A stretch of DNA of 61,607 bases from a virus. Taxonomy: Duplodnaviria > Caudoviricetes. The number at the start of each line of letters is the position of its first letter. The first letter of the stretch is position 1. The stretch spans positions 1 to 61,607 of the IMG/VR virus record IMGVR_UViG_3300010359_000002; one strand, given 5' to 3'. This document shows, piece after piece, positions 1 through 61,607 of this stretch. The translations under genes were made by a program, and so were the position numbers. A model generated the notes under the pieces. It had not been told where the DNA came from. It did not search any database and saw only the letters and a list, made by a program, of their open reading frames with translations.

Positions 1-1237
1 CGTCCCCCCGCCGCAGGAGGTCCCGCCGCCGCCCGACCCGCTCACCGGCATCGCCCCACCGCCCCCGCCGCCCAAGCGCGGCAACAAGAAGCGCAAGGTC
101 TACGACATCGTCGCCCCCACCCAGCTGACCATCCTGGACAGCCTGCGGGTCATCCCGGTCGGCAACCGGCTGTGGGGCGGGGACCGACTGGCCTGGCACG
201 GCACCGCGGAGGAGATGCAGGTCTGGGACGGCCGCTTCGACCAGCCCTCCGCGTTCGACCCCACGATGGCCCAGCTGATCCTGGGCAAGTACACCCCCAC
301 CGAGGACGAGAAGCCCGAGCTGAGCGCCCTGGGCATCAACGTGGACCGGCTGCTGGAGCTGAACCCCACCCGGGTCTGGCGGCACACCCTGACCCGACCC
401 AGCTACGCCCGCTGGGCCGACGTCCGGCTCAAGAGCACCTTCCCGATCCTGGACCTGAAGACCCAGCTGCGAGAGGCCGACCGGGTCACCCTGATCGGCG
501 CCGCCAACTACATCCTGCTGATCAAGAAGGGCCTCCCGGACGAGCCGGCCCATCAGGAGGAGATCGACAACCTCAAGCGCGGCTTCGACGTCCTGGCCAA
601 GGTCCCGGTCATCGTCTCCGACCACCGCCTCGAGATCGAGATCATCAGCCCCAAGCAGGACTACACCCTCAACCGCGAGAAGCACGACACCCTCGACGCC
701 CGGCTCCTCCAGCGGGTCCTGGGCGCGCTGACCCTGTCCGGCACCGGCCAACGCAACGAGAGCACCGTCACCGTGGCCCGCATGGTCGCCCGGCTGCTGG
801 AGTCCCGCCGGCACATGCTCAAGCGCTCCTTCGAGCGGCACTTCGCCCACGAGATCCTGGAGCGCAACCCGGACGCCTTCGAGGACGAGCCCAACCTCGC
901 CTTCACCCCTCGCCGGGTCCAGCTGGACTCCGACGACGCCATCACCCAGATGATCCTGGCCCTGCGCCAGCAGCGGGAGATCAGTCGCGAGTCGATCCTC
1001 GAATACGTCGGCTTCGACCAGGAGGTGGAGGCCAACCGGCGCATCGTCGAGCAGCAGCTCTACGACCCCATCTTCCAGACCGCGGTGCCGTTCAACTCCC
1101 CCATGAACAACCAGGGCGGTCTGCCCCCGGGAGCGTTCGGGCCCACCGGCGGGCGACCCACCGGCGGCGGCACACCCCCGGCCGGCCAAGTCGGCAAGCC
1201 CGCCAAGACCACCGGCACGCCCGGATCTGGCCAGTAG
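1..1237 (+). CDS. Phage portal protein (5'-truncated)
   Basis: The frame of ORF 215..1237 stays open back to base 2. It lies just before the protease/scaffold/capsid genes and has a portal-like C-terminal 'ISRESILEYVGFDQEVE' segment. Confidence 0.65.
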   Translation, partial: VPPPQEVPPPPDPLTGIAPPPPPPKRGNKKRKVYDIVAPTQLTILDSLRVIPVGNRLWGGDRLAWHGTAEEMQVWDGRFDQPSAFDPTMAQLILGKYTPTEDEKPELSALGINVDRLLELNPTRVWRHTLTRPSYARWADVRLKSTFPILDLKTQLREADRVTLIGAANYILLIKKGLPDEPAHQEEIDNLKRGFDVLAKVPVIVSDHRLEIEIISPKQDYTLNREKHDTLDARLLQRVLGALTLSGTGQRNESTVTVARMVARLLESRRHMLKRSFERHFAHEILERNPDAFEDEPNLAFTPRRVQLDSDDAITQMILALRQQREISRESILEYVGFDQEVEANRRIVEQQLYDPIFQTAVPFNSPMNNQGGLPPGAFGPTGGRPTGGGTPPAGQVGKPAKTTGTPGSGQ

Positions 1238-1249
1238 AAGGAGCGACTG

Positions 1250-2062
1250 ATGAGCGTGGGCACATTCTTCGACATCCTCGACCGGGTCACCCCGCCCCAG
1301 CTGCCCCTCCTCGACACCGTCGTGCAGGCCCAGCCGCCCGGCCCGGCCGGCGCCGAACGTGCCCGCGCCCTGGTGATGGAGGGCAACGGCAAGACCGTCC
1401 TCACCACCCCGATCGAGCCGGACGGCCTGAACTTCGAGGAGTTCCTGACCCGCATCAGCGGCCGCCTGGTCGGCAGCGAGAAGGCCAACTCCAACAACCA
1501 GTTCTGGACCGCCGGCGACCTGGCCTTCGGCCTGCCCTCGGTCGCACAGGGCCCGCTGAACTGGCTGCACGACGAACGCCGAATCGTGGGCTGCCTCACC
1601 GGCGCCGACCTGATGGGCCCCGACCAGCAGAAGGCGGCCCAGCTGGAGCTGGAGCCGCCCTACATCAAGGCCAACTCCGTGATGTGGTCCTTCCTCAACC
1701 CCAGCGAGACCTACACCGTCCAGAAGGCAGCCGAGACAGGCCAGCTCTTCTACTCGATGGAGTGCGTCTCCAAGCAGGTCGAATGCGCCGGCGAGGCCGG
1801 CTGCGGCCACGTCATGGACTACGCCGACGCCTGCGCGATGAACGAGCGGGCCTGCGCCCATGTCCGGGACAAGACCGCGGTGCGCCGATTCGCCAACCCG
1901 GTCTTCCAGGGGGCTGCGCTCATCGTCCCGCCGGTCAAGCCCGGCTGGAGTGATGCCGTCGCGACCATTCTGGAGCGCAACACCGCGGCCGCCGACGTGG
2001 CCGTGAACTACACCGGCAACGAGCTGATCGCCGCCCAGCTCCTGGCCTTCGTGGCCAGCTAG
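1250..2062 (+). CDS. Capsid maturation (prohead) protease-like protein
   Basis: RBS AAGGAG. LHD..IVG, SMEC...C..C and F.G.ALI..P..P.W motifs resemble HK97-type prohead proteases; position between portal and scaffold fits. Confidence 0.6.
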   Translation: MSVGTFFDILDRVTPPQLPLLDTVVQAQPPGPAGAERARALVMEGNGKTVLTTPIEPDGLNFEEFLTRISGRLVGSEKANSNNQFWTAGDLAFGLPSVAQGPLNWLHDERRIVGCLTGADLMGPDQQKAAQLELEPPYIKANSVMWSFLNPSETYTVQKAAETGQLFYSMECVSKQVECAGEAGCGHVMDYADACAMNERACAHVRDKTAVRRFANPVFQGAALIVPPVKPGWSDAVATILERNTAAADVAVNYTGNELIAAQLLAFVAS

Positions 2063-2068
2063 GGCCAG

Positions 2069-2082
2069 CCAACGCGCGTTCG
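2069..2082. promoter_or_regulatory. Operator-like palindrome CCAAC-GCGC-GTTCG (LexA-box-like)
   Basis: Intergenic, upstream of the scaffold gene; exact reverse complement of 7438-7451. Confidence 0.55.
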
Positions 2083-2164
2083 CTTCCGTTTCCTGCCGGA
2101 GGGCCCCGATCCCGCCCCAGACGGACGGTCGATCACGGCCGCACGACTGGAACGGAGTGAGGGC

Positions 2165-2704
2165 ATGGGTGACGAGCCCAACAAGCCAGCTCCGCGAACT
2201 CTGACGGAAGACCAGGCGTACGCCATCGTGGCCGATCGAGTTCTGCGGGAGACCGCCGAACTCACGGCCGAGAAGGAGCGCCTGACGGCAGAGAACGCCG
2301 AGCTGCGCAGCAAGCTCGATGTCGCCGAGGCCGGCCAGGCGACCGAGAAGGCTGCACGCGAGAAGGCCGAGCAGGATCTGAAGGACCACCAGGCCCAGGT
2401 CGAGGCCGAGAAGGTCGCGCTGGCCCGGACGTCGGAGCGCGAGGCCAAGGTCCGCGAGATCGCGGCCGCGCTGAAGGACGACTTCTACACCGACGAGCGC
2501 AAGCGCCGCTGGGCCGCGATGGACGACGAGGCGTTCAAGACCTACTGCGACGACCTCGCCGCCTCCGTCGGCGTTGCCGGCGCCGGCGGCCAGGTCCCGC
2601 GCGAGACCGCCATGAAGGGCGCACCGGTTCAGCCCCCCGGGGACACCGGCAACGCCGAGGCGCTGTTCGCGCTGACCCGAGGGGGTGCCCCGAATGGCCA
2701 GTGA
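2165..2704 (+). CDS. Scaffolding protein
   Basis: E/K/A-rich coiled coil, located between protease and capsid genes. Confidence 0.6.
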   Translation: MGDEPNKPAPRTLTEDQAYAIVADRVLRETAELTAEKERLTAENAELRSKLDVAEAGQATEKAAREKAEQDLKDHQAQVEAEKVALARTSEREAKVREIAAALKDDFYTDERKRRWAAMDDEAFKTYCDDLAASVGVAGAGGQVPRETAMKGAPVQPPGDTGNAEALFALTRGGAPNGQ

Positions 2705-3221
2705 CTACGGCTTCAACTTCGGGTTCCGCCGCAGCGACGAGAGCATGCGGTCGGGCACCGAGGGCCGACTCAAGGTGCCGGCCACCGGCACGTTCAAGCA
2801 GGGCGACCTGGTCACCTTCGACCCGGCCAACCCCGGCTACATCAAGAAGGCCGCCGCCAATTCCCCGATCGAGGCGGGATTCACGGGCCTCCTCATCCAG
2901 GAGGACGCCTGGAATATCCCGCTCAACGGGAACCAGGTCATCAACACGCAGGATCTCGACGTCGTCTGGAACGACGCCCTGTGCGCCATCTGGACCGGTG
3001 CCGGCCTGAAGATCTGGCTGAAGAACACCGCGGCCACGGCCAATCGCGGGCAGCGCGCCCGTGCCGCCGTCACCAAGTTCACGATGGGCACCCTCGTGAT
3101 CGGTGACCTCATCGCCTGGGACGGCTCCAAGTACGTCGAGACCGCCGACCCGACGGTGGCCGTGGGCCGCGTGACGCTGTCCAACGCCACCGACTACATC
3201 GAAGCCGTTCTGCTGAAGTGA
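2694..3221 (+). CDS. Capsid decoration / minor head protein
   Basis: ATG at 2694; ~175-aa beta-rich protein directly before the major capsid gene. Confidence 0.5.
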   Translation: MASDYGFNFGFRRSDESMRSGTEGRLKVPATGTFKQGDLVTFDPANPGYIKKAAANSPIEAGFTGLLIQEDAWNIPLNGNQVINTQDLDVVWNDALCAIWTGAGLKIWLKNTAATANRGQRARAAVTKFTMGTLVIGDLIAWDGSKYVETADPTVAVGRVTLSNATDYIEAVLLK

Positions 3222-3232
3222 GGAGGGACACC

Positions 3233-4213
3233 ATGACCACCACGGTTCTGAGCGACCTCCTCACGATGGGGGAGGGCAGCGGCTTCAAGCCGCGGAACAA
3301 GGCCGAGGCCGACGAGTACGCCAAGATCAAGGCGGCTCTGGACGCCGAGGCCAAGAAGAACTGGGACAACCCCGAGTGGCACCGCCAGCAGGCCGCCACC
3401 CTGAACTCCCAGCTGGACTACGGATTCGTCTTCGAGAACCTGTTCAGCAGCTACATCGAGACGATCAATGCTGCCGAGGACGAGAAGGTCTACCTGCGTG
3501 AGCGGACCGGCCTGAAGGTCTTCTACACCCACCGCGGCGGCTACATCGAGGAATCGCAGATCCAGACTCAGGACTGGGAGATTCCGCGGGACACCCTCGG
3601 ATTCCACGTCTCGGAGTTCAGCGACAAGCTGCGGTTCGGGTTCGCCGAGAGCATCCAGGGCATGGTGGCGCTGGGCCAGCGCCGCATGGAGGCCGAGACC
3701 AACCGGCGCATCTTCAACCTGCTCACCGAGGCCATCCCCAGCTCCAGCCCGTACTACGTGGATGCCAGCAGCGGCGGCCTGACCGGCGACGTCCTGGACG
3801 ACGCCATCACCGACGTCGAGGACGCCATCAAGCCCAACGGCTCGGCCGACGTCCCGGTGACGATCCTGGGTCGCGCCGCCGGCGTCAACGCCGTGACGAA
3901 GCTGGTCACCGGCGCCGGCATCTTCGACCCCGAGGCGGCCGCGGAGGTCCGCGCGAAGGGCCGCATCGGCACCTACAAGGGCGGCAACGTTGTCCGGATC
4001 CGCAACTACACCGACGAGTCCGGCGTCAGCTACATCCCGGCCAACGAGGTGTGGGTCTTCGGCGGCCAGGTCGGCAAGTTCGCCATCTACGGCGGGCCTC
4101 GCACCAAGCAGTGGGAGGAGAACACCACCGACTACGTGCACTACCGGCACCGCCGCGACATCGGTGGCCTCATCCACCACCCGGAGCAGGCGCGCCGCAT
4201 CCGGATCAGCTGA
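3233..4213 (+). CDS. Major capsid protein (HK97 fold)
   Basis: Strong RBS AGGAGG before ATG 3233; ~326 aa; 'GRIGTYKGGNVV' segment typical of HK97-fold capsids; synteny. Confidence 0.75.
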   Translation: MTTTVLSDLLTMGEGSGFKPRNKAEADEYAKIKAALDAEAKKNWDNPEWHRQQAATLNSQLDYGFVFENLFSSYIETINAAEDEKVYLRERTGLKVFYTHRGGYIEESQIQTQDWEIPRDTLGFHVSEFSDKLRFGFAESIQGMVALGQRRMEAETNRRIFNLLTEAIPSSSPYYVDASSGGLTGDVLDDAITDVEDAIKPNGSADVPVTILGRAAGVNAVTKLVTGAGIFDPEAAAEVRAKGRIGTYKGGNVVRIRNYTDESGVSYIPANEVWVFGGQVGKFAIYGGPRTKQWEENTTDYVHYRHRRDIGGLIHHPEQARRIRIS

Positions 4214-4226
4214 CCTCCACAGCTGA

Positions 4227-4390
4227 CCAGGGACCACCGGTTCGGCCGATCGTGCGGAACGGCCGGGCCGGTACCCTGGGAGCCTTGGGACTCCTTCCCG
4301 GTCGCGTGCAGCGACCCTCGGAGACCCGGGACGTCTTGGGAGAGACGTTGGCCCCACCACCTGGCTGCTCCAGGAGGTGGGGCCGCTCCC
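4227..4390 (+). ncRNA. Candidate structured RNA / 3' UTR after the capsid gene
   Basis: Long hairpin 4227-4279, then a multibranch region closed by GGGAGC (4278-83) / GCTCCC (4385-90) holding three hairpins. Confidence 0.4.
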
Positions 4391-4468
4391 GTTTCCCGGC
4401 CAACAACACGCTCTAGTGGGTTGAGATCGCCGGCGCTCCGACGTCATGGTCCAGACGAAGGAGGGCAC

Positions 4469-4990
4469 ATGGCCGCAGCCACCAAGCCAAAGGCACCCCA
4501 GGCCCACGAGGGCATCGAGATCTGGGAGACCACCACGGCCGGGACGATCTACGTCCAGCAGACCGACGCCAAGGGCCGGGTCAAGAACAACCGCATCGGC
4601 GGCCGCGAGGGCACCAAGTTGCGGATCACCAAGAGCGACCGGGAGATCCACGAGGACAGCTGCGGCCCCGACAACTGCTTCACCAACGGCCTGCTCATCC
4701 GGGTCGACGCCCGCAAGGAAGCCGACGAGGACTACGAGGTGTCCCCCCACCACCTCAGCACCGAAGAGCTGATGGCCGGCTTCGCCCTGCACGGCGCGGC
4801 CTTCACCGCCTTCGTGGACGGCCTGGCCGAGCTGAACGTGCGCCGGCTGGCCGCCATCGCCGACTCGGTCGACGCCACCGTGGCCCAGGTCACCTACATC
4901 AACAAGGTGATCGTGGAGAAGTTCCGGGTCCACGGCGACACCCCGACCTACCGGGAGATGAAGGCCGAAGGCGACCTGCGCCGGTCCTGA
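4469..4990 (+). CDS. Hypothetical protein (head region)
   Basis: RBS AAGGAGG, ATG 4469, phage-typical codon usage. Confidence 0.7.
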   Translation: MAAATKPKAPQAHEGIEIWETTTAGTIYVQQTDAKGRVKNNRIGGREGTKLRITKSDREIHEDSCGPDNCFTNGLLIRVDARKEADEDYEVSPHHLSTEELMAGFALHGAAFTAFVDGLAELNVRRLAAIADSVDATVAQVTYINKVIVEKFRVHGDTPTYREMKAEGDLRRS

Positions 4991-5041
4991 TCCCAGCCGG
5001 ACCGCTGCCGTTGAGGTCGGCCAGCTGCCGACATCCCCAGC

Positions 5042-5545
5042 ATGACCACCGCGCTGGCCGACCTCGTGGACTCGTTCCGCCGGGAAGTCGCCGTGCCCGG
5101 GACCTTCGCCACCGTCTACCCGGCCACCATCCAGTCCGAGATCATCGGCACGCTGATGGACAGCTTCGCCGAGGCCCAGCTCGACGGCTGGTTCCGGGAC
5201 TACGCTCTGGACCTGGTCGCCCAGGAGGTCAGCCCGGACCTGTCCCTGGCCGGCCAGGCCCTCATCATCAACTACGCCGCCGCCCGCCTGATCCGCGCCG
5301 AGCTGCGCAACGCCCAGTCCCAGGTCCGCTACAAGGCCGGCTCCGTGGAGTACGAGGTCAGCCGGCCGGCGGCGTTCTTCACCCAGCTGCTGAAGGATCT
5401 CGCCGCCCGCCGCAACCAGCTGCTGTCCGCAGCCTTGACCGGCGCCCGCCTGGACTACGTCCTGGACGGCTACGGCGGCCGCATCGCCGGCGAGTTCTAC
5501 CTCGGAGAGGCACCCCGCCCGGCCTCGATCGCCGGCCTGCCGTGA
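5042..5545 (+). CDS. Head-tail adaptor-like protein
   Basis: Size, helical content and position after the capsid gene. Confidence 0.45.
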   Translation: MTTALADLVDSFRREVAVPGTFATVYPATIQSEIIGTLMDSFAEAQLDGWFRDYALDLVAQEVSPDLSLAGQALIINYAAARLIRAELRNAQSQVRYKAGSVEYEVSRPAAFFTQLLKDLAARRNQLLSAALTGARLDYVLDGYGGRIAGEFYLGEAPRPASIAGLP

Positions 5546-5556
5546 GGAGCTGACCC

Positions 5557-5994
5557 GTGGCCACGATCAGCTTCGACGAGGCCGCCTTCACCGACGGCAT
5601 CCTCACCGCGATGGCCGTGGGCACCCCGCCGGACCCCGCCGACCGGGCCGTGTTCGTTTTCGCCGACACCACCACCGTCGCCGGCTCGGTCGACGACGGT
5701 GGCGTCCCCTTCGACGTCGCCGCCACCCCGACCCGCACCCCCGGCCAGGAGATCTTCAACGTCCCCTGCGCGATCGAGTACATCGACGTCGCCGGCCAGG
5801 TCGCCGACCTCGGCATCCTGCAGCCCACCAAGATCAAGGTGACCCTGCTCGACGAGCAGTACGAGCTGGTCAAGGGCTTCGACCACGTCCGCATCGCCGG
5901 CGACCGGTACTACTACCGCAAGACCGAACCCCCGACCGGCATGGTCACCAAGACCGTCTACGTCATCCACTGCGCCGCGGAGGACGACCGGTGA
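5557..5994 (+). CDS. Head-tail stopper/closure-like protein
   Basis: Beta-rich 145 aa; synteny. Confidence 0.45.
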   Translation: MATISFDEAAFTDGILTAMAVGTPPDPADRAVFVFADTTTVAGSVDDGGVPFDVAATPTRTPGQEIFNVPCAIEYIDVAGQVADLGILQPTKIKVTLLDEQYELVKGFDHVRIAGDRYYYRKTEPPTGMVTKTVYVIHCAAEDDR

Positions 5995-6512
5995 CCTACC
6001 TACGCCACGCCCCCCGTCACCTGCACCGCACCCTCATCGACCGGGTCTCCGGCCGGCTGGTCGCGCTGGGCTGGACCACCACCCCACCCCTAGGCGCCCA
6101 GCCCCTGACCATCCTCACCCGCCGGGTCCGGGAGTCCGAGCAGATCGCGGCCGAGGCCAACATGGTCGGCATCTCCTTCGGGGAGGAGTCCGACGAGGCC
6201 GAGGTCGAACTCGGCGGCGGCCTGGCCAGCGTCACCACCCGCATGGTCTGCGACATCATCGCCGCCAACGACAGCTACGGCCTGGCCATCTCCAGCGACA
6301 TCAAGGACTGCCTGACCGGCCGCGCCCCGGGTTTCTCCCGGGTCTTCAAGCTGCGCGACTACACCACCGACCAGGCCGGCGTCCCCCGCGACGACTGCAT
6401 GATCGAGGTCACCGAGGTCACCCGGCAGCGCCCCGAGTCCAGCGAGGCCCGGATGTGGTGGCAGGTGCTGGTGGCCCAGATCGAGCTGGTCACCGCCGGC
6501 GGCGACAGCTGA
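5991..6512 (+). CDS. Tail terminator-like protein
   Basis: GTGA overlap with the previous gene; size and alpha/beta pattern; synteny. Confidence 0.45.
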   Translation: MTYLRHAPRHLHRTLIDRVSGRLVALGWTTTPPLGAQPLTILTRRVRESEQIAAEANMVGISFGEESDEAEVELGGGLASVTTRMVCDIIAANDSYGLAISSDIKDCLTGRAPGFSRVFKLRDYTTDQAGVPRDDCMIEVTEVTRQRPESSEARMWWQVLVAQIELVTAGGDS

Positions 6513-6522
6513 TGGGGCCCTG

Positions 6523-6798
6523 GTGAGCAGTGCCGACCCGCTGCGCCGGCTGCTCATCGTCCAGCGCCGCCGGCTCGTGGCCACCTTCCTCGGCTACGCC
6601 GAAGCCAACGTCTACCCGCTGCTGAGCCAGGAGCAGGCGGACAAGTTCCGGACCGAGTTCCTCGACGCCGTGGGCGCCTACCACGAGCTGATGCTCGACA
6701 TCGTCCAGGCCAACGACGACGAGACCGTGATCATCAACGCGGAGGCGATGGCCCTGCTCCGCGACATCCGCGCCGACCTGCGCAGACGCGAGGGCTGA
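6523..6798 (+). CDS. Hypothetical protein
   Basis: Clean 91-aa ORF within the operon. Confidence 0.65.
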   Translation: MSSADPLRRLLIVQRRRLVATFLGYAEANVYPLLSQEQADKFRTEFLDAVGAYHELMLDIVQANDDETVIINAEAMALLRDIRADLRRREG

Positions 6799-6800
6799 GC

Positions 6801-7418
6801 ATGCCCCAGATCTTCCACGCCCAGTTCCGGCCCACCCAGCCCCTGATCCGCCCCGGCATCCAGCCCCGCCTCAGCCGGGTCGACGCCGAGTACGTCGCCC
6901 GAGCCCTGCAGCGCGCCGCGGTCGACGAGCTGGACAAGAGCCTGGCCCGCCGCGCCGCCTCCACCGGCCGGCTGAAGAAGGTGCTGGAGGAGCCCGCCCA
7001 GATCAAGGTCACCGACCGCCGGCTGCAGGTCTTCGACCACGCCTACCTCACCGCCCGCGTCCCCTACTGGCAGGCCATCGACCTCGGCTCCACCCGCTCC
7101 GTCGGCCGCCGGCTGTCGGGCGTCTGGCGCCTGGGCGGGGAGTTCAGCCCCTGGGGCGCGGCCACCGGTCAGATCCTCTACCGCTCCGGCAGCAACTCCC
7201 GGGTCAACCCCGTCCGCCGCAGCGCCAAGGCGTCCTCGGTCGCCTACCAGCTGCTCATCCAGCAAGGCGTACCCCCCGAGGACGCCCGGGTCTGGGGCCG
7301 GATCCGCCGCCCGATCACCGCCCACCACTACATGCAGGCTGCTCGACGCGCGTTCACTCCCCAGATGCGCAACCTGCTGGCCCGTCAGCTGGCTCGCCAG
7401 TACCTGCGCCGGCGCTGA
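6801..7418 (+). CDS. Neck/tail-completion-like basic protein
   Basis: Arg-rich; 'STGRL' and 'PYW.AID.G' motifs resemble HK97 gp10-like proteins; precedes the major tail gene. Confidence 0.4.
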   Translation: MPQIFHAQFRPTQPLIRPGIQPRLSRVDAEYVARALQRAAVDELDKSLARRAASTGRLKKVLEEPAQIKVTDRRLQVFDHAYLTARVPYWQAIDLGSTRSVGRRLSGVWRLGGEFSPWGAATGQILYRSGSNSRVNPVRRSAKASSVAYQLLIQQGVPPEDARVWGRIRRPITAHHYMQAARRAFTPQMRNLLARQLARQYLRRR

Positions 7419-7437
7419 CCCCGACGAGAGTGTGATG

Positions 7438-7451
7438 CGAACGCGCGTTGG
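7438..7451. promoter_or_regulatory. Operator-like palindrome CGAAC-GCGC-GTTGG (LexA-box-like)
   Basis: Intergenic, upstream of the major tail gene. Confidence 0.55.
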
Positions 7452-7497
7452 CCGACGTGACCCCCAGACGTCATAGCCGGACCGCGAGGGGCAACCA

Positions 7498-8721
7498 ATG
7501 GCCATCAAGTCGGGCAGCATCCTGCACGTCGGGAACGACACGGTGCTGGTGGAGCGCCTCCAGACCGGCGGTCCCGGCCAGCTGAACATCCCCAAGGACA
7601 AGATCTACGAGCTGGGCAACTACGAGTCGGTCGGGATCATCCGCGACACCCCCGATCTGCAGTACAGCCTGGAGAGCCTGGACGTCTCCTGCGACCTCGA
7701 AGCGCTCCTGACCCGCCAGGCGAACAGCGACCCATCCTTCGACCTGTCCACCTGCAAGCCGCTGGACCTGGTCACCCCCTGGGCACCCGGGAAGGACGCC
7801 GCCGCCCCGTACACCACCACCAAGTCGGTCGCGATCCCCTTCCTGTACCCCGAGCAGATCAGCTACCGCTTCGGGCTGAAGGACAACGCCCAGCAGACCG
7901 TCCAGCTGCGCGGCGACTCGATCTTCTACTGCCCCGGCGTCAGCTACGTGCAGACCTCCACCGCGGGGGTCGCCGCCGGCGGCACCATCGCCACCGCCCA
8001 CCCCGCCGGGGTCTACACCGACGCCAATGGCGCCCGCCGTGTCCTGTCGGTCGAGGTTGGCAACGACAAGCTGTCCTACGGGCAGGACTACACCGTCACC
8101 ACCGTCGGCTCCACCGACTTCGAGACGGCCACCGTCCACTTCGTCAACGCCGTGACCTCCGGCACCCAGATCCGGATCGTGTACTTCGCCAACACCACCC
8201 GCGACTACCCGCAGTCGGTGCACACCCTGCCGGCCGTCAAGCCGGCCGCCATCCGCGGCCGCGACATCCAGGTCTACGTGGGCGGCTACGACCCCGGCGA
8301 CATCCCCGGCTCCCAGGTCAATCGGTGGGGCACCGTCCAGTCGGCCAACGTCGACTGGCGCGTGCAGCTGCAGCCCGACGAGGAGTTCGGCAACTACGAG
8401 CGCTACGGCGCCGACTACGACACCCCCGAGGTCAGCGGCTCCATCACCCTCAAGCCGCGCAACCCCGACGAGTTCTTCGCCAAGCTGCGCCAGGCCACCG
8501 GCGTCTCCAACGCCGCCGAGGCCATCGGGCCCAACCTGGCCGCCGTCCTGCCGCTGGACATCGTCCTGCTCAACCCCGAGGACGGCACCCCGCTCAAGCG
8601 CCTGAACGTCGAGGACGCCCGCTTCACCGTCCCCGGCTTCGCTCCCCGCGTGCAGCAGAAGCTCACCGTGGAGATGCCGTTCGACTCCGACTCCGGCTCG
8701 CTCGTCGTCTACGCCGCCTGA
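7498..8721 (+). CDS. Major tail (tube) protein
   Basis: 407 aa, beta-rich, directly before the chaperones and tape measure. Confidence 0.7.
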   Translation: MAIKSGSILHVGNDTVLVERLQTGGPGQLNIPKDKIYELGNYESVGIIRDTPDLQYSLESLDVSCDLEALLTRQANSDPSFDLSTCKPLDLVTPWAPGKDAAAPYTTTKSVAIPFLYPEQISYRFGLKDNAQQTVQLRGDSIFYCPGVSYVQTSTAGVAAGGTIATAHPAGVYTDANGARRVLSVEVGNDKLSYGQDYTVTTVGSTDFETATVHFVNAVTSGTQIRIVYFANTTRDYPQSVHTLPAVKPAAIRGRDIQVYVGGYDPGDIPGSQVNRWGTVQSANVDWRVQLQPDEEFGNYERYGADYDTPEVSGSITLKPRNPDEFFAKLRQATGVSNAAEAIGPNLAAVLPLDIVLLNPEDGTPLKRLNVEDARFTVPGFAPRVQQKLTVEMPFDSDSGSLVVYAA

Positions 8722-8793
8722 GCCCGCACCACGGTCGCAGCTGACACTGCGCGCCCCTACGCGAATCGCGTAACGGGCCTCGAAGGAACTGGT

Positions 8794-8828
8794 CGCCCGG
8801 GACGGCTCTGGACCCGCCGTCCCGGGCG
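8794..8828 (+). terminator. GC-rich hairpin (terminator or mRNA stabiliser)
   Basis: 13-bp perfect stem CGCCCGGGACGGC / GCCGTCCCGGGCG after the major tail gene. Confidence 0.55.
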
Positions 8829-8891
8829 CCGGCCCATCTTACGGGCCCCAGGAAACAGAACCCGAACCCGAAGCAGACCAAGGGGAAACCC

Positions 8892-9770
8892 ATGCCCGAC
8901 AAGGCCGCGCTACGCCTGCGCCGCGTCACCGACCTGTTCACCTCCGGCCGGGAGCTGCTGCTGTCCGGTGCCGACGACGACGGACAGCCCATCCTCGTGT
9001 GGCTGGCCAAGCTCAACACCTTCCAGCGCGGGGAGTGCCACCGCGACGGCGAGGCCGCCCAGGCCCGCCGCGTCGCCGCGCTCGGCGAGGACTCCGACGA
9101 GATCCGCGCCGCCATCACGCAGTTCGAGGTCGCCCCCGACGAGGAGATCTTCGACTTCCTCCTCATCTCCCAGGGCGGCGCCTTCTACATCAAGGCCCAG
9201 GAGGACGTCCGGGCCGAAGAGGGCTGGCGCGACAAGATCGCCCTGCTGGAACGAGACGCCGCCCTGGAAGAGGGCGGATCCCCCGCCAGCACCGAGGAAC
9301 GCGAGGCCATCACCAAGGTCCAGGTCGAGTACCTGGAGGCCATCGAGGCCGCCCGGCAGACCCGCTACGACGACGCGAAGAAGGACCTGGCCGACCTCGA
9401 CCGCGACGAGCTGCGCCGCCGCTACCTCGACACCGTCCGGGCCAACATGGCCGAGAACGTCTACTGGGCCGAGTACCGCCGCACCGAGGTCTACCTGTCG
9501 GTACGCGACTGCAGCGCAACGACATCCACCGCCTCAGGCGAATCCGGCTACGACCACTCCGCCTGCACCCACCTGAAGCTGCTGGCCAGCCGGGCCGGCG
9601 TCAACGACATCCCACAGGAACTGCTGGACCGCATCCGGCAGGGCCTGGGCGACCTCAATGCCACGCCGACCGAAGCGGGAAACTCGGCCGCTCCCCAGAC
9701 TTCCTCCGGGTCTGTGGAGCAGCAAAGCAATGCGGAGGACTCGGCAGCCTCTTCCCCGACGGAGACGTGA
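8892..9770 (+). CDS. Tail assembly chaperone (G)
   Basis: Between tail tube and tape measure; contains the in-frame slippery site G GGA AAC. Confidence 0.75.
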   Translation: MPDKAALRLRRVTDLFTSGRELLLSGADDDGQPILVWLAKLNTFQRGECHRDGEAAQARRVAALGEDSDEIRAAITQFEVAPDEEIFDFLLISQGGAFYIKAQEDVRAEEGWRDKIALLERDAALEEGGSPASTEEREAITKVQVEYLEAIEAARQTRYDDAKKDLADLDRDELRRRYLDTVRANMAENVYWAEYRRTEVYLSVRDCSATTSTASGESGYDHSACTHLKLLASRAGVNDIPQELLDRIRQGLGDLNATPTEAGNSAAPQTSSGSVEQQSNAEDSAASSPTET

Positions 9771-10015
9771 CCCGTGCGGGCTGGGATCTCGTCGAGGCCA
9801 TCAATGCGGCCACCCACGTCCTGGGGATGCTGGAACGCCCCGAGGACGAGATCCCCCCGCCCGCGATCTGGCACCACTCCGAGCGGCTGGAGGAGTGGTT
9901 CGCCTCCGTCGAGCAGCGCCGCAAGGACCGCGTGCGCGGCATCGAACGGGTCCCGGACGCCGACGACGACGAGAACACCGTGGTCAACCAGCTGGCGAAG
10001 GGCCTGCGCGAGTAG
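9677..10015 (+). CDS. Tail assembly chaperone -1 frameshift extension (GT)
   Basis: GGGAAAC at 9677-9683; the -1 frame stays open to TAG at 10015 (KLGRSPDF...LAKGLRE). Confidence 0.7.
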   Translation, partial: GKLGRSPDFLRVCGAAKQCGGLGSLFPDGDVTRAGWDLVEAINAATHVLGMLERPEDEIPPPAIWHHSERLEEWFASVEQRRKDRVRGIERVPDADDDENTVVNQLAKGLRE

Positions 10016-10032
10016 GCCCTTGGGGGTGCACC

Positions 10033-13000
10033 GTGCCTGACAGCAACTACGAGATCGACATCCTCTTCACCCTCAACGAGGCGTCCGCCCGCCGAGCCGC
10101 CGAAGAGGCCCGGCGCATCTTCAACGAAGGCGGCGCCTGGGGCCCCAACTTCGGCGCCGGCCAAGGCCAAGGCGGCGGCGGGGGAGGAGGCGGCCGTGCC
10201 GGCGCCCCCCTGCCGCGGGACCCCGATGACCTGCCCGGCGCCAGAGCCAAGCGCCTCTCGCAGGAACTCGGCCTGGCCGTCACCGAGCTACGAGCCCTGT
10301 CCCGCGCAGCTGGCGACGTCGCCAAGGCGATGCAGATCGTCACCCAGCGGGCCTACGAAGCCCGCTACGGCCGCAGCGGCAGCATCGACTTCGCCCAGCG
10401 CCGCGCCTACGAGCGGGCTGAACGCACCGCCGGCGCCTTCGAGGGCGCGGCCCGCGCCCGGCAGGAAGGTCCCTACGGCGCACCCGGTGCCGGCGGTGCC
10501 TACCAGTCCGCCTACGAGCAGTCCCGGTTCACCACCGCCCGGCAGGAGAACCTCAGCGCCGCCCGCACCGCGCTGGGCGCCCTCGACGCCGAGACGCAGT
10601 ACTCCGTCGCCCTCAACCGGGCCAGCAACGAGCGGCGCCGCGCCTTCGAGCAGCTGGCCAAGGCCCAGTACGACGACACCAGCCCCGTCCGGCTGTCCGA
10701 CGCGACCCGCCGGCGCATCAACGCCTTCGACCCCACGATCCTGCGCAACGCCGAGCACAAGGCCCAGCAGGTCGCCCAGGAACAGGCCCGCCAGGAGCAG
10801 CTCGGCCGCCTCGACACCTTCCTGCGCTCCGACGCTCCGCTGAGCCAGAAGTTCCTCGCCGGCTTCAGCGGCCGGCCCCCCGGCGAGCCCAAGCTCCCCG
10901 GCACCGGCGGCGGGTTCTGGGAGGGCTTCACCGGTGGCGAGGGCAACTTCAGCAAGGTAATCGGGCAGGCTGCCCGATTCGGCGTCGTCTACGGCGCGAT
11001 CTACGCCCTGATGGGGGCCGTCACCAGCGGCTTCGCCTCCGCCGCCAAGGGCGCCGCCGACTACGAAGAGGCCCTGATCAGCCTCAACCTCGCCACCCAG
11101 GCCAGCACCGAGGACAACCGGGCCCTGGCCGACCAGGCCAGCCGGCTCGGCACCGCCCTCGGCTACGGCGCCCCCGAAGGCGTCCAGGCCGCCGCCCGCG
11201 CCATCGGCCTCTACGACCTCAACGCCCCCGGCACCACCGAGGCCGACCGCCAGCAGCTGGCCCTGCTGTCGACCAACGTCGCCGGCCGCATCGCCCGTGT
11301 CTCCGGCACCGACCTGGACCAGACCCAGACCCAGGTCGCCGGCCTCGTCCGGTCCTTCGGCCTGTCCCCGTTCGAGCAGTCCCGCGTCGAAGACCAGCTG
11401 TCGGTCATCGCCCGCCAGTCCGGCCGCAACCCCGCCGAGCTACTGAGCGCCGGCACCCAGATCGGCCAGATCGCGCACACCGCCGGATTCGACCTGCCCG
11501 ACACCCTGGCCATCATCAGCCAGGTCTCCAGCCAGACCGGCCAGACCGCCGACGCCGTGGCCGGCCAGCTGTCCCAGGTGCTGTCCAAGGCCAACGACCC
11601 TGCCGCCCTGTCCCGGCTGGCCAGCGTCGGCGTGGACGTCCAGGGCACCACCCTCAAGCAGCAGATCGAGCAGCTGTCGAGCATGAACCTCGACCCGGCC
11701 ACCCGCTCCCAGGTGGTCCAGGCGTTCGGCCGCAGCCGCTCCGGCGCCAGCTTCGACATCCTGCTGCAGAACCTCGGCCGCGTGCAGGGTCTGGCCGCCG
11801 AGGGCCGCGCCGCCGAACCCGGCAGCGGCGAGCGGACCTTCGACACCGTCATGTCCTCGCTGTCCAAGCAGCTGTTGGAGCTGAAGGGCACCCTGCAGAA
11901 CATCGCCAACGGGCTGGCCCAGGCCGGCATCTTCCAGGCCGTCGGGCACCTGGTCGTCGTCTTCGGTGCAATGGCCAAGATCGTCGAGCACGTCATCCAG
12001 GTCTACAACTCTCTGCCCGGCCCGATCCGCGAGGGCATCGGCACCATCATCGAGCTGATCGTGATGTTCCGGCTGCTCCGTCTGGCCATGCAGGCCCAGC
12101 TGGTGCAGCAAGCCGCGACCGGCCTCGGTGGCCTCCTGCAGAACCTGCTGCGCGGTGGCGGGCGGATCCCCGGCCTCAATACCCTGCGCGAGGCCCGCCT
12201 CGCCAGCCTGGGCGCCTCGGCCGCAGCCCGAGCCGGTGGCGCCGGTGCCGCGGTCGCCTCCCTGGCCGGGCTCCGCGCCGGCATCGGGGCAGCCGGTGCA
12301 GCCGCCGGGGCCGGTGGGCTCGCCGCCGCCGGCAGCAGGCTCCTACCGCTGGTCGGCGGCGTCCCCGGCCTCCTGGTCGGCGCCGCGATCGGCATCGGCA
12401 CCGGCCTCTACGGTGCCGACCAGGCGTCGCGGCGCACCCAGAGCCTGGCCCAGCAGGCCAACGCCGCCGCCGGCAGCGCCGGCACCGCCGAGGAGCTGCG
12501 CACCGCTGCCGGCCGCTTCGACCAGGCCGTGCAGGCCGCGCAGAAGCAGCAGGAGCTGTCCCTCAGCAACTTCCTCGACCAGGGCCTCGCGCCCTGGCTG
12601 CTGCGCCTCCAGGGCTCCGACTCCAGCGCCGCCAAGGCCGAACGCACCGGGCAGGAACGCTCCGCTGAACTGCGCAAGCAGGCCGACGACCTGGACAAGG
12701 CCCAGGCATCGGCCACCATCCAGAGCGGCGCCAACGCCTTCCAGAACTTCGCCTCCGCCGACGCCGTCAACAGCGGACTGCAGGTGCTCAAGGAGCGCGG
12801 CTACTCCGCGGCCCAGCAGCTGGCCGCCCTCAACCAGGCGATGGACGGCTTCACCGCCTCCAGCACCCGCGCCGCCGGCGCCGTCGGGTTCATTCAGCAG
12901 GGCGCCGGCGAGGTCTTCACCCGAGCGGCCGCTTCCGCACCCGGCAAGGCCATCGAGAAGACCCGCCTGAAGCTCCAGAACACCATCACCGGCCTGACCC

Positions 13001-15069
13001 CCAAGGTCGACATGGACTGGTGGGACCGGCAGTGGTCCGGCCTGGCCCACCTGGGGGACACCCAGCAGAGCATCAACGACATGGCCGGCGTCACCGACAC
13101 CGAGATCGCCGACCGAGCCATCCTCGACAAGGCGCTGCAGGGCGGCAACCTCCAGAAGGAAGCCAACTCCGCGATCGGCGACTACCTCAAGTCGATCGGC
13201 AAGGACGCCACCCGCGGTCCGGTCTCCCTCAACGCCGACGAGATCGCCCGGGTCAAGGAGATCGAGCAGGGCCTCCTCAACAAGTACGCCCCGGGGCTGT
13301 CCAAGTTCACCGCCGTCGACCTCAAGCGCAACCTGGAAGCCGGCTTCGGCGACGCCACCGGCGCCTTCATCAACACCACCCCGACCCTGACCGACGTCAC
13401 CAGCTTCCTCAGCGGCGCAGTGCCCCTGGCCGACAGCACCGCCCAGGACGTCGCCGACATCGCCCGCGACCCCAGCCTCAAGCCCGAACGCCAGCTGCAG
13501 GAACTGCAGGCCGCCCGGCAGCGCGCCATGAACCTGATCGCGCAGATGCCCACCGGCACCGCAGACGAGGTCAAGAGCAAGGCCGACGCCCTCAACGCCG
13601 TCAACACCGCCATCGACGCCGCCATCGCCCGCACCTACGACGACCAGTTCAAGGCCCGCTCGGAGGTCATCGACCGGCAGGTGGCCAGCGCCCAGTCCAT
13701 GCTCGCGATCGAGGACACCATCGGCCGGCGCGCAGCCGAGATCTCCGGCCTGCGACAGAAGCTCGCCCTGCCCAACCTCTCCGAGATCGAACGGCAGGAG
13801 ACCCAGACCCAGCTCGCCAACGCCCAGGCCCAGCAGGCCCAGGACGAACGCGAAGGGGCCAGGAGCGTAGCCCTCGGCAAGGCCCAGCTCGGCGGCGCCT
13901 ACCTCACCGGCAACTTCGTCGGCACCAACCAGAAGGCGATCCTCGACCTCAACCTCGCCAACGCCACCGCCGACTACAAGCGCCTCAAGGATCTCCCCGA
14001 CACCAACAAGGCCAAGGGCGACGCGCTGCAGGCCGTCGCCGCCGCCGCCCAGGCCGAACTCGACTACGCCACAGCCGTCAAGGAGACCACCGCCAAGCTG
14101 GCCCTGAAGCCCAACGATGCCGTCGGACAGGCCCAGGCCGACATCGACGCCGCCCTCGACGCCTACAACCTGGCCAAGGCCACCGGCGACCAGAAGGCCA
14201 TCAACGAGGCCGAACTCAAGCTCCGCGACACCCGCGCCGCCAAGATCCAAGCCGTCGCGCAGCAGCACTCCTACGAGCGGGCCGCGCTCCTGACCCCGAA
14301 CTCCGTCACCGGCGAAGCCGCCAACGCCCTCGCCGACGCCGCGGAGGCCCTGGACAACGCCAAGCGCAACGACGTCGGCAACGTCCAAGACGCCCAGGCC
14401 CGCTACAACAAGGCCCTCTACGACTACACCAGCGCGCAGCTGGACTTCGCCCAGCAGGTCGCCCGCGACTTCGACTACACCGACCCCGTTCAGGCCGGGG
14501 AGAAGACGCTACGCGACATCCAGCAACGCCTCGACGCCCGGGACAAGAACGGCCAGCTCCTGGAACGCGACCCGCAGCGGCGCCAACTCCTGCAGCTCCA
14601 GGCCGACCACCAGCGCCTCGCGAACGAGAAGACCGCCTTCGAGCAGCGGCAGCGAGACATCTCCGACTACGAAGAGCTGGGCCGCATCACCCACGCCGAC
14701 GCCCTGCAGATGCGCAAGAACGACCGTGCCCGGCTCGCCTCTGAGCTGGCCTCCATGAAGGCCACCGATGAGGGCTACCGGCAGAAGCAGGACGAGCTGA
14801 CCGAGCTGGACAAGACCATCAAGGCCGCCACCGACAAGTTCCAGGGCCAATTCAACATCGGGGGAATCAAGCTCCCGACCGTCTACGAGATCCGCCGCAG
14901 CCTCGGAATCACCGATGGCGCAGCAACATCTGCCACGAACAACTACGCCAACTACGCCAACGTCACGATCAACGGCGCCGACTTCGCGAAGGTCGTCGAC
15001 TACCTCAACAAGATCCTCGGCAAGCCAACCCGCAACGTGCGGGCCAACACGACCCGGGTGGTGGGCTGA
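10033..15069 (+). CDS. Tape measure protein
   Basis: ~1678 aa from GTG 10033; Ala/Gln-rich helical, with a TP901-like core and hydrophobic segments. Confidence 0.9.
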   Translation: MPDSNYEIDILFTLNEASARRAAEEARRIFNEGGAWGPNFGAGQGQGGGGGGGGRAGAPLPRDPDDLPGARAKRLSQELGLAVTELRALSRAAGDVAKAMQIVTQRAYEARYGRSGSIDFAQRRAYERAERTAGAFEGAARARQEGPYGAPGAGGAYQSAYEQSRFTTARQENLSAARTALGALDAETQYSVALNRASNERRRAFEQLAKAQYDDTSPVRLSDATRRRINAFDPTILRNAEHKAQQVAQEQARQEQLGRLDTFLRSDAPLSQKFLAGFSGRPPGEPKLPGTGGGFWEGFTGGEGNFSKVIGQAARFGVVYGAIYALMGAVTSGFASAAKGAADYEEALISLNLATQASTEDNRALADQASRLGTALGYGAPEGVQAAARAIGLYDLNAPGTTEADRQQLALLSTNVAGRIARVSGTDLDQTQTQVAGLVRSFGLSPFEQSRVEDQLSVIARQSGRNPAELLSAGTQIGQIAHTAGFDLPDTLAIISQVSSQTGQTADAVAGQLSQVLSKANDPAALSRLASVGVDVQGTTLKQQIEQLSSMNLDPATRSQVVQAFGRSRSGASFDILLQNLGRVQGLAAEGRAAEPGSGERTFDTVMSSLSKQLLELKGTLQNIANGLAQAGIFQAVGHLVVVFGAMAKIVEHVIQVYNSLPGPIREGIGTIIELIVMFRLLRLAMQAQLVQQAATGLGGLLQNLLRGGGRIPGLNTLREARLASLGASAAARAGGAGAAVASLAGLRAGIGAAGAAAGAGGLAAAGSRLLPLVGGVPGLLVGAAIGIGTGLYGADQASRRTQSLAQQANAAAGSAGTAEELRTAAGRFDQAVQAAQKQQELSLSNFLDQGLAPWLLRLQGSDSSAAKAERTGQERSAELRKQADDLDKAQASATIQSGANAFQNFASADAVNSGLQVLKERGYSAAQQLAALNQAMDGFTASSTRAAGAVGFIQQGAGEVFTRAAASAPGKAIEKTRLKLQNTITGLTPKVDMDWWDRQWSGLAHLGDTQQSINDMAGVTDTEIADRAILDKALQGGNLQKEANSAIGDYLKSIGKDATRGPVSLNADEIARVKEIEQGLLNKYAPGLSKFTAVDLKRNLEAGFGDATGAFINTTPTLTDVTSFLSGAVPLADSTAQDVADIARDPSLKPERQLQELQAARQRAMNLIAQMPTGTADEVKSKADALNAVNTAIDAAIARTYDDQFKARSEVIDRQVASAQSMLAIEDTIGRRAAEISGLRQKLALPNLSEIERQETQTQLANAQAQQAQDEREGARSVALGKAQLGGAYLTGNFVGTNQKAILDLNLANATADYKRLKDLPDTNKAKGDALQAVAAAAQAELDYATAVKETTAKLALKPNDAVGQAQADIDAALDAYNLAKATGDQKAINEAELKLRDTRAAKIQAVAQQHSYERAALLTPNSVTGEAANALADAAEALDNAKRNDVGNVQDAQARYNKALYDYTSAQLDFAQQVARDFDYTDPVQAGEKTLRDIQQRLDARDKNGQLLERDPQRRQLLQLQADHQRLANEKTAFEQRQRDISDYEELGRITHADALQMRKNDRARLASELASMKATDEGYRQKQDELTELDKTIKAATDKFQGQFNIGGIKLPTVYEIRRSLGITDGAATSATNNYANYANVTINGADFAKVVDYLNKILGKPTRNVRANTTRVVG

Positions 15070-15486
15070 ATGAGCGTTTACAAGCGCTGGGAACTCCACG
15101 ACTCCACCGGCGACGTCTACGTGTTCGTCCCCAACCCGAACAAGATGACCAGCCCATTCCCCACCCGCAACGTCACCATGCAGTCCACCACCGCGGTCGA
15201 CGGCAAGGTGCTGCTGTTCGAGGGGACCATGCAGCCGGTCCAATGGACCTTCGGCGGCGACATCCAGGACCACGTCCAGTACGAAGCGCTGCGGCAGTGG
15301 GTCTACGACCGGGTCGGACGCCGAGTCTGGCTCTACGACCACTACGGCCGGCGCATCACCTGCGTCCTGACCAAGTTCGAGCCCCAGCCGGTCCGGGCCA
15401 TCGGCAAGTACTGGCGCCACGAATACCAGATCACCGCCATCGTCACCAAGGTCGGCGCCCCCACCGTCGGTGAGGTCCCAGCATGA
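15070..15486 (+). CDS. Distal tail (Dit)-like minor tail protein
   Basis: 138 aa, beta-rich, immediately after the tape measure. Confidence 0.55.
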   Translation: MSVYKRWELHDSTGDVYVFVPNPNKMTSPFPTRNVTMQSTTAVDGKVLLFEGTMQPVQWTFGGDIQDHVQYEALRQWVYDRVGRRVWLYDHYGRRITCVLTKFEPQPVRAIGKYWRHEYQITAIVTKVGAPTVGEVPA

Positions 15487-17765
15487 GGATCCTCCCCGAG
15501 ATGGAGGCCATCTGGCGCCGCGGAGACTTCACCGGCCCCACCCGCCCGATGGCCCGCGTCACCATCGAGCGCCCCAAGATGGCGCTACGCACCTACGGAC
15601 TGCTGTCCAAGTACAGCATCATCGCCGAAGCCCCCTCCGGGATCGGCTCCGCCACACAGGTTCTCGGCCAGATCGACCCCAACCACGGCCGGCGCGTCGC
15701 CAACACCTACGCCGACCTCCTCTTCACCGCCCCCGGCACCCCCGTCGAGCTGCTCAACGTCAAGACCCTCTCCTGGGTCCGCTCCCTCGACCAGGACGCC
15801 GCCACCCTCACCCTCACCCTGGCCAACACCGCCCCCCGCGACGAGACCACGCCCGTCCCGAGTGGCGCCGCCGGCCGCGACCTGGACTACCCCGGCTGGT
15901 ACACCCCCGACCGCGGCCAGAGCCAATGGTCGGCCCGCTGGGGCCACGTCAAGAACAGCTGGGCCGGCCTGATCCGCCCGGACAACCTCATCAAGACCTA
16001 CGAGGGCTACGGCCTGGACGTCACCGCCATCCCCGAGGAAGACGCCAACCTCGTCCAGACCGGGGTCTGGCTCATCGACACCGTGCAGATCAACGCCTTC
16101 GGCGTCATCACCGTCCAAGCCCGCGACCTGGCCCGACTCCTGCTGGACCACCAGACCAACCAGCCCGTCGTCCCCAAGGACTTCGACCCGCTGGAGTTCA
16201 TCAACTGGGACGACGCCATCGTCCCCACCCCGCCGGTACGCACCCGCATCCCGCTGAAGGTCCGCGACCACTCCGGCCGCTACGGCCCCTACAAGCAAGG
16301 CGACGGCACCTTCATCGACAACATCCCCGACCCCGACCGGTACCGCGGCCACACCCCGCAGGACTCCATCGACGACAACCCCGACACCTTCTGGATGTCG
16401 TTTGCCCACATCAAGCCCCGCTGGCCCTGGGGCGTGGAATGGATCGAGTACTCCCTGCCCGGCTCCCGCGTCGGCACCGTCGCCATGTGGCTGATCGGTT
16501 CCGGCTACCAGGTCTACGTCTCCGTCTACGCCGACGGGCACTGGCTCGACGAAGACGGAAACCCCGCCACCGGATCCACCAAGACGATCCCCTTCACCAT
16601 CAACCCCGAAGGCGGCCGCGACCAGCACGCCGGCATCCCCTACCGCTCAACGTTCGTTTACCGGGCCGACGGCAACCCCGTCGGCATCGCCGTCGACTTC
16701 CCGCCGGCCGACAAGGTCACCCGCATCCGCCTGTCCTTCAAGAACCTCCAGCACCTGCCCGGCATCACCCCCCGCGAACACAGCTACCGGGTCGCGGTCC
16801 GCACCGTGGCCGTGGAATCCCCACTCACCGCCGGCACCCGCAAGATCAGCCCCGGCCCCGCCGGCGCCAATCCCGGGCGCATGGAGGACTACACCGACAT
16901 CATCAAGCTGGCCTGCGCCTGGGCCGGCTTCTACTGGCCCACCAACGCCTACATCACCCGCAGCGACGGCACCCAGCAATACCAGCGCTTCACCCAACCC
17001 GACCCCGTCCTGGCCACCGCCGGCCGCGTCTGGGGCGACTTCGAGCAGACCGGAACCGCGGCCGTCGCGAAGATCGAAGACGCCCTCGTCAACAAGAGCC
17101 TCATGGACGTCGTCAACTACGTCCGCAACATCATCGGATTCGTCTTCTACATCGCCGAAGACGGCGCCGTGCAATGGCGCCTGCCCAACATCTTCGACCT
17201 GGGCAACACCATCTCCGACAACAGCGACCACGTCGGGCGCACCAAGCGCGTCTTCGTCATCGACGAACGAGAGAACCTCACCGCCCTCGACGCCACCCTG
17301 TCCAGCCACGACCTGCGCGAACAGATCCGCGTCAAGAACGCCGCCAAGGAAGTCACCACGGCCGGCTACAACCCCAACAACATCGGGCTTCGCCGTGTCC
17401 TGCTGTGGGCCGACGACCGCTTCGAGGAACGCGACCTCAAGCGCGCCTCCGAACTGACCGCACTGGCCTCGCTGTTCACCTACCGCACCGACCGCACCAA
17501 GATCCCCGGCTTCCCCGGCATCCAACTGGACGACCAGGTCCGCATCATGGAACGCGTCACCAACGAGGGCTCGGTCCACTACGTCAGCGGCATCTCCAGC
17601 GACAACGACCTCGAAGCCGGCACCTGGAACTACACCCTGTCCACCCACTGGCTGGGCGAGAACCCGCAGACCCGGTGGATGGTCCCGCGGCCCAAGCTGC
17701 CCTCCGCTGCCATCATCGACACGACGACGCACCGGGTGCGCCAGCAGTTCCGGAGGCCCGCGTGA
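15483..17765 (+). CDS. Tail hub/Tal-like minor tail protein with a discoidin-like insert
   Basis: Synteny; C-terminal 'PGIQLDDQVRI' hub-like motif; internal 'DSIDDNPDTFWMS...EWIEY' resembles an F5/8 type C domain. Confidence 0.6.
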   Translation: MRILPEMEAIWRRGDFTGPTRPMARVTIERPKMALRTYGLLSKYSIIAEAPSGIGSATQVLGQIDPNHGRRVANTYADLLFTAPGTPVELLNVKTLSWVRSLDQDAATLTLTLANTAPRDETTPVPSGAAGRDLDYPGWYTPDRGQSQWSARWGHVKNSWAGLIRPDNLIKTYEGYGLDVTAIPEEDANLVQTGVWLIDTVQINAFGVITVQARDLARLLLDHQTNQPVVPKDFDPLEFINWDDAIVPTPPVRTRIPLKVRDHSGRYGPYKQGDGTFIDNIPDPDRYRGHTPQDSIDDNPDTFWMSFAHIKPRWPWGVEWIEYSLPGSRVGTVAMWLIGSGYQVYVSVYADGHWLDEDGNPATGSTKTIPFTINPEGGRDQHAGIPYRSTFVYRADGNPVGIAVDFPPADKVTRIRLSFKNLQHLPGITPREHSYRVAVRTVAVESPLTAGTRKISPGPAGANPGRMEDYTDIIKLACAWAGFYWPTNAYITRSDGTQQYQRFTQPDPVLATAGRVWGDFEQTGTAAVAKIEDALVNKSLMDVVNYVRNIIGFVFYIAEDGAVQWRLPNIFDLGNTISDNSDHVGRTKRVFVIDERENLTALDATLSSHDLREQIRVKNAAKEVTTAGYNPNNIGLRRVLLWADDRFEERDLKRASELTALASLFTYRTDRTKIPGFPGIQLDDQVRIMERVTNEGSVHYVSGISSDNDLEAGTWNYTLSTHWLGENPQTRWMVPRPKLPSAAIIDTTTHRVRQQFRRPA

Positions 17766-18262
17766 CCAGCGAACTCGTCGACCTCTTCTACGACGTCCAC
17801 ATCACCGCCGAGCAACGCGCCGGCGACAGGGCCCTGCAGCAGGCCGCAGCCGTCGCCAACACCAGCTACACCTACGTGCAGAAGACCCGCGGCTACGGCC
17901 ACAAGGTCGTCACCGTCCACTTCGACGTCGCCTTCATCACCGAGCCGGCGTTCATGGTCGGCGCCACCCTCGTCGACATCGAGTTCGCCGGCTTCCTGCC
18001 CATCCCCTCCGCCCTGCTGCTGCGCTGGCTACGCGACGCCCGCGGCGGCTACATCGGCGCCCAGGTCGTGCTGTCCGTCGACATGCGTGCCGCAGCCGGC
18101 TTCCAGCCCTTCGGCAACCTCCCCGCCCCTGGCTCCTGGACCCCCGGCGCGACCGTCGCCCATCACCTCACCTTCCTGGCCCCCTCTCGGGCCAAGCTCG
18201 ACGCCACCGCCTCCACCAGCGCCCAAGCCACCGACGCGATTGACGTGGACACCGATGTCTGA
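17762..18262 (+). CDS. Minor tail protein / hypothetical
   Basis: GTG 17762 overlaps the previous stop (VTSELVDLF...). Confidence 0.6.
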   Translation: MTSELVDLFYDVHITAEQRAGDRALQQAAAVANTSYTYVQKTRGYGHKVVTVHFDVAFITEPAFMVGATLVDIEFAGFLPIPSALLLRWLRDARGGYIGAQVVLSVDMRAAAGFQPFGNLPAPGSWTPGATVAHHLTFLAPSRAKLDATASTSAQATDAIDVDTDV

Positions 18263-18368
18263 CCAGGTCCGCTCCACCACCACCGAGCAGATCCTCGTGC
18301 TCATCCGCTACGCCGACGAGGCCGTCCGCCTCGAAGGCATGGGCGGCGGCGAGATCGGGGTCAGCTGA
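18255..18368 (+). CDS. Small hypothetical protein (37 aa)
   Basis: ATG 18255; overlaps both neighbouring genes, suggesting translational coupling. Confidence 0.45.
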   Translation: MSDQVRSTTTEQILVLIRYADEAVRLEGMGGGEIGVS

Positions 18369-18910
18369 TGGGCCGCCTGGTCGGCCGCCGCGCCCTGAGC
18401 CGGTGCATCACCCACCACGCCGGCGCGGCCGCAGCCCTGTCCCAGCTCGCCACCTCCACCGGGCCCGAGCCCGATCCCTACGCCCACACCACGTACTGGG
18501 CGTCAGGGCACTACGGCTTCGAGCGGCTCGGCTTCTTCCGCGTCGACCCCGGCACCGAGCTGACCCTCCCGGAGTCCATCACCCTGCCCGGCGGCCCGGC
18601 TGTCGCGCTTAACCTGGAGGTCGACTTCCAGGACCCCTGGGACATGGTCTTCACCCAGACCGACGCCCGGATCCTCATCGAAGGTGAGGTCTGGCAGGAC
18701 TGGTGGCCCTGGCAGGTCGACTCCGGCGGCCAGCGCATCCTCAACGCCGCCACCCCCGAGACCGCCGCCAGCTGGCCCCCACCCGGCGGAGACACCAAGG
18801 TCGAGCTGCGCACCACCTACCACGCCAACCCCACCCGGCCCGACGGCTGGGACTACTTCGGCTGGGTCCACGTGCGCCGCTACGCCATCAGCATCACCAC
18901 CCTGGCGTGA
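18368..18910 (+). CDS. Hypothetical virion-region protein
   Basis: TGATG coupling; Trp-rich, beta-type. Confidence 0.6.
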   Translation: MGRLVGRRALSRCITHHAGAAAALSQLATSTGPEPDPYAHTTYWASGHYGFERLGFFRVDPGTELTLPESITLPGGPAVALNLEVDFQDPWDMVFTQTDARILIEGEVWQDWWPWQVDSGGQRILNAATPETAASWPPPGGDTKVELRTTYHANPTRPDGWDYFGWVHVRRYAISITTLA

Positions 18911-19476
18911 TCACCGGCTGGGGCTTCGACCAGGCAGTCGTCATCAACCGTGAGGACCGCCCCGACCGGCTCGCCCGCTTCGTTGAACGCTGGCAGGGCA
19001 CGCCGCTGGCCCCTATGCCGCTGCGCACCTTCACCGCGCACACCGGCTCGAACCCGACCGCGGCCTGCCTGGCCAGCCACCTGGACGTCCTGGCCACCAG
19101 CCTGACCTCCACCCTCGTCCTGGAGGACGACGCCATCTTCGGGCCCGGCTTCCCCTGGCCGGCGCAGAACTTCCCGCCCAACGACTGGGGCGTGCTGTGG
19201 CTGGGCGCCCAGCACATCTCCCTTCCCCGCCCGGCCACCCGCGGCTGGGTGCAGCCGGTGGAGATCATGCGCACCCACGCCTACGTGGCCCGCTACCCGC
19301 CCTCCCTGGCCGCGATGCTCCGGTTCGTCAACCCCCCACGGATCGACCCCTACCTGGCCCGGCTTGGACTTCCCCAGTACGTGGCCGATCCCCAGACGGT
19401 GGGCCAAGACGCCGGCCCCAGCGACACCGGCGGCCCGGCGCGAGGCGAAGCGGAGTTCTGGCACCTGGGAGGCTGA
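18907..19476 (+). CDS. Glycosyltransferase family 25-like protein
   Basis: From GTG 18907: VIN..R.DR, ACLASH, LVLEDDA, DW..L.LG and THAY motifs of GT25. Confidence 0.75.
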   Translation: MITGWGFDQAVVINREDRPDRLARFVERWQGTPLAPMPLRTFTAHTGSNPTAACLASHLDVLATSLTSTLVLEDDAIFGPGFPWPAQNFPPNDWGVLWLGAQHISLPRPATRGWVQPVEIMRTHAYVARYPPSLAAMLRFVNPPRIDPYLARLGLPQYVADPQTVGQDAGPSDTGGPARGEAEFWHLGG

Positions 19477-19477
19477 C

Positions 19478-20569
19478 GTGGCCCTGACCGCCAACTACGG
19501 TCTGAACTACTTCGGGGGCGACGTCCCGGGCACCATCACCGACGACGGGGCCAAGTTCACCGGCTCGGACCGGGTCACCATCGACCGGCTCTTCAAGGCC
19601 CTGGCCTCCAGCACCCGCCACCGCCGCCCCACCGGCTCCGAGCTGGCCGCCAACCAGCCCACCGCCGCCCTCGGCACCGCCGGCGGCCTCCCCGGCGGCC
19701 GCACCTACGCCTACTGCGTGGCCCTGGTCGACGAGAACGGCCTGGAGACCGCCGTCGGACCCGAGGTGCTCATCTCCACCCCGGACATCCTCGTCGCCCC
19801 CGACGAGCCCGACATCGAGGAGATCGAGGACGGGACCCTCCAGCCGGCCCTGTACTTCTACGGCCTCACCGCCCTGCGCGGCACCGAGGAATCCCCGCTG
19901 TCCGCCCAGATCAGCATCACCCTCGACGAGGCCGCCGGCGTCCGGCTCACCCTGCCCACCCCACCGGCCGGCGCCGACAACTACCAGGTCTGGCGGGCGG
20001 CCGCCGGCGACGTCGGCTGGACCCGCATCGCCGTCGTCGCCGCCACCGGCGCCACCACCTTCGACGACGACGGCTCCGTGCCGGCCAACACCAACGCCGA
20101 CGACCCCGCCCAAGCCCCACCCGTCACCAACGCCGGCGTCGCCATCTACTCGATCACCATCACCCTCGCCACCGAAGACGCCGCCCTGTGCACCGACCGG
20201 GCCATCAGCGCCTGGCGGCTCTACCGCACCGAGACCCCCAGCGCCTACCCGGCCAACGCCCTCGTCCACCACGTCGTCGACCTCGACGACCCCGGCGACA
20301 CCGGCGACCCGGACCTCCCGCTGGTCACCGAGTGGGTCGACGAAGGCGACGTCCTGCTGTCCGGGGCACCGATCATCGCCAGCTCCGCCATGACCCTGGC
20401 CCCCTACGTCCTGGACGAGGCGACCGGATCTCTGCCCGACCCAGCCGACTACCCCACCAACTACCCGCTGCTGTTCGCCGGCCATCTCTACGCCAACGCC
20501 GGCGGCAGCTGGGTGTCGACCGGTGGAGCCCCGAGCTTCACCACGATCAGCAAGTTTGGAGTCGACTGA
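19478..20569 (+). CDS. Minor tail protein
   Basis: GTG 19478 with RBS GGAGG; repeated Fn3-like 'G.L..Y.Y..TA..ES' units and YQVWR/WRLYR motifs. Confidence 0.6.
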   Translation: MALTANYGLNYFGGDVPGTITDDGAKFTGSDRVTIDRLFKALASSTRHRRPTGSELAANQPTAALGTAGGLPGGRTYAYCVALVDENGLETAVGPEVLISTPDILVAPDEPDIEEIEDGTLQPALYFYGLTALRGTEESPLSAQISITLDEAAGVRLTLPTPPAGADNYQVWRAAAGDVGWTRIAVVAATGATTFDDDGSVPANTNADDPAQAPPVTNAGVAIYSITITLATEDAALCTDRAISAWRLYRTETPSAYPANALVHHVVDLDDPGDTGDPDLPLVTEWVDEGDVLLSGAPIIASSAMTLAPYVLDEATGSLPDPADYPTNYPLLFAGHLYANAGGSWVSTGGAPSFTTISKFGVD

Positions 20570-20892
20570 TGGCTGTAGATACCGCCGCCCGGCTGGTCGG
20601 CCCGGCCGCGTTGACCGGCACGCCCGACACGCTCTACACCGCACCCGCGGACGGCCACGCCATCCTGCGCAACATCCACGCGGTCAACCCCGACCCCGTC
20701 GTGGAAGCCCTCTTCACCATGTCGCTGGGCACCGATGCCCCGGAGAACCGGATCTTCCACACCATCATCCCGCCCTACGGCACGCTCGACTGGAGCGGCT
20801 TCATGGTGGTCATCGGCTCGGAGATCCTCCAGGCCGCAGCCCTCACCGGCACCATCACATTGACCGCCTCCGGGGTCGAGGTGACCCCGTGA
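20569..20892 (+). CDS. Small virion/tail protein
   Basis: ATG 20569 (TGATG coupling); 'TLYTAP...ILRNI...N' jelly-roll-like family common in tail regions. Confidence 0.55.
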   Translation: MAVDTAARLVGPAALTGTPDTLYTAPADGHAILRNIHAVNPDPVVEALFTMSLGTDAPENRIFHTIIPPYGTLDWSGFMVVIGSEILQAAALTGTITLTASGVEVTP

Positions 20893-21092
20893 CCCTGACC
20901 ATCCGCGGCTACGAGGGCACCCCGCCGCCGCCCGTGCTGTTCCGGGGCGGCTGGGACATCGACACCGCCTACGCCCCCGGCCACGTCGTGCAGTCCGCCA
21001 CCAGCCTCTACCAGGCCGTCGCCGACACCACCGGCGACGACCCGGGCACCGACGACGGCAGCCACTGGTTCCGCGTCTACGAGGGGGCGTGA
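20889..21092 (+). CDS. Small carbohydrate-binding-module-like protein
   Basis: 'W...TAY.PG.VV....LYQA......PG....W' resembles CBM5/12. Confidence 0.5.
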   Translation: MTLTIRGYEGTPPPPVLFRGGWDIDTAYAPGHVVQSATSLYQAVADTTGDDPGTDDGSHWFRVYEGA

Positions 21093-21448
21093 TGGCCGAC
21101 GTCCTGCCCGCCCAGGTAGCGCTGCGGCTCTACCGCGGCGACACCCGCGTCTGGGAAGACACCTTCTCCGTCGATGGCGCCCCGATGGACCTCACCGGGT
21201 ACACCTACCTCGCCCAGATCCGCGCCACGGCCGACGCCGAAGAGCCGATGGCCGTCCTCGACGTCGAGGTCATCGACGCCGTCGCCGGCCAGCTGCGCCG
21301 CACCCTGACCGCCACCGAGGCCGACAAGCTGGTGCCCGGCAAGGCCGCCTGGGACTTCCAGATCACCTCCGCCGACGGATACACCCGCACCGTCCTGGCC
21401 GGCCAGGTGGTCATCCTCGCCGACGTCTCCCGGGCGGTCACGCCGTGA
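21092..21448 (+). CDS. Tail fibre anchor / BppU-like protein
   Basis: 'RGDT...DLTGYT..AQIR...WDFQI...T.L.G' family typical of actinophage tails. Confidence 0.55.
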   Translation: MADVLPAQVALRLYRGDTRVWEDTFSVDGAPMDLTGYTYLAQIRATADAEEPMAVLDVEVIDAVAGQLRRTLTATEADKLVPGKAAWDFQITSADGYTRTVLAGQVVILADVSRAVTP

Positions 21449-21912
21449 CCATCGCCATCGAGACCAGCGACATCACCCCCGAGGTCGTCACCACCGACCG
21501 CTCCACCGTCACCACCATCACCACCCAGGACATCGGCGACGGCAGCCAGGCCCCGGTCACCACCGTCGCCAGCATCGAGGTCAGCGAACCCACCACCGTC
21601 GAGATCGCCAGCACCGATCCCGTCCTGGTCGTCGACATCAGTGAGGCCGGCGTCCCCGGCCCGCCCGGCATCCCCGGCCCCCAAGGTCCCGAAGGCCCCC
21701 AGGGCCCGGCCGGCGGCGGCGCCAGCGGCATGACCTTCACCCAGGACATCCCCTCCACCGAGTGGACCATCCCGCACGGCTTCGCCTACTTCCCGTCGGT
21801 GACCGTCTACGACACCACCGGCGCCGAGATCGACGTCGAGATCCTCCAAGCCCCCGGCGTCGTGACCATCCGGACCGTCCTGCCCACTGCCGGCCGGGCC
21901 TACCTGATCTGA
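21445..21912 (+). CDS. Collagen-repeat minor tail protein
   Basis: Thr-rich N-terminus, short GXY repeat, 'WTIPHG...PSVTV' C-terminal domain. Confidence 0.6.
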   Translation: MTIAIETSDITPEVVTTDRSTVTTITTQDIGDGSQAPVTTVASIEVSEPTTVEIASTDPVLVVDISEAGVPGPPGIPGPQGPEGPQGPAGGGASGMTFTQDIPSTEWTIPHGFAYFPSVTVYDTTGAEIDVEILQAPGVVTIRTVLPTAGRAYLI

Positions 21913-21928
21913 ACCGGGAGAGCGAGTC

Positions 21929-23080
21929 ATGGCCACCAAGCACTACAGCGCAGAGGACTTCCAGCGGATCCCGGTGCAGGGCCTGCGGCTGGAGAACCTG
22001 GGGGCCGCCCCGTCCAGCCCCAACACCGGCGACGTCTACTACGACAGCGTCCTGGGCTACGGGATGATGTACATCGCCACCTACGGGTGGGTGAAGTGCA
22101 GCGTCGCCCAGCTGGTCAACGCCGACATCGCCGCCGGCGCAGCCATCGCCCTGTCCAAGCTCGCCACCGACCCCCTCGCGCGGGCCAACCACACCGGCAC
22201 CCAGCTCGCCAGCACCATCTCCAACTTCGACACCCAGGTCAGGACGTCGCGCCTCGACCAGATGGCCGCCCCCACCTCCGCGCTCAACGCCAACGGCCAG
22301 CGCATCACCTCCCTCGCCGACCCCACCGGCGCCACCGACGCCGCCAACCAGCAGTGGGTCAACAACCAGATCGACGCCCGCGTCAACGGCCAGGACTGGA
22401 AGGCATCCGTCCGCGTCGCCAGCACCGCCAACGTCACCCTCTCCGCCCCCGGCGCCAGCATCGACGGCGTCGCCCTGGTCGCCGGCGACCGCGTCCTGCT
22501 GCGCGCCCAGACCGCCGGCGCAGAGAACGGCATCTGGGTCTGGAACGGCGCCGCCGTCGCCATGACCCGCGCCACCGACGCCGACGTCAGCGCCGAAGTC
22601 ACCGCCGGCATGACCGTCCCCGTCACCGAAGGCACCACCCTCGGCGACACCATCTGGCTGCTGACCACCAACGACGCCATCACCCTCGGCACCACCGCCC
22701 TGGCCTTCACCCAGATCGCCGGCGCAGGCGCCTACACCGCCGGCACCGGCCTGACCCTGACCGGCAACGTCTTCTCCCTCACCAACCCCGTCACCGTCGC
22801 TCTCGGCGGCACCGGGGCCGCCACCGCACTGGCCGCCCGCAGCAACCTCAACGCCGCCACCAAGGGCTGGGCCGCCGACGTCGGGGCCCTGACCGCCGGC
22901 GTCGGCCTGGCCATCGCCCACGGCCTCGGCACCGCCGACCTGGCCACCGAGGTCCGCGACAAGGCCAGCGGTGCACTCGTGCGGATCGACACCGTCGTGG
23001 ACACCACCTACGTCACCCTGACATCGGCCATCGCCGTGTCCGCCGGCGTACTGCGGGTGGCCGTCTCGACGGCGGTGTAG
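21929..23080 (+). CDS. Tail fibre protein
   Basis: 'WKASVRVASTANVTLS...IDGVAL..GDRVLL..Q....NGIWV' fibre domain, followed by GTG repeats. Confidence 0.7.
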   Translation: MATKHYSAEDFQRIPVQGLRLENLGAAPSSPNTGDVYYDSVLGYGMMYIATYGWVKCSVAQLVNADIAAGAAIALSKLATDPLARANHTGTQLASTISNFDTQVRTSRLDQMAAPTSALNANGQRITSLADPTGATDAANQQWVNNQIDARVNGQDWKASVRVASTANVTLSAPGASIDGVALVAGDRVLLRAQTAGAENGIWVWNGAAVAMTRATDADVSAEVTAGMTVPVTEGTTLGDTIWLLTTNDAITLGTTALAFTQIAGAGAYTAGTGLTLTGNVFSLTNPVTVALGGTGAATALAARSNLNAATKGWAADVGALTAGVGLAIAHGLGTADLATEVRDKASGALVRIDTVVDTTYVTLTSAIAVSAGVLRVAVSTAV

Positions 23081-23083
23081 CCC

Positions 23084-25516
23084 GTGAGGAACTACAGCAA
23101 CGAGCGGATCGAGGGCACGCTCGACGTCCTGGGCAAGTCCTACGCCTCGGCCAACAGCCTCCTGGCCCTCGGCGCAGTCACCGGCGACGCCAGCACCCTG
23201 ACCGGCGGCACCACCCCCAGCGGCTCCCCGATGACCGCAGTCGGCGACAAGCTCGACCTCTACAACGGCCAGTACGGCTTCGGCCTCCAGGCCAGCCGCG
23301 TCGTCTGCTACGTGCCCAGCGGCACCGGTTTCGCCGTCCGCGCCAACGCCGCCAGCGGCGCCCGCAGCAGCGGCACCGACGCCGTCAGCCTCCTGGCCAA
23401 CGGCAACGTCAACGCCGCCGGCACCATCGCCGGCTCAGCAGTCTCGGCCACCAGCAACGTCGCAGCCCCCATCCTCAGCCAGACCGGCGCAGCGACCTAC
23501 CTCGGCCTCAACGGCTACCAGCGGGACTCACTCCTCCCGCTCGGCCTCGGCGCCAAGATGTCGCACGACAAGACCCGGTTCAAGACCCCCACCCTCGTCG
23601 AGGTCTCCGCAGCCAGCGACAACACCGGCTGGACCACCTCCGGCGCCTACACCGCCGCCCAGATCCGTGACGTGCTCCTGACCGGCCGTACCGACGCCGG
23701 CACCGTAGCCCTGACGGTGGCCCTGCCTGGTCTGCGGATCACCGGCACCGGCCTGGCCGCCGCGTACATCCACCACGTCCTCGTCGGCTTCGGCTACCAG
23801 CCCGGCACTGCCCTGCGCGTCATCTACGAGACCAGCATCGACGGCTCCAGCTGGACCAGCCGCGCCGATGCCAGTACCGCGGACGGATCAGTCCGATGGT
23901 TCGCCCTGCCGACCACCGACCCCGGCACCGGCGACTACTGGCGCGTCACACTGCTGGCCACCACCATCCCCGGCACCATCAACATCCGCTCACTGCAGGT
24001 GCTGTCCTCCCGCCCCGGCGATCAGGGCACCGGCGAGCAGACCGACCTGCCCTACAGCTGGGACGGCAGCAAGGTCGTCTACGCCGCCAACCGGTTCCGG
24101 GCCGGTTTCGTGGCCGCCACCGCCACCAACTCCCCGCTGACCACTTCGGCGGCTGAGTTCGAGCTGACCAGCCAGAGCATCGTCACCATCGGTGAAGCCA
24201 CTGCCGGCGACGCCAACCCCGCCATCACGATGTACCGCACCGCTAGCGGCACCCGATCCGGCCGCGCCTTCCGGCAGCGCCTGTCTTCCAGCCTCGGCCC
24301 GTTCATCACCGAGTGGGGCGGCAGCAACTCCGCCTACGGCGCCGAGACCTACACCGAAGCCAGCCGTGTCGACACCTCCGGCAACCTCACCCAGGCTGGC
24401 TTCGTCGTCGCCGGTGGCCTGCTGACCGCGTACAACGGCCTCACCAACCAGATGCGGCTCGTCGGCAGCACCGCCGCCGCCGCACCCACGTCCGGCACGT
24501 GGATGGTCGGCGACACGGTGATCGCCCGCAGCGACGGCCGGATGTACACCTGCATCGTCGCCGGCACCCCCGGCACCTGGGTCCACGTCGGCGCCCCCGC
24601 CGTCGCCGCCGCCACCAAGACCCTCACCGCCGTCAACGCCCCGGCCCCGTTCGCCTCCGAGTACCTCTTCACCGCCACCCTCGACAAGAGCGGCTACCTC
24701 CTGCGCCCCCCCGGCGCCCCCGGCTATGTCCAGAACACCAGCGGCCGCCTGTCCTACGCGGCCGCCAGCATCACCGGCGACCTCGACGTGCGGTACAAGG
24801 CGGCGATGGCCGACTGGACCCCCTCGGCCGCCCAGATCTTCGCGGCCAAGACCGACGGCAGCACCACCACGGCCTGGGGGTGGGCCTTCTACATCTCCAG
24901 CACCGGCACGCTGGCCCTGATCGTGACCCCGGACGGCCAGTTCGCCTCCCGCACCACCTACGTCAGCAGCGCCAGCGTCCCGTTCACCGACGGCAACACC
25001 GGCTGGGTCCGGGTCACCTACGACGCCGACAACGGCTCCGGCAACGCAGCCGTCACCTTCTACACCAGCACCGACGGCAGCTCCTGGACCCAGCTCGGCG
25101 TCGGACGCACCGGCCCCGTCGGCAACATCTACGACAACGCCGCAGTGCCCTACACCCTCGGCGCCTACAGCAACCTCAACGCCAACAACATGGTCGGCGA
25201 CATCCTCTACGCCGAAATCCGCAACGGCATCGGCGGCACCAACGTCGTCCCCACCGACCCGTCCTCCTGGACGCTGCAGGGCGGCACCGCGGTCCTGTGG
25301 ACACCAGGCACCCCACTGGCCGGCACCAAGATCCGGCTGGGCCTGACCCAGGACGGCACCGGCTCCCGCACCGTGACCTGGCCCTCCAACGTCAAGTGGC
25401 CCGGAGGCACAGCCCCGACCATCAGCACCGCCGCCGGCGCCCAGGACTATCTGGAGCTGGACTGCGTGGACGGCACCAACTGGCTGGGCCGCACCCTCGG
25501 CTTGGCGTACGCGTAG
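23084..25516 (+). CDS. Tail fibre / receptor-binding protein with a LamG-like lectin domain
   Basis: 810 aa, G/T/S-rich; two S.DG..W motifs; C-terminal 'TQDGTGSRTVTWP..VKW.GGTAPT' fibre domain. Confidence 0.7.
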   Translation: MRNYSNERIEGTLDVLGKSYASANSLLALGAVTGDASTLTGGTTPSGSPMTAVGDKLDLYNGQYGFGLQASRVVCYVPSGTGFAVRANAASGARSSGTDAVSLLANGNVNAAGTIAGSAVSATSNVAAPILSQTGAATYLGLNGYQRDSLLPLGLGAKMSHDKTRFKTPTLVEVSAASDNTGWTTSGAYTAAQIRDVLLTGRTDAGTVALTVALPGLRITGTGLAAAYIHHVLVGFGYQPGTALRVIYETSIDGSSWTSRADASTADGSVRWFALPTTDPGTGDYWRVTLLATTIPGTINIRSLQVLSSRPGDQGTGEQTDLPYSWDGSKVVYAANRFRAGFVAATATNSPLTTSAAEFELTSQSIVTIGEATAGDANPAITMYRTASGTRSGRAFRQRLSSSLGPFITEWGGSNSAYGAETYTEASRVDTSGNLTQAGFVVAGGLLTAYNGLTNQMRLVGSTAAAAPTSGTWMVGDTVIARSDGRMYTCIVAGTPGTWVHVGAPAVAAATKTLTAVNAPAPFASEYLFTATLDKSGYLLRPPGAPGYVQNTSGRLSYAAASITGDLDVRYKAAMADWTPSAAQIFAAKTDGSTTTAWGWAFYISSTGTLALIVTPDGQFASRTTYVSSASVPFTDGNTGWVRVTYDADNGSGNAAVTFYTSTDGSSWTQLGVGRTGPVGNIYDNAAVPYTLGAYSNLNANNMVGDILYAEIRNGIGGTNVVPTDPSSWTLQGGTAVLWTPGTPLAGTKIRLGLTQDGTGSRTVTWPSNVKWPGGTAPTISTAAGAQDYLELDCVDGTNWLGRTLGLAYA

Positions 25517-25558
25517 CGGATCCATCAGCTCCGAACCCGGGCGTGACGACGAAAGCCC

Positions 25559-26023
25559 GTGCCCCAGAGCCCCGGCGCGATCCGCGCCTCCGTCCTGGTC
25601 TTCCTGGCCGCGTTGTCCACGCTGGCCGTCGGCGCGCTCATCCTCGCCGGAGGACCCACCCGGTTCACCAGCCCGGCGCTGGCCACCGCCCGCGCCGTCG
25701 CGCCGTGGTGGGGCTGGGGCTCGGCCATGCTGCTATCCGGGCTACTGGCCACCGGCGGAGCCTGGGCACACCGGATGTGGCTGGCCCGCATCGGCCACAC
25801 CATGTCCAGCGCCGTCTACCTCTTCTGGGTCATCACCCTCGGCTTTGGCGTCGCCCGGACCCCCACCACTGCCATGACCGGACTCGGGATCTACACCGGC
25901 TTCGCGATGATCCACGCCTTCGCGGCCGCCACCGCAGACCTCGAACTGTCCACCCGACACGCCAACGCCACCAGCACCGAGGCCCGCCGCAACTACGACC
26001 GGGCGATGCGAGATGAGGTCTGA
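25559..26023 (+). CDS. Membrane protein (about 4 TM), lysis cassette
   Basis: Four hydrophobic helices. Confidence 0.6.
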   Translation: MPQSPGAIRASVLVFLAALSTLAVGALILAGGPTRFTSPALATARAVAPWWGWGSAMLLSGLLATGGAWAHRMWLARIGHTMSSAVYLFWVITLGFGVARTPTTAMTGLGIYTGFAMIHAFAAATADLELSTRHANATSTEARRNYDRAMRDEV

Positions 26024-26439
26024 TGGACCCCTCGGCCATCATCACCCTCGCCGTGGCCATCATCTCCTCCGGGCTGCTGACCACCGCCGCAAGCCAATGG
26101 TGGTCACGCAAGCGCAGCCGCGCCGACACCGCTGCCATCCTCAACGAGACCGCGCTCGAACTGATCGTGCCCCAGCGTGAGCAGATCAAGGAGATGCGCG
26201 GCGAGCTGGACTTCCTGCGGCAACGCACCGCCAGCTTGGAACGCCGGGAGCGGGAGATCCTCGAAGCCCTCTCCCAGCACGCCGCCTGGGACATGATCGC
26301 CCGCGCCACCCTGGCCGCCTCCAAGATCGACGTCCCCGAGATGCCGCCGCTCTACCCCTCCGGCCTGAGCCGGCGTGAGGAGTACACCCGCTCCGATGAC
26401 GTCGTCGAGCGCCGCCGTAACGCCGAGGAGAGCGCATGA
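26023..26439 (+). CDS. Membrane-anchored coiled-coil protein, lysis cassette
   Basis: N-terminal TM helix followed by a coiled coil. Confidence 0.6.
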
Positions 26440-27089
26440 ACCGCGTCCGCATCCGCCGGGCAGCCGAGCGCAGCCGGCCCTACATCCTGGTGCTTGCCGC
26501 CGGCGCCCTGATCTGGGCCCTCCTGTCGCTCTTCCTGATGTTCAACCGGCAGGGCGAGACCGTGGACGCCCTGGCCACCGCCCTGAAGGCCGAGCAGGAC
26601 CGAGCCCGAGCCGAAGGGCTGCGCCCCGCGGCCGCCTCCGCCGAGCAGATCCTGCGGGACCCCGCCAGCGCACCCGGCCCCGTCGGTCCGGCCGGCCCGG
26701 AAGGCCGACAGGGGCGACCCGGCGAGGCCGGGCCCAGCGGGGCCCCGGGCCGCGACGGAGTCCCCGGACCTACCGGCCCTACCGGGGCGCCCGGTCTCGA
26801 CGGCAAGGACGGCCAGGACGGCAAGGACGGTCAGGACGGCCCCGCCGGCCAGGACGGCGCCCCGGGCGCCCCCGGCGAACCCGGCCCCACCGGAGCGCCT
26901 GGACCCGCCGGCGCAGACGGCCGCCCCGGCCCGGCCTGCCCTGACGGGTTCAGCCCGACCGTGGTCACCCTGGCCGCCGGCGTCGCGACGATCTGCCTGA
27001 CGAGCCCGGAACCCACCACGACAACCACGACCACCACCACCGAATCCCCGACCGAGTCGCCGACACCCCAGGTGACCGAACCGCCGTGA
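26436..27089 (+). CDS. Membrane-anchored collagen-like protein
   Basis: One TM helix, roughly 30 GXY triplets, a Cys pair and a poly-Thr tail. Confidence 0.7.
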
Positions 27090-27105
27090 CCCCCTGGGGG
27101 AAGTC

Positions 27106-27435
27106 GTGAGCAGCCCCAACGATCTCCAGATGTGGTCCGCCCTGGTGGGCGGCGTGGCGCCACTGGTCGTCGCGGTCGTGCAGCAGCCCAGCTGGGGCCG
27201 ACCTGTGCGTGCCGTCGTGACCCTGGTGCTGTGCCTCCTGTTCGGGGCGGGCACCGCCTACTTCAACGACCAGTTCAACGGCCGGGCCATCATCTCCTCC
27301 GTGCTGGTCGTGCTCTTCGCCGCCTGGACTAGCTACCTCGGGTTGTGGAAGCCAACGCGCGTTGCCCCGGCCATCGAGGCCACCACCAGCCCGGCCGCCA
27401 CCACCAGTCCCGACGCCGGCGAGGTGGCACCGTGA
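27106..27435 (+). CDS. Holin
   Basis: Three TM helices; 'WSAL.G...PL.VAVV.Q..W' and 'Y.G.WKPT' actinophage holin pattern; adjacent to the endolysin. Confidence 0.65.
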   Translation: MSSPNDLQMWSALVGGVAPLVVAVVQQPSWGRPVRAVVTLVLCLLFGAGTAYFNDQFNGRAIISSVLVVLFAAWTSYLGLWKPTRVAPAIEATTSPAATTSPDAGEVAP

Positions 27436-28025
27436 CCTCCTGGCGCGTGGCCCGCGGCCTGGACATCCTGCTGGAGGAGATCAACGACGCCGCACCACGC
27501 CGCAGCAAGATCTCCGACGGCTCGATCGGCGACCAGGCCCACCGGCAGCGCGTCTCCGAGCACAACCCCGACCGGTACGGCGTGGTCGCCGCCCGGGACT
27601 ACACCCACGACCCGGTCCACGGCGCCGACATGGCCCGGCTGAGCAAGTTCCTGGTCACCTACCCGCACCCGGCGCTGTGGTACGTGATCTTCCAGGGCCG
27701 CATCGCCAACCGGAAGACGGGCTTCCGCTGGACCGCCTACACCGGGCCCAACCGGCACGACCACCACATGCACGTGAGCACCGGCCCGCATCCGGCCTAC
27801 GACGACGGCCACGCCTGGGGCGCCGCCCTGGCCTGGCGCGCTCCCCAGCAGCTGCGCATCGGCGCCCGCAGCGAGGACGTCGCCTTCCTCCAGCGGATGC
27901 TCAAGGTGCCCCGCACCAACGTCCTGGACGCCACCACCCTTGCCGCGGTCCGCAAGTACCAGGCCGCGCACAAGCTGACGGTGGACGGCATCGTCGGCCC
28001 CAAGACCTGGGGGATGATCCTGTGA
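27432..28025 (+). CDS. Endolysin (M15/LAS-type Zn peptidase + peptidoglycan-binding domain)
   Basis: DG.IGD.AH..SEHNPD..ARD and HMHVS motifs; C-terminal 'AVRKYQ....LTVDGIVGPKTW' PG_binding_1 domain. Confidence 0.8.
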   Translation: MTSWRVARGLDILLEEINDAAPRRSKISDGSIGDQAHRQRVSEHNPDRYGVVAARDYTHDPVHGADMARLSKFLVTYPHPALWYVIFQGRIANRKTGFRWTAYTGPNRHDHHMHVSTGPHPAYDDGHAWGAALAWRAPQQLRIGARSEDVAFLQRMLKVPRTNVLDATTLAAVRKYQAAHKLTVDGIVGPKTWGMIL

Positions 28026-28336
28026 GGTTCCACCGCCGCGCCGGCCACCAGGAGCTGCAGGTCGAGGCCCCGGACGACGTGGCCGAGCGCATCAAGCAGC
28101 ACGTCCGGCAGATGAACGGCAACCCCCGAGCCCCGCACTGCGACAGCACGATCCTGCACGCCCCGGGGGAGTGCACCTACTGCGACGGGCACCCGGACTG
28201 GCAGCACCTGCGGGTGCTGTGGCGGGTCAACTTCACCGGCCACCACGACGTCAGCAAGGCGCCGTGCCCGTCCACCTACTCCCGCCCGGAGGAGGTCCGG
28301 GACGCCTGGGACCGCAACCGTCCGGTGCCGTCTTGA
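28022..28336 (+). CDS. Hypothetical Cys/His-rich protein
   Basis: GTG 28022 overlaps the endolysin stop; HC...H...C..C pattern. Confidence 0.55.
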   Translation: MRFHRRAGHQELQVEAPDDVAERIKQHVRQMNGNPRAPHCDSTILHAPGECTYCDGHPDWQHLRVLWRVNFTGHHDVSKAPCPSTYSRPEEVRDAWDRNRPVPS

Positions 28337-28368
28337 TCCCCAGCTGATCCACAGCGTCATCCCCAGCG

Positions 28369-28448
28369 CAACGGCCGTTCACCGGCACATCACGGAGACG
28401 TCTCCGAACCGCCCTTGACCAGCGGGAACAGCCGGTGAACGGCCGTTG
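28369..28448. repeat. 18-bp perfect inverted repeat whose arms each contain an AAC-GGCC-GTT box
   Basis: CAACGGCCGTTCACCGGC (28369-86) / GCCGGTGAACGGCCGTTG (28431-48), upstream of the replication operon. Confidence 0.7.
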
Positions 28449-28530
28449 GCGCCCTCGTCCTGGTGACACTGAGCTTGCCTCGCTCACTGAGCGTGCTCGT
28501 AGCGTCACTCCACAGGAAGGGGGTGACGAC

Positions 28531-29466
28531 ATGAAGATCCGACAGTCCGACCTGGCCTCATACGCACGCTGCGCTCGCCAGGTCAAGCTCGAGACCCTGG
28601 ACATCTCCGAGGGCCGCCGTCCGGACAACCTGTCCGCGACCGCCTTCGGCACCGTGATCCACCACGCAGCCCAGGTACTGGAGCAGCTGCACCACGAAGG
28701 CCGTGACGACGCGCTGGAGCGCGCGGTCGCCACGTTCGAGCACCACTGGCACCACGACAACATCGAGACCCTCGTGCCCGGCGGCATCGATCAGTGGCTG
28801 CCCCGCCAGACCTATGGCGGCCTGCTCATCCGCGGCCGCGAGAACCTGCGCACCTACCACGCCGCGCTGCAGCACGACGCCGGCCGCCTGCTGGCCCTGG
28901 AGCTGACCTTCGGCGTGCCGATCCGCCTGCAGTGGCCCGACGGCTCATCCGAGGACCACGAGCTGACCGGCACCGTCGACCGCCTGGCTCTGCGTGTTAC
29001 CGGCCGCAAGCCCTATCTGAGCGTGGACGACTTCAAGTCCGGCGCCAAGCCGACCTACCTGCGCCACGCCCTGCAATGGACGATCTACGGCTGGGCCAGC
29101 CTGTGGCCGGAGTTCTGGGCCCACTGGGAGCCTGACCAGCTCGCGCTCATCCAGGATCCGTTGCGCAAGAGGGGACTTGCCCTCTACTTCGACGATTCCG
29201 GCCTGCCCGTGATCCCGCGGCGAGGCCGCTGGATCGCGCTGCGCGACGCCTTCGGCATCCACGACTGCGGCTGGCGCACGCCGGCCGACTACGCCCGCAT
29301 GCGTGCGGCCCTGCAGCAGTACATCGCGGCCGTCCGCGCCGACATCTATCCCCTGGCCATCAGCGGCCAGACGTGCACCTACTGCCCGTTCCTCTACTCC
29401 GGCAGGTGTTCTGGCGTTCCCCACAGCAAGGACGACGAGGGAGCGCCCTACACGACCGGGGTCTGA
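28531..29466 (+). CDS. PD-(D/E)XK RecB/Cas4-like exonuclease
   Basis: C near the N-terminus, GT.IH, G.VDRL..DFKSG, Q..IY, and C-terminal C..C.....C cluster ligands. Confidence 0.85.
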   Translation: MKIRQSDLASYARCARQVKLETLDISEGRRPDNLSATAFGTVIHHAAQVLEQLHHEGRDDALERAVATFEHHWHHDNIETLVPGGIDQWLPRQTYGGLLIRGRENLRTYHAALQHDAGRLLALELTFGVPIRLQWPDGSSEDHELTGTVDRLALRVTGRKPYLSVDDFKSGAKPTYLRHALQWTIYGWASLWPEFWAHWEPDQLALIQDPLRKRGLALYFDDSGLPVIPRRGRWIALRDAFGIHDCGWRTPADYARMRAALQQYIAAVRADIYPLAISGQTCTYCPFLYSGRCSGVPHSKDDEGAPYTTGV

Positions 29467-29484
29467 TACCCGGAGGAAAGACCC

Positions 29485-30882
29485 TTGCCTCTCATCATCC
29501 GCACCACGGGTGTCGAGGACTTCCTCGACGCCGCGGGAGAGAGCCACATCAAGGCTCTGATCATGGGCGAGTCCTCGGCCGGCAAGACCAGGTCGGCCAG
29601 CTTCTGGCCCAGCCCGATCTTCGCCGACTGCGAGAACGGCCGCATGAGCCTGGCCGACCGGCGAGTCCCCTACGGCGCAATCAAATCCAGCGCCGACATG
29701 GACGCGCTGCTGCGTGAGCTGGAGGTCCACTGCGCCACCACCCCGGCCGCCCAGCGCAAGTACAAGACGCTGGTCATCGACACCCTCGACGCCTACCAGC
29801 GCATCATCGTGGCCGAGATCCTCAAGGCCGGCCGCAAGGAATCCATGAGCGGCTACCAGGACTGGGGCCAGCTCGACGCCAAGATGACCGCGCTCATCGG
29901 GCGGCTGCAGAAGCTGCCCATGAACATCATCGTGAACCTGCACCTGAAGCAGCGCCAGGACGGCGACGACGGGCCGCTCATCTACGAACCCCGCCTCCAG
30001 GGCGCCGTCCGCGACCAGATCACCGGCGAGTTCGACCTCGTCGGCCACATGGCCACCTACTGGCAGGTCGTGGAGGGAAACCGGCAGCTGCGCCGCGCCA
30101 TCAAGTGGCACCCCGACCCGCAGTTCCCCGTCCTGAAGGACCGCTCCGGCCAGCTGCCGAAGTTCACCGAGGTCAACTTCACCGAGCAGGACTACGTCGG
30201 CCTCTTCGAGTTGATGTTCGGCGAGTACCTCGACTCCCTGACCCCGGCCGAGGACATCGAGACCATCGAGATCCCCAGCGATGTCCCCGTCGAGGAGCCC
30301 CGCGCCGGCGGCCCCGTCGCCGTGGCCAAGTCCGCCAAGGTGGCCGGTCCCGACACCGTCCCGGTCCAGACCGAGGCCAAGCCCCGCAAGGCCGCCGTGC
30401 CGCCCAGCAAGCGCGCCCCGTCCCGGGCCACCCCGGCCGCCACGAAGGCCGCGGAGAAGGCCACCGAGACCCCAGAGCAGCCGGCCCAGCCCGAGCCCGC
30501 TCCCGAGCCGGCGGCAGAGGAGCCGGAAACCCCGGAGGAGCCGCCACCGGCCGAGCCCGCCCAGGCCCGGAAGCGCACCACCGCGCCGGCGGCGGAGTTC
30601 ACCGAGGCACAGGCCGTCGTCGAGCAGGAGCTGGGCGGGAAGGCCATCGCGGAGGAGACCACCACGGAAGAGGTCGAGCCCCCGGCGGACAGCGCAGAGA
30701 AGACCGGGAAGCCGCCCATTCCCTGCGGCACCGCGGCCCGCAACAACGACAGCCCCGCCGAGGGCTGCGGCAAGGACGTCAACAGCTTCGGAGCCCCCGA
30801 CATCATCAACATCGGGCTCCTCAAGACGCGCACCTATCTGTGCCCGGAGTGCTTCCAGAAATGGCGTGCGGCCAACAAGTAG
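29485..30882 (+). CDS. AAA_24 / Sak4-like ATPase with a Pro/Ala/Glu-rich linker and C-terminal Cys motif
   Basis: Walker A GESSAGKT, DCENG, VIDT, KDRSG; flanked by exonuclease and SSB. Confidence 0.75.
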   Translation: MPLIIRTTGVEDFLDAAGESHIKALIMGESSAGKTRSASFWPSPIFADCENGRMSLADRRVPYGAIKSSADMDALLRELEVHCATTPAAQRKYKTLVIDTLDAYQRIIVAEILKAGRKESMSGYQDWGQLDAKMTALIGRLQKLPMNIIVNLHLKQRQDGDDGPLIYEPRLQGAVRDQITGEFDLVGHMATYWQVVEGNRQLRRAIKWHPDPQFPVLKDRSGQLPKFTEVNFTEQDYVGLFELMFGEYLDSLTPAEDIETIEIPSDVPVEEPRAGGPVAVAKSAKVAGPDTVPVQTEAKPRKAAVPPSKRAPSRATPAATKAAEKATETPEQPAQPEPAPEPAAEEPETPEEPPPAEPAQARKRTTAPAAEFTEAQAVVEQELGGKAIAEETTTEEVEPPADSAEKTGKPPIPCGTAARNNDSPAEGCGKDVNSFGAPDIINIGLLKTRTYLCPECFQKWRAANK

Positions 30883-30931
30883 ACCGCGGCCATAAGAAGA
30901 CCGGAACCTGAAACAGAACCTGGAGCAGACA

Positions 30932-31396
30932 ATGCCGAAGAGCATCAATCGTGTCGAGTCGGAATACAGGTACCCGGACGACGAGTACTACCCCTCCGAA
31001 CTGGTGCGCGTCGAGGAAGTCGAGGTCCCCTACTTCAAGAAGGACCGCGTCACCGGCGAACGCACCACGGAGCAGGACGTCTTCCGCAAGTGGGAGTGGT
31101 ACTTCAAGGTCGTCTCCGGGCCCTTCGCCGGCGACACCCTGCGCGGCGACACCCGCGCCGAGATCACCACCCGGGAGGACTGCCAGGCCCGGATCTGGGG
31201 CGAGGCCCTGCTCGGTCGCGAGATCCAGGTCGGCGAGGAGTTCGACACCGATCAGGTGCTCGGCCTGCCCTGCCTGGTCAGCGTCCGGCACGAGAAGCCT
31301 CGGGACCGTCCCGACGGCACCAAGTTCTACGCCTGCGCCGTGGACGAGGTGATGCCCCGCACGGGCCAGCTGGCCGACGAAGAGATCCCGTTCTGA
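30932..31396 (+). CDS. Single-stranded DNA-binding protein (phage type)
   Basis: Acidic C-terminus 'DEEIPF'; position after the Sak4-like ATPase. Confidence 0.65.
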   Translation: MPKSINRVESEYRYPDDEYYPSELVRVEEVEVPYFKKDRVTGERTTEQDVFRKWEWYFKVVSGPFAGDTLRGDTRAEITTREDCQARIWGEALLGREIQVGEEFDTDQVLGLPCLVSVRHEKPRDRPDGTKFYACAVDEVMPRTGQLADEEIPF

Positions 31397-31410
31397 GAGG
31401 GGGCAAGGCG

Positions 31411-33372
31411 ATGAGCGAGATCACAGAGGGCCTCGTCGACTACCTCGGCTCCAAGGGGGTCCAGACCTGGCCGGCCGCCGGCAGCGAGGTCACCGCACAC
31501 TGCTTCTTCGACTGCACCAGCGACAAGGGCAAGGGCAAGTGCTACTTCAACACCGAGACCTGGCTGTGGGACTGCAAGCGCTGCCAGCGTCACGGCGGAC
31601 GGTTCCTACTGCTGGAGCACTTCGGCGACCGTGACGAGTTCCACGGCACCGGCAATGACCCGGCCACCAAGATGGCCGTCCTCGGCGCCTACACCGACTA
31701 CGCCGCAGACCTGCTGCGGCGCAACGACGACAAGCTGCTGTACCTGCTCGGCCGGGGACTGCACGCCGAGACCATCATGGACGCCCGGCTGGGCTACGTG
31801 CCCCGCAACTTCTCCGTCGCCGGCAGCCTCGACGGCTTCACCCGCAAGGACTTCGAGGGCGCCGGCATGCTCTACAACGGCCGCGACTTCCACGCCGGCC
31901 GGCTCACCATCCCCTACCTGCAGCGCGGCCGTGTCCTGCAGATCCGCGGCAAGGAGGTCGGCGGCCGCTACTACACCCCCGCCGGCGACCAGGTCCGCCT
32001 CTACAACGCCGACTCCCTGCGCGGCAGCGACACCGTCATCATCGCCGAAGGCGAGCTGGACACCCTGATCCTCCAGCAGACCCTGCAGCTGGCCCCGCAC
32101 AGCCCCAACGACACCGCCGCCGTCGTCGGCCTGCCTGGTGCCGGCGCCTGGCCCGGCGGCAAGGAGCACTTCGAGGACTGCTTCCGCGAGGCCCGCCGCG
32201 TCTACATCGCGCTCGACCCCGACGAGACCGGGGTCCGTGCCGCCCGGCAGCTGAAGGACACCCTGGGCTCCAAGGCCCGGATCGTCATGCTCCCCCAGGA
32301 CAACAACGTCCGCGACGACGCCGGCAACCCCGTCAAGTGCGACTGGACGGAGTACCTGCGCCAGAAGGACGACGCCCACCCCTGGGGCGGCCACTCCGCC
32401 ACCGACGTGGACGACCTGATCCACGAGGCCGAGATGAGCGGCCGGCGCATCTTCTCGATGGCCGAGGCCCACTCCAAGTGGCGCCGAGACCGCAGCGAAC
32501 GCCCCGGTCTGCAGCTGGGCTTCAAGTCCCTCGACAGCCTCATCGCGCCCGGCCTGCGCCCCGGCAACGTCCTGGTCAGCCTGGCCAAGACCGGCACCGG
32601 CAAGACGCAGTTCCTGGCCAACTGCGACTACAACATGCGGCAGCGCCGCGTCCTGCACATCACGCTGGAGAACACCGTCTCGGAGCTGTTCGAGGTGCTC
32701 TGGAGGATCTACCACTTCTGGAACCCCGCCGCGGACGACTTCCACATCGAACGCGACTTCCCCTACCTGCGCGTGGTCGACCAGAACCAGCTGTCCCCCA
32801 ACGACTTCGGGACCATCGTCGAGGAGTACATCGCCGACGTGGCGGAGCCGCCCGAACACTGCGTCATCGACTACCTCGGGTACATGGCCCGCGGCCAGCG
32901 CGGCAACAGCCAGTACGAGAAGGTCACCAACGCGATGATGGACGTCAAGGCCATCGCCAAGGCGTACGAGCTGTCCATCCACATCCCGCACCAGGTGGCC
33001 AGGACCCAGCGCGAGGGCCAGCCGTTCCAAGGCGACGAGGCCCGCGACTCTGGGGCCGTGGAGGAAACGGCCGACTTCCTGATCGGCCACTACCGGCCGC
33101 ACGAGGCACTCGACACCAGGGCGCTGGGCACCGGCTCGGTCGACTGGCGCTTCAACTCCCAGCTGATGAAGAGCCGGCGCGGGAACAAGGGCCGGATCGT
33201 CCAGCTGGCGGCCAGCCCGGCCAGCCTCGTCATCGCCGACCAGCTGGACCACGTCGCCCTGCAGCGCATCCAGCAGGAGGTCGAGTCCTACAACCGCGGC
33301 ATGTCGTACGAGGACATCGCGGCCGGCTCCCGCCGGGCCGCCTGGAGCACCCGGCAGCTGGTGACGACATGA
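31411..33372 (+). CDS. DNA primase/helicase (Zn finger-TOPRIM-DnaB)
   Basis: C..DC...CKRC; EGELD and DPD TOPRIM motifs; AKTGTGKT, VIDYL and RDSGAVEETAD DnaB-type motifs. Confidence 0.9.
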   Translation: MSEITEGLVDYLGSKGVQTWPAAGSEVTAHCFFDCTSDKGKGKCYFNTETWLWDCKRCQRHGGRFLLLEHFGDRDEFHGTGNDPATKMAVLGAYTDYAADLLRRNDDKLLYLLGRGLHAETIMDARLGYVPRNFSVAGSLDGFTRKDFEGAGMLYNGRDFHAGRLTIPYLQRGRVLQIRGKEVGGRYYTPAGDQVRLYNADSLRGSDTVIIAEGELDTLILQQTLQLAPHSPNDTAAVVGLPGAGAWPGGKEHFEDCFREARRVYIALDPDETGVRAARQLKDTLGSKARIVMLPQDNNVRDDAGNPVKCDWTEYLRQKDDAHPWGGHSATDVDDLIHEAEMSGRRIFSMAEAHSKWRRDRSERPGLQLGFKSLDSLIAPGLRPGNVLVSLAKTGTGKTQFLANCDYNMRQRRVLHITLENTVSELFEVLWRIYHFWNPAADDFHIERDFPYLRVVDQNQLSPNDFGTIVEEYIADVAEPPEHCVIDYLGYMARGQRGNSQYEKVTNAMMDVKAIAKAYELSIHIPHQVARTQREGQPFQGDEARDSGAVEETADFLIGHYRPHEALDTRALGTGSVDWRFNSQLMKSRRGNKGRIVQLAASPASLVIADQLDHVALQRIQQEVESYNRGMSYEDIAAGSRRAAWSTRQLVTT

Positions 33373-33620
33373 GCGAGAACGAGAACCAGGACGCCGCCCA
33401 GACGCCGCGCCCGGATCCGATCAAGCGGCCGCTGTGCCACTCGATCATCACCGTGGACGGCCGGATGCTGCACGTCCTGGAGGCCAACATCCCCGGCACC
33501 GTGGTCCTGGTCGCCGATCCGGAGGGCCCGATCCACCTCGACGCCGTGGGCCTGGGCTACCTGCAGCTGGCGGCCCTCCGGGTCATGAACGACGACCAGC
33601 GAGTGACGGTGACCACATGA
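33369..33620 (+). CDS. Hypothetical protein
   Basis: ATGA coupling (MSENENQ...). Confidence 0.6.
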   Translation: MSENENQDAAQTPRPDPIKRPLCHSIITVDGRMLHVLEANIPGTVVLVADPEGPIHLDAVGLGYLQLAALRVMNDDQRVTVTT

Positions 33621-33811
33621 TCAGGACCTACTGCGACGGCTGCGGGATCGAGTTCGAGCCGCGCTTCACCTACCCGTCGACCAGGCTCCGCATCAAGATC
33701 GACGAGATGGCCCCCGGCCAGGGCCAGACCACCGTGCACTCCTGCCGCAACAACGTGTGCATCCAGGAGGCCGTCCGCAAGGGCATGGCCGCGATTCCGG
33801 AGCGTCGCTGA
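33617..33811 (+). CDS. Small Zn-finger protein
   Basis: MIRTYCDGCG...C...C; coupled overlaps. Confidence 0.6.
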   Translation: MIRTYCDGCGIEFEPRFTYPSTRLRIKIDEMAPGQGQTTVHSCRNNVCIQEAVRKGMAAIPERR

Positions 33812-34167
33812 TGAACCGCGGCGGCATTCGCTCGGCAACCCCCCAGTGCAGCGTGTTCGGCTGCAAGGCGGCGCCCCGAGCCGACCACGAACTGTGCGAC
33901 GGGCACCAGGAGACCTCTGACATCGCACACCGCAACGCGATGCTGCGGGACATGCTCGGCCGGGCGGAGCTGCACGCCTGCGCGGTCTGTCGGTGCATGG
34001 CCAAGGACTGGTTCTTCGACCAGCGCCGCGCCACCGACGGCAGCTTCAGCGTGGACCCGCAGGACTTCCTGCCGGTGTGCCGCAACTGCCGGCGGCTGAT
34101 GGAGAACCTGCGCCGCATGGCCCCGGAGTCGCAGCGACGGCTGCTGCAGTTCGCGGGGAAGCCATGA
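33811..34167 (+). CDS. Cys-rich, degenerate HNH-like protein
   Basis: C...GC...LC..H, CAVC and VCRNC motifs. Confidence 0.5.
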   Translation: MNRGGIRSATPQCSVFGCKAAPRADHELCDGHQETSDIAHRNAMLRDMLGRAELHACAVCRCMAKDWFFDQRRATDGSFSVDPQDFLPVCRNCRRLMENLRRMAPESQRRLLQFAGKP

Positions 34168-34358
34168 GCGACATCCACTTCGTGGAGACCCTCGTCGTCA
34201 AGCCCGGCGACCGGGTGCTCCTGCGGGTCGACCCGGCCGACGTCCCCCAGGAGCTGGCCAACCAGCTGGGGCAGCGGCTGCGGGAGCACTACCCGGACGT
34301 CGAGTTCACGGTGCTCGCCGTGCCCGGCCAGCTGGCGGTGATCCCCAGTGAGGACTGA
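34164..34358 (+). CDS. Hypothetical protein
   Basis: ATG 34164, coupled (MSDIHFVE...). Confidence 0.55.
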   Translation: MSDIHFVETLVVKPGDRVLLRVDPADVPQELANQLGQRLREHYPDVEFTVLAVPGQLAVIPSED

Positions 34359-34554
34359 GTACCGCGGCGACCTGTGGACCTGCGACGGCTGCGGCAGGCA
34401 GACCATCGCCTCCGACAGCGAATCGCCCACCGGCTACACCGGCGCCACCAGTGACGGCTACGGCCACGTCTGGGAGTGGTACGCCTGCCGCAAGAACTGC
34501 GTCAGCCGGGCCATCTGGATGGCCGGCGACCGGCAGCCGCAGGGGGGCGACTGA
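34348..34554 (+). CDS. Small Zn-finger protein
   Basis: CDGCG...C...C, same pattern as 33617..33811. Confidence 0.55.
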   Translation: MRTEYRGDLWTCDGCGRQTIASDSESPTGYTGATSDGYGHVWEWYACRKNCVSRAIWMAGDRQPQGGD

Positions 34555-35000
34555 TGCCCGTCCGTCAGCTGCCTCCGCACTGCCCGAACACCGACGGCAA
34601 GCTGTGGGACGCCCTGCACGAGCTGTTCGGCATTGGGACCTTCGACGAGTTCGGCGAGAAGCCGTGGTGGAAGTTCCGCCAGCAGGAGACGGCCAAGGTC
34701 AAGGCCAGCCGCATCAGGAACGACAAGAGCCTGCCGGACCTGTACGTGGCCGCCCTGTACTGCCGGGCCCACAACATCGACGTCCGAGCCGTCACCTTCC
34801 TGATGCGCCACGTCAAGAGCGCGTGGACCTGGTGGACGGACACCGGGGAGCGCACCCGCACCGGCAGCCTGACCGAGCGCTACGCCGAGGCGATTCGCCA
34901 GGAGATGTCGAACACCGACGACACCTGGCTGAACCGGCTTCTTAGGGCTGCACCGTCAGCCCGGGAAGAGGTGTATCAGCAATGGACCGAACGCAGCTAG
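34554..35000 (+). CDS. Hypothetical protein
   Basis: ATG 34554 (TGATG coupling). Confidence 0.6.
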   Translation: MPVRQLPPHCPNTDGKLWDALHELFGIGTFDEFGEKPWWKFRQQETAKVKASRIRNDKSLPDLYVAALYCRAHNIDVRAVTFLMRHVKSAWTWWTDTGERTRTGSLTERYAEAIRQEMSNTDDTWLNRLLRAAPSAREEVYQQWTERS

Positions 35001-35158
35001 ACCGCACCCAACTCAAGGGCCGCAATTGCTTGCTCTGCCGGCACCTGATGGAAGGCGACGACCAGCTCTTCTGTCCCATCTTCAACGAGCGAATCCTCTT
35101 CCCTTCCGTTGCGGCCGCAGATTGCCCCAGGTTCGAGCCTGAAGAGGAGAACCCATGA
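34982..35158 (+). CDS. Small Cys-rich protein (58 aa; not in the ORF track)
   Basis: MDRTQLDRTQLKGRNCLLCRH...FCP...DCPRFEPEEENP*; stop overlaps the next ATG. Confidence 0.55.
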   Translation: MDRTQLDRTQLKGRNCLLCRHLMEGDDQLFCPIFNERILFPSVAAADCPRFEPEEENP

Positions 35159-35577
35159 ACCCCATCAAGGCCACACTGGGAATCACGACCGCCGTCGTGG
35201 TCCTGCTCGCCGTGTTCATCGGCGGCGCCTTCGGCATCTACGCCGTCTCCAAGGCGGCCGGCCGGTACCAGAAGCGGGCCGACGCCCAGAACAACGTCCA
35301 GGTCTCCACCATCGAGATCCAGAACCAGGCCCAGCGGGTCCAGATCGCCCAGCAACAGGCCGCGATCCGCAAGCAGAACGCCATCGGGATCCGCGAGGCC
35401 CAGGACGAGATCGCCAGAACCCTCACCCCGCTCTACGTGCAGTTCGAGATGACCGAGGCGCTCAAGGAGATCGCCGCGTCCGGCCGCAACAACACAACCG
35501 TGTTCATCCCCTCCGGGCCCGGCGGCATTCCGCTGGTGCAGGGCGCCGGGGCATCGGTCGGCGGCCTGGTGAAGTAG
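35155..35577 (+). CDS. Membrane protein with an SPFH/Band7-like coiled-coil tail
   Basis: N-terminal TM; 'IA..LTP.Y.Q...E.L...T.FIP' pattern. Confidence 0.55.
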   Translation: MNPIKATLGITTAVVVLLAVFIGGAFGIYAVSKAAGRYQKRADAQNNVQVSTIEIQNQAQRVQIAQQQAAIRKQNAIGIREAQDEIARTLTPLYVQFEMTEALKEIAASGRNNTTVFIPSGPGGIPLVQGAGASVGGLVK

Positions 35578-35579
35578 CG

Positions 35580-35954
35580 ATGCCGCCGTCGGTCCGGCGC
35601 AAGGCCGGGATGACGGTCAAGCAACACGCACCGGTGGTGAGACAACTACGCCGGTTCCAGATCGAGGGCTACCACTGCCACCGGTGCGTGTTGTGCGGCC
35701 TGCGCTACAGCGACTGGTGCTCGGACCCGTGGATGAACGCGCGTTGCCGGGACTGCGCCGGCCAGCTCTACGGCCGCTCGATCGTCGACCACAACGCCGA
35801 CCCGCAGACCTGCTGCCGCACCAACGAGTGCAAGCCCTGCACCACCCAGCAGCGCCAGGTGTACCGCCTTGCCGGCGAGACCAACTGGTGGATCTGCCCG
35901 GTGTGCTGCCGAACGCATCCGTACCAACCTTCGTCAAGCCACAAGGAGCCGTGA
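35580..35954 (+). CDS. Cys-rich hypothetical protein
   Basis: More than ten Cys in ~124 aa. Confidence 0.55.
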   Translation: MPPSVRRKAGMTVKQHAPVVRQLRRFQIEGYHCHRCVLCGLRYSDWCSDPWMNARCRDCAGQLYGRSIVDHNADPQTCCRTNECKPCTTQQRQVYRLAGETNWWICPVCCRTHPYQPSSSHKEP

Positions 35955-36262
35955 TGAGCGCCCAGCCGGCCGAGATCAGCGAGCCGACCCCTGCCATTCC
36001 CCAGTTCGAGGGCATGCCGGTGAGCAGGGCGGAGGTGAAGATCTCAGGGCTGCCCACGCTCACCACGGAGATGCCCGTCTTCTCCGTGGACGACCGCGTC
36101 AGGCTCGTCGTGGAGACCAAGTGCATCGGGGTCCGGCACGTCGTCGACCCCAAGACCGGCGACGTGGTCCGCCAGCAGATCCTCACCGTCACCGACGCCG
36201 AGACCTGCCCGTGGGAAGTCGACAACCCCCACGACGACGGCGTCATCAGGGCCCGCGGGTGA
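35954..36262 (+). CDS. Hypothetical protein
   Basis: RBS AAGGAG; MSAQPAEIS... Confidence 0.6.
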   Translation: MSAQPAEISEPTPAIPQFEGMPVSRAEVKISGLPTLTTEMPVFSVDDRVRLVVETKCIGVRHVVDPKTGDVVRQQILTVTDAETCPWEVDNPHDDGVIRARG

Positions 36263-36618
36263 GCGCCACGCCCGCTCAGCGGGTTGAGCGGGAGGACCGG
36301 GCGGCGCTCTTCAGGGAGAGACTGCAGGATCCCGGCCCGATCCCCTACGGCGGCTCCATCCAGCCCTTCCCGGACCCCCAGCGGGTCCCCAGCCTGCCGC
36401 GCAGCATCTGCGTCGAGGCCGGCCGGCACAGCCTCACCGTGGGCGAGCTGCGCCAGCTGCTCCAGCAGCTGCCCGACGAGGTGGAGATCCGGGCCGACTC
36501 CCTACCGGTCAAGGTGGCCGCGCACTACGGCCGCCTGCTGCTGCTGGACACCTGCACCGGTCTGCCGGCGGAGTGCACCGGCTGCGGGCAGCACGGCTGC
36601 GACGGCCGCTGCCAGTGA
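36259..36618 (+). CDS. Hypothetical protein with a C-terminal Cys cluster
   Basis: GTGA coupling; 'LTVGEL...L..LP' motif. Confidence 0.5.
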   Translation: MSATPAQRVEREDRAALFRERLQDPGPIPYGGSIQPFPDPQRVPSLPRSICVEAGRHSLTVGELRQLLQQLPDEVEIRADSLPVKVAAHYGRLLLLDTCTGLPAECTGCGQHGCDGRCQ

Positions 36619-36881
36619 TCCACGTCCATCAAGTCACCTGGGGGCCGGAGGCGGTGACGATCGCGTACTCCGAGGACGGCGCGATCCACGACGTCTCCGG
36701 CCTCCCCGTGGTGATGACCCACCAGCTGGTGCTGCCGGCCACCGAGGAGAACTACGAGGGCTCCGAGCTGTACGAGGCCGCTCAGGACTTCGTCCGGGAT
36801 TGCCTGACCGCTTACGGCCGGGCCCCGGAATGGAAGGACCCCGAGCCGGAACCGGAAGACGACGACGATGACCAAGGATGA
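36615..36881 (+). CDS. Hypothetical acidic protein
   Basis: GTGA coupling. Confidence 0.5.
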   Translation: MIHVHQVTWGPEAVTIAYSEDGAIHDVSGLPVVMTHQLVLPATEENYEGSELYEAAQDFVRDCLTAYGRAPEWKDPEPEPEDDDDDQG

Positions 36882-37080
36882 AGCCCGTGCCTACATCTGC
36901 AACGTCGTTGAGCCAGCGCTTGTTGCTCGCGGTGTGAGTATGCAGATTACCGACCCCGATCAGCTTGCCCTATGCCACGCCATGCTTGACCGGACGCGGT
37001 TCAAGAATGACGCGAGCCGGGTTGAAGCGCGGCCCCGACTGCAGCGGAAGAATGGTGCAGTCGACCAGGACGCGGGTTAG
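36868..37080 (+). CDS. Possible small protein overlapping the integrase 3' end
   Basis: 70-aa ORF with a ~110-bp convergent overlap. Confidence 0.3.
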   Translation: MTKDEARAYICNVVEPALVARGVSMQITDPDQLALCHAMLDRTRFKNDASRVEARPRLQRKNGAVDQDAG

Positions 37081-38523
37081 GATCTTCCGCTGATTCAGAA
37101 CTAGCCCGTCCCACCAATCACTCAGGTTGGTCCAGTCGTCATCACCGGGGACCGGTACTGCAAGGCGTGAAGTGATCCGCCGGATGACGGCTCGTTGATG
37201 ATCGATTGCCAGGACGATCGGCTCACGGGCAGCCTCCCAATCATCGGCATCCAGCGTCCCGGCCGCGAACCGCTGCGCGAGATCGGTCTTCCGTGCCTTG
37301 AGCTTCTCGATCTCCTCCGTCGCCGCGTTCAGCTCGGTGTGCGACTCGGTACTCAGCTCATTGAGTGACGTGACTAGGCTCGGCGTCACCTCGAATCGGC
37401 GAAGGATGAACGCCTTCACCATCTCGTCCACCGGCTCCACCATGATGTTGAGCTTCCCGCAGTGACCTCGCGCCTTAGAGTCCACGTCGCTGTCGCAGTA
37501 GTAGTTGAAGCGTTCGACACGCTGACCGCCGCGGGTCACCTGGATGCGCTTCCCTTCCAGCGGATGGTCGCAGCGGCCGCATAGTGCTTCGCCGCTCATC
37601 AGGTACTGCCGCCGGGGACCGCGCGGCCCGAGCTTCTTGCGCAACGTCTGGAGACGTTCCCAGGTTGCCATGTCGAGGACCGGCTCCCACTGCGCGTCAC
37701 GTACCGCCCTGGTGACTTCGCCGGTCTCCTCGTCCTCCAGTTCGTACTCCCGCTTTCCGGCCGCTCGCAGGCTCGTCAACATCGTGATGAGGGTAGTGAC
37801 AGAGACGGGCTTGCCTGTGGTCCCGGCGATGCCACGGTCGTTCCAGTCGGTGATGACGTCGGTCCACTCCCATCCCTCCCAGGCGATGCGACGTGCAGCC
37901 TCACGCATATGCTCGATCTCGTCCGGCACATGGTCGATGCCGACATGACCGACGTTCAGATACTTGCCGTCCTCATCCTTGACGGCGCCGGCGAATCCGA
38001 ACGCACGCGGGCCACCACCGTTGGCCTTCCCTGCCTTGGCCAACGCGCGTCGGTGTCCTCGCGCCCTAGCCCGCATGGCGTTGATTTCCATCTCGGCGAA
38101 GATGACGAGCAGGCGCATAAATACGCGGCCGAGTTCATCCTCAGAGCTGATGACGCTGGGGTCGATTGAGACGATGATGCCGCCGGTGTTCTCCATGATT
38201 CGATAGCAGCGCTCGAACTCATAGGTGAGGCGTACTAGCCGGTCGAGACGCCAAACAACGACGCCACCCCACGTTCCGGCCTCGACGTCGGCGAGCATCT
38301 CCTCGTACTGGTCGCGTCGCACATTCTTGTCGGCAGCGGTGATGTCCCGGTCCTGGTACCACCGACCCACGGTCCGCCCGGCATACGCGGCCCAGCGCTC
38401 GATGGCCTCCTTCTGGACTTCGTAGCCGATCTTGCGGCCCTCACGGTCCTCGGTGAGGCGGAGGTAGCCGGCCAGCGGCTTCTTGCATGCGGGGACGTCC
38501 TGGGAGAAGGGCTTCGTGCTCAC
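36970..38523 (-). CDS. int: Large serine recombinase (integrase)
   Basis: YLRLT (Thr in place of the usual catalytic Ser), D...TA, VWRLDRLVR, recombinase domain, C..C...YYC..C Zn ribbon, coiled coil. Start is GTG 38523 or 38544. Confidence 0.85.
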   Translation of the reverse strand: MSTKPFSQDVPACKKPLAGYLRLTEDREGRKIGYEVQKEAIERWAAYAGRTVGRWYQDRDITAADKNVRRDQYEEMLADVEAGTWGGVVVWRLDRLVRLTYEFERCYRIMENTGGIIVSIDPSVISSEDELGRVFMRLLVIFAEMEINAMRARARGHRRALAKAGKANGGGPRAFGFAGAVKDEDGKYLNVGHVGIDHVPDEIEHMREAARRIAWEGWEWTDVITDWNDRGIAGTTGKPVSVTTLITMLTSLRAAGKREYELEDEETGEVTRAVRDAQWEPVLDMATWERLQTLRKKLGPRGPRRQYLMSGEALCGRCDHPLEGKRIQVTRGGQRVERFNYYCDSDVDSKARGHCGKLNIMVEPVDEMVKAFILRRFEVTPSLVTSLNELSTESHTELNAATEEIEKLKARKTDLAQRFAAGTLDADDWEAAREPIVLAIDHQRAVIRRITSRLAVPVPGDDDWTNLSDWWDGLVLNQRKILTRVLVDCTILPLQSGPRFNPARVILEPRPVKHGVA

Positions 38524-38691
38524 GGGCCCGAAGCTAGCACGCACCTGAGTCCAATGTCGGCTGCACGACTGAAGAGATAATGCCGCTCTACGCTGGGTGA
38601 CGGGCAAGTCGCTGACCTGCGACGATGCCCGATCATGACACGCCGAGAGCCTTGACGTGCCAACGCCGCACTCATCAAGCAAGGTTCGGTC

Positions 38692-38886
38692 ATGAGCGAT
38701 GGACAGATCGTGACCGTGGATGGTCGGTACGGCTTCCGCTGGACCGGCCGGGAGCCGTTGGCCGTCGGGGATCGCGTGGTCCTGCCCGCCAACCGTTGGA
38801 CCGCCTCGACGTGGATCGGCACTGTGACGGCCCTGGGGGCCGAATGGACGGGCCCGATGAAGGTAATTGTCGGCCGGGCGCCGTAG
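38692..38886 (+). CDS. Small beta-barrel-like hypothetical protein
   Basis: 'L.VGDRVVLP....GTV' SH3/KOW-like pattern. Confidence 0.55.
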   Translation: MSDGQIVTVDGRYGFRWTGREPLAVGDRVVLPANRWTASTWIGTVTALGAEWTGPMKVIVGRAP

Positions 38887-38897
38887 CATGGGTCATC

Positions 38898-38972
38898 GCG
38901 CCCGTAGCTCAGCCTGGAGAGAGCGTCGGACTACGGATCCGAGGGTCGGGGGTTCAACTCCCCCCGGGCGTG
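38898..38972 (+). tRNA. tRNA-Arg(ACG)
   Basis: Acceptor GCGCCCG/CGGGCGT; D arm GCTC/GAGC; anticodon arm TCGGA-CTACGGA-TCCGA; T arm GGGGG-TTCAACT-CCCCC; no encoded CCA. Confidence 0.9.
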
Positions 38973-39064
38973 CCGCGGGGACGCCGCTCGCACCGGATGC
39001 ACACCGGCGAGCTGAACTTGACCCGGTGGCCCCGGACGGCGCAGACGAGCCGTTGCCAGATCAT
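38954..39064 (-). CDS. Small Zn-binding-like protein (MIWQRLVCAVRGH...CIRC)
   Basis: RBS GGAGGT; C....GH...C..C motif. Could instead start at 39166. Confidence 0.4.
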   Translation of the reverse strand: MIWQRLVCAVRGHRVKFSSPVCIRCERRPRGTPGGS

Positions 39065-39162
39065 CGGTACCTCCGTGCTGAGAGGATGGGCCAATGGTCG
39101 AGGAGCGCTGTGCCGCCGGGCGAGGTGCCGATGTTCCTGACGCCGGATGAGAGCTGAGGGCT

Positions 39163-39477
39163 TCACAGCTCCGTCACCCCGTGCATTGCCGCGTTGATCT
39201 CCTCCTCGCCGATGCCCATGCTGCGCATCTCCTCGCGCACCCCCGGCACAGCCCGCTTCACCGTGGCCGGGCCTTCCCGGCGGGCACACGGAATGCAGCT
39301 GGAGCGCAGCCGGAGATTGGCCGCCAGGTACAGCGCGCCGGCCGGCGAGACCCAGCACAGGTGCCCGCAGGAAGCCGTCATGGTCGTGGCCCCGGGCACC
39401 ACCCCGCTGGGGTCCAGCACTCCGCGGAACCTGGAGAGCACCATCAGCTCCTCCAGCATTCCGAACGCGTCACTCAC
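39163..39477 (-). CDS. Hypothetical protein
   Basis: Coupled leftward ORF with CGH..C..C. Confidence 0.55.
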   Translation of the reverse strand: MSDAFGMLEELMVLSRFRGVLDPSGVVPGATTMTASCGHLCWVSPAGALYLAANLRLRSSCIPCARREGPATVKRAVPGVREEMRSMGIGEEEINAAMHGVTEL

Positions 39478-39776
39478 GCTGGCCTCCAGCTGCCGCCGTC
39501 CGGGTCGGTGCGGTTGAAGTGGTACTGCTCCGCGGGGTCTTTCACCTCCGGCATGTCGCTGGCGGTGCCGGGAGCGACCAGGCCGGCCTGCTCGAAGATT
39601 CGGATGATGTGCCGCTCGGTCTGGCCGTACATCAGCATCAGCCGCAGCCCGGGGATGTTGACCTTGTCCAGCGGCACCTCTGCTGGTTGGCCCTGCAGAA
39701 GGCGCTCGATGTTTTCCTGGGTGATTCCGATCATGACGATGGCCTCGCCGTCGGCGTCGCCGCGCATCGTGATCAA
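39474..39776 (-). CDS. Hypothetical protein
   Basis: TTG 39776 or ATG 39767; 'IGITQENIERL..GQP' motif. Confidence 0.55.
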   Translation of the reverse strand: MITMRGDADGEAIVMIGITQENIERLLQGQPAEVPLDKVNIPGLRLMLMYGQTERHIIRIFEQAGLVAPGTASDMPEVKDPAEQYHFNRTDPDGGSWRPA

Positions 39777-40162
39777 TTCAGGTCTCCGTTCAGGTAGGCG
39801 GTCACGGCGGTGCTGTCCACGATCATCGCGATGTAGAGGACGCTCAGGCCGGGATCCTTCTCCAGCTGCTCGTCCATGCGCCGCCACACTGACTCGTCCA
39901 AGATGTCGTGGGGGTCGGTGTCCAGCGGGAACACGACCAGCACCCAGTTGCCTTTCGGGGTGATGTTGCGTTCCTCCACCGAGCGGAGCATGCACGGGTA
40001 GGCGTTGGTTGTGGCGTGGTCGTAGAGCTGGTCTGTGCCTGCGCACTTGGCGACCTCTTCGGCGTCGCCGACAACGGCCATCTTGCAGGGGGAACCACCC
40101 ACCATCACCGTGTAGGTGGCTGCTTCGCCGCGTTCCGGCGGCAACACCGCCCAGGGGCTCAT
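39773..40162 (-). CDS. Hypothetical protein
   Basis: Coupled leftward ORF. Confidence 0.55.
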   Translation of the reverse strand: MSPWAVLPPERGEAATYTVMVGGSPCKMAVVGDAEEVAKCAGTDQLYDHATTNAYPCMLRSVEERNITPKGNWVLVVFPLDTDPHDILDESVWRRMDEQLEKDPGLSVLYIAMIVDSTAVTAYLNGDLN

Positions 40163-40866
40163 AGGTCCCACGTCTTGAATAGCGCGGGGTGCTCCTTGGT
40201 GATGGTGTTCAGGTGTTCGAACCGCTCGGTCTGGTCTTCATGTGCGAGCAGCCCCACCTGCCCGTTGATCTGGGTCGACAACATCCGCCCGACGATGATG
40301 TCGCGCTCGGTGCGTTCCGGCAGGCTGGTTACGCCGTGCTCTCGCAGGAACTGCGTGCTGGCCCCCGGGATGTTCATCATCTGCACCAGCGCCGTCGGGA
40401 GTCCGCCGCCCGGCTCCCGCATCCCGTAGGTCTGCTCGAAGACCGGGAGGTCGCCCTCCCAGTTGTAGGGCGAGGTCAACGCGATGATGTCGCCGGCGCG
40501 GTTGGCGCCGAAGGTGTTGATGGTCTCCTGGACCCAGCCCTTGGCGATCCCGTCATGCTGCTCGGCCAACGTCTGGTAGTCGCCCATCACCACCGGCTTC
40601 CCCGTGACCGGGTTGTTGCCCCTGAAGCGCTGGCGGTAGCCCTCCATCGTGAAGACGACGGCATCGGCGTCGAAGCCTGTCACCAACAGGCGGAGGTCTC
40701 GTAGCACCGTCGCGTGCTTGGGGATGAGGAACGCCAACGCGACCGGTCCCGAGCCACGGAAGATCTCAGCGAGCAGGATGATGTCGACCCGACCCTCCTC
40801 CTCGCATCGTCGTTTCTTGATCGTCTGGGCGTGCTGCGCCGCGTCCTCGACCTGTTGCTGCAACAT
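40159..40866 (-). CDS. Hypothetical protein
   Basis: RBS AAGGAG before ATG 40866 (MLQQQVED...). Confidence 0.6.
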   Translation of the reverse strand: MLQQQVEDAAQHAQTIKKRRCEEEGRVDIILLAEIFRGSGPVALAFLIPKHATVLRDLRLLVTGFDADAVVFTMEGYRQRFRGNNPVTGKPVVMGDYQTLAEQHDGIAKGWVQETINTFGANRAGDIIALTSPYNWEGDLPVFEQTYGMREPGGGLPTALVQMMNIPGASTQFLREHGVTSLPERTERDIIVGRMLSTQINGQVGLLAHEDQTERFEHLNTITKEHPALFKTWDL

Positions 40867-40890
40867 CCGCCGTCTCCTTGACGAACCAGT

Positions 40891-40919
40891 TTCACCCAAC
40901 GTAAGCAGGTCGCTACAGT
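40891..40919 (+). promoter_or_regulatory. SigA-like promoter TTCACC-N17-TACAGT, possibly leaderless
   Basis: -10 ends 8 nt before ATG 40928; no RBS. Confidence 0.4.
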
Positions 40920-40927
40920 ATCGAGCC

Positions 40928-41368
40928 ATGACGCAACGCGTGTTGGCACCGTGGACTTCGGAGCAGGTGCAGTCGATGCGCGCCTACCAGGCCAGCCAGT
41001 ACACGTCCTCGCTGGTGTGCCTGCGGCTCGACCACGAACCCGGCGTGCCGCTCGTCGTCAACACCGAGGGCCTGGACTGTCCGCTCTGCAACGCGCGGCG
41101 GGAGTGGGTGCACCAGGGCATCGCCAACGGCACCTGGCGCGTCATCGAGCTGGACCAGGCCGAGCGGATCGACGACCTGGTGACGCGCTGGCATGACGGT
41201 GAGGGCAAGGGCTGGGGCCTGGACGAGTGGCTGGGGCTGACCTCGGAGGAGTACGGGATGTGGCTGGAGACGAGCCAGTTGCCGGCCAGCTACGAAGTGC
41301 CGCGCCGGCCTCGATCCACGTCGAGTTCTCAACCCGCGATCCCCGCATCGCCCAGACCCTCCAGCTGA
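40928..41368 (+). CDS. Hypothetical protein
   Basis: MTQRVLAPW...; 'W...L.EWLG.T.EEY..W' C-terminal motif. Confidence 0.6.
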   Translation: MTQRVLAPWTSEQVQSMRAYQASQYTSSLVCLRLDHEPGVPLVVNTEGLDCPLCNARREWVHQGIANGTWRVIELDQAERIDDLVTRWHDGEGKGWGLDEWLGLTSEEYGMWLETSQLPASYEVPRRPRSTSSSQPAIPASPRPSS

Positions 41369-41491
41369 TCGAGGGCACTCACGGGGCGGACCGGCAAGAG
41401 CTGGAGGGCATCCTGCTCGCCTTCTTGGCCAAGCACAGCTTCGAGACGGCCGCGGTGATGCGCGTCCATGAGCGAGAGAGGGAGGCGCGAC

Positions 41492-42019
41492 GTGGCCGGA
41501 GAGGCGTTCCACCGGAGTCCTGACGAGAGACCGCGCAAGCGGCCGAAGGACCCGTACGACGATCCCGGATATCGGGCCTGGGCGCGCAGCGTCATCGACC
41601 AGCTGGTGCCCAAGCTGCAGAGCTGCAACTACATGGTCAGCGTGCTCAACGAGCCGGCCGACGACGAAGATCCGGACATCGTCAGCCCCAAGTTCTGCGT
41701 CGAACTGGGCGTGTCGATCATGCTGGGCAAGCCGCTGATCGTCGGCATCTTCCCCGGGTGGAAGATTCCCGCCAAGCTCGCGATGATCGCCGACCGCATC
41801 ATCGAGACCGACCACGAGAACATGGCGGACTTCGCCGAGCGGCTCCGGCTCGCGATGAAGGAGATGGATCAGGAGGAGGAGGCCGTTTCGGAGGTGGCCG
41901 GGCTGCGCGTTGTCGCGGCTGACTGGGTACCGGCAGGGACGGTCTATGTCTGCCGGAACGCTGACGGAACGACGCCATCACCGGAGGACGTCATCGCCCA
42001 GATCAAGGTGGGGGCGTGA
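41492..42019 (+). CDS. Hypothetical protein, nucleoside-deoxyribosyltransferase-like motif
   Basis: RBS GGAGG; 'VELGVSIMLGKPLIV'. Confidence 0.5.
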   Translation: MAGEAFHRSPDERPRKRPKDPYDDPGYRAWARSVIDQLVPKLQSCNYMVSVLNEPADDEDPDIVSPKFCVELGVSIMLGKPLIVGIFPGWKIPAKLAMIADRIIETDHENMADFAERLRLAMKEMDQEEEAVSEVAGLRVVAADWVPAGTVYVCRNADGTTPSPEDVIAQIKVGA

Positions 42020-42504
42020 CCCAGTACGCCAAGGGCACCACGGTCCGGCCGGAGGCCACCCGCGACGAGATCGAGCGGACGCTGAACAGGTACGGGGCCG
42101 ACCAGTTCGTCTACGGGTGGGACGACGAACGGCAGATGGCGATCATCGGATTCCGGCTCAAAGGGATGCAGATCCGGCTGGTGCTGAAGTTGCCGGCCGC
42201 CGACGAGCAGCGGTTCCGCTATACGCCCGACCGGCGTCTGCGTCGCAATGATGTCGCCACCCGGCAGGCATGGGAGGCGGCCAAGCGGCAGGCGTGGCGG
42301 GAGCTGCTGCTCATCATCAAGGCGAAGCTGGTGGCTGTTGAGGCCGGCGTCGTCGAGTTCGCGACGGAGTTCCTTCCCTACATCGTTCTGCCCGGCGGCC
42401 AGACCGTTGGTGAGCATCTGGAGCCCCAGCTGCCGACGGTATTGGCCACGGGGGAGGTCCCGTCATTGTTGCCACTACCAGGAGGAACGCATGGCCACAC
42501 GTGA
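42016..42504 (+). CDS. Conserved phage hypothetical protein
   Basis: 'YA..T.V...R.EIE..L..YGA..F' and 'IKAKL.AVE.G' family pattern. Confidence 0.65.
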   Translation: MTQYAKGTTVRPEATRDEIERTLNRYGADQFVYGWDDERQMAIIGFRLKGMQIRLVLKLPAADEQRFRYTPDRRLRRNDVATRQAWEAAKRQAWRELLLIIKAKLVAVEAGVVEFATEFLPYIVLPGGQTVGEHLEPQLPTVLATGEVPSLLPLPGGTHGHT

Positions 42505-42766
42505 GCGCACCACCAAGAAGGCGACCGAGCCGGCCCCGGCGGTCGTGAAGGAGAGGACGGCCGACACCAACGAGTACGTCCTCTTCATCCGGCAGCAGCC
42601 GCCGACCGGCGGCAAGGTCTCCGCCAAGGCGTACTTCCCGCTGGACCGCTCCACGGCCAACGCCCGGCTCGCCAAGCTGAAGCGGGTCTACCAGAAGACG
42701 TACGGCACCCTGGAGGGCTTCGTCGGCCACGTGCTGGTGCCGGCAGCGCTGCCGGCGGAGGGCTGA
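42491..42766 (+). CDS. Hypothetical basic protein
   Basis: RBS AGGAGG, ATG 42491. Confidence 0.6.
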   Translation: MATRERTTKKATEPAPAVVKERTADTNEYVLFIRQQPPTGGKVSAKAYFPLDRSTANARLAKLKRVYQKTYGTLEGFVGHVLVPAALPAEG

Positions 42767-43401
42767 TGCCGTTCGCAGCTGGGGGTGATGCACCGGTCGA
42801 CTACGACCGCGAGGAGGGCTTCAACATCTTCGTGCAGTGGGACCCCGACGCTGAGCTGTACGGCATGGTGCTGGAGACCAGCAATGACCGCTCGGCGAAG
42901 CTGAGCCAGGAGCAGGCCCTGGAGTGGGTCCGCACGATGCTGGCGGCCCTGGCGGCGGCCGAGCATGACCGGGCGGTGGCCATCCAGCAGGCCAGGCTGG
43001 GTACGTCGATGCAGGACATCGCTGCACTGCTGCACGAGCTGCGGGAGGCACGGGGGCCGCTGGAGATGGGCCTGCTGGGGATCCGGCTGGAGCCGATCAT
43101 CGCCACGCGGCCGCAACATCGGTTGGAGGCTGTCGTCACGATCTACCAGGACGGCAAGCCGTCCGGCCAGTGGGGGCGGGAGGAGATCCTGGACCACGCC
43201 AACGGCATCCTGATGTGCGGCCCTGCCACGAAGGAGGACAACGCCTACTACTCGTGGCTGACCAAGAGGGCGGATCTGGATCATGGCGTGGCCACGCATG
43301 TGATCGCGGACCTGATCGACATGCACGATCCGAAGCTGGTGTTCAGGCCAACCTCTGGCCCCAGCGCAGCAGCTGGACCGCCGTCAGGCCCGGAGTCGTG
43401 A
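42766..43401 (+). CDS. Hypothetical protein
   Basis: TGATG coupling; 211 aa. Confidence 0.6.
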   Translation: MPFAAGGDAPVDYDREEGFNIFVQWDPDAELYGMVLETSNDRSAKLSQEQALEWVRTMLAALAAAEHDRAVAIQQARLGTSMQDIAALLHELREARGPLEMGLLGIRLEPIIATRPQHRLEAVVTIYQDGKPSGQWGREEILDHANGILMCGPATKEDNAYYSWLTKRADLDHGVATHVIADLIDMHDPKLVFRPTSGPSAAAGPPSGPES

Positions 43402-43675
43402 TACACACCTGAAGCGCCTCCCGGAACAGGGCGGCCCGAACACCGTGGGCGTGGATGAGGTGGCAGTCATGGCCCGGCTGCCAGCCGATCACCACGAGGT
43501 TGTCCTCGGTGTTCGGGCCGCCCTGCGAGCGGAACGTGACGTGGTGCAGGCTAACGACCTCGACCCACCGGCCGCACACGCGGCAGCAGTGGTTGTCGCG
43601 TTCGATGACGGCTCGGCGAACGCTCGTTGGCACCGCGTCCCCGATGCTCACGGCGAGACGCTCTCCGCTTCGCAC
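43343..43675 (-). CDS. HNH endonuclease
   Basis: VIERD..CRVCG...HH..RSQGG....NL.....CH...H. Confidence 0.8.
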   Translation of the reverse strand: MRSGERLAVSIGDAVPTSVRRAVIERDNHCCRVCGRWVEVVSLHHVTFRSQGGPNTEDNLVVIGWQPGHDCHLIHAHGVRAALFREALQVCITTPGLTAVQLLRWGQRLA

Positions 43676-43676
43676 A

Positions 43677-44009
43677 TCATTCCTTCAGGAGCCAGTCGTA
43701 CAGGTCGGGCATCGGCACGTGCTGGCCAGCGAGGCTGTGAGAGCAGTCGCTGAGGAACTCGAACACCCCGGCCCGCAGGAACGAGTGGCAGCGCAGCGGA
43801 CCTGCAGTGGTGAGGATGCTGGGGTTCAGCGTCGCAGCGGCGAGGCTGCCGTCCCAGTCCCAGCGCGCACGGATGCCCGTCTCGCCTTGCACCGGAAGCA
43901 TGTGCACCCCAGTGTGACCGTCCGCGACACAACCAGGGCAGACGAACAGCAGCGCCTTGTAGGTGTGCTCGCCGTCCCGCACCGTCCGCAGGAGCGCCTT
44001 CGGCTTCAC
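43677..44009 (-). CDS. DUF6527-like protein
   Basis: CPGC...H, W.WDG...TL.PSI, CHSF...G...FL.DC.H motifs. Confidence 0.65.
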   Translation of the reverse strand: MKPKALLRTVRDGEHTYKALLFVCPGCVADGHTGVHMLPVQGETGIRARWDWDGSLAAATLNPSILTTAGPLRCHSFLRAGVFEFLSDCSHSLAGQHVPMPDLYDWLLKE

Positions 44010-44218
44010 GCGTCACCCAGGTCAGGCTTGTGCTCATCTCGGCCGGCCCAGCGCAGCTCCACGAGCATCAGGCTGATGAACACCGCAGCCGCGGTGACGA
44101 GCAGCCAGGCGGTGACGTCCCAGCGCGCCACGTAGAACGGAACGCTAGCGAAGCCCATGATCAGGGCGCACCCGAACCAGTTGCGAGCGGCGCGGTGGTG
44201 GCGCTCGCTGGGGGTCAC
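44006..44218 (-). CDS. Small 2-TM membrane protein
   Basis: GTG 44218; two hydrophobic helices. Confidence 0.55.
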   Translation of the reverse strand: MTPSERHHRAARNWFGCALIMGFASVPFYVARWDVTAWLLVTAAAVFISLMLVELRWAGRDEHKPDLGDA

Positions 44219-44511
44219 CCGGCCTGCTCCAGGTACGCCAGCCAGGCACCCAGCTCGCCGGCCTGCTCCTTCTGGTCGTCGTTCTGGTCTTCGACCTTGC
44301 CCAGGGATAGGAGCATCCCCTCCACCCAGTCCTTCAGGTCGGCGTCGATGGTCCCGTCGGAGATGAACCCGGCGAGGTTGGTCTCGTCTACGTCGTCGCC
44401 TTCCATGTCGTCCAGCCAGAGCTGGGCGATGGCCTGCGCCTCGGCCTCGACGGGCACGGTCCCGTCGGTGCGCCAACGCTCGATGGCGGCGGCGGTGTCG
44501 ATCTCGGCCAC
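44215..44511 (-). CDS. Acidic hypothetical protein
   Basis: 98 aa, D/E-rich. Confidence 0.6.
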   Translation of the reverse strand: MAEIDTAAAIERWRTDGTVPVEAEAQAIAQLWLDDMEGDDVDETNLAGFISDGTIDADLKDWVEGMLLSLGKVEDQNDDQKEQAGELGAWLAYLEQAG

Positions 44512-44550
44512 GGTATGTTCCCCTTCGTTACGGTGTGCAGTGGCACCAGG

Positions 44551-45021
44551 CTAGGTGGTCAGTTCCTCGCGGTAGGGCACCACGCCGTGCATGTGGACCT
44601 CCAGCCGGCCCCACCACTCCATCGTCATTGCCCGCCGGCCCAGGAACCGCGGCCGCTGCTCAATCGGGCGCGTGGACTCGGTCTCCATCAGCCGGGCGTA
44701 GATCTCCGTCCAGCGCCGGCGCTTCACCAGCGGCCCGCAGGTCTCGCACGCACCCCAGTGGCCATCCGACTCGTAGCCGAACACTGGGTCAACGAAGCTG
44801 TCGGCGAGGATCAGCCACGGAGTAGGGCCGTCCCGGTCGCAGAAGTCGCAGCGCGAGGCGTTTGGCAGGGTGCCGCGTGGGACTGGTACCGGGATGTGGT
44901 CGTCGGCTTCCCAGGGCCGCAGGTGCCCGTAGCTCTCCTCGTAGGGAGGCTCTTGCTGGATGAACGCCTCCAGGGGGTAGCCGCACACTGCGCAGATCAT
45001 CTTGTTGCCGCCGCCGCTCAC
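44551..45021 (-). CDS. Zn-binding hypothetical protein
   Basis: CAVC, CDFC and W.ACETC motifs. Confidence 0.6.
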   Translation of the reverse strand: MSGGGNKMICAVCGYPLEAFIQQEPPYEESYGHLRPWEADDHIPVPVPRGTLPNASRCDFCDRDGPTPWLILADSFVDPVFGYESDGHWGACETCGPLVKRRRWTEIYARLMETESTRPIEQRPRFLGRRAMTMEWWGRLEVHMHGVVPYREELTT

Positions 45022-46004
45022 GATTCCATGCCCTTCCGTAGCTGCTCCACTTCGTCTAGAGCCACCTCAGCGGCGGTCCCGACCTCATCGAGCGCGGAAT
45101 CCAGCCAGTCGGAGTAGCGCGCGGCCAGCTGTAGCACGGTGTCGAACCGGCCCTTGATCGTTTCGTAGGCGATGCCGGAGACCCGGTCACGCTTCATCCG
45201 CAACGCCGCGGAGTCCCGCACCACCCGCTCCAGCTCGGTGACGGCCTCCAGCTCCACGGCCTGGATCAGCATGTCCCGGGCCTCCGGCAGGGCTACCAGC
45301 GGCAGCCGGTGCAGCTGGCAGCGCATCCGTACAGCCAGCTCGTGCAGCGCGGCCAGCTCCTCGGCGTGGGAGATGTGCACGAAGTAGGTGGACGGGTGGA
45401 GCATGACGGCCTCGAACTGGCCCAGGAGGTCACGGAACATGCCCCGGGCCTTGTTGCCGCCCAGATACTGCAGGGACCGCTTGTAGGCGTCGTCGATGCG
45501 GCGCAGCACCGCCTGGACCTGCGGGTGCTCCCCGGGCATCAAGGTGGAGGAGTTCATCGTGGTCCGCAGCCGCTCCGAGCCCGGGGTGATCCGCCCCTCC
45601 CGGACCGAGCCCCGGTAGAAGCGCAGCTCAGCCACCGTGTCGTGGCGCAGCTGCCGCTTGCCGGCGCGGACCTCCCGCACCAGCAGTCGGGTCTGCCCGT
45701 CCGGGTCCGGAGCCAGGGAGCGCACCAGGATCAGCCCCTGCTGCCCGCCGCCCAGGTCGTAGCTGTGTCGGTCCACCGACTTGGTCGCCACCCGGAATGC
45801 GTTCAGCGCGGTGCCCGGGTGCGGCAGGTGACGCGCGTCCAGTCCCAGCTCTAGCAGCCACCCGGCGATGGCCTGCCGGTCGTAGTCGGCCTCCTTCACG
45901 GTGAAGAACACCAGGTGTCCCAGCAGCATCGCTGCCGGGAGGGTGTCGTGCGTCTCGACGTAGGCGGACAGCTCCCGTTCCAGCTGTCCGCTGCCCTGAC
46001 TCAC
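45018..46004 (-). CDS. DUF6744/DUF3150-like protein
   Basis: 'LGHLVFFTV', 'AFR.AT', 'YFV' and a helical C-terminus; adjacent to the vWA gene. Confidence 0.55.
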   Translation of the reverse strand: MSQGSGQLERELSAYVETHDTLPAAMLLGHLVFFTVKEADYDRQAIAGWLLELGLDARHLPHPGTALNAFRVATKSVDRHSYDLGGGQQGLILVRSLAPDPDGQTRLLVREVRAGKRQLRHDTVAELRFYRGSVREGRITPGSERLRTTMNSSTLMPGEHPQVQAVLRRIDDAYKRSLQYLGGNKARGMFRDLLGQFEAVMLHPSTYFVHISHAEELAALHELAVRMRCQLHRLPLVALPEARDMLIQAVELEAVTELERVVRDSAALRMKRDRVSGIAYETIKGRFDTVLQLAARYSDWLDSALDEVGTAAEVALDEVEQLRKGMES

Positions 46005-47569
46005 AGAGCTGCCGGGAACAGCCCGGCCGCGGTGTCCACCTCGTCGCCCGGCAGTACACCGGTGATCGGGCGGACCGTGTCGCAGATCTGCTGCATGGTC
46101 GAGCCCTCGCCGGTCTCGTAGCCGATCAGCACCCCGTGCACCCGAACCCCCAGTCGGCGCCGGCGCTCCTGGAAGCTGGCTACCCACTCGTCGTCGAACC
46201 AGCTGTAGCCGTCGTCGGTGATGAAGACGATGTCGGCCTGGCCGAATCGGCGCTGATCGAAGCGGGTCGCGCACTCCTGTAGCGCCATGTTCAACGGCGG
46301 CTCGAAGCAGGTGCCGCCGCAGAAGAAGTGCTCCACCATCTCCACCGTCGCCTCGAAGGACGGGGTGCTCAGGTCGATGCAGTGCTGCTCGTAGCTGGAG
46401 GCGAAGCCGATGTAGTACATCGGCCGGTGCTGCAGCTGCGCCAACCGGGCCAGGGCCAGGGTGAGCGCCTTCGCCCACGCCTCCCGGGTGACCGAGCCGA
46501 TGTCAGGGATCTCCATCGACCCCGACTCGTCGCACACCACCACCAGCGGCCCCCGGCCGGTCCGCTCGGTGCCGCGGACCGCCCACACCGACAGGCGCTG
46601 CTCGACGTAGCGCAGCAGGAAGTCGGTCTCCAGCTCCGGTGTCGCCAGGGACACCATCTCGTCGTTGGTGAGCCGGCCCAGGTCGTCACCCAGCTCCACG
46701 CCCACGATCTCCGACGGGACACCGGCCACCTTCTTGCGCAGCGCGGCCTCCGCGGCCGAGCGCATCGCCCCGACCAGCGAGGCGAACTTGGCGATCCGGT
46801 TGTGCTGCAGCCGCTTCATCAGCGCTTCGCGCTCGGCGAAGCTCTTGCGCTGCAGGGTGCCTGGGTCGAGCCCGAACTGGTGGGCCATCGCCGTCTGGGC
46901 CTGCAGCTGGGCTGCAGACGCGTCCGCGCTGGCCCTCAGCATCAGCATGACCTGGCCGGCCGCGATGTCGGCGGCCTCGGTGGCCTGCTCCTCCAGTACC
47001 ACGAGGGTGCCGAGCAGCTCCTCCAGCGCCAGCTCGATGTCCGCCAATTCCTGCAGCTGGTCAGGGTCGGCCTCGTCCGGGTCCAGGTTCTCGATCAGTT
47101 CCCGGGCCCTGGCGGCCAGTTCCAGGGCCTGATCGAGCCGGTCCTGCAGCTCCTGGGCCATCTGCTGGGCCAGCTCCATCGCCTCGAACGCGGCCTCCAG
47201 CTCCGAGCGCATCGACAGCAGCGCGAGCATGGTGGCGTACAGGTGGTTGGCGGTGTGGTTGCGCAGGTTCAGCAGCTCGTCGTACTCCGAGAACCGGTGC
47301 ACCATCTGCCGGTTCGCGATGTAGGCCGGCGCCATCTCCCCGGCCGGGCGCACCCGCGGGTCACCCTTGAGCAGCAGCAGGAACACGTCCTGGAGGAACT
47401 CCGGTGCCCGGTCGTACTTGGCGGTGAAGTCCAGGTACAGATCCTGCAGCGACGGCATCTCCTTGCGCGCCTCGGTCCAGGACTGGACGTCGAAGCGGTC
47501 GTGCGCTACGGCGTGCTTGTGCTGCCGGCTGGCCAGCCTGGCCCAGGTGTCCCAGGTGTCGCTCATCAT
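46001..47569 (-). CDS. vWA-domain protein (ViaA-like)
   Basis: MIDAS DESGSM, GGT.F and DIVFITD motifs; G.ELG.DL.RL. Confidence 0.85.
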   Translation of the reverse strand: MMSDTWDTWARLASRQHKHAVAHDRFDVQSWTEARKEMPSLQDLYLDFTAKYDRAPEFLQDVFLLLLKGDPRVRPAGEMAPAYIANRQMVHRFSEYDELLNLRNHTANHLYATMLALLSMRSELEAAFEAMELAQQMAQELQDRLDQALELAARARELIENLDPDEADPDQLQELADIELALEELLGTLVVLEEQATEAADIAAGQVMLMLRASADASAAQLQAQTAMAHQFGLDPGTLQRKSFAEREALMKRLQHNRIAKFASLVGAMRSAAEAALRKKVAGVPSEIVGVELGDDLGRLTNDEMVSLATPELETDFLLRYVEQRLSVWAVRGTERTGRGPLVVVCDESGSMEIPDIGSVTREAWAKALTLALARLAQLQHRPMYYIGFASSYEQHCIDLSTPSFEATVEMVEHFFCGGTCFEPPLNMALQECATRFDQRRFGQADIVFITDDGYSWFDDEWVASFQERRRRLGVRVHGVLIGYETGEGSTMQQICDTVRPITGVLPGDEVDTAAGLFPAAL

Positions 47570-47907
47570 GCCTCCCTGGTGTGGTGGTTGAACCACTCCG
47601 GCCGACCGCAGTGGTGGCACTCCGGTTCCCGGCCCCCGACCGCCACCCCGAACCGGAACGGGTGCAGGTGCGCCAGGGCCTGGTAGATCGCGCAGTCCCT
47701 GCTGTGCCGGGCTTTCCAGCCGCACGCCTCGCACGGCGCGGCTGCCGCCTTCAGCTGGCCCACCGGCACCATGCCGTAGATCTCGGAGCCGTCGAACTGC
47801 ACGAAGGCGTTCATGGTGCCCGGCGAGTCCAGCAGGGTGCCGCAGTAGCTGGTGTCGAGCAGGGCACCGCGATACCCGTTGACCCGCGAGCCCTTGGCCA
47901 GCCTCAT
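47566..47907 (-). CDS. Hypothetical protein
   Basis: MRLAKGSRV...; C/H motifs. Confidence 0.5.
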   Translation of the reverse strand: MRLAKGSRVNGYRGALLDTSYCGTLLDSPGTMNAFVQFDGSEIYGMVPVGQLKAAAAPCEACGWKARHSRDCAIYQALAHLHPFRFGVAVGGREPECHHCGRPEWFNHHTREA

Positions 47908-48308
47908 TGCTTGACCTCGCGTGGCCGGATGTTCTCGGCCGAGAACCGCTTCACGTGACGTTTTCCGGTCCTGTTGCGGGCGTAGTCGACCTCGACCAGG
48001 GTGCGCCCCAGGTCGGTGACGCGGCCGGGCCGCCAGGCGCCGTAGCTGTGCACCTGCACGAACATCCCCACGGCGTAGGTGAACGTGTGCGACTTCAGCT
48101 CGGCGCCGTCCCACACGGACGATTCAGCCCGGGTGCCGACCAGGAACTCGTAGGTGCCGCGCAGGTAACGCTCGCCCTTCTCCAGCGTCCAGGTGGTCAG
48201 GGTCAGCCCCAGGTACAGCCGGTGTGGCCGCGCAGCGGTGTGCTCGGCCAGCTCCGTGGGAGACCCGCTGAAGTGGCAGCCCGCCCGCGGGCAGAACTTC
48301 TGCGTCAC
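47904..48308 (-). CDS. Hypothetical protein
   Basis: N-terminal C2H2-like and C-terminal SH3-like patterns. Confidence 0.55.
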   Translation of the reverse strand: MTQKFCPRAGCHFSGSPTELAEHTAARPHRLYLGLTLTTWTLEKGERYLRGTYEFLVGTRAESSVWDGAELKSHTFTYAVGMFVQVHSYGAWRPGRVTDLGRTLVEVDYARNRTGKRHVKRFSAENIRPREVKQ

Positions 48309-49336
48309 GACGCCAGCCCCCGCTCCTGGATCAGCTTGCCGGCGCGGCGCACGCCGTCCACCGTGAGCCGCCGGCCGCCGGACTCGATGGTGATGTAGCC
48401 GCGCTGGCTGAGCAGGTTCTCGGTGTGGTTCAGCGGGCCGGGCTCGCTGAGCATGCCGGCGATGGTGGCCAGGCTGGCCTTGCCCTCGCAGGAGACCAGC
48501 ACCAGCAGGTAGTCCTGGGCGACCCGGTTGAGCCCGTCGTGGCTGACGCCGGCCCAGGTCAGCGCGGTGTTGATGTCGAAGCCGGGCTCACCGTCGTAGT
48601 AGGTGTCCCGGTAGGCCACCAGCACCGAGGTCATGTCCCGGGGCGCGTTGTTCGCGGCCGTGGCCAGCGCGGCCAGGGTCTCAGCGCTGGGCATCGGGTA
48701 CAGCTCGGTGCCGAACTCCAGCTTCAGCGCGATCCCCTTGATGATCCGCAGCGCCTCCTCGTCGGTGTACGCCTCCAGCACCGGGCGGATCCGGAATCGA
48801 CCCAGGATCGTGGCCGGCAGCCGCTGGGCTTCGGTGGTGGCCCCGATCACGGTGACGTCCGGCATCGGCTCGTCGCCGGCCGCGGTGAGCAGCCGGCCGT
48901 CCTGCAGCAGGTGCAGCAGCCACTCCGCCTTGCCCTTGCCGCCCTGCACCAGCTGGTGGATCTCGTCGAGGAACAGCACATCCCCGTCCTGCATCCCGCG
49001 CAGCGCCGAGCGGGCCTCGTCCACGCTGACCGGGCCGGACAGCTCCATGAAGCCGACGCCGAGCAGGTAGGCGATCAGCCGGGCCAGGCTCGACTTGCCG
49101 ACCCCGCCCATCCCCGAGGCCAGCAGGATGTGATCCGGCCGGCTGCCGCGGGCCTTCGCCGAGGCGATGACGGCCTTGAGGTGCCGGATGGCGTTGTCCT
49201 GGCCGACGAACTGCTCCCAGCTGCGCGGGTACGGGCCATTGCCGAAGATGTCCTCGCCCCGCTTGGGGGAGGGCCCCTCGACAGCGACGGCCAGGCTGGC
49301 CGCGCGCAGCCGCTCTTGGATTCTCGGGTGGATCAT
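48305..49336 (-). CDS. ruvB: RuvB-like Holliday junction branch migration ATPase
   Basis: P.SW.QFVGQ, DHILL..G.GKS.LA, GDVLFLDEIH, TVIGATT, RF, Y...E, and C-terminal E..L...G.I...GR motifs. Confidence 0.8.
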   Translation of the reverse strand: MIHPRIQERLRAASLAVAVEGPSPKRGEDIFGNGPYPRSWEQFVGQDNAIRHLKAVIASAKARGSRPDHILLASGMGGVGKSSLARLIAYLLGVGFMELSGPVSVDEARSALRGMQDGDVLFLDEIHQLVQGGKGKAEWLLHLLQDGRLLTAAGDEPMPDVTVIGATTEAQRLPATILGRFRIRPVLEAYTDEEALRIIKGIALKLEFGTELYPMPSAETLAALATAANNAPRDMTSVLVAYRDTYYDGEPGFDINTALTWAGVSHDGLNRVAQDYLLVLVSCEGKASLATIAGMLSEPGPLNHTENLLSQRGYITIESGGRRLTVDGVRRAGKLIQERGLAS

Positions 49337-50517
49337 GCGGTTCCCTCCTCCAGGGATGACGGGACACCCAGGGCGGTGTCCAGCTGGTGACGTAGCCGGT
49401 CGACGGCGGTGGTCAGGTCGTGCACGTGCTCTGCGGCGGCCGGGCCGTGGGTGGTGGTCAGGCCGGCGATCTCGCGGCGGATCTTGTCCATCTTGGCGTC
49501 GCACTCGGCGTCGAAGCCGGCCAGCTTGGCCAGCGACTCCCCGGCCGCGACCCGCAGAGACAGCTCGGAGCCGATCTCGCGGATCGTGTCCATCACCGCG
49601 AGCGCGTCCTTGGCGGCCGGGTCGGCCACCTCCGCCCGGATCCGCCGGATGGGCTCCAGCTGCTCCGGCCGGTCCCACAGCGTGAACTCCAGCGCCCGCA
49701 GGTCGATCGGCTCCACCTCGCTGGTGCCGTTCAGGAACGCCCGCGCCTGCAGCACGCGCATGCTCTGGCGCCAGCGCCGGTCGGAGGCGATCACGCCGGC
49801 CTCGCGCAGCTTGGAGCGGATGTGGATGACGTGCTCAACCACCACGTCGGGGATCTTGATCTCCGGCACCACCTCCTCGATCACGTACCGCAGCTCATCG
49901 AAGGGGACCGTGGTGTAGGTGGCCGGCCGGTCGCCGGCCGTCAGCAGCCGGCCGAACTGCACCGGGGAGTCGATGTAGTCGACCACCACCCGCACCAGCA
50001 GCCGGTCCCACAGCGCGGCCGCATCGTCGGACTCCCCGGCCGGCAGCTCGTTGCTGGCGGTGAACGCCGTGAACAGCGGGATCGGGTGCACCGAGCCCAC
50101 GCCGTCCAGCACCTCGTGCCGCACCCGTTCGTTCAGTGCGGCGAGCAGGTCGTGGCCCAGCGTGGCGGACATCTTCCCGATCTCGTCCAGGAAGCAGAAC
50201 ACGGCGGTGAGCAGGTAGCCGTCGATCTTGCGCTCGTAGTCGCCGGTCTCGCGCAGCCTCGGCAGGTTGATCGGGCCCAGCACCGCGGCGTCAGAACGAG
50301 TGCGGGACAGCCCCATCGCGAAGTACGGGGCCCCGGTGATCCGCTTGACCAGCTCGTTGATGACGTCGGTCTTGCCGGCGCCGACCGGGCCGTGCGCGTA
50401 CAGGTGCTGTTTGGCCAGCACCGCGTACAGCGCCGCGTCGATGAGCTGCTGACGCTCGAAGAACACGCCGTTCAGCTCGGTGCGGATGGCGCGCAGCCTG
50501 GCCGCTACGTCGATCAC
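49333..50517 (-). CDS. MoxR/RavA-family AAA+ ATPase
   Basis: GPVGAGKT, FLDEIGK, LNER, ASNELP, ALWDRL and SDRRW motifs. Confidence 0.85.
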   Translation of the reverse strand: MIDVAARLRAIRTELNGVFFERQQLIDAALYAVLAKQHLYAHGPVGAGKTDVINELVKRITGAPYFAMGLSRTRSDAAVLGPINLPRLRETGDYERKIDGYLLTAVFCFLDEIGKMSATLGHDLLAALNERVRHEVLDGVGSVHPIPLFTAFTASNELPAGESDDAAALWDRLLVRVVVDYIDSPVQFGRLLTAGDRPATYTTVPFDELRYVIEEVVPEIKIPDVVVEHVIHIRSKLREAGVIASDRRWRQSMRVLQARAFLNGTSEVEPIDLRALEFTLWDRPEQLEPIRRIRAEVADPAAKDALAVMDTIREIGSELSLRVAAGESLAKLAGFDAECDAKMDKIRREIAGLTTTHGPAAAEHVHDLTTAVDRLRHQLDTALGVPSSLEEGTA

Positions 50518-50527
50518 GTGATCTCCT

Positions 50528-51457
50528 TCACACGAGCGGGATCTCCGAGAGTTGGGCGATCCCGCAGTTGTCGAAGTTCAGGTCTGTGCGCAGGCCCAGG
50601 AACACCGGCTCACGCAGCCCATCCTTGGTGCGACCCATGACAGAGACGTCCACGATGGCGTAGCCACCGTCCTCGAGAATGTCCGCCAGCTGCCGCATCT
50701 CCATGTCGTTGAAGCCGGTGCCGACCTCGCCGACCAGCACCGGCTCCGAGCCCCTCAGCAGCGCCACCGTGATGTTGCGGAACGGCCGGCCGTTGCCGGT
50801 CAGCGCCCACGAGCTGGTGGCGTGCATCCGCACAGCGATGACGGTCAGGGTGTAGCGGTGCTTGAACTTCAGCCACTGCCGGGTCCGTGACCCCGGCATG
50901 TAGTAGCCGCGCGGGTCCTTGGCGATGACGCCCTCGTCGCCGGCGCGGCGGGTGCGCTCGAACAGCTCCATCCCGCCGGACTCGACCAGCTGGACTGCCG
51001 GCACGTTGAGCATCTCGACCGTGGCGGCCAGCCGGGTGCGCCGGTCCACCTGCCTCATGCGCGGCAGGTCCAGGTCGTCGTCCAGGGCGTCGAACGCCTG
51101 CACCCAGGCCGGGCGGGCCATCGCGGCGGCCATGATGGCCCGCGGCCGGGTGGTGTTGAGCCGGCCGGTCAGTGCCGACAGCGGCAACGCAGGGTTGATG
51201 CACTCCAGTTCGCCATCGAGCAGGAACTGGCGCGGCCGGTCCGCGCTGAGGATGGACTGGACCACCTCGGGGAACGCGGCCGCGACGTCGCGGCCGGTCC
51301 GGGTCCACAGCTGCACGACGTCGCCCCGGCGCTTGACGATGACGCGCACGCCGTCGATCTTCGGCTCGAAGCTCCAACCGTCGCTGGCCAGCGCCTCCAG
51401 GGTCTGCAAGGGCCCGGGGACGCTGGCCAGCATCGGCTTGGGAACGATGCTCTTCAC
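50528..51457 (-). CDS. ATP-dependent DNA ligase (LigD/LigC-like ligase + OB domain)
   Basis: PMLA, EPKIDGVR (KxDG), LDGEL, AFD, EGVIAK, WLKFK, VGTGF and LREPVF.GLR motifs. Confidence 0.9.
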   Translation of the reverse strand: MKSIVPKPMLASVPGPLQTLEALASDGWSFEPKIDGVRVIVKRRGDVVQLWTRTGRDVAAAFPEVVQSILSADRPRQFLLDGELECINPALPLSALTGRLNTTRPRAIMAAAMARPAWVQAFDALDDDLDLPRMRQVDRRTRLAATVEMLNVPAVQLVESGGMELFERTRRAGDEGVIAKDPRGYYMPGSRTRQWLKFKHRYTLTVIAVRMHATSSWALTGNGRPFRNITVALLRGSEPVLVGEVGTGFNDMEMRQLADILEDGGYAIVDVSVMGRTKDGLREPVFLGLRTDLNFDNCGIAQLSEIPLV

Positions 51458-51726
51458 AGCACGGCGTTCATCTGCTGGAGGGTGACGCCCTGCACGGCGC
51501 TGAACGCCTGCGCCAGCAGCACCTCCAGCATCTCCGGGGTGAACGCCGGGTTGTGGTCCACCACCAGAAGCACCCGGCTGCGGATCAGGGCCACGTTGTG
51601 CAGCGGGTTGGACCGGGCCAGCCCGCAGTGCGGGTACATGCACGTGGGCAGGCCGTCCCCGGGCGGCTCGAAGGTGTGCACCGGCAGGTTCGGCCGGGGC
51701 GGCGGGTGCGGGTCGACGTCCAGCAT
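51454..51726 (-). CDS. Hypothetical protein
   Basis: Coupled between Ku and ligase; H.F...C..C...H. Confidence 0.55.
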   Translation of the reverse strand: MLDVDPHPPPRPNLPVHTFEPPGDGLPTCMYPHCGLARSNPLHNVALIRSRVLLVVDHNPAFTPEMLEVLLAQAFSAVQGVTLQQMNAVL

Positions 51727-52526
51727 CAGGCCGCCTTGCGCCGGCGGGTCGGCTTGACGGCCTCGGCCATCTGCTGCAGCGCCGCCAGAGCGTGGTCCAC
51801 GCTGGGCTGCGCCGGCGTCCCGTTGGCCACCACGTCGGCGATGGCCGCCTCGGAGGTGTCGGCGTAGGCCGCCGGGTCGTACCGGGTGATGAGCGTCTTG
51901 CGGCCCTGCTTGAGCACCTGCTCAGCCAGCCCCAGCAGCTGGGTGTCCGGCTCGGCCGGCACAAGCGGCGCGGCCTTGACCCGGTCGGCCGGCAACCGCT
52001 CCTGCATCACCAGCACGTCGCCGCGGGTGGTCACCCGGAACATGCCGACCTTGCTGCGCGGTGCCCAGCGGGCGCAGAAGGCGACCTCCGGGTGGTTGCC
52101 CAGCAGGGCCGCCATCACCGCGTAGCCGCGCTCCTGGCCGGGCGCCGGCAGCAGGTAGTAGAGCTTGTCACCGGTGATCGTCTCGACCTCGACCTCCGGG
52201 GACGGGTGCCCGGCCAGCTCGATGCGCTTCTTGAACGGCTCCGCGTTGGCCGCGATGGCCGCGTTGGTCTCCTGCGACAGCAGGATGAGCCCTCCGGCGA
52301 CTTCCCGCGCGCTGTGGGTGGAGCCGCGGGGGACCTCGCCGCAGGCCGGGCACTGGATCGTGGTGTGGATCTGCTGGGGGTCGTGGGCCTCGGTGGCGTC
52401 ACCGGTGCAGACGGTGACGTTCTTGGGCGCCGGCTCCAGCGCGCCGGCCACGTTCACGGTGACGTTGAACAGGCCGAACGCGAGGCTGACGTTGCTCGAC
52501 AACGTCCGCAAGGTGGCAGCGGACAC
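51726..52526 (-). CDS. ku: Ku-like DNA end-binding protein
   Basis: RBS AAGGAG; 'LAFGLFNV.V', 'CPACGEV', 'YYLLP....Y', 'YDP..Y.D' and 'D.ALAAL' match the prokaryotic Ku pattern. Confidence 0.8.
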   Translation of the reverse strand: MSAATLRTLSSNVSLAFGLFNVTVNVAGALEPAPKNVTVCTGDATEAHDPQQIHTTIQCPACGEVPRGSTHSAREVAGGLILLSQETNAAIAANAEPFKKRIELAGHPSPEVEVETITGDKLYYLLPAPGQERGYAVMAALLGNHPEVAFCARWAPRSKVGMFRVTTRGDVLVMQERLPADRVKAAPLVPAEPDTQLLGLAEQVLKQGRKTLITRYDPAAYADTSEAAIADVVANGTPAQPSVDHALAALQQMAEAVKPTRRRKAA

Positions 52527-52586
52527 GGTGACTCCTTGGGTTGGACGTGCATGGGAGAGGTGACCATCGTGCGGTCGGTGGTGCGA

Positions 52587-52600
52587 TGAACGCGCGTTCG
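52587..52600. promoter_or_regulatory. SOS-box-like palindrome TGAAC-GCGC-GTTCG
   Basis: Perfect GAAC-N4-GTTC about 60 bp upstream of ku. Confidence 0.6.
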
Positions 52601-52630
52601 TTGGCCGAAGTCCACCCATCCGGGCGAGTC

Positions 52631-52807
52631 CTATTCGTCGGCCATGCGCGCCTCGAACGCATTGAGCGCTTCACGGGTATAGCTGATGTTGTTGCCCTCC
52701 CGGACGTAGTCGATCCGGCCGGCCTTGCGAGCACGCTGGAGCGTCCGCTTGGAGATCAACAGCTGATCGGCAGCTTCCTGCTCGGTGAACTCGTCCTTCA
52801 CGGGCAC
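52631..52807 (-). CDS. Excisionase/MerR-type HTH DNA-binding protein (58 aa; not in the ORF track)
   Basis: RBS GGGAGG; 'FTEQEAADQLLISKRTLQRARKAGRI' HTH_17-type pattern. Confidence 0.75.
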   Translation of the reverse strand: MPVKDEFTEQEAADQLLISKRTLQRARKAGRIDYVREGNNISYTREALNAFEARMADE

Positions 52808-52863
52808 GCTGGCGCCTCCCCTCGGGGGTCGCCACGCAGAGTCAGCGCGTGGTCACTGTGCGC

Positions 52864-52893
52864 AGCTTTGCCCTGGTGACGCGCGTTCGTCAA
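52864..52893 (-). promoter_or_regulatory. Putative promoter (-35 TTGACG) overlapped by a degenerate AAC-N4-GTT box
   Basis: Minus strand TTGACG-aacgcgcgtcaccaggg-CAAAGCT; box at 52876-52889. Confidence 0.4.
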
Positions 52894-53114
52894 CCTGAGA
52901 GCGGGTGATATGCGGGGAGCGCGCCCAGTCCGCGTCTCCCTCAAGCCTGTCCCCTGGTGCTGTCCCGCGATGCTCAGGTGCCAACAAGGGCGGCGAGCTG
53001 GGTCCAGAGGCCGTGCAGGGCGGCTTCCTTCGGCATCGGGCATGCGTGGGCCACTGAGCCGTCTTGCACCCACCAGGCTAGCCGGTAGGGGTTGTTGCCG
53101 CTGATGGCGCGCGC

Positions 53115-53198
53115 TCAGCGGCGTCTGTGGTGGCCTGCCAGAGAGAGAGCGACCCCAGCGGCAATACCGATCAAGAGCCACACTGCCAACGTCCACAT
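53115..53198 (-). CDS. Small 1-TM peptide
   Basis: MWTLAVWLLIGIAAGVALSLAGHHRRR. Confidence 0.4.
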   Translation of the reverse strand: MWTLAVWLLIGIAAGVALSLAGHHRRR

Positions 53199-53202
53199 AA
53201 TC

Positions 53203-53688
53203 TCAGCCCTCCGGCTCGTGCGGTGCGGAGTCGATGCCGTCGTGGCAGGTCCGGTCGTGGGCGTCCAACCAGTGGCCATCCACCCGGTACAGCGGCCAGC
53301 GGCAGCGCCGGCAGAGGACCAGCTCGCCGGTGGGCCGGCCGTTGGACCGGCAGCGGACGTGGTCACGAGCGGCCACGAAGATCACGCCGCGCAGGCTGCC
53401 CCGGTCGGGGCCCTCGGGGATCCCCAGCTCGGCCGCCAGCAGCTCGGCCAGCACCCAGGCCCGGTGAGACAGCTTGCCGACTCGCGGCAGTGGCGGGGTG
53501 CAGCGGGTGATCCAAGCACCGAACGTGCGGGAGTTGCGCCGGAGCCAGTCGTAGCCGGGTCCCCCGCCCTGCTCGGCCACGGCCACCTCCCGCACCAGGT
53601 CCGGGAACCGCGGGTGGGCTTCGATCTGCTCCAGCTGGGCGGCGTGGGTGGCGTTGATCTGCGCGTAGTCCGGGTGTCGGATTCTCAC
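53203..53688 (-). CDS. Hypothetical protein
   Basis: GTG 53688 with RBS GGAGG; C-terminal CRRC..C..H. Confidence 0.55.
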   Translation of the reverse strand: MRIRHPDYAQINATHAAQLEQIEAHPRFPDLVREVAVAEQGGGPGYDWLRRNSRTFGAWITRCTPPLPRVGKLSHRAWVLAELLAAELGIPEGPDRGSLRGVIFVAARDHVRCRSNGRPTGELVLCRRCRWPLYRVDGHWLDAHDRTCHDGIDSAPHEPEG

Positions 53689-53933
53689 CTCGCCTCCAGG
53701 GCTCGTAGTACACGGATGGCACCGCGGATCGTGGCCACGTCCTCGGCGTACAGCTCTTCCAGGTCGACGGCGCCAAGTAGCTGGGCCAGGTCCCCCAGCG
53801 ACAGGTAGACGAACACGTCCCGGCTGTTGGTGTCGCCCGGCCCGGCGACGCTCTTGGCGCGGTACTGCACGATCTCCTTGAACGGGTTGGCCGTCTCCAC
53901 GCCCGTGACGACAATGGGCAGCCGCTTCGGCAT
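53685..53933 (-). CDS. Hypothetical protein
   Basis: Coupled ORF. Confidence 0.55.
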   Translation of the reverse strand: MPKRLPIVVTGVETANPFKEIVQYRAKSVAGPGDTNSRDVFVYLSLGDLAQLLGAVDLEELYAEDVATIRGAIRVLRALEAR

Positions 53934-54239
53934 CTAGGCCAGCTCCTTGTAGAGGGTGCGGACGACCTCCACGGCTCGGGTCTCGACCTCGTCGGCGTCG
54001 TTCTCCGTGAGGCTCTCCTGCCACCCGATCAGCCAGTCGCGCCCCTTGTTGGTGAGCAGCTCTTTCGCCTCGCGCTCGATGTCCGCCCGAGTCGGTGTCG
54101 GGCGCTCCTCCACCTCGCCCTCGCCACCGTCGAGCAACATCGCGGCGGCCGCGACCAACACGCAGAAGTCGATGACGTGGCGGATCAGAACGATGGCACG
54201 CTGCTCGCCATCGGTGTAGGTATTGAACTTGAGCGGCAT
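53934..54239 (-). CDS. Hypothetical protein
   Basis: ATG 54239, RBS AGGAGG. Confidence 0.55.
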   Translation of the reverse strand: MPLKFNTYTDGEQRAIVLIRHVIDFCVLVAAAAMLLDGGEGEVEERPTPTRADIEREAKELLTNKGRDWLIGWQESLTENDADEVETRAVEVVRTLYKELA

Positions 54240-54514
54240 CAGTCCTCCTTCTTGAGCAGAAACTCGCGGAGCTTCAGGAACGCCTGCCACACCTCCGGAT
54301 CCCGCTGCATGTCGAGAGCCGGGATGGCGCCGAGCAGGGCGGCCAGGTTCCGGTGCGAGAGCGTGACGTAGGCGGTGCGCTCGGCCACAGCGGCAATGCC
54401 GGCCACGGTCAGAGCCTCGAAGCGAACCGACGGGTAGTCCGGCCCGCGGGCGAACGCCATCGGCTCGCCACTCTCCTGCGGCTTGATCCCGTCGACCCAG
54501 ATGGGTTGGCGCAT
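54239..54514 (-). CDS. Hypothetical protein
   Basis: RBS GGAGG; coupled. Confidence 0.55.
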   Translation of the reverse strand: MRQPIWVDGIKPQESGEPMAFARGPDYPSVRFEALTVAGIAAVAERTAYVTLSHRNLAALLGAIPALDMQRDPEVWQAFLKLREFLLKKED

Positions 54515-54515
54515 G

Positions 54516-54866
54516 TCAGTCCTCCCGCACGTAGCGGCTGATGTCCAGCCGGATGGTGGTGCCGTCGTCCAGGTCGAACACCATCGTCGTCTTGTTCACC
54601 ACGTCGATGTTGACGACCGCGAAGGCGCCGGCGAACTCCGGCGACTGGGCGATGGTGTTGCGCAGGAAGGTGATCGCCTCCTGGCGCAGTTCCTCCGGGC
54701 TGGCCGAGGTCACCTCCTCGTACACCTCGTGACTCACCTTGCCACCCCCGCGCAGGGTGAACGACATCCAGTTGTCGGTGACGCGCTCCCGATCCACGAT
54801 CTCCCGGTACCGGCCGTCGACCTTGACGGCCTCCTGGGCCCTGACCTCGTCGGCCCGCTTGTTCAT
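54516..54866 (-). CDS. Hypothetical protein
   Basis: RBS GGAG; 116 aa. Confidence 0.6.
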   Translation of the reverse strand: MNKRADEVRAQEAVKVDGRYREIVDRERVTDNWMSFTLRGGGKVSHEVYEEVTSASPEELRQEAITFLRNTIAQSPEFAGAFAVVNIDVVNKTTMVFDLDDGTTIRLDISRYVRED

Positions 54867-54994
54867 TGCTCACACTCCCTTGAGCTGGGCCGCGAGCTGC
54901 CGCAGCAGCTCCAGCCGGTTCTTGGCCTGGCGCACCCGCTCGATGGCGCGGCCCACCTCCTCGATATCTTCCGCTTCGGTGGCGGCGCGATCTC

Positions 54995-55423
54995 CTACTC
55001 GAAGCGGTGCGGGTGGTTGGGATCGTGGCCGGCCCGGTAGGCGCAGCGGCGGCCGCTCTCCATCGCCGGGCACGGCGGCGGGTCGTATTCGACGACCGTG
55101 TACGCACGCTGGCCCTTGATCTGGATGGGCAGGCCCAGCCGGAACGCGACGATGACGGCCTCGGCCGGGCCCAGCGGGGTACGGGTGCGCTCCGGGCCCT
55201 GGCGGCCGTCCTTCTCCAGGTCCAGCGCGCCGATCTCGTCGCCCACCTCGATGAACTGGCCCGGCACCACCCACAGCACGCCGTCGTCGGTGTTCCACGG
55301 CCGGGAGCCGGACCAGTCGGCCACGGCCCACTGACCGGTGCGCGGGCCGCTGGCGGCCTTGAAGTAGCGGTGTCCGCTGCCGGTCTCGAAGCGCTCGGCG
55401 ATCTCGAATGCCGTGGTGTCCAC
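54995..55423 (-). CDS. Hypothetical protein
   Basis: GTG 55423, RBS AAGGAG; C-terminal C...C...H...H. Confidence 0.55.
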   Translation of the reverse strand: MDTTAFEIAERFETGSGHRYFKAASGPRTGQWAVADWSGSRPWNTDDGVLWVVPGQFIEVGDEIGALDLEKDGRQGPERTRTPLGPAEAVIVAFRLGLPIQIKGQRAYTVVEYDPPPCPAMESGRRCAYRAGHDPNHPHRFE

Positions 55424-55428
55424 GTTGA

Positions 55429-55662
55429 CTACTCCTTGTCTCGCTCGTTGGTGTAGGCGGTGCGGCACGCCTCGGCGAACTGCCGCAGGCCCACCCGCTC
55501 GGAGCCGCTCATGATCGTGGGCGCGTCCGTCTCCAGCGCCAGGTCGATGAGGCGAGCCAGCGAGCGCGTCAGGCCGCCGGCGATGTAGACCGTGGTGACG
55601 GGCTCGAAGGTGTAGCGCTCGCCCGGCACGGGCTCGGTGGACTTCTGCTCCTCTTCCGTCAC
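55429..55662 (-). CDS. Hypothetical protein
   Basis: Coupled ORF. Confidence 0.55.
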   Translation of the reverse strand: MTEEEQKSTEPVPGERYTFEPVTTVYIAGGLTRSLARLIDLALETDAPTIMSGSERVGLRQFAEACRTAYTNERDKE

Positions 55663-56036
55663 GGCGTGGCCTCCACGGTCTCGTCGGCGAGCTTCTGGAG
55701 CAGCGTGGCGAACTCGTGGCTGGCGAAGAGTCGGCGCTGCAGCTCGGCGATCTGGGTGTTGTTGAGGGCCGTGCTGGTCAGCTCCATCACGGTCTGGGCG
55801 CTCATCACCACGGCGTCGCTCACGATCAGGTGCTCGACCGGGGCGGTGACCTTGACGTCGGCGTCCAGCCGGTAGGCGCTGATGACCAGCGAGCCGGTGT
55901 AGGGGCCCTGGCCGTTGCTGTTCAGGCGCCCGACGCTGAGCAGACCGCCGGACGTGCCGTCGCCCACGTCGTAGATGTTCTCGTGGGTGCCGGCGTAGTG
56001 GCTGGCGACACCCTTGGTGATGGTGGGCTTGGTCAT
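55659..56036 (-). CDS. Hypothetical protein
   Basis: 125 aa with RBS. Confidence 0.6.
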   Translation of the reverse strand: MTKPTITKGVASHYAGTHENIYDVGDGTSGGLLSVGRLNSNGQGPYTGSLVISAYRLDADVKVTAPVEHLIVSDAVVMSAQTVMELTSTALNNTQIAELQRRLFASHEFATLLQKLADETVEATP

Positions 56037-56040
56037 CGGT

Positions 56041-56244
56041 TCAGCACTCCATGTGGTAGCCGGACAGGTCGTTGCCCGACCAGGTGCACCCCGACTGCTC
56101 GGAGTACTGGTCGCGCGCGTCGCGGGACTTGGCGTTCTGGATGTTGTAGTTGATGCAGATCCCCAGGATGAACACGATCCCGATCAGGATCAGGATCATG
56201 CCGATGGCCTGCTCGAACGGGGTCTGCGGACGCTGGGGGTTCAC
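56041..56244 (-). CDS. Small membrane protein
   Basis: One strong TM helix. Confidence 0.6.
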   Translation of the reverse strand: MNPQRPQTPFEQAIGMILILIGIVFILGICINYNIQNAKSRDARDQYSEQSGCTWSGNDLSGYHMEC

Positions 56245-56525
56245 AGGATCCCACCCCGGCGGCGGCGCGGGTCCACGCCCAGCTCGCCCTCCGTGGGCGC
56301 CCGGGTGGCGGCGCCGGCCACGAACTGCGTGACCAGCTCCTGCTCCCCGTAGGGCACGTCCTGGGCCAGCTTGGTGCCCACCGACAGCCAGAAGAACTTG
56401 AGCTTGGTGTCACGGCTCTCGTGGGCGATCTCGCTGAGCATCTCCAGCGCAGCGGCGCCGGCGGCGACACCCCGGGCGAAGGTCCAGGCGGAGTCGCTGG
56501 TGGTGATCTGGGTGGGCTCGCTCAT
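56241..56525 (-). CDS. Hypothetical protein
   Basis: RBS AAGGAG; coupled. Confidence 0.55.
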   Translation of the reverse strand: MSEPTQITTSDSAWTFARGVAAGAAALEMLSEIAHESRDTKLKFFWLSVGTKLAQDVPYGEQELVTQFVAGAATRAPTEGELGVDPRRRRGGIL

Positions 56526-57073
56526 CTGCGCTCCTTGAGGGTGTCGGCCAGCCGCAGCAGCAGAGCGGTGGGCAGGTTGCCGCGCTCGATGCGGGCGCTG
56601 GACCCGTCGTGGTTGAGACTGAACTGGATGTAGTCGTTGGCGGTGCCGGGCACGGTGAGGATGAGCGTTCCCGTGGTGCCGTAGGTCTCGATCAGCGGGT
56701 GTGTGGTGATGGTGGCCTCGACCACCTTGTAGTCACGCTCGGCCTGCTTGCGCTCGGCGACGCGAGCCTGCACCTCAGTCAGTTGGGTGAGGTACTCCGG
56801 CAGCAGCCGGCGGCAGATCTCTCGGGCGATCAGGATGGGGTCCCGGTCGGCGGCCACCGTGATCTTCACGCTCCGGTGGCGGTACTCGCGGTCGGGGTAC
56901 GTGCCGGCGATGACGAGTCGACCCTTTTCCAGTCGGATGAAGATCGTGGCGTCGTTGGAGCCGAGGATGCTGCCGCAGTAGTTGTGCGGTGTCTCCACGG
57001 TGTACCTGGTGAAGCGCTCGTGCCGCGTGGCCACGGCAGCGGCGATGGCGCGGATCGTGTCGTGCACGTCCAA
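56522..57073 (-). CDS. Hypothetical protein
   Basis: RBS GAGGAGG before TTG 57073 or GTG 57067. Confidence 0.6.
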   Translation of the reverse strand: MDVHDTIRAIAAAVATRHERFTRYTVETPHNYCGSILGSNDATIFIRLEKGRLVIAGTYPDREYRHRSVKITVAADRDPILIAREICRRLLPEYLTQLTEVQARVAERKQAERDYKVVEATITTHPLIETYGTTGTLILTVPGTANDYIQFSLNHDGSSARIERGNLPTALLLRLADTLKERR

Positions 57074-57097
57074 GGTGACCTCCTCTGTTGTCTGGTA

Positions 57098-57126
57098 AGG
57101 CAATCCGCGCCTTGACCACTCACCCG
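57098..57126 (-). promoter_or_regulatory. Bipartite early motif, copy A (CGGGTGAGTG-N12-ATTGCC)
   Basis: Same elements and spacing as the copies at 59143, 59982, 60087 and 60215. Confidence 0.6.
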
Positions 57127-57137
57127 AAGGGCTCACA

Positions 57138-57171
57138 GGGTGCCGCTGGCTCTCTCCATCCAGCGGCACCC
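57138..57171 (-). terminator. Hairpin after the DUF932 gene
   Basis: 12-bp stem GGGTGCCGCTGG / CCAGCGGCACCC. Confidence 0.55.
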
Positions 57172-57186
57172 GAGTGCCTGTTCGGA

Positions 57187-58248
57187 TCAGGCGTTGGTGA
57201 GGATGCGGCCCAGCAGCTCCATCGCCGCGTCGTCCGCCTTGCCCTGCTCACCCTTGACGGCCGACATCATGTTGCGCTCGGCCCGGGTGCCCCCACGCAC
57301 GATGCCTTCGTGGTGGTCGTAGGTGTTGACGGCCTGCAGCACCCCGAAGCTGGTGCCCTTCCAGGGACTGACCCGCTGGTCGTGGTTCCACAGCTTCTTG
57401 AGCGTGTCCTGCTTGTTGATGGCCATCGTCAGCGCGCGGCCCTCCTTCTTCTTGCCGTCCTCGGTGACCGGCACGTACGCCTCCAGGAAGGCGAGCCACT
57501 GCTTGTCGGTGACCGTGGTGGCGCACAGCTCGGCCACCTGCGCGGTGAAGTCGTCCGCGGCCTGGTGGATGATGCCGAGCGCCTGCCGGGCGCTGGCCAG
57601 CTTGAAGCCGGAGTTCTTGGTGTGCTTGGCCTTGAACTGCTGCCCACGCTCACCCCGTGCGGCCTCCAGCGTGTTGTCGCAGACCACCACCGTGATCGTG
57701 CGCTTGAAGGTGGTGGCGATCGAGCCGTCGAAGCTGGTGCAGCCCAGCAGGTTGGGCCGGAAGGAGACGCCCTCGGGTGTGGTGATGGTGTCGGGCACCT
57801 CCACCTGCACCCAGGCGACGGCGCCCTGTCGCAGCAGACCGGCCGACCCGATGCTCAGGTCGTCGTCCAGCAGGTTCGCGACGGTGTCCAGCAGCCACTG
57901 CTTGTACTGGTGCGGCTGGTAGCCGTCCTTGAACATCCCCATGACGTGGTTGTTGTCGTCACGGGCGATGGCCTGCCGGTCCAACTGCACGGCCCACTTC
58001 ATCGGGGTGCCGTCCTCGGCCAGGTGGGTCATGTCCTCGAAGGTGGCCGGGACCTCGACCGCGACGCGACGGCTGGTGGCGGCCCAGTCGAAGAGCCGGC
58101 GGGTGACGTGCTCCACCGGGATGGCGCCCGGGTAGTGGTTGGACTCGGCGCCCTGCTCCTGGGCCTTGTAGTGCCAGGCGTGACCGCGCTTGTCGGTGAA
58201 GCCGATCAGGGTGTTGGTGTTCAGGGTGCTGATGGTCTCGAAGGTCAT
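57187..58248 (-). CDS. DUF932 (phage/plasmid-like TIGR03299) protein
   Basis: AWH, Y.PHQ, SAGLL..G, SFDGS, VVCDNTL, KHT and W.GT..G..QAV..Y.HH motifs. Confidence 0.8.
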   Translation of the reverse strand: MTFETISTLNTNTLIGFTDKRGHAWHYKAQEQGAESNHYPGAIPVEHVTRRLFDWAATSRRVAVEVPATFEDMTHLAEDGTPMKWAVQLDRQAIARDDNNHVMGMFKDGYQPHQYKQWLLDTVANLLDDDLSIGSAGLLRQGAVAWVQVEVPDTITTPEGVSFRPNLLGCTSFDGSIATTFKRTITVVVCDNTLEAARGERGQQFKAKHTKNSGFKLASARQALGIIHQAADDFTAQVAELCATTVTDKQWLAFLEAYVPVTEDGKKKEGRALTMAINKQDTLKKLWNHDQRVSPWKGTSFGVLQAVNTYDHHEGIVRGGTRAERNMMSAVKGEQGKADDAAMELLGRILTNA

Positions 58249-58295
58249 CGGTGCTCCAGTGCTCGGGCGATCCGGGACGTGGTGGGAGAGGTGGT

Positions 58296-58333
58296 GCGGT
58301 GCTACGGGCGGTGCGCGGTGCTACGGGCGGTGC
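58296..58333. repeat. Perfect 19-bp tandem duplication GCGGTGCTACGGGCGGTGC x2
   Basis: Read directly from the sequence. Confidence 0.85.
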
Positions 58334-58581
58334 GGCGGGTGAACCGTCACCACGCCGTTGTCGTTGGTGGTGACGTGCTCGATCAAGCCGTCGTCACCGT
58401 CGAACTCGTAGTGGGTGATGGTCCACAGGAACAGCGCACCCCAGTAGGCGAACTGGATGACCAGCTTGGACGCCTCACCCTCGTCCGCGGTGGGCAGCGG
58501 GTTGAGGTAGAGGCTCTGGGGTCCGACGGGCTTGGGGTTGGGGACGATGGTCGGGGACTTGGACGGTGGGGACTTGGGCAC
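58321..58581 (-). CDS. Hypothetical protein
   Basis: GTG 58581 with RBS AGGAG. Confidence 0.5.
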   Translation of the reverse strand: MPKSPPSKSPTIVPNPKPVGPQSLYLNPLPTADEGEASKLVIQFAYWGALFLWTITHYEFDGDDGLIEHVTTNDNGVVTVHPPHRP

Positions 58582-58583
58582 TG

Positions 58584-58823
58584 CTACTCCTGCTCTCGGG
58601 GCGAGCCGTCCTGCCACTGGCCCTCGGTGAAGCGCTCCCAGCCCTCGGCGAAACCGGTGGTGTAGGCGCTGGTGTCGAAGCTGGGGTCAACCTCGGCGTA
58701 CTGCGCGGCGCGTGCGGCGGCCTCCTCCTCCTGGGTCTGCGTGACGCCGTAGGCGTCCGCGTAGTTGGCGGCGTCCCAGCCGTGGTCCACCCCGCGCGCG
58801 TGCGTCTCGCGGTCGTAGCTCAT
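58584..58823 (-). CDS. Hypothetical acidic protein
   Basis: MSYDRETH...; 'AY..GF.EG' motif. Confidence 0.6.
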   Translation of the reverse strand: MSYDRETHARGVDHGWDAANYADAYGVTQTQEEEAAARAAQYAEVDPSFDTSAYTTGFAEGWERFTEGQWQDGSPREQE

Positions 58824-59110
58824 CAGCACTCCTCCAGTGTCGGTTCGGTGGCGTCCCACAGCTGGGCCCAGCCCTCGACCGGGCCACGCTCGCCGTGGTG
58901 CTCCACGTACTTGTACAGCGCCAGCAGCGGCCGGCGGGCGCGGCCGGTGTCGAGGCTGCGCACGTCGCGGCTGATCTCGAACTTGGTGCCGGCCGGGTCC
59001 GTGATGGCCCCGCTGGAAGCCAGCGAGTACAGCGCGGACGCCTGGCCACCGTGCCAGTCCGCGGCGATCGTGCGCGCCTGTGCGTCGCTGATGACGTTGA
59101 GGTACTTCAC
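58823..59110 (-). CDS. Hypothetical protein
   Basis: 'AR.IA..WHGGQ.S.LY..ASSG' family pattern. Confidence 0.6.
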   Translation of the reverse strand: MKYLNVISDAQARTIAADWHGGQASALYSLASSGAITDPAGTKFEISRDVRSLDTGRARRPLLALYKYVEHHGERGPVEGWAQLWDATEPTLEEC

Positions 59111-59140
59111 CGGGACCTCCGTGGTGGTTGTTGCTAGGGA

Positions 59141-59174
59141 AGGCAAGCGAGCGCTGGGGCACTCACTCGCTCGG
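59141..59174 (-). promoter_or_regulatory. Bipartite early motif, copy B
   Basis: + strand AGGCAAG-N12-CACTCACTCGCTCGG, upstream of the 59110 start. Confidence 0.55.
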
Positions 59175-59732
59175 CGTAGCGGCGGCCTGCGCGGCCTCGA
59201 CCTGCGCGTACGCCTGCTCGGCGTAGCAGGTGGCGTCCTCCAGGAGGCCGGCCTCGTGCGCCACGTTGTTGAGGTACCGCTCCTGCTCCCCGCGCAGGAA
59301 GTGCGGCCGCGTGTAGCGCGTGCCCGTGCCGTTGGAGAACGCGGGGAAGAACGACCCGCGGTTGAACAGGCAGTCGATCACCCACGCTTTCTCGTGCGGG
59401 TAGCGACTGACCGAAGCGCGGATGCCCTGCCAGGTCACAGTGGCGGTGACGCACTGCTTGCCGGACAGGTTGAGCCCGTCTTCGACCTTGAGGTCAGCGA
59501 CCTCCAGCGGCTGTGCGTACTGCTCCAGCAGCTTCACAGCGGCCTTGCGCGTGTCGAGGCCGTGCTCGTCCAGGACCGTGCCATCCGCGGCCGTGGGGAT
59601 CCACAGCGGCTTGCTGGAGAGGCTGACGCTCATCCCGCGGATGTGCAGCCCGTCCGGCTCGTGCTTGACCACCTGGCCGATGACCTTGCCGTCCAGGGTC
59701 ACCGTGCCGTCGGGCCCGATCTTGCTGGGCAT
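59163..59732 (-). CDS. Hypothetical protein
   Basis: RBS GGAGGT; 189 aa. Confidence 0.65.
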   Translation of the reverse strand: MPSKIGPDGTVTLDGKVIGQVVKHEPDGLHIRGMSVSLSSKPLWIPTAADGTVLDEHGLDTRKAAVKLLEQYAQPLEVADLKVEDGLNLSGKQCVTATVTWQGIRASVSRYPHEKAWVIDCLFNRGSFFPAFSNGTGTRYTRPHFLRGEQERYLNNVAHEAGLLEDATCYAEQAYAQVEAAQAAATPSE

Positions 59733-59787
59733 TGGATACCTCCGAAAACGCTGGGGCCAACCAGGAGATGTAGCGGGCCGCTGATGG

Positions 59788-59971
59788 GACGGCCGCAGAT
59801 GTGCCCGCTGGACGGTTGCGTCGGGGAGTTGATCAGGCTCCTGCTCTCACGATCTTCATCACCAGCTCAAGGGCGCCGCTTACCCGCACCGCGGGCCCAA
59901 GCAACCTTGAGCGTGTGACTCCTGTGAGCCGACTTTCTGTGATCCGTCCAGCAGGCACATCTGCGGCCGTC
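59788..59971 (-). ncRNA. Candidate rod-like structured RNA (~185 nt)
   Basis: 28-bp terminal stem whose single mismatch is a G-U pair on the minus strand, plus six nested helices and a side hairpin. Confidence 0.55.
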
Positions 59972-59972
59972 A

Positions 59973-60246
59973 CTAGGAAGGGCAATCGGGCCGGCAGGCA
60001 CTCACCCGTTCGGCCCAGCGGGCCCGGAGCGTGCCGACCGGTCCGCGCTTTCCGTGCGGTCCGTCGTGCGCTTGCACTTTAGAAGGGCAATCGAGCACGC
60101 GGGCACTCACCCGCTTGGCTCAACCGGCGTTCAACGCGCGTTCCGCGCGGTCCGTCCGGCTGGGCGCCCGGCCCGATGTTCCGGCCGGCCGTGCTTGCCG
60201 CTCTGCTAGGGAGGGCAATCGAGCCGGCCGGCACTCACCCGTTCGG
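59973..60246 (-). promoter_or_regulatory. Three tandem copies (C, D, E) of the bipartite motif
   Basis: + strand AGGGCAATC..CACTCACCCG at 59980, 60084 and 60212; GCAAT-to-CACTC spacing is 12 nt in each. Confidence 0.65.
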
Positions 60247-60363
60247 CGCATGCCGGCCGCCACGGGCCCTACGTGCCACGCTCACGGGCCGGCCGGCCCT
60301 ACCCGCGTGCCGGCCGGCCGCCACGGCACCACAGCGGCCCGTCACCCTGCCGGCCCGGACGCA

Positions 60364-60406
60364 AGAAAGCGGGCCGGCAGGGTCACCCCTAACCGGCCCG
60401 CTTTCT
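60364..60406 (-). terminator. Intrinsic terminator after the 60420 gene (possibly bidirectional)
   Basis: 14-bp stem AGAAAGCGGGCCGG / CCGGCCCGCTTTCT. Confidence 0.6.
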
Positions 60407-60419
60407 GCGGCCTAGCGCG

Positions 60420-61427
60420 TCACGCCGACTTGTCACCCCATGCGTGGCGCGGCCCGCGGACCGTGGTGGACGTCCCTACGGACCCGCCACCCTTGTTCCC
60501 CTTGCGGTTCTCACTCTTGCGGACCGGCCCGGACGGCGTGAGCGCGTATGCCCAGTCATCGGCAGCGCGGTCCGCGCGGGTCGCCCGGTAGGCGCCCGTC
60601 CGGCCGGTCAGCCCGAGAGTCGCGCTCTGCTCTTCCGTGAGCGGCTCATACCGGCCGGCCCGCACCACGGCGCACGTGTCGTGAGCGCACGTCTCACAAG
60701 CTGGCCCAGCGATCGGCGTACGAACCACCACGGGGGACGCGCTACCGGACTCCGAGCGATCCCGGATCCCGAACGCGCCACCCGGCATGTCGGCATCTTG
60801 CGTGCTGACGTTTTCCCAGCGCTCTGCGCGCTTGACGGTTCCGGACTGCAGAGCGTTCCGGATGATGATTTCGGCAGCCACGGCCGGCACAACTTCCCGG
60901 ACCCGCTTAGCAAGCATGCCCTTAAGCGTGGGCACCGAACCGCGCCGATCTTGGGAACGGGCCGAATCGAGCCACGCGGACAGCGCGCCATGCAAGGCAG
61001 GATCGGCCCGGTCAAGTTCCCGCATGGCGTCTGCGAACACGTCTGACAGGTCGGTACGGGTCATGTGGTCGGGGGACGGGGCCAGCGTGGCCACGCCGAG
61101 CGCGTTCCCATCGGACAGCGTGTCTAGGTCGGCATCCGACCCGCCGGACAGCTCACGGCCGTTGCTCTGGGCATCTTGAATGAACCGCTGCACAGCGGCA
61201 CGGGCCGACAGAGCGGCAGCGTCGCGCGGGTCGGCGCCATCCCAGCACACCGAACCGAGCGCATGCATGACAGCAACCTGCGTGACGTCCTCCCGGTCAT
61301 CCTGCGGCCGGCCCGCCATGCGCCGGTCAACACAGCGGGTAGCGACAGAGCGGACAGCGTCGATCACGGTTGAGGGGATGCCGGTCGGCAGGCTCACCGG
61401 GATGAGAGCGGCTAGCGCGTGTTGCAT
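60420..61427 (-). CDS. Hypothetical protein, possible divergent sigma-70/ECF region-2 factor
   Basis: 'DDREDVTQVAVMHAL', 'ARAAVQRFI' and 'SPD...DL...ADAMREL' resemble ECF sigma2 and linker; no clear sigma4 HTH. Start is 61427 or 61475. Confidence 0.45.
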   Translation of the reverse strand: MQHALAALIPVSLPTGIPSTVIDAVRSVATRCVDRRMAGRPQDDREDVTQVAVMHALGSVCWDGADPRDAAALSARAAVQRFIQDAQSNGRELSGGSDADLDTLSDGNALGVATLAPSPDHMTRTDLSDVFADAMRELDRADPALHGALSAWLDSARSQDRRGSVPTLKGMLAKRVREVVPAVAAEIIIRNALQSGTVKRAERWENVSTQDADMPGGAFGIRDRSESGSASPVVVRTPIAGPACETCAHDTCAVVRAGRYEPLTEEQSATLGLTGRTGAYRATRADRAADDWAYALTPSGPVRKSENRKGNKGGGSVGTSTTVRGPRHAWGDKSA

Positions 61428-61607
61428 GGGGACCACGTTCCTAACGTCATGGGAGAGAGCTTGCGGGGACAGCATCGGCCCGCGTGCTCACGGCCATAGG
61501 GCTTGTGCCGACCACTCACCCGTTCGCTACACGCGATTCACCCACGCGCACTAGCATCCCCCCCGGGTTTCACCCATATGGCCCATCGGATTTTTTCTGC
61601 CTACGGC

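Follow-up and report, generated by a model that had tools for sequence, protein, structure and literature searches.

Across a lineage of related phages, and in the 61,607-nt stretch of DNA from an uncultured high-GC phage analysed here (the window), a narrow ten-base palindrome, AACG-NN-CGTT, is both strongly enriched and conserved. We consider, at a probability of roughly 40%, that its copies are docking sites for a phage-encoded protein consisting of a LexA DNA-binding head, which would act mainly as a multi-site repressor or roadblock, and that they are not sites for host LexA.

The broader pattern AAC-N4-GTT matches 13 times in the window against 2.93 expected, a count reached in 0 of 100 shuffles; this over-representation is real, and the word behind it is narrower. 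AACG-NN-CGTT has 10 exact copies against 0.39 expected (200 first-order Markov simulations, maximum 2 copies), is often extended to CAACG-NN-CGTTG, and ranks second in over-representation among the 4-Nx-4 palindromes of the window, where a spacing of 2 is the sole enriched spacing for AACG/CGTT half-sites. On a curated gene map, where non-coding bases make up 7.2% of the window, six of the 10 exact copies fall in non-coding sequence (binomial P = 2.3e-5), while one-mismatch variants, with 10 seen and 12.8 expected, are not enriched as a class. The sequence-only reading, which had described a network of such palindromes in intergenic control regions, named sequences that are indeed found at 2069, 7438, 28368, 28436, 40933, 52587, 52876, 60120 and 60131, the one at 7438 being the exact reverse complement of that at 2069; the count it proposed, of intergenic against coding occurrences relative to shuffled sequence, yields the enrichments just given. 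Its palindromes are thus enriched, but those at 40933, 52876 and 60120 are only one-mismatch variants, and its intergenic placement holds for six exact copies, whereas four that it did not list (16649, 27354, 35736 and 43619) lie inside ORFs. The sites, which as palindromes carry no strand, and two genes that bear on their interpretation are as follows.

2071..2080, no strand: AACGCGCGTT, exact; 90 nt upstream of the scaffold gene start (2165), a position kept across the lineage
7440..7449, no strand: AACGCGCGTT, exact; 54 nt upstream of a 407-aa gene (7498-8721), by its position the major tail or tail tube gene; site position not conserved in the relatives examined
16649..16658, no strand: AACGTTCGTT, exact; within a tail gene (15483-17765)
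27354..27363, no strand: AACGCGCGTT, exact; within ORF 27106-27435 at its 3' end, 78 nt upstream of where the endolysin starts (27432)
28370..28379, no strand: AACGGCCGTT, exact; with the next site an inverted pair, in the gap that separates the lysis genes from the exonuclease/Sak4-like operon
28438..28447, no strand: AACGGCCGTT, exact; second of the pair, 68 bp from the first and 89 nt upstream of the exonuclease start (28531); the sequence shows the inverted repeat to extend into the flanks of both copies
35736..35745, no strand: AACGCGCGTT, exact; within a Cys-rich ORF (35580-35954, frame read from sequence)
40935..40944, no strand: AACGCGTGTT, one-mismatch variant; directly after overlapping divergent start codons (40927-40930); class without statistical support
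43619..43628, no strand: AACGCTCGTT, exact; in the 5' part of an HNH ORF (43343-43675, minus strand)
52589..52598, no strand: AACGCGCGTT, exact; between the HTH_17 gene and the ku gene
52878..52887, no strand: GACGCGCGTT, one-mismatch variant; upstream of the HTH_17 gene; class without statistical support
60122..60131, no strand: AACCGGCGTT, one-mismatch variant; 11 nt before the exact site at 60133
60133..60142, no strand: AACGCGCGTT, exact; non-coding, upstream of leftward early genes and abutting copy 2 of a repeated promoter-like element
2..1237, plus strand: portal gene, cut by the contig end, with about 125-140 N-terminal residues beyond the left end
52631..52807, minus strand: 58-aa HTH_17 (MerR/excisionase-like) protein, the binder considered earlier

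The word characterises the phage lineage. Among 29 related virus records, 27 contain it, at densities of 0.16-0.78 copies per kb, whereas the reversed control word scores 0-2 hits. In all six genomes tested AACG..CGTT ranks first among 4-N2-4 palindromes, with only spacing 2 enriched. Relatives hold up to 55 copies per genome, mostly within genes (38 of 55 in the relative G002, with no end bias), at intervals of about 1-5 kb and spread evenly along the genes. These coding copies greatly exceed synonymous-codon shuffles (38 versus 0.65 in G002, 30 versus 0.52 in G003, 3 versus 0.12 in the window), and 119 of 172 occupy a single frame, xxA ACG NNC GTT, in which the outer A and T are at wobble positions. 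The motif is under selection at the DNA level and has been written into genes by codon choice. In G000, G002, G003, G005, G011 and G024 a site precedes the scaffold start by 77-93 nt; 19 of 29 related loci have one at this position, and the closest relative (L214) keeps both site and flank.

That host LexA binds these sites and keeps the prophage silent, with DNA damage inducing every operon directly, was the first reading of the network. The AAC-N4-GTT core is common to the motif and the actinobacterial SOS box as given in the sections of that work used here (PMC9380542); the hosts are probably Actinomycetota, given that G002 has WhiB and that a Pedococcus genome and a Nocardioidaceae MAG encode homologues of the LexA-head protein; and the account of phage GIL01 drawn on here offers a precedent for a phage using host LexA (PMC6182141). 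Of the 10 window sites, four differ from CGAAC-N4-GTTCG by a single mismatch, each being an AACG..CGTT site, and only the one at 52587 reads GAAC/GTTC in both halves. However, the canonical box CGAAC-N4-GTTCG has no exact match and is not enriched at up to two mismatches (44 versus 34.0, a count that 5 of 100 shuffles reach). CGAAC occurs in 4 of 20 window half-sites and GAAC on both halves in 1 of 10 sites; over 11 genomes the latter holds for 25 of 262 sites, and the base before AAC is C in 267 of 524 half-sites versus G in 147, G022 having G in 0 of 42. The inner G..C of the motif is invariant, whereas the N4 spacer of the Streptomyces venezuelae operator is free in the description available to us (PMC9380542). 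Up to 55 mostly intragenic copies, present across the whole lineage, are unlike the distribution of SOS boxes, and in one related host-type genome (n = 1, 3.7 Mb) the word is not enriched, with 15 copies versus 12 of the control word. Control of every operon by host LexA is not supported by these half-sites, by the prevalence of C before AAC or by the intragenic copies, and we regard it as improbable.

A phage-encoded candidate is found in the relatives. Thirteen of 30 records, all motif-rich, carry a gene for a protein of 76-93 aa that comprises the LexA winged-helix DNA-binding domain only, with neither cleavage nor dimerisation domain. Seven of eight family members match PF01726 (LexA_DNA_bind; best E 6.5e-17), and the family profile matches LexA in the PDB (8s7g, E 2e-14). 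The predicted fold agrees: an AlphaFold model (pLDDT 81) superposes on the DNA-bound LexA head 3jso with TM 0.79 and rmsd 0.9 A, and the 11 best hits of a structure search with it are all LexA. In all 8 mapped genomes the gene precedes the portal gene by 5.6-9.7 kb, immediately ahead of the terminase and structural block. It looks to be under its own host-type promoter. A motif copy occurs within 700 nt upstream in only 3 of 8 cases, so autoregulation is not evident.

Distribution links this gene to the motif to a degree. It is absent from the motif-poor relatives G001 and G012, which are large and near-complete, and G012 (L131) is sister in the MCP tree to G016 (L136), which has both gene and motif. 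One tail-protein family aside, it is the only family present in at least four motif-rich and no motif-poor genomes. Against this, the gene was not found in the motif-rich G022 (84% complete) and G030, and among nine records at least 70% complete the association, at 5/2 versus 0/2, is not significant (Fisher P = 0.17) and is further inflated by relatedness of the records. Mycobacteriophage Cosmo encodes a LexA-like head (gp13) and has no palindrome network.

The window itself contains no such gene: PF01726 has no match in it, the LexA-head family HMM gives no hit in its six frames, and the best probability from hhalign comparisons of the family with 75 window proteins is 8.2%. CheckV puts the record at 74% complete, terminase is absent from the record, and the first portal residue present in the window is roughly number 125-140. 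With the contig broken off within the portal gene, both the terminase genes and the position that the LexA-head gene occupies in relatives fall beyond the left end; the link of this protein to the window's phage, there being no LexA-type domain in the window, rests on that missing stretch. The earlier statement that there is no recognisable CI repressor holds within the window, where HTH_17 is the one HTH among 95 ORFs scanned, but the record is a fragment and the absence reflects truncation.

The 58-aa HTH_17 protein, which had been put forward as a binder, is the sole HTH in the window, and its gene has the exact site at 52589 on one side and the variant at 52878 on the other. Its presence across genomes does not track the motif: it is missing in the motif-rich G003, G004, G016 and G022 and has three copies in the motif-poor G012. 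It groups in PHROGs with recombination directionality factors, and BLASTP against G002-G006 gives no match at E 1e-5 or better. That it binds the palindromes is extremely improbable.

The other proposal of the sequence-only reading, a phage regulator with LexA-like specificity, gains comparative support from the LexA-head protein of relatives and is the best reading of the sites, though unproven. LexA-family heads of the Gram-positive and actinobacterial type read AAC-N4-GTT cores, according to the parts of the literature consulted (PMC9380542), and the core of AACG-NN-CGTT is exactly this. The window's phage would encode the LexA-head protein in the stretch beyond the contig cut. The protein, as a putative dimer, would bind the copies found at operon junctions and those that relatives carry every 1-5 kb inside genes; lacking a dimerisation module, it would have to pair up on the palindrome by some other means. 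Its main role would be that of a repressor or roadblock at many sites, silencing phage transcription or setting its timing, presumably independently of RecA-mediated cleavage.

The same protein could instead be a late-gene activator, placed over the -35 of non-canonical late promoters (scaffold/capsid, tail, lysis), with the intragenic copies secondary. The truncated LexA homologue gp6 of GIL01 does activate a late promoter in this manner, as the portion of that study used here reports (PMC6182141). The gene's location directly upstream of the terminase and structural block would suit such a role, no sigma-70 consensus promoter was found at site-bearing junctions, and a conserved element (GCCGAT in 13 of the 16 relatives shown) follows the conserved site ahead of the scaffold gene at a distance of 13-36 nt. 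Yet the spacing from site to GCCGAT varies (13, 14, 17, 20, 22, 25-26 and 36 nt) and so does not keep the two on one helical face, and elsewhere GCCGATR seldom accompanies the palindrome. In the window, early, replication and ku operons also have sites in front of them, and activation would not explain 30-38 copies written evenly into coding sequence. We rate activation as the main role unlikely.

It is somewhat unlikely that another phage or host factor reads the word, perhaps in a non-transcriptional capacity, and that the LexA-head gene is a coincidence; genome organisation or compaction, protection from nucleases or defence, and control of recombination or replication are possible roles. 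The uniform placement of copies through genes, the presence of the motif in G022 without the LexA-head gene and the non-significant gene-motif association all fit this. Motif-poor relatives have other enriched palindromes (TGAC-N5-GTCA in G012, 23 versus 2.4; TTCA-N5-TGAA in G001, 11 versus 0.72), so the lineage may swap site-binder pairs. However, the LexA-head and the one tail protein are the only families that track motif-rich versus motif-poor genomes, Pfam scans find no ParB-type domain in the window (95 ORFs) or G002 (66 of 94 called proteins), and the window sites concentrate at operon junctions. That a core matching the LexA-head reading pattern should occur by chance in genomes encoding such a head is unlikely.

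Several known systems resemble the proposed multi-site repressor in part. On the IncP plasmid RK2, the global regulator KorB, of the ParB family, acts through 12 OB operators; here too one palindrome repeated round a mobile genome would serve as docking for a single global regulator, although neither the window nor G002 has a ParB-type domain in Pfam scans. The favoured working model is that of the Cluster A mycobacteriophage stoperators, where the L5 repressor gp71 blocks transcription at many points from about 30 genome-wide sites and silences the prophage. Stoperators are, however, asymmetric 13-mers that follow the direction of transcription and mostly occupy short gaps between genes, and their repressor is an ordinary HTH protein unrelated to LexA, whereas AACG-NN-CGTT is palindromic, therefore without orientation, and in relatives mostly intragenic.

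The Cluster O mycobacteriophage Corndog encodes Ku, as does the window's phage group. Cluster O phages carry a 17-bp dyad repeat, TGTTCGGNNNCCGAACA, with 34 copies in Corndog, which like the present word is an invariant inverted repeat with a variable centre in more than 30 copies per actinobacterial phage genome, between and within genes (PMC4351075). The words differ (7-N3-7 versus 4-N2-4), 14 of the 34 Corndog copies are between ORFs and 10 near ORF ends, unlike the distribution in G002, and the sections of that report used here propose no LexA-type binder (PMC4351075). The S. venezuelae SOS box, tCGAAC-N4-GNNCGa as given in the text available, shares with AACG-NN-CGTT the palindromic form, the AAC-N4-GTT core and a LexA-family winged helix, here a candidate (PMC9380542). 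The flanking CG of CGAAC is not conserved in the window, and the copy number and intragenic placement are unlike a regulon of promoter-borne boxes.

In the temperate Bacillus thuringiensis tectivirus GIL01, whose gp6 offers the nearest precedent, as far as the available part of the study describes it, host LexA boxes and gp7 occur beside gp6, which binds its own palindrome, GaCACAC GTGTGaC, centred at -43.5 over the -35 element of P3 (PMC6182141). Gp7 and host-type LexA boxes were not identified here; GIL01 carries its gp6 gene, whereas the window, being cut, has no LexA-head gene; and one mapped gp6 site in a 15-kb tectivirus contrasts with 10-55 mostly intragenic copies per 60-130 kb siphovirus-type genome. 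Activation is demonstrated for gp6 (PMC6182141), while here both binder and sign of regulation are candidates. Yet gp6 and the relatives' protein are both essentially LexA DNA-binding heads without a cleavage domain, their structural models map alike onto LexA 3k2z and 3jso, and gp6 reads a palindrome of its own, distinct from the host SOS box, beside a late promoter, as the relatives' LexA-head protein putatively does (PMC6182141).

The exact palindrome AACG-NN-CGTT occurs 10 times in the window versus 0.39 copies expected (200 Markov simulations, maximum 2), and AACG..CGTT half-sites are enriched at a spacing of 2 only. The sequence-only reading had singled out a broader form, AAC-N4-GTT, as a network of LexA/SOS-box-like operators that may answer to host LexA. 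Every palindrome that it listed is present where it was placed, and the broad form is enriched as a class (13 copies versus 2.93 expected, 13 being reached in 0 of 100 shuffles), but the signal sits in the narrower word. The palindromes given for 40933, 52876, and 60120 are one-mismatch variants, a class that is not enriched (10 versus 12.8 expected), and they are therefore without statistical support as a class; exact copies within ORFs at 16649, 27354, 35736, and 43619 had been left out. A search of viral contigs for the exact 14-mer CCAACGCGCGTTCG returned at least 120 single chance matches and was uninformative. By expectation from 4-mer frequencies, the most over-represented palindrome of the whole window is CGCCGGCG (47 versus 12.3 expected), an excess that may be a codon-pair effect.

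The window is a linear record of 61,607 bases with about 69% G+C and an estimated completeness of 74%, and its layout was derived from a codon-usage gene call combined with Pfam (95 ORFs) and PHROGs (72 ORFs) scans.

Layout of the window and positions of its repeated promoter-like element
2 to 36881, plus strand: rightward structural, lysis, and replication arm, with portal, major capsid protein (MCP), tape measure, endolysin with PG-binding domain, PD-(D/E)XK exonuclease, Sak4-like ATPase, and primase-helicase
36970-38523, minus strand: large serine integrase, adjoined by the tRNA-Arg gene
38898-38974, plus strand: tRNA-Arg, anticodon ACG, within a 950-nt gap beside the serine integrase gene
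59732 down to 43343, minus strand: long leftward arm, with RuvB-like ATPase, DUF6744, VWA, MoxR, ATP-dependent ligase, Ku, and a 58-aa HTH_17 protein
59132-59176, 59971-60015, 60076-60120, and 60204-60248: four full copies of a repeat of about 45 nt, upstream of leftward genes
61513-61526 and 57117-57130: two partial copies (core) of the same repeat

On the curated gene map, 6 of the 10 exact copies fall within the 7.2% of sequence that is non-coding (P = 2.3e-5). Five of them stand before the scaffold gene, the major tail gene, the exonuclease operon (two copies), and ku; the sixth lies in the early non-coding region. There, the two palindromes at 60122/60133 directly adjoin copy 2 of the ~45-nt repeat, which reads on the plus strand as ...AGGGCAATCG...GGCACTCACCCGTTCGG, shows no sigma-70 consensus, and may represent an array of early promoters of an unusual type. 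Elsewhere in the leftward half, a 19-nt unit is perfectly duplicated in tandem at 58296-58333, in the gap upstream of a DUF932 gene (57187-58248). The start codons of the divergent ORFs 40159-40929 (minus) and 40928-41368 (plus) share two bases, and a TACAGT hexamer 8 nt 5′ of the plus-strand ATG (40914-40930) suggests a leaderless start. The 40159-40929 product was considered as a switch protein and dropped, having three homologues, no domain, and no relatives on viral contigs.

The left end of the record is truncated. Its first ORF, the portal, is open at the 5′ end, and residues 24-27 align to residues 149-164 of full-length portals (547-597 aa), so that the cut lies within the portal gene. 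The Pfam and PHROGs scans found no terminase in the window, and a metagenome scan with the portal protein for the missing upstream DNA yielded two contigs, both also beginning at or near the portal.

The AAC-N4-GTT core is what LexA heads of the Gram-positive type read, and host LexA had been proposed as the factor that binds the sites. The flanking and inner bases argue otherwise. Of the 10 sites in the window, 1 carries GAAC on both halves, and of their 20 half-sites 4 are CGAAC; in a set of 11 genomes, both halves carry GAAC in 25 of 262 sites, and the base before AAC (524 half-sites) is C in 267, G in 147, A in 66, and T in 44, with no G there in any half-site of the relative G022. The inner G and C of the word are invariant, though free in LexA boxes. 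The published Streptomyces venezuelae motif is tCGAAC-N4-GNNCGa (PMC9380542). The canonical CGAAC-N4-GTTCG has no exact match in the window, its four one-mismatch matches all coincide with AACG..CGTT sites, and at up to two mismatches it is not enriched (44 versus 34.0 expected; 44 reached in 5 of 100 shuffles). With CGAAC half-sites few, the canonical box not enriched, and the inner G/C fixed, the identification as host LexA boxes is not supported. Binding by host LexA is very unlikely, C rather than an invariant G being the commonest base before AAC.

To follow the word across the lineage, we collected 28 viral contigs through MCP alignment, one more through a single-protein scan, and one MAG contig, and counted AACGNNCGTT over whole records with the reversed word as control. 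The word is present at 0.16-0.78 copies per kb in 27 of 29 virus relatives, versus 0-2 matches for the control, and AACG..CGTT was the top 4-N2-4 palindrome in six of the six genomes first tested. Copy numbers are 55 in G002 (70 kb), 43 in G003 (86 kb), 23 in G024 (37 kb), 19 in G011 (42 kb), and 19-23 in G016, G022, and G028 (records of 104-131 kb). Two large relatives are motif-poor, namely, G001 (136 kb; loci L174-L180) with 0 copies and G012 (135 kb; loci L181-L187) with 4. A 3.7-Mb Rhodothermales MAG holds 15 copies versus 12 of the control word, none of them at its MCP locus. In the MCP tree, the motif-poor loci L005, L126, L131, and L213 are scattered and the motif is present in the deepest branch (L152/L153), a pattern suggestive of an ancestral trait that has disappeared more than once. 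Other palindromes are enriched in the motif-poor genomes: TGAC-N5-GTCA (23 versus 2.4) and CTGA-N7-TCAG (18 versus 1.45), combined as CTGAC-N5-GTCAG, in G012, and TTCA-N5-TGAA (11 versus 0.72) in G001.

Several gene-content features of the lineage were noted alongside. The module DUF6744-VWA-RuvB-like AAA-MoxR AAA-ATP-dependent DNA ligase-Ku, at 45018-52526 on the minus strand of the window, is common to all seven near-complete motif-rich relatives, and most of its genes are found in motif-poor relatives too. G012 encodes a sigma-70-like protein beside its terminase and portal genes. In G001, an ORF of 888 aa that precedes the portal gene (L176:12532-15198) has Hint and LAGLIDADG/intein matches and is probably the large terminase.

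How the word is written into genes shows that selection on it acts at the level of DNA. In relatives the majority of copies are intragenic (38 of 55 in G002, 30 of 43 in G003), and synonymous-codon shuffling within each genome leaves 0.65 of the 38, 0.52 of the 30, and, in the window, 0.12 of 3. The frame xxA ACG NNC GTT, in which the outer A and T occupy wobble positions, is used by 119 of 172 coding copies, and coding copies are evenly distributed along genes. The word is therefore neither a peptide-motif artefact, which the synonymous shuffles exclude, nor a purely promoter-bound element, which is excluded by the codon-shuffle excess and the even spread inside genes. An RNA hairpin or terminator is disfavoured because one sequence-specific palindrome is enriched rather than a set of covarying stems; terminator scans at the sites were empty.

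One position is recurrent. A copy lies 77-93 nt upstream of the scaffold start in G000, G002, G003, G005, G011, and G024, and 19 of 29 related loci have one at the equivalent place. In L214 (92% MCP identity), the nearest relative available, both this site and its downstream flank are retained; L213, the next closest to the window, has no motif copy in 11 kb. Downstream of this scaffold site, at a distance of 13-36 nt, stands a conserved TGCCGATR element (L127-L153), with GCCGAT in 13 of the 16 relatives shown and GCCGGAG instead at the corresponding element of the window (2095-2102). GCCGATR is enriched in plus-strand non-coding DNA (16 of 22 occurrences in G022, 12 of 48 in G016, 11 of 33 in G003) and is found in motif-poor G001 as well. 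No sigma-70 consensus was found before the scaffold gene, and TGCCGATR may be a lineage-specific late-promoter element. The palindrome itself was rejected as a promoter element, being seldom paired with GCCGATR away from the scaffold site.

Several relatives encode a candidate reader of the word. When 66 of the 94 proteins called in G002 were scanned with Pfam, a 77-aa protein matched LexA_DNA_bind; the scan also turned up WhiB, a tyrosine integrase, and three HTH_17 proteins. Homologues of this LexA-head protein measure 76-93 aa in G003, G004, G005, G011, G024, and G028 and 173 aa in G016, where the domain is fused to an Xre-type HTH (HTH_31/HTH_3). PF01726 is matched above the Pfam cut-off by seven of eight members (best E 6.5e-17), and the family profile retrieves LexA from the PDB (8s7g at 2e-14, 3k2z at 4e-13). 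An AlphaFold model (pLDDT 81.4), a winged-helix fold, aligns in Foldseek to the DNA-bound LexA head 3jso_A with a TM of 0.79 and an rmsd of 0.9 Å over 63 columns, with LexA filling ranks 1-11. Peptidase_S24, the cleavage and dimerisation domain, is absent among the 17 Pfam families matched by any of the eight members. Further homologues were identified in a Pedococcus bigeumensis genome (70% identity, annotated "LexA family protein") and in a Nocardioidaceae MAG, which, together with WhiB in G002, points to Actinomycetota as hosts.

The distribution of the gene follows that of the word in part. A profile search finds it in 13 of 30 records, all 13 motif-rich, and not in G001 or G012, the latter being sister in the MCP tree to G016, which has both gene and motif; bar one tail-protein family, it is the only family found in at least four motif-rich and no motif-poor genomes. 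A scan of viral contigs with the family returned only records already in the MCP-lineage set. Among nine records at least 70% complete, which are mutually related, the gene-motif association is 5/2 versus 0/2 (Fisher P = 0.17). G022 and G030 are motif-rich and have no LexA-head gene, and a motif copy lies within 700 nt upstream of the gene in only three of eight genomes. That another protein binds the word, or that its role is non-transcriptional, seems rather unlikely. The 58-aa HTH_17 protein (52631..52807, minus), which the sequence-only reading proposed as binder, can be given almost no credence in that role and was rejected, as its distribution across genomes does not track the motif.

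In eight of eight mapped genomes, the LexA-head gene shares the strand of the portal gene and sits 5.6-9.7 kb upstream of its start; TANNNT-like hexamers, as read from the sequence, precede the LexA-head gene. In the window, no LexA-type domain was detected by PF01726, the family profile, or hhalign (75 proteins, best probability 8.2%). The corresponding position falls past the cut left end, so the lack of the gene in the window does not imply its lack in the phage. The alternative that the earlier reading had kept in reserve, a phage regulator with LexA-like specificity, gains a candidate from 13 relatives, all motif-rich, and none from the window.

Because the core suits LexA heads and the relatives encode a LexA head of their own, we take the palindromes to be candidate docking sites of this protein, which would silence or block transcription at many sites, in the manner of stoperators, or act as a global regulator. 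We assign the multi-site silencer reading a probability of roughly 0.4. A precedent is GIL01, where gp6, a truncated LexA homologue, binds a palindrome of its own at -43.5 and from there activates the late promoter P3, and repression is exerted by host LexA with gp7 (PMC6182141). A gp6-like late activator is unlikely here: the copies number in the tens and are written into coding sequence, which fits a silencer or global regulator better than a single-promoter activator. More tentatively, and on balance doubtfully, the silencer reading can be extended to an actinobacterial temperate phage lineage that would keep an uncleavable "mini-LexA" and its own SOS-box-like word, codon-written every 1-5 kb and concentrated at operon junctions, as a genome-wide silencing or insulation lattice. 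Such a lattice would stand in for a CI-type repressor. It would either free the prophage from the host RecA/LexA switch or compete with that switch, and sub-lineages that lost the pair would have swapped in other palindromes.

Genome-wide repeated sites in actinobacteriophages (Cluster O, Cluster A) and a phage LexA head (GIL01 gp6) were already known. In the open-access literature searched, we found no description of a LexA-head gene combined with an SOS-box-like word that codon choice has embedded throughout the genome. The lineage carrying it is uncultured: the nearest cultured MCP, from GX15bay, is 39.5% identical, GX15bay is without the motif, and megablast of the first 20 kb of the window against cultured phages gave no match. 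If the pairing is true, it would take the single known phage-encoded truncated LexA from one site to a network spanning the genomes of an uncultured lineage, and would offer a candidate binder for phage-wide palindromes, a class that includes the Cluster O repeats and for which few readers are known. The present data demonstrate how strongly synonymous codon choice can impose a regulatory word on coding sequence. Annotators of high-GC phages should check the flanking bases and look for a phage LexA head before equating SOS-box-like words with host-LexA control.

The stoperators of Cluster A are likewise repeated sites dispersed over actinobacteriophage genomes; they are asymmetric, oriented with transcription, and mostly confined to short intergenic gaps. 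The present lineage resembles them in its many copies genome-wide (10 in the window, 16-55 in relatives) and differs in that the word is a perfect palindrome and mostly intragenic in relatives such as G002 and G003. GIL01 gp6 acts at one site with its palindrome over the late-promoter -35, whereas here tens of copies are imposed on coding sequence. The conserved site before the scaffold gene lies 13-36 nt upstream of GCCGAT. Mycobacteriophage Cosmo (Cluster V, KP027195) encodes a LexA-like DNA-binding-domain protein, gp13, and has no palindrome network; a single near-canonical CGAACGACCGTTCG lies at L215:42034, in the intergenic region from which genes 59 and 60 diverge. With 34 copies in Corndog, the 17-bp dyad repeat of Cluster O is a different word from AACG-NN-CGTT (PMC4351075). 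Measured by the pattern of that cluster, an invariant inverted repeat with a variable centre in at least 30 copies, G002 has 55, G003 has 43, and the window has 10.

Follow-up and report, generated by a model that had tools for sequence, protein, structure and literature searches.

Organization of the gene run

The analysed window, 61,607 nt of DNA from the IMG/VR record IMGVR_UViG_3300010359_000002 (Duplodnaviria; Caudoviricetes), carries a run of ten genes on its minus strand, extending from the Ku gene (52526) to a gene for a 156-aa protein that ends at 44551 (Table 1). Gene models were set by third-position GC, start-codon context and the junctions between genes. Eight of the nine junctions are start/stop overlaps of 1 or 4 nt, with the sequences TGATG, ATGA or GTGA. 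The sole junction without overlap, between the ligase and MoxR genes, is a 10-nt gap containing GAAGGAG, and the Ku gene starts with GTG, with AAGGAG in front. A simple scan between 43000 and 54500 detected neither promoter-like nor terminator-like sites. A dense leftward gene run had been described in a previous, sequence-only reading of this DNA, and this description holds; however, the reading had missed the 90-aa ORF between Ku and ligase, and the run extends to the cysteine-rich ORF at 44551, which is translationally coupled to the DUF6744 gene by its overlap.

Table 1. Features of the gene run and its upstream region in the window.
Feature	Coordinates	Strand	Evidence
HTH_17 protein, 58 aa	52631-52807	-	Pfam PF12728 1.4e-7; phrog_7506 1.4e-5
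Palindrome CGAACGCGCGTTC	52588-52600	.	one of six AACGCGCGTT copies in the window
Ku, 266 aa	51726-52526	-	Pfam Ku; phrog_4873; TIGR02772; match to solved 8v53
90-aa ORF	51454-51726	-	third-position GC; overlaps Ku and ligase
ATP-dependent DNA ligase, 309 aa	50528-51457	-	PF01068; TIGR02779; 1vs0
MoxR AAA+ ATPase, 394 aa	49333-50517	-	bpMoxR; AAA_lid_8; PRK13531
RuvB-like AAA+ ATPase, 343 aa	48305-49336	-	RuvB_N; 3pfi; PRK00080
134-aa ORF	47904-48308	-	weak Agenet/Tudor-like C-terminus
113-aa ORF	47566-47907	-	open reading frame in overlapping run
ViaA-like vWA protein, 522 aa	46001-47569	-	VWA_2; phrog_24053; PRK10997
DUF6744 protein, 328 aa	45018-46004	-	PF20529; AlphaFold2 model
156-aa cysteine-rich ORF	44551-45021	-	overlap with DUF6744; final gene of run

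The 90-aa ORF, with a third-position GC of 1.0, has neither a family match nor a homologue in related loci. The 113-aa ORF also lacks a family match, and it is not kept in related loci, nor are the 134-aa and 156-aa ORFs. Directly upstream of Ku, the HTH_17 protein resembles excisionases or recombination directionality factors. The phage is a temperate, siphovirus-like phage of high-GC bacteria, and the operon is located in its early DNA-metabolism arm, with tail and lysis genes on the opposite strand. The window also encodes a serine integrase, a PD-(D/E)XK nuclease, a Sak4-like protein and a primase/helicase.

Palindrome upstream of Ku

The LexA consensus of actinobacteria is TCGAAC-N4-GTTCGA. 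Between the stop of the HTH gene and the start of Ku lies a 12-bp palindrome, GAACGCGCGTTC (52588-52599), previously taken for a perfect SOS-like box. The palindrome is indeed perfect, but it differs at three positions from the LexA consensus. Its core, AACGCGCGTT, occurs six times in the window, against 0.06 copies expected, and GAAC-N4-GTTC is absent from up to 500 bp upstream of Ku in all nine related loci (0/9). LexA/SOS control is not supported by these findings. A search for the consensus with up to two mismatches returned one other site only, within the ligase gene. The palindrome probably serves as the operator of a phage regulator and not as a LexA box.

Identity of the conserved proteins

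Pfam and PHROGs agree on Ku, ligase, bpMoxR with AAA_lid_8, RuvB_N with a weak RuvB_C, VWA_2 and DUF6744, as had been assigned correctly before, and these databases, NCBIfam and sequence matches to solved structures concur on the identity of the conserved parts. Matches to Ku, ligase, RuvB, RavA and ViaA are all under the NCBIfam curated cut-offs, and therefore none of the proteins is an equivalog.

The window Ku scores 27.5 bits against Pfam Ku (cut-off 25), and it matches phrog_4873 (4.8e-11) and TIGR02772 (1.2e-14, below the cut-off of this family). When the phage Ku clade is searched as a profile, it aligns over the full length with the solved bacterial Ku 8v53 (5.2e-20), and the consensus of eight Ku relatives has a C-terminal DLLAKL-type motif that aligns with the same motif of the solved protein. 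The ligase is comprised of nucleotidyltransferase and OB domains only, with KIDG as motif I. It matches PF01068 (2.5e-25), TIGR02779 (6e-35, below cut-off) and phrog_114, its best solved relative is the ligase domain of M. tuberculosis LigD (1vs0, 3.2e-18), and by these comparisons it is nearest to the LigD ligase-domain type. The NHEJ-like character proposed for the pair was borne out. Similarity to bacterial two-component NHEJ (Ku homodimer and LigD, as in Mycobacterium and Bacillus) includes the Ku core, the C-terminal arm and a LigD-type ligase downstream, whereas the phage ligase lacks polymerase and phosphoesterase domains, both phage proteins are under curated family cut-offs, and the pair is virus-borne and embedded among four further conserved genes.

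Phage-encoded Ku in actinobacterial phages is also a feature of the Ku-encoding mycobacteriophages (Omega-type, cluster J, and Corndog-type, cluster O). Canonical Ku was matched by 88 of 50,697 phage records, all but one of them (87/88) Mycobacterium phages, and a tblastn search with the window Ku found none of the Ku-encoding mycobacteriophages. Omega and Corndog reportedly rely on host LigD, as the sequence-only reading states. In the two records inspected, Pound and Vagabond, no annotated ligase, MoxR, vWA or RuvB gene lies in the 6 kb on either side of Ku.

The MoxR protein matches bpMoxR (6.3e-29), AAA_lid_8 (6.8e-18) and, in residues 4-290, RavA (PRK13531, 1.2e-38, below cut-off), and has the Walker A motif GPVGAGKT and Walker B motif FLDE. 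In the vWA protein, a helical N-terminal part is followed by a vWA domain at the C-terminus, in which the MIDAS is intact (D346-x-S348-x-S350, T419 and D445, in invariant or near-invariant columns); matches are to VWA_2 (1.9e-5), phrog_24053 (2.7e-47) and ViaA (PRK10997, 2.7e-21, below cut-off). The two resemble the MoxR AAA+/vWA pairs RavA-ViaA of E. coli, CbbQ-CbbO and NorQ-NorD, the AAA+ module aligning with RavA residues 7-294 and the vWA protein with ViaA residues 109-455. RavA beyond residue 294 is left unmatched, and both phage proteins are far under the cut-offs. Unlike RavA-ViaA, the phage pair is carried by mobile elements, where DUF6744 joins it as third partner and the neighbouring genes encode DNA enzymes. 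The DUF6744 protein matches PF20529 (1.3e-14), and its confident AlphaFold2 model (pLDDT 93.7) found no solved structural relative in fold searches.

The RuvB-like protein matches RuvB_N (1e-20), PRK00080 (2.2e-33, below cut-off) and, over its full length, the solved RuvB 3pfi (6.6e-23). It keeps RuvB signature motifs, with GxxGxGK, DEIH, ATT, RF and PR invariant across nine relatives. The known counterpart is the RuvAB motor for branch migration of Holliday junctions, although no RuvA or RuvC is present among the scanned ORFs of the window and the score is under the RuvB equivalog cut-off.

Linkage of the six genes in other genomes

Co-occurrence elsewhere was the point on which the sequence-only reading had made itself depend, and it was found in 13 distinct viral contigs besides the window. 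The vWA bait gave 127 loci, nine of them with all six genes (two being mutual duplicates), while the RuvB-like bait gave 49 loci and five additional six-gene contigs. In the 13 contigs the genes lie on a single strand and span 6354-12017 bp, GC ranges from 0.47 to 0.70, and protein identity to the window is 21-49%. In the two contigs with the lowest GC, Ku was missed by Pfam and detected only by the clade HMM (6e-12 and 6e-8 before its rebuild), and in one of them Pfam missed the vWA domain too. Among the relatives is one classified as a provirus.

Four gene orders are present among the 13 contigs, none of which matches that of the window. Twelve of the 13 hold the order Ku-ligase-MoxR-vWA-DUF6744, as does a single bacterial genome out of the 401 sampled from the class Actinomycetes; the position of the RuvB-like gene shifts within the module, and its most constant neighbour is DUF6744 (22 of 25 locus sets). 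In one contig the six genes lie contiguously and occupy 6186 of 6354 bp. A family census was performed on 24 chosen module-bearing loci and the window segment 38-61.6 kb, with antisense shadow ORFs set aside by coordinates, by judgement; only the six genes and an HNH nuclease are common to at least 12 of the 25 sets. We put the chance that the six conserved genes form one heritable module for double-stranded DNA ends at about even. The 13 contigs could represent one old phage lineage, and the linkage may therefore partly reflect descent.

The Ku bait returned six loci, comprising four known six-gene contigs, a 6.4-kb fragment with Ku-ligase-MoxR, and a contig with Ku, ligase, the RuvB-like gene and DUF6744. 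Among the 13 six-gene relatives, the ligase comes after Ku in 12, and in the 13th the RuvB-like gene intervenes; the ligase also comes after Ku in the 6.4-kb fragment and in the Actinomycetes genome. This adjacency argues against an unlikely alternative in which Ku, similarly to Mu Gam, would keep host exonucleases away from linear intermediates of replication or packaging, with no true joining, and the ligase would be the phage's replicative nick-sealing enzyme. In favour of this alternative, ATP ligases are common in phages, as the phrog_114 match illustrates, and primase/helicase and recombination genes are encoded by the phage itself. In addition, the direct terminal repeats with which two complete relatives assemble could permit circularisation by recombination; circularisation may therefore not require end joining, which counts against the end-joining reading. 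However, the ligase is nearest to the LigD NHEJ ligase domain and not to the replicative type, and the related-Ku consensus keeps the C-terminal motif of the region that in bacterial Ku binds LigD (PMC8073936, in excerpt).

Beyond the six-gene lineage, the only apparent Ku-ligase link was observed in a Clostridia genome. It is a canonical host locus, with three unrelated genes between it and the element, and this case counts against a common module for DNA ends.

The MoxR-vWA-DUF6744 triad without Ku

MoxR, vWA and DUF6744 also occur as a separate triad without Ku on phages, plasmids and archaeal viruses. Among the 127 vWA-baited loci, DUF6744 was found within 10 kb in 43, against 10 for Ku, 12 for ligase and nine for the RuvB-like gene. 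The usual lack of Ku, ligase and RuvB-like partners within this distance counts against a common module, as does one lineage in which Ku, ligase, the RuvB-like gene and DUF6744 are present with no MoxR-vWA within reach. The triad being mostly independent, its part in break repair, such as the AAA/vWA remodelling proposed by the sequence-only reading, is putative and is suggested by the linkage only.

These observations favour, as a possible though doubtful explanation, mosaic juxtaposition of two or three independent accessory modules (Ku-ligase, RuvB-like and MoxR-vWA-DUF6744) in a shared early operon, where the task of the triad could be unrelated to DNA ends, for example establishing incoming mobile DNA or countering host defence. 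The triad occurs mostly without Ku, ligase or RuvB-like genes. It is found on plasmids, where it adjoins conjugation genes (plasmids of Nocardia and Streptomyces carry it without these partners), and in archaeal genomes and a haloarchaeal virus. Genes that recur beside it in elements of Firmicutes are those for SSB, beta clamp, SNF2-type helicase, methyltransferase, JAB and ThiF. The mobility of the RuvB-like gene within the module points in the same direction. On the other hand, juxtaposition does not readily account for a five-gene order maintained at 21-49% identity, for the contiguity of the six genes in one contig, or for the lack of further gene families retained around the module.

A prophage defence or exclusion function, in which a MoxR-vWA ternary conflict system would sense an invader and trigger a response, appears very unlikely. 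In Pfam the ATPase is matched best by bpMoxR, the domain that represents MoxR in ternary systems with vWA and beta-propeller proteins. The genes are sporadically distributed and mobile, DUF6744 being present in 5 of the 401 Actinomycetes genomes that were sampled, and bpMoxR-type MoxR, vWA and a third conserved gene are shared with the systems of Kaur et al. 2020 (PMC7159879). However, the third gene here is DUF6744 and not a beta-propeller, VMAP or FtsH component, its model has no propeller, and according to Pfam neither the vWA nor the DUF6744 protein of the window contains an effector, a peptidase or a beta-propeller domain. PADLOC was blank for nine of the ten operon proteins, the RuvB-like protein giving a marginal match to IetA (17.7 bits), and RuvB and DNA ligase are not mentioned in the paper defining ternary systems (PMC7159879).

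Only the slightest chance is given to a virion-assembly chaperone. MoxR-vWA pairs from other viruses, namely a two-tailed virus of archaea and jumbo phages, are reported or proposed to act in this way (excerpts of PMC7824862, PMC7911831), but the genes studied here belong to the early arm, on the strand opposite to tail and lysis genes, their conserved partners are DNA enzymes, and the same triad is carried by plasmids, which make no virion.

Discussion

The locus has a defined gene content in which the catalytic motifs are intact, its genes are translationally coupled, and their linkage is conserved. From these features we infer that the phage carries an end-joining kit to which an AAA+ remodeller is attached; what each protein does, when it acts and how the triad is tied to end joining are presumed in what follows. 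Ku dimers would thread onto, and then bridge, the ends of an injected or nuclease-cut phage genome. The C-terminal arm of Ku could recruit the phage ligase, and the ends would be sealed without host LigD. The RuvB-like hexamer may move branched or protein-covered duplex DNA, while MoxR-vWA-DUF6744 would power ATP-driven remodelling of the protein-DNA complex at the joined site.

Ku rings stay trapped on DNA once it is ligated, according to the excerpted PMC8073936. In eukaryotes, VCP/p97 extracts Ku rings, and the likeness to it is in working only, with an AAA+ hexamer and an adaptor encoded beside Ku. The ATPase subfamily and the adaptors are non-homologous, there is no ubiquitin step, and contact between the triad and Ku is conjectural.

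A precedent for break repair by a phage enzyme is the ligase of PhiKMV, which mends double-strand breaks made by CRISPR and restriction nucleases (bioRxiv 10.64898/2026.09.21.753257, in excerpt). As presented in that excerpt, it differs in being a single ligase gene of a Pseudomonas podovirus, without Ku, AAA+ or vWA partners. A description of the six-gene combination was not found in the literature, in agreement with the sequence-only reading, to which it was not a described system. At least 13 further phage genomes have the same six genes as a group, which points, if the end-joining reading holds, to a kit not described before with which viruses could seal DNA that is broken or linear.

Organization of the Ku-containing gene run

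The left 35 kb of the window (61,607 bp, GC ~ 0.66–0.73; classed as linear and estimated to be 74% complete in IMG/VR) is read from the plus strand and encodes a tape measure, tail fibres, an endolysin-like protein, a PD-(D/E)XK nuclease, a Sak4-like protein, and a primase/DnaB-like helicase; a DNA polymerase was not recognized in the record at this level of completeness. Leftward genes extend from ~ 59.8 kb down to 43.3 kb, and the six-gene module, comprised of genes for Ku, an ATP ligase, RavA-like MoxR, a RuvB-like protein, ViaA-like vWA, and DUF6744, is located inside this arm. In the gene model, derived from third-position GC and start-codon context, nine junctions separate Ku from the terminal 156-aa gene; eight consist of 1- or 4-nt overlaps, and the ninth, between ligase and MoxR, is a 10-nt gap containing GAAGGAG. 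Promoter-like or terminator-like sites were not detected in 43000–54500 by a simple scan, which is weak evidence because the scan is tuned to sigma-70 promoters and intrinsic terminators. The dense, overlapping leftward run described in the sequence-only reading is thus confirmed, although it includes one gene more than listed there and ends at 44551. The 90-aa ORF between Ku and ligase matches no family and lacks homologues in related loci, among which Ku-ligase spacing is variable.

Coordinates and strands of window features
Feature	Coordinates	Strand	Remark
PD-(D/E)XK nuclease, Sak4-like annealing ATPase, primase/DnaB-like helicase	28348-33372	+	
Serine integrase	36970-38889	-	
Cys-rich ORF, 156 aa	45021-44551	-	
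DUF6744, 328 aa	46004-45018	-	
vWA, 522 aa	47569-46001	-	
113-aa ORF	47907-47566	-	
134-aa ORF	48308-47904	-	
RuvB-like, 343 aa	49336-48305	-	
MoxR, 394 aa	50517-49333	-	
Ligase, 309 aa	51457-50528	-	
90-aa ORF	51726-51454	-	third-position GC 1.0; overlaps Ku stop and ligase start
Ku, 266 aa	52526-51726	-	
HTH_17 protein, 58 aa	52807-52631	-	
DUF932 protein	57187-58320	-	phrog_1221, 2.5e-94
Palindrome GAACGCGCGTTC	52588-52599		62 nt upstream of Ku start
AACGCGCGTT copies	2071-2080, 7440-7449, 27354-27363, 35736-35745, 52589-52598, 60133-60142		
Imperfect copy TTGACGAACGCGCGTCACC	52875-52895	-	

The palindrome GAACGCGCGTTC upstream of Ku had been taken for a perfect SOS-like box. The palindrome is indeed perfect, but three of its positions disagree with the LexA consensus of actinobacteria, which we take to be TCGAAC-N4-GTTCGA, and it was not returned in a search for this consensus with up to two mismatches. 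Its core, the 10-bp palindrome AACGCGCGTT, occurs in six copies in the window against 0.06 expected, a number reached in none of 100 shuffles. Five of the six copies are intergenic by the gene model, and their flanks are not conserved. Furthermore, GAAC-N4-GTTC was not found within 500 bp upstream of Ku in any of nine related loci. Because of the three mismatches, the six copies, and the lack of a counterpart upstream of related Ku genes, the LexA interpretation was abandoned; the AACGCGCGTT set probably represents operators of a phage regulator. The imperfect copy TTGACGAACGCGCGTCACC is located next to a TTGACG hexamer, in the ~ 290 bp devoid of genes that precede the HTH gene, and the two together may constitute the promoter/operator of the Ku operon.

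Protein families of the module

Similarity of Ku to the Pfam Ku family is just above the threshold (27.5 bits, cut-off 25), and its nearest NCBIfam model is Ku_bact TIGR02772 (1.2e-14; 54.4 bits, below the cut-off of 150). By itself, the protein aligns weakly with solved bacterial Ku (1.3e-4), while a profile of nine phage Ku sequences does so at 5.2e-20 over positions 11–259. A DLLAKL-type C-terminal motif is conserved in eight Ku relatives and aligns with the motif of solved bacterial Ku; the window Ku has a different C-terminus (..ALAALQQMAEAVKPTRRRKAA). In bacterial Ku, the C-terminal arm is the part recruiting LigD. Conserved Cys/His residues of the phage Ku clade were considered as a novelty of the lineage, a proposal rejected because CxxC aligns to solved bacterial Ku as well.

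The ligase matches PF01068 (DNA_ligase_A_M, 2.5e-25) and carries the KxDG lysine motif as KIDG. Its best solved match is the ligase domain of M. tuberculosis LigD (3.2e-18), and the nearest NCBIfam model is the NHEJ ligase domain TIGR02779 (6e-35; 120.9 bits, below the cut-off of 227.75). The 309-aa protein aligns to ligase-domain positions only, LigD polymerase (AEP) and phosphoesterase domains being absent from it, and neither domain was found by Pfam in other operon proteins. The window shares with bacterial NHEJ (Ku and LigD) a homologue of the Ku beta-barrel core and a LigD-type ATP ligase, and differs from it in a ligase devoid of the polymerase and phosphoesterase domains. Assignments by PHROGs agree with Pfam on Ku, ligase, the ATPase, and the vWA protein.

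In MoxR, Pfam detects bpMoxR (6.3e-29), AAA_lid_8 (6.8e-18), and AAA_5 (2.6e-10), and the Walker A and B motifs are intact (GPVGAGKT and FLDE). The nearest NCBIfam model is RavA (1.2e-38, residues 4–290; 133.5 bits, below the cut-off of 681), of which only positions 7–294 of 498 are covered. The vWA protein matches VWA_2 (1.9e-5), with ViaA as the nearest NCBIfam model (2.7e-21; 76.3 bits, below the cut-off of 500). In an alignment of 32 sequences, the MIDAS residues D346, S348, T419, and D445 are invariant and S350 is near-invariant. The pair thus resembles RavA-ViaA in combining a MoxR AAA+ protein, with Walker A/B motifs and lid, and a vWA partner with an intact MIDAS, but both proteins remain below equivalog level and the C-terminal part of RavA is unmatched.

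The RuvB-like protein shows RuvB_N (1e-20) and a weak RuvB_C in Pfam, and its residues 34–323 align over the full length to residues 22–318 of solved RuvB (3pfi, 6.6e-23). The three-domain RuvB architecture is retained, with the signatures GxxGxGK, DEIH, ATT, RF, and PR invariant in nine sequences. It differs from RuvB proper in remaining below the equivalog cut-off of the nearest NCBIfam model, RuvB itself (2.2e-33; 115.6 bits, cut-off 282), and in the lack of a RuvA partner: RuvA and RuvC families were not found among the 56 + 32 window ORFs scanned. Host RuvA could serve as its partner.

PADLOC returned nothing for ten operon proteins except a marginal IetA match (17.7 bits) for the RuvB-like protein; MoxR, vWA, and DUF6744 had no match. 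The module also differs from MoxR-vWA-beta-propeller ternary conflict systems, as its third gene is DUF6744 instead of a beta-propeller, VMAP, or FtsH, and Pfam detects no effector domain such as a ternary conflict system would have. In the available text of the paper defining these systems, RuvB and DNA ligase are not mentioned (PMC7159879).

DUF6744 was assigned by PF20529 (1.3e-14; 54.4 bits, cut-off 27), which it matches over model positions 18–310 of 314. The AlphaFold2 model (40-row alignment; pLDDT 93.7, pTM 0.86) is predicted to comprise a helix at the N-terminus and a three-helix bundle at the C-terminus, along with an alpha/beta region, in which the sheet is long and curved, and an element of two helices plus a hairpin; residues 1–238 folded alone reach pLDDT 92.9. 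At E ≤ 0.001, Foldseek disclosed no counterpart in the PDB, whether the complete model or residues 1–238 served as query. In VIA wide searches, the C-terminus matched only generic three-helix bundles (Z ~ 10–11), and the best result for residues 1–238 was Z 7.7 over 67 residues of Cas2-type ferredoxin-like folds, a level common by chance according to the tool notes. The family profile gave only coiled-coil noise against PDB sequences. The family is near-neutral in charge (median pI 6.6), with few conserved polar residues. A match to an uncharacterised protein of haloarchaeal virus HVTV-1 was obtained with the DUF6744 model (1.1e-15), and in ESM Atlas the nearest clusters belong to DUF6744 as well and are mostly viral.

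Co-occurrence of the six genes

Megablast of the region and tblastn of the window Ku and DUF6744 gave no match in 50,697 phage records. A single-protein vWA scan of viral contigs also returned nothing, and multi-sequence alignments were used instead. With 37 vWA relatives found at E ≤ 0.001 in a word-indexed search, an alignment of 32 served as bait and disclosed 127 loci, of which 80 came from genomes and 47 from viral contigs. In these, iterated HMMs, built from the same loci as were scored, detected MoxR (107), DUF6744 (43), ligase (12), Ku (10), and the RuvB-like gene (9), with every match on the vWA strand; conditional frequencies are biased because loci were gathered with a vWA, RuvB-like, or Ku bait. 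Complete sets were found in nine viral vWA-baited loci, two of them being the same sequence. The RuvB-like bait gave 49 viral loci, and their rescan added five further six-gene contigs and several partial sets. The Ku bait, a four-sequence alignment reaching close relatives only (no stretch of the nine-sequence alignment was conserved enough), recovered six loci. Four belong to six-gene contigs already known, one is a Ku-ligase-MoxR fragment of 6.4 kb, and one is a 102.7-kb contig with a partial set.

With duplicates removed, all six genes are present together on one strand in 13 distinct viral contigs besides the window, spanning 6354–12017 bp, and the lack of co-occurrence that the sequence-only reading named as a ground for refutation is thus not observed. 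The order Ku-ligase-MoxR-vWA-DUF6744-RuvB-like is found in 10 of the 13. Single contigs carry Ku-RuvB-like-ligase-MoxR-vWA-DUF6744, an order beginning with the RuvB-like gene, and DUF6744-RuvB-like-Ku-ligase-MoxR-vWA, while the window order is unlike any of them. In a contig of 134.6 kb, the six genes take up 6186 of 6354 bp. Proteins encoded by the 13 contigs are 21–49% identical to those of the window, with locus GC of 0.47–0.70, and the contigs may represent one old lineage. In the two lowest-GC contigs, Pfam detects ligase, DUF6744, and RuvB, as well as MoxR in the one having it, but not Ku and, in one of them, not the vWA domain; the calls that Pfam misses there rest on clade HMMs built in this work (for Ku, 6e-12 and 6e-8 before rebuilding).

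Families were also clustered across 25 sets, comprised of 24 selected module-bearing loci and the window segment 38–61.6 kb. Those present in at least 12 sets are the RuvB-like protein (25), DUF6744 (22), ligase (19), vWA (18), MoxR (18), Ku (17), and an HNH nuclease (12); remaining large clusters are antisense shadows of these genes, judged by coordinates. Comparison of the window with 10-kb flanks of vWA loci revealed only isolated single-locus matches beyond the six genes and the HNH nuclease.

Partial sets were observed as well. A contig of 102,678 bp (locus L197, also L141) keeps Ku, ligase, the RuvB-like gene, and DUF6744, and MoxR-vWA were not found in the interval between 10 kb upstream and ~ 18 kb downstream of Ku. 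In this lineage, DUF6744 stays with the RuvB-like gene and not with MoxR-vWA. Among 401 sampled genomes of class Actinomycetes, five contain DUF6744, and in one of the three with inspected surroundings it is accompanied by Ku, ligase, MoxR, and vWA in phage order. These five genes (locus L189, G063:C37:1-13000, 1654–11776, minus strand) are located at a contig start in a 3.8-Mb genome, and a RuvB-like gene was not found in the 1.6 kb of sequence left beyond DUF6744. A Clostridia genome locus (L050) was rejected as an independent link between Ku-ligase and MoxR-vWA: its Ku (171 bits) and ligase are the canonical host pair, split from the element by three unrelated genes (APH, PhzF, and esterase).

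The MoxR-vWA-DUF6744 triad outside the module

In most DUF6744-bearing loci among the 127 obtained with the vWA bait, MoxR, vWA, and DUF6744 occur without Ku, ligase, and the RuvB-like gene. The triad is carried by the mobilizable 184-kb Nocardia farcinica plasmid pNF1 (L130, 4814–11690), where genes for a type IV coupling protein and DUF4913 lie immediately upstream of it, and by a Streptomyces plasmid; archaeal genomes are also represented among vWA-family loci. In Firmicutes elements, the MoxR/vWA pair is repeatedly accompanied by SSB (29 loci, with SSB between MoxR and vWA), beta clamp (23), and SNF2/ResIII helicase (21), as well as DUF3268, JAB, DUF6094 methyltransferase, and ThiF. The company of the triad is DNA metabolism.

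In Clostridia-type elements (L057:8550-9023, L055:3118-4323, L049:1119-4163, and similar), the SSB gene separates MoxR from vWA, and genes for beta clamp and SNF2/ResIII helicase precede them. Nine viral loci without DUF6744 have an RVT_1 reverse transcriptase directly after vWA (9.3e-20; L095:11779-12693).

A role in virion assembly has been proposed for other viral MoxR-vWA pairs in the available text of PMC7824862 and PMC7911831, the latter also calling the function of such pairs unclear. This role is unlikely for the branch associated with DUF6744, since the triad is present on plasmids, which build no virions. In Bacillus phage 0305phi8-36, related to the module by a weak tblastn match, deletion of an 8.1-kb island, which includes two tRNAs besides vWA and related MoxR genes, is reported to cause a growth defect (PMC3357382, available part).

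Relation to known Ku phages

Canonical Ku gave 88 matches in the 50,697 phage records, 87 of them in Mycobacterium phages. Annotations of ligase, MoxR, vWA, or RuvB were not found within 6 kb of Ku in Pound (cluster J) and Vagabond (cluster O). The Ku phages Corndog and Omega reportedly rely on host LigD, in contrast to the window lineage, which has its own ligase; their genome ends are reported to have a short overhang. A 2025 survey gives, in its available text, 11 Ku sequences of viruses, of which one comes from a Streptomyces phage and the others from Mycobacterium phages (PMC11936186). The polyvalent-protein paper mentions neither MoxR, vWA, RuvB, and DNA ligase nor end-joining.

In the literature searched, outside subscription journals and supplements, the name DUF6744 was absent, the six-gene set was not described in titles or abstracts, no paper linked MoxR/vWA with conjugative elements, ThiF, JAB, and SSB, and a single review dealt jointly with Ku of bacteria, LigD, von Willebrand, and AAA+. 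The MoxR-vWA pair, NHEJ of bacteria, and Ku of phages are each of a known kind; their union in a conserved six-gene phage module is not described there.

Proposed function

The chances that the six-gene operon is a phage-borne end-joining kit are, in our estimate, about even. Ku would bind and bridge DNA ends, the adjacent phage ligase would seal them without host LigD, and the RuvB-like motor and the triad would work on the nucleoprotein or branched DNA so formed. For end joining, this proposal draws on established knowledge of bacterial Ku and LigD, as available in PMC8073936, and on the conserved Ku-then-ligase order. The sequence-only reading, in which an end-joining and branch-migration module would circularize the genome or rescue it from restriction or CRISPR cleavage, is supported in part.

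The substrate may be either the genome upon injection or DNA cut by nucleases. Mis-repair of phage cos sites by host NHEJ has been described (PMC12848934), as has the rescue of phages from Cas12a and EcoRI through a ligase of phage origin (bioRxiv 10.64898/2026.09.21.753257), according to the available parts of these reports. Among 15 related records, two are complete and have direct terminal repeats, a single one is a provirus, and all others are classed as linear, a classification which does not reveal physical ends. With its own ligase, the lineage could join its ends where the host has no NHEJ and could repair breaks inflicted by restriction or CRISPR nucleases.

We know of no prokaryotic answer to the removal of Ku rings after ligation. 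Exit of these rings from DNA after ligation is described for eukaryotes, where Ku is extracted by p97 (PMC8073936, available text). In a load-seal-unload cycle, which we regard as improbable, Ku rings topologically trapped on the sealed genome would be pulled off by the RavA-like hexamer, with the MIDAS protein and DUF6744 as adaptors; in a wider sense, the triad would strip ring or clamp proteins from incoming DNA. If true, Ku unloading by the triad would be the equivalent, in prokaryotes and viruses, of Ku extraction through p97.

The module would make the question of Ku removal in prokaryotes testable. The RuvB-like motor, the RavA/ViaA-like remodeller, and a third protein as constant company suggest an accessory machinery for prokaryotic end joining, and the module provides the first concrete functional context for DUF6744 and for the mobile-element branch of MoxR-vWA.
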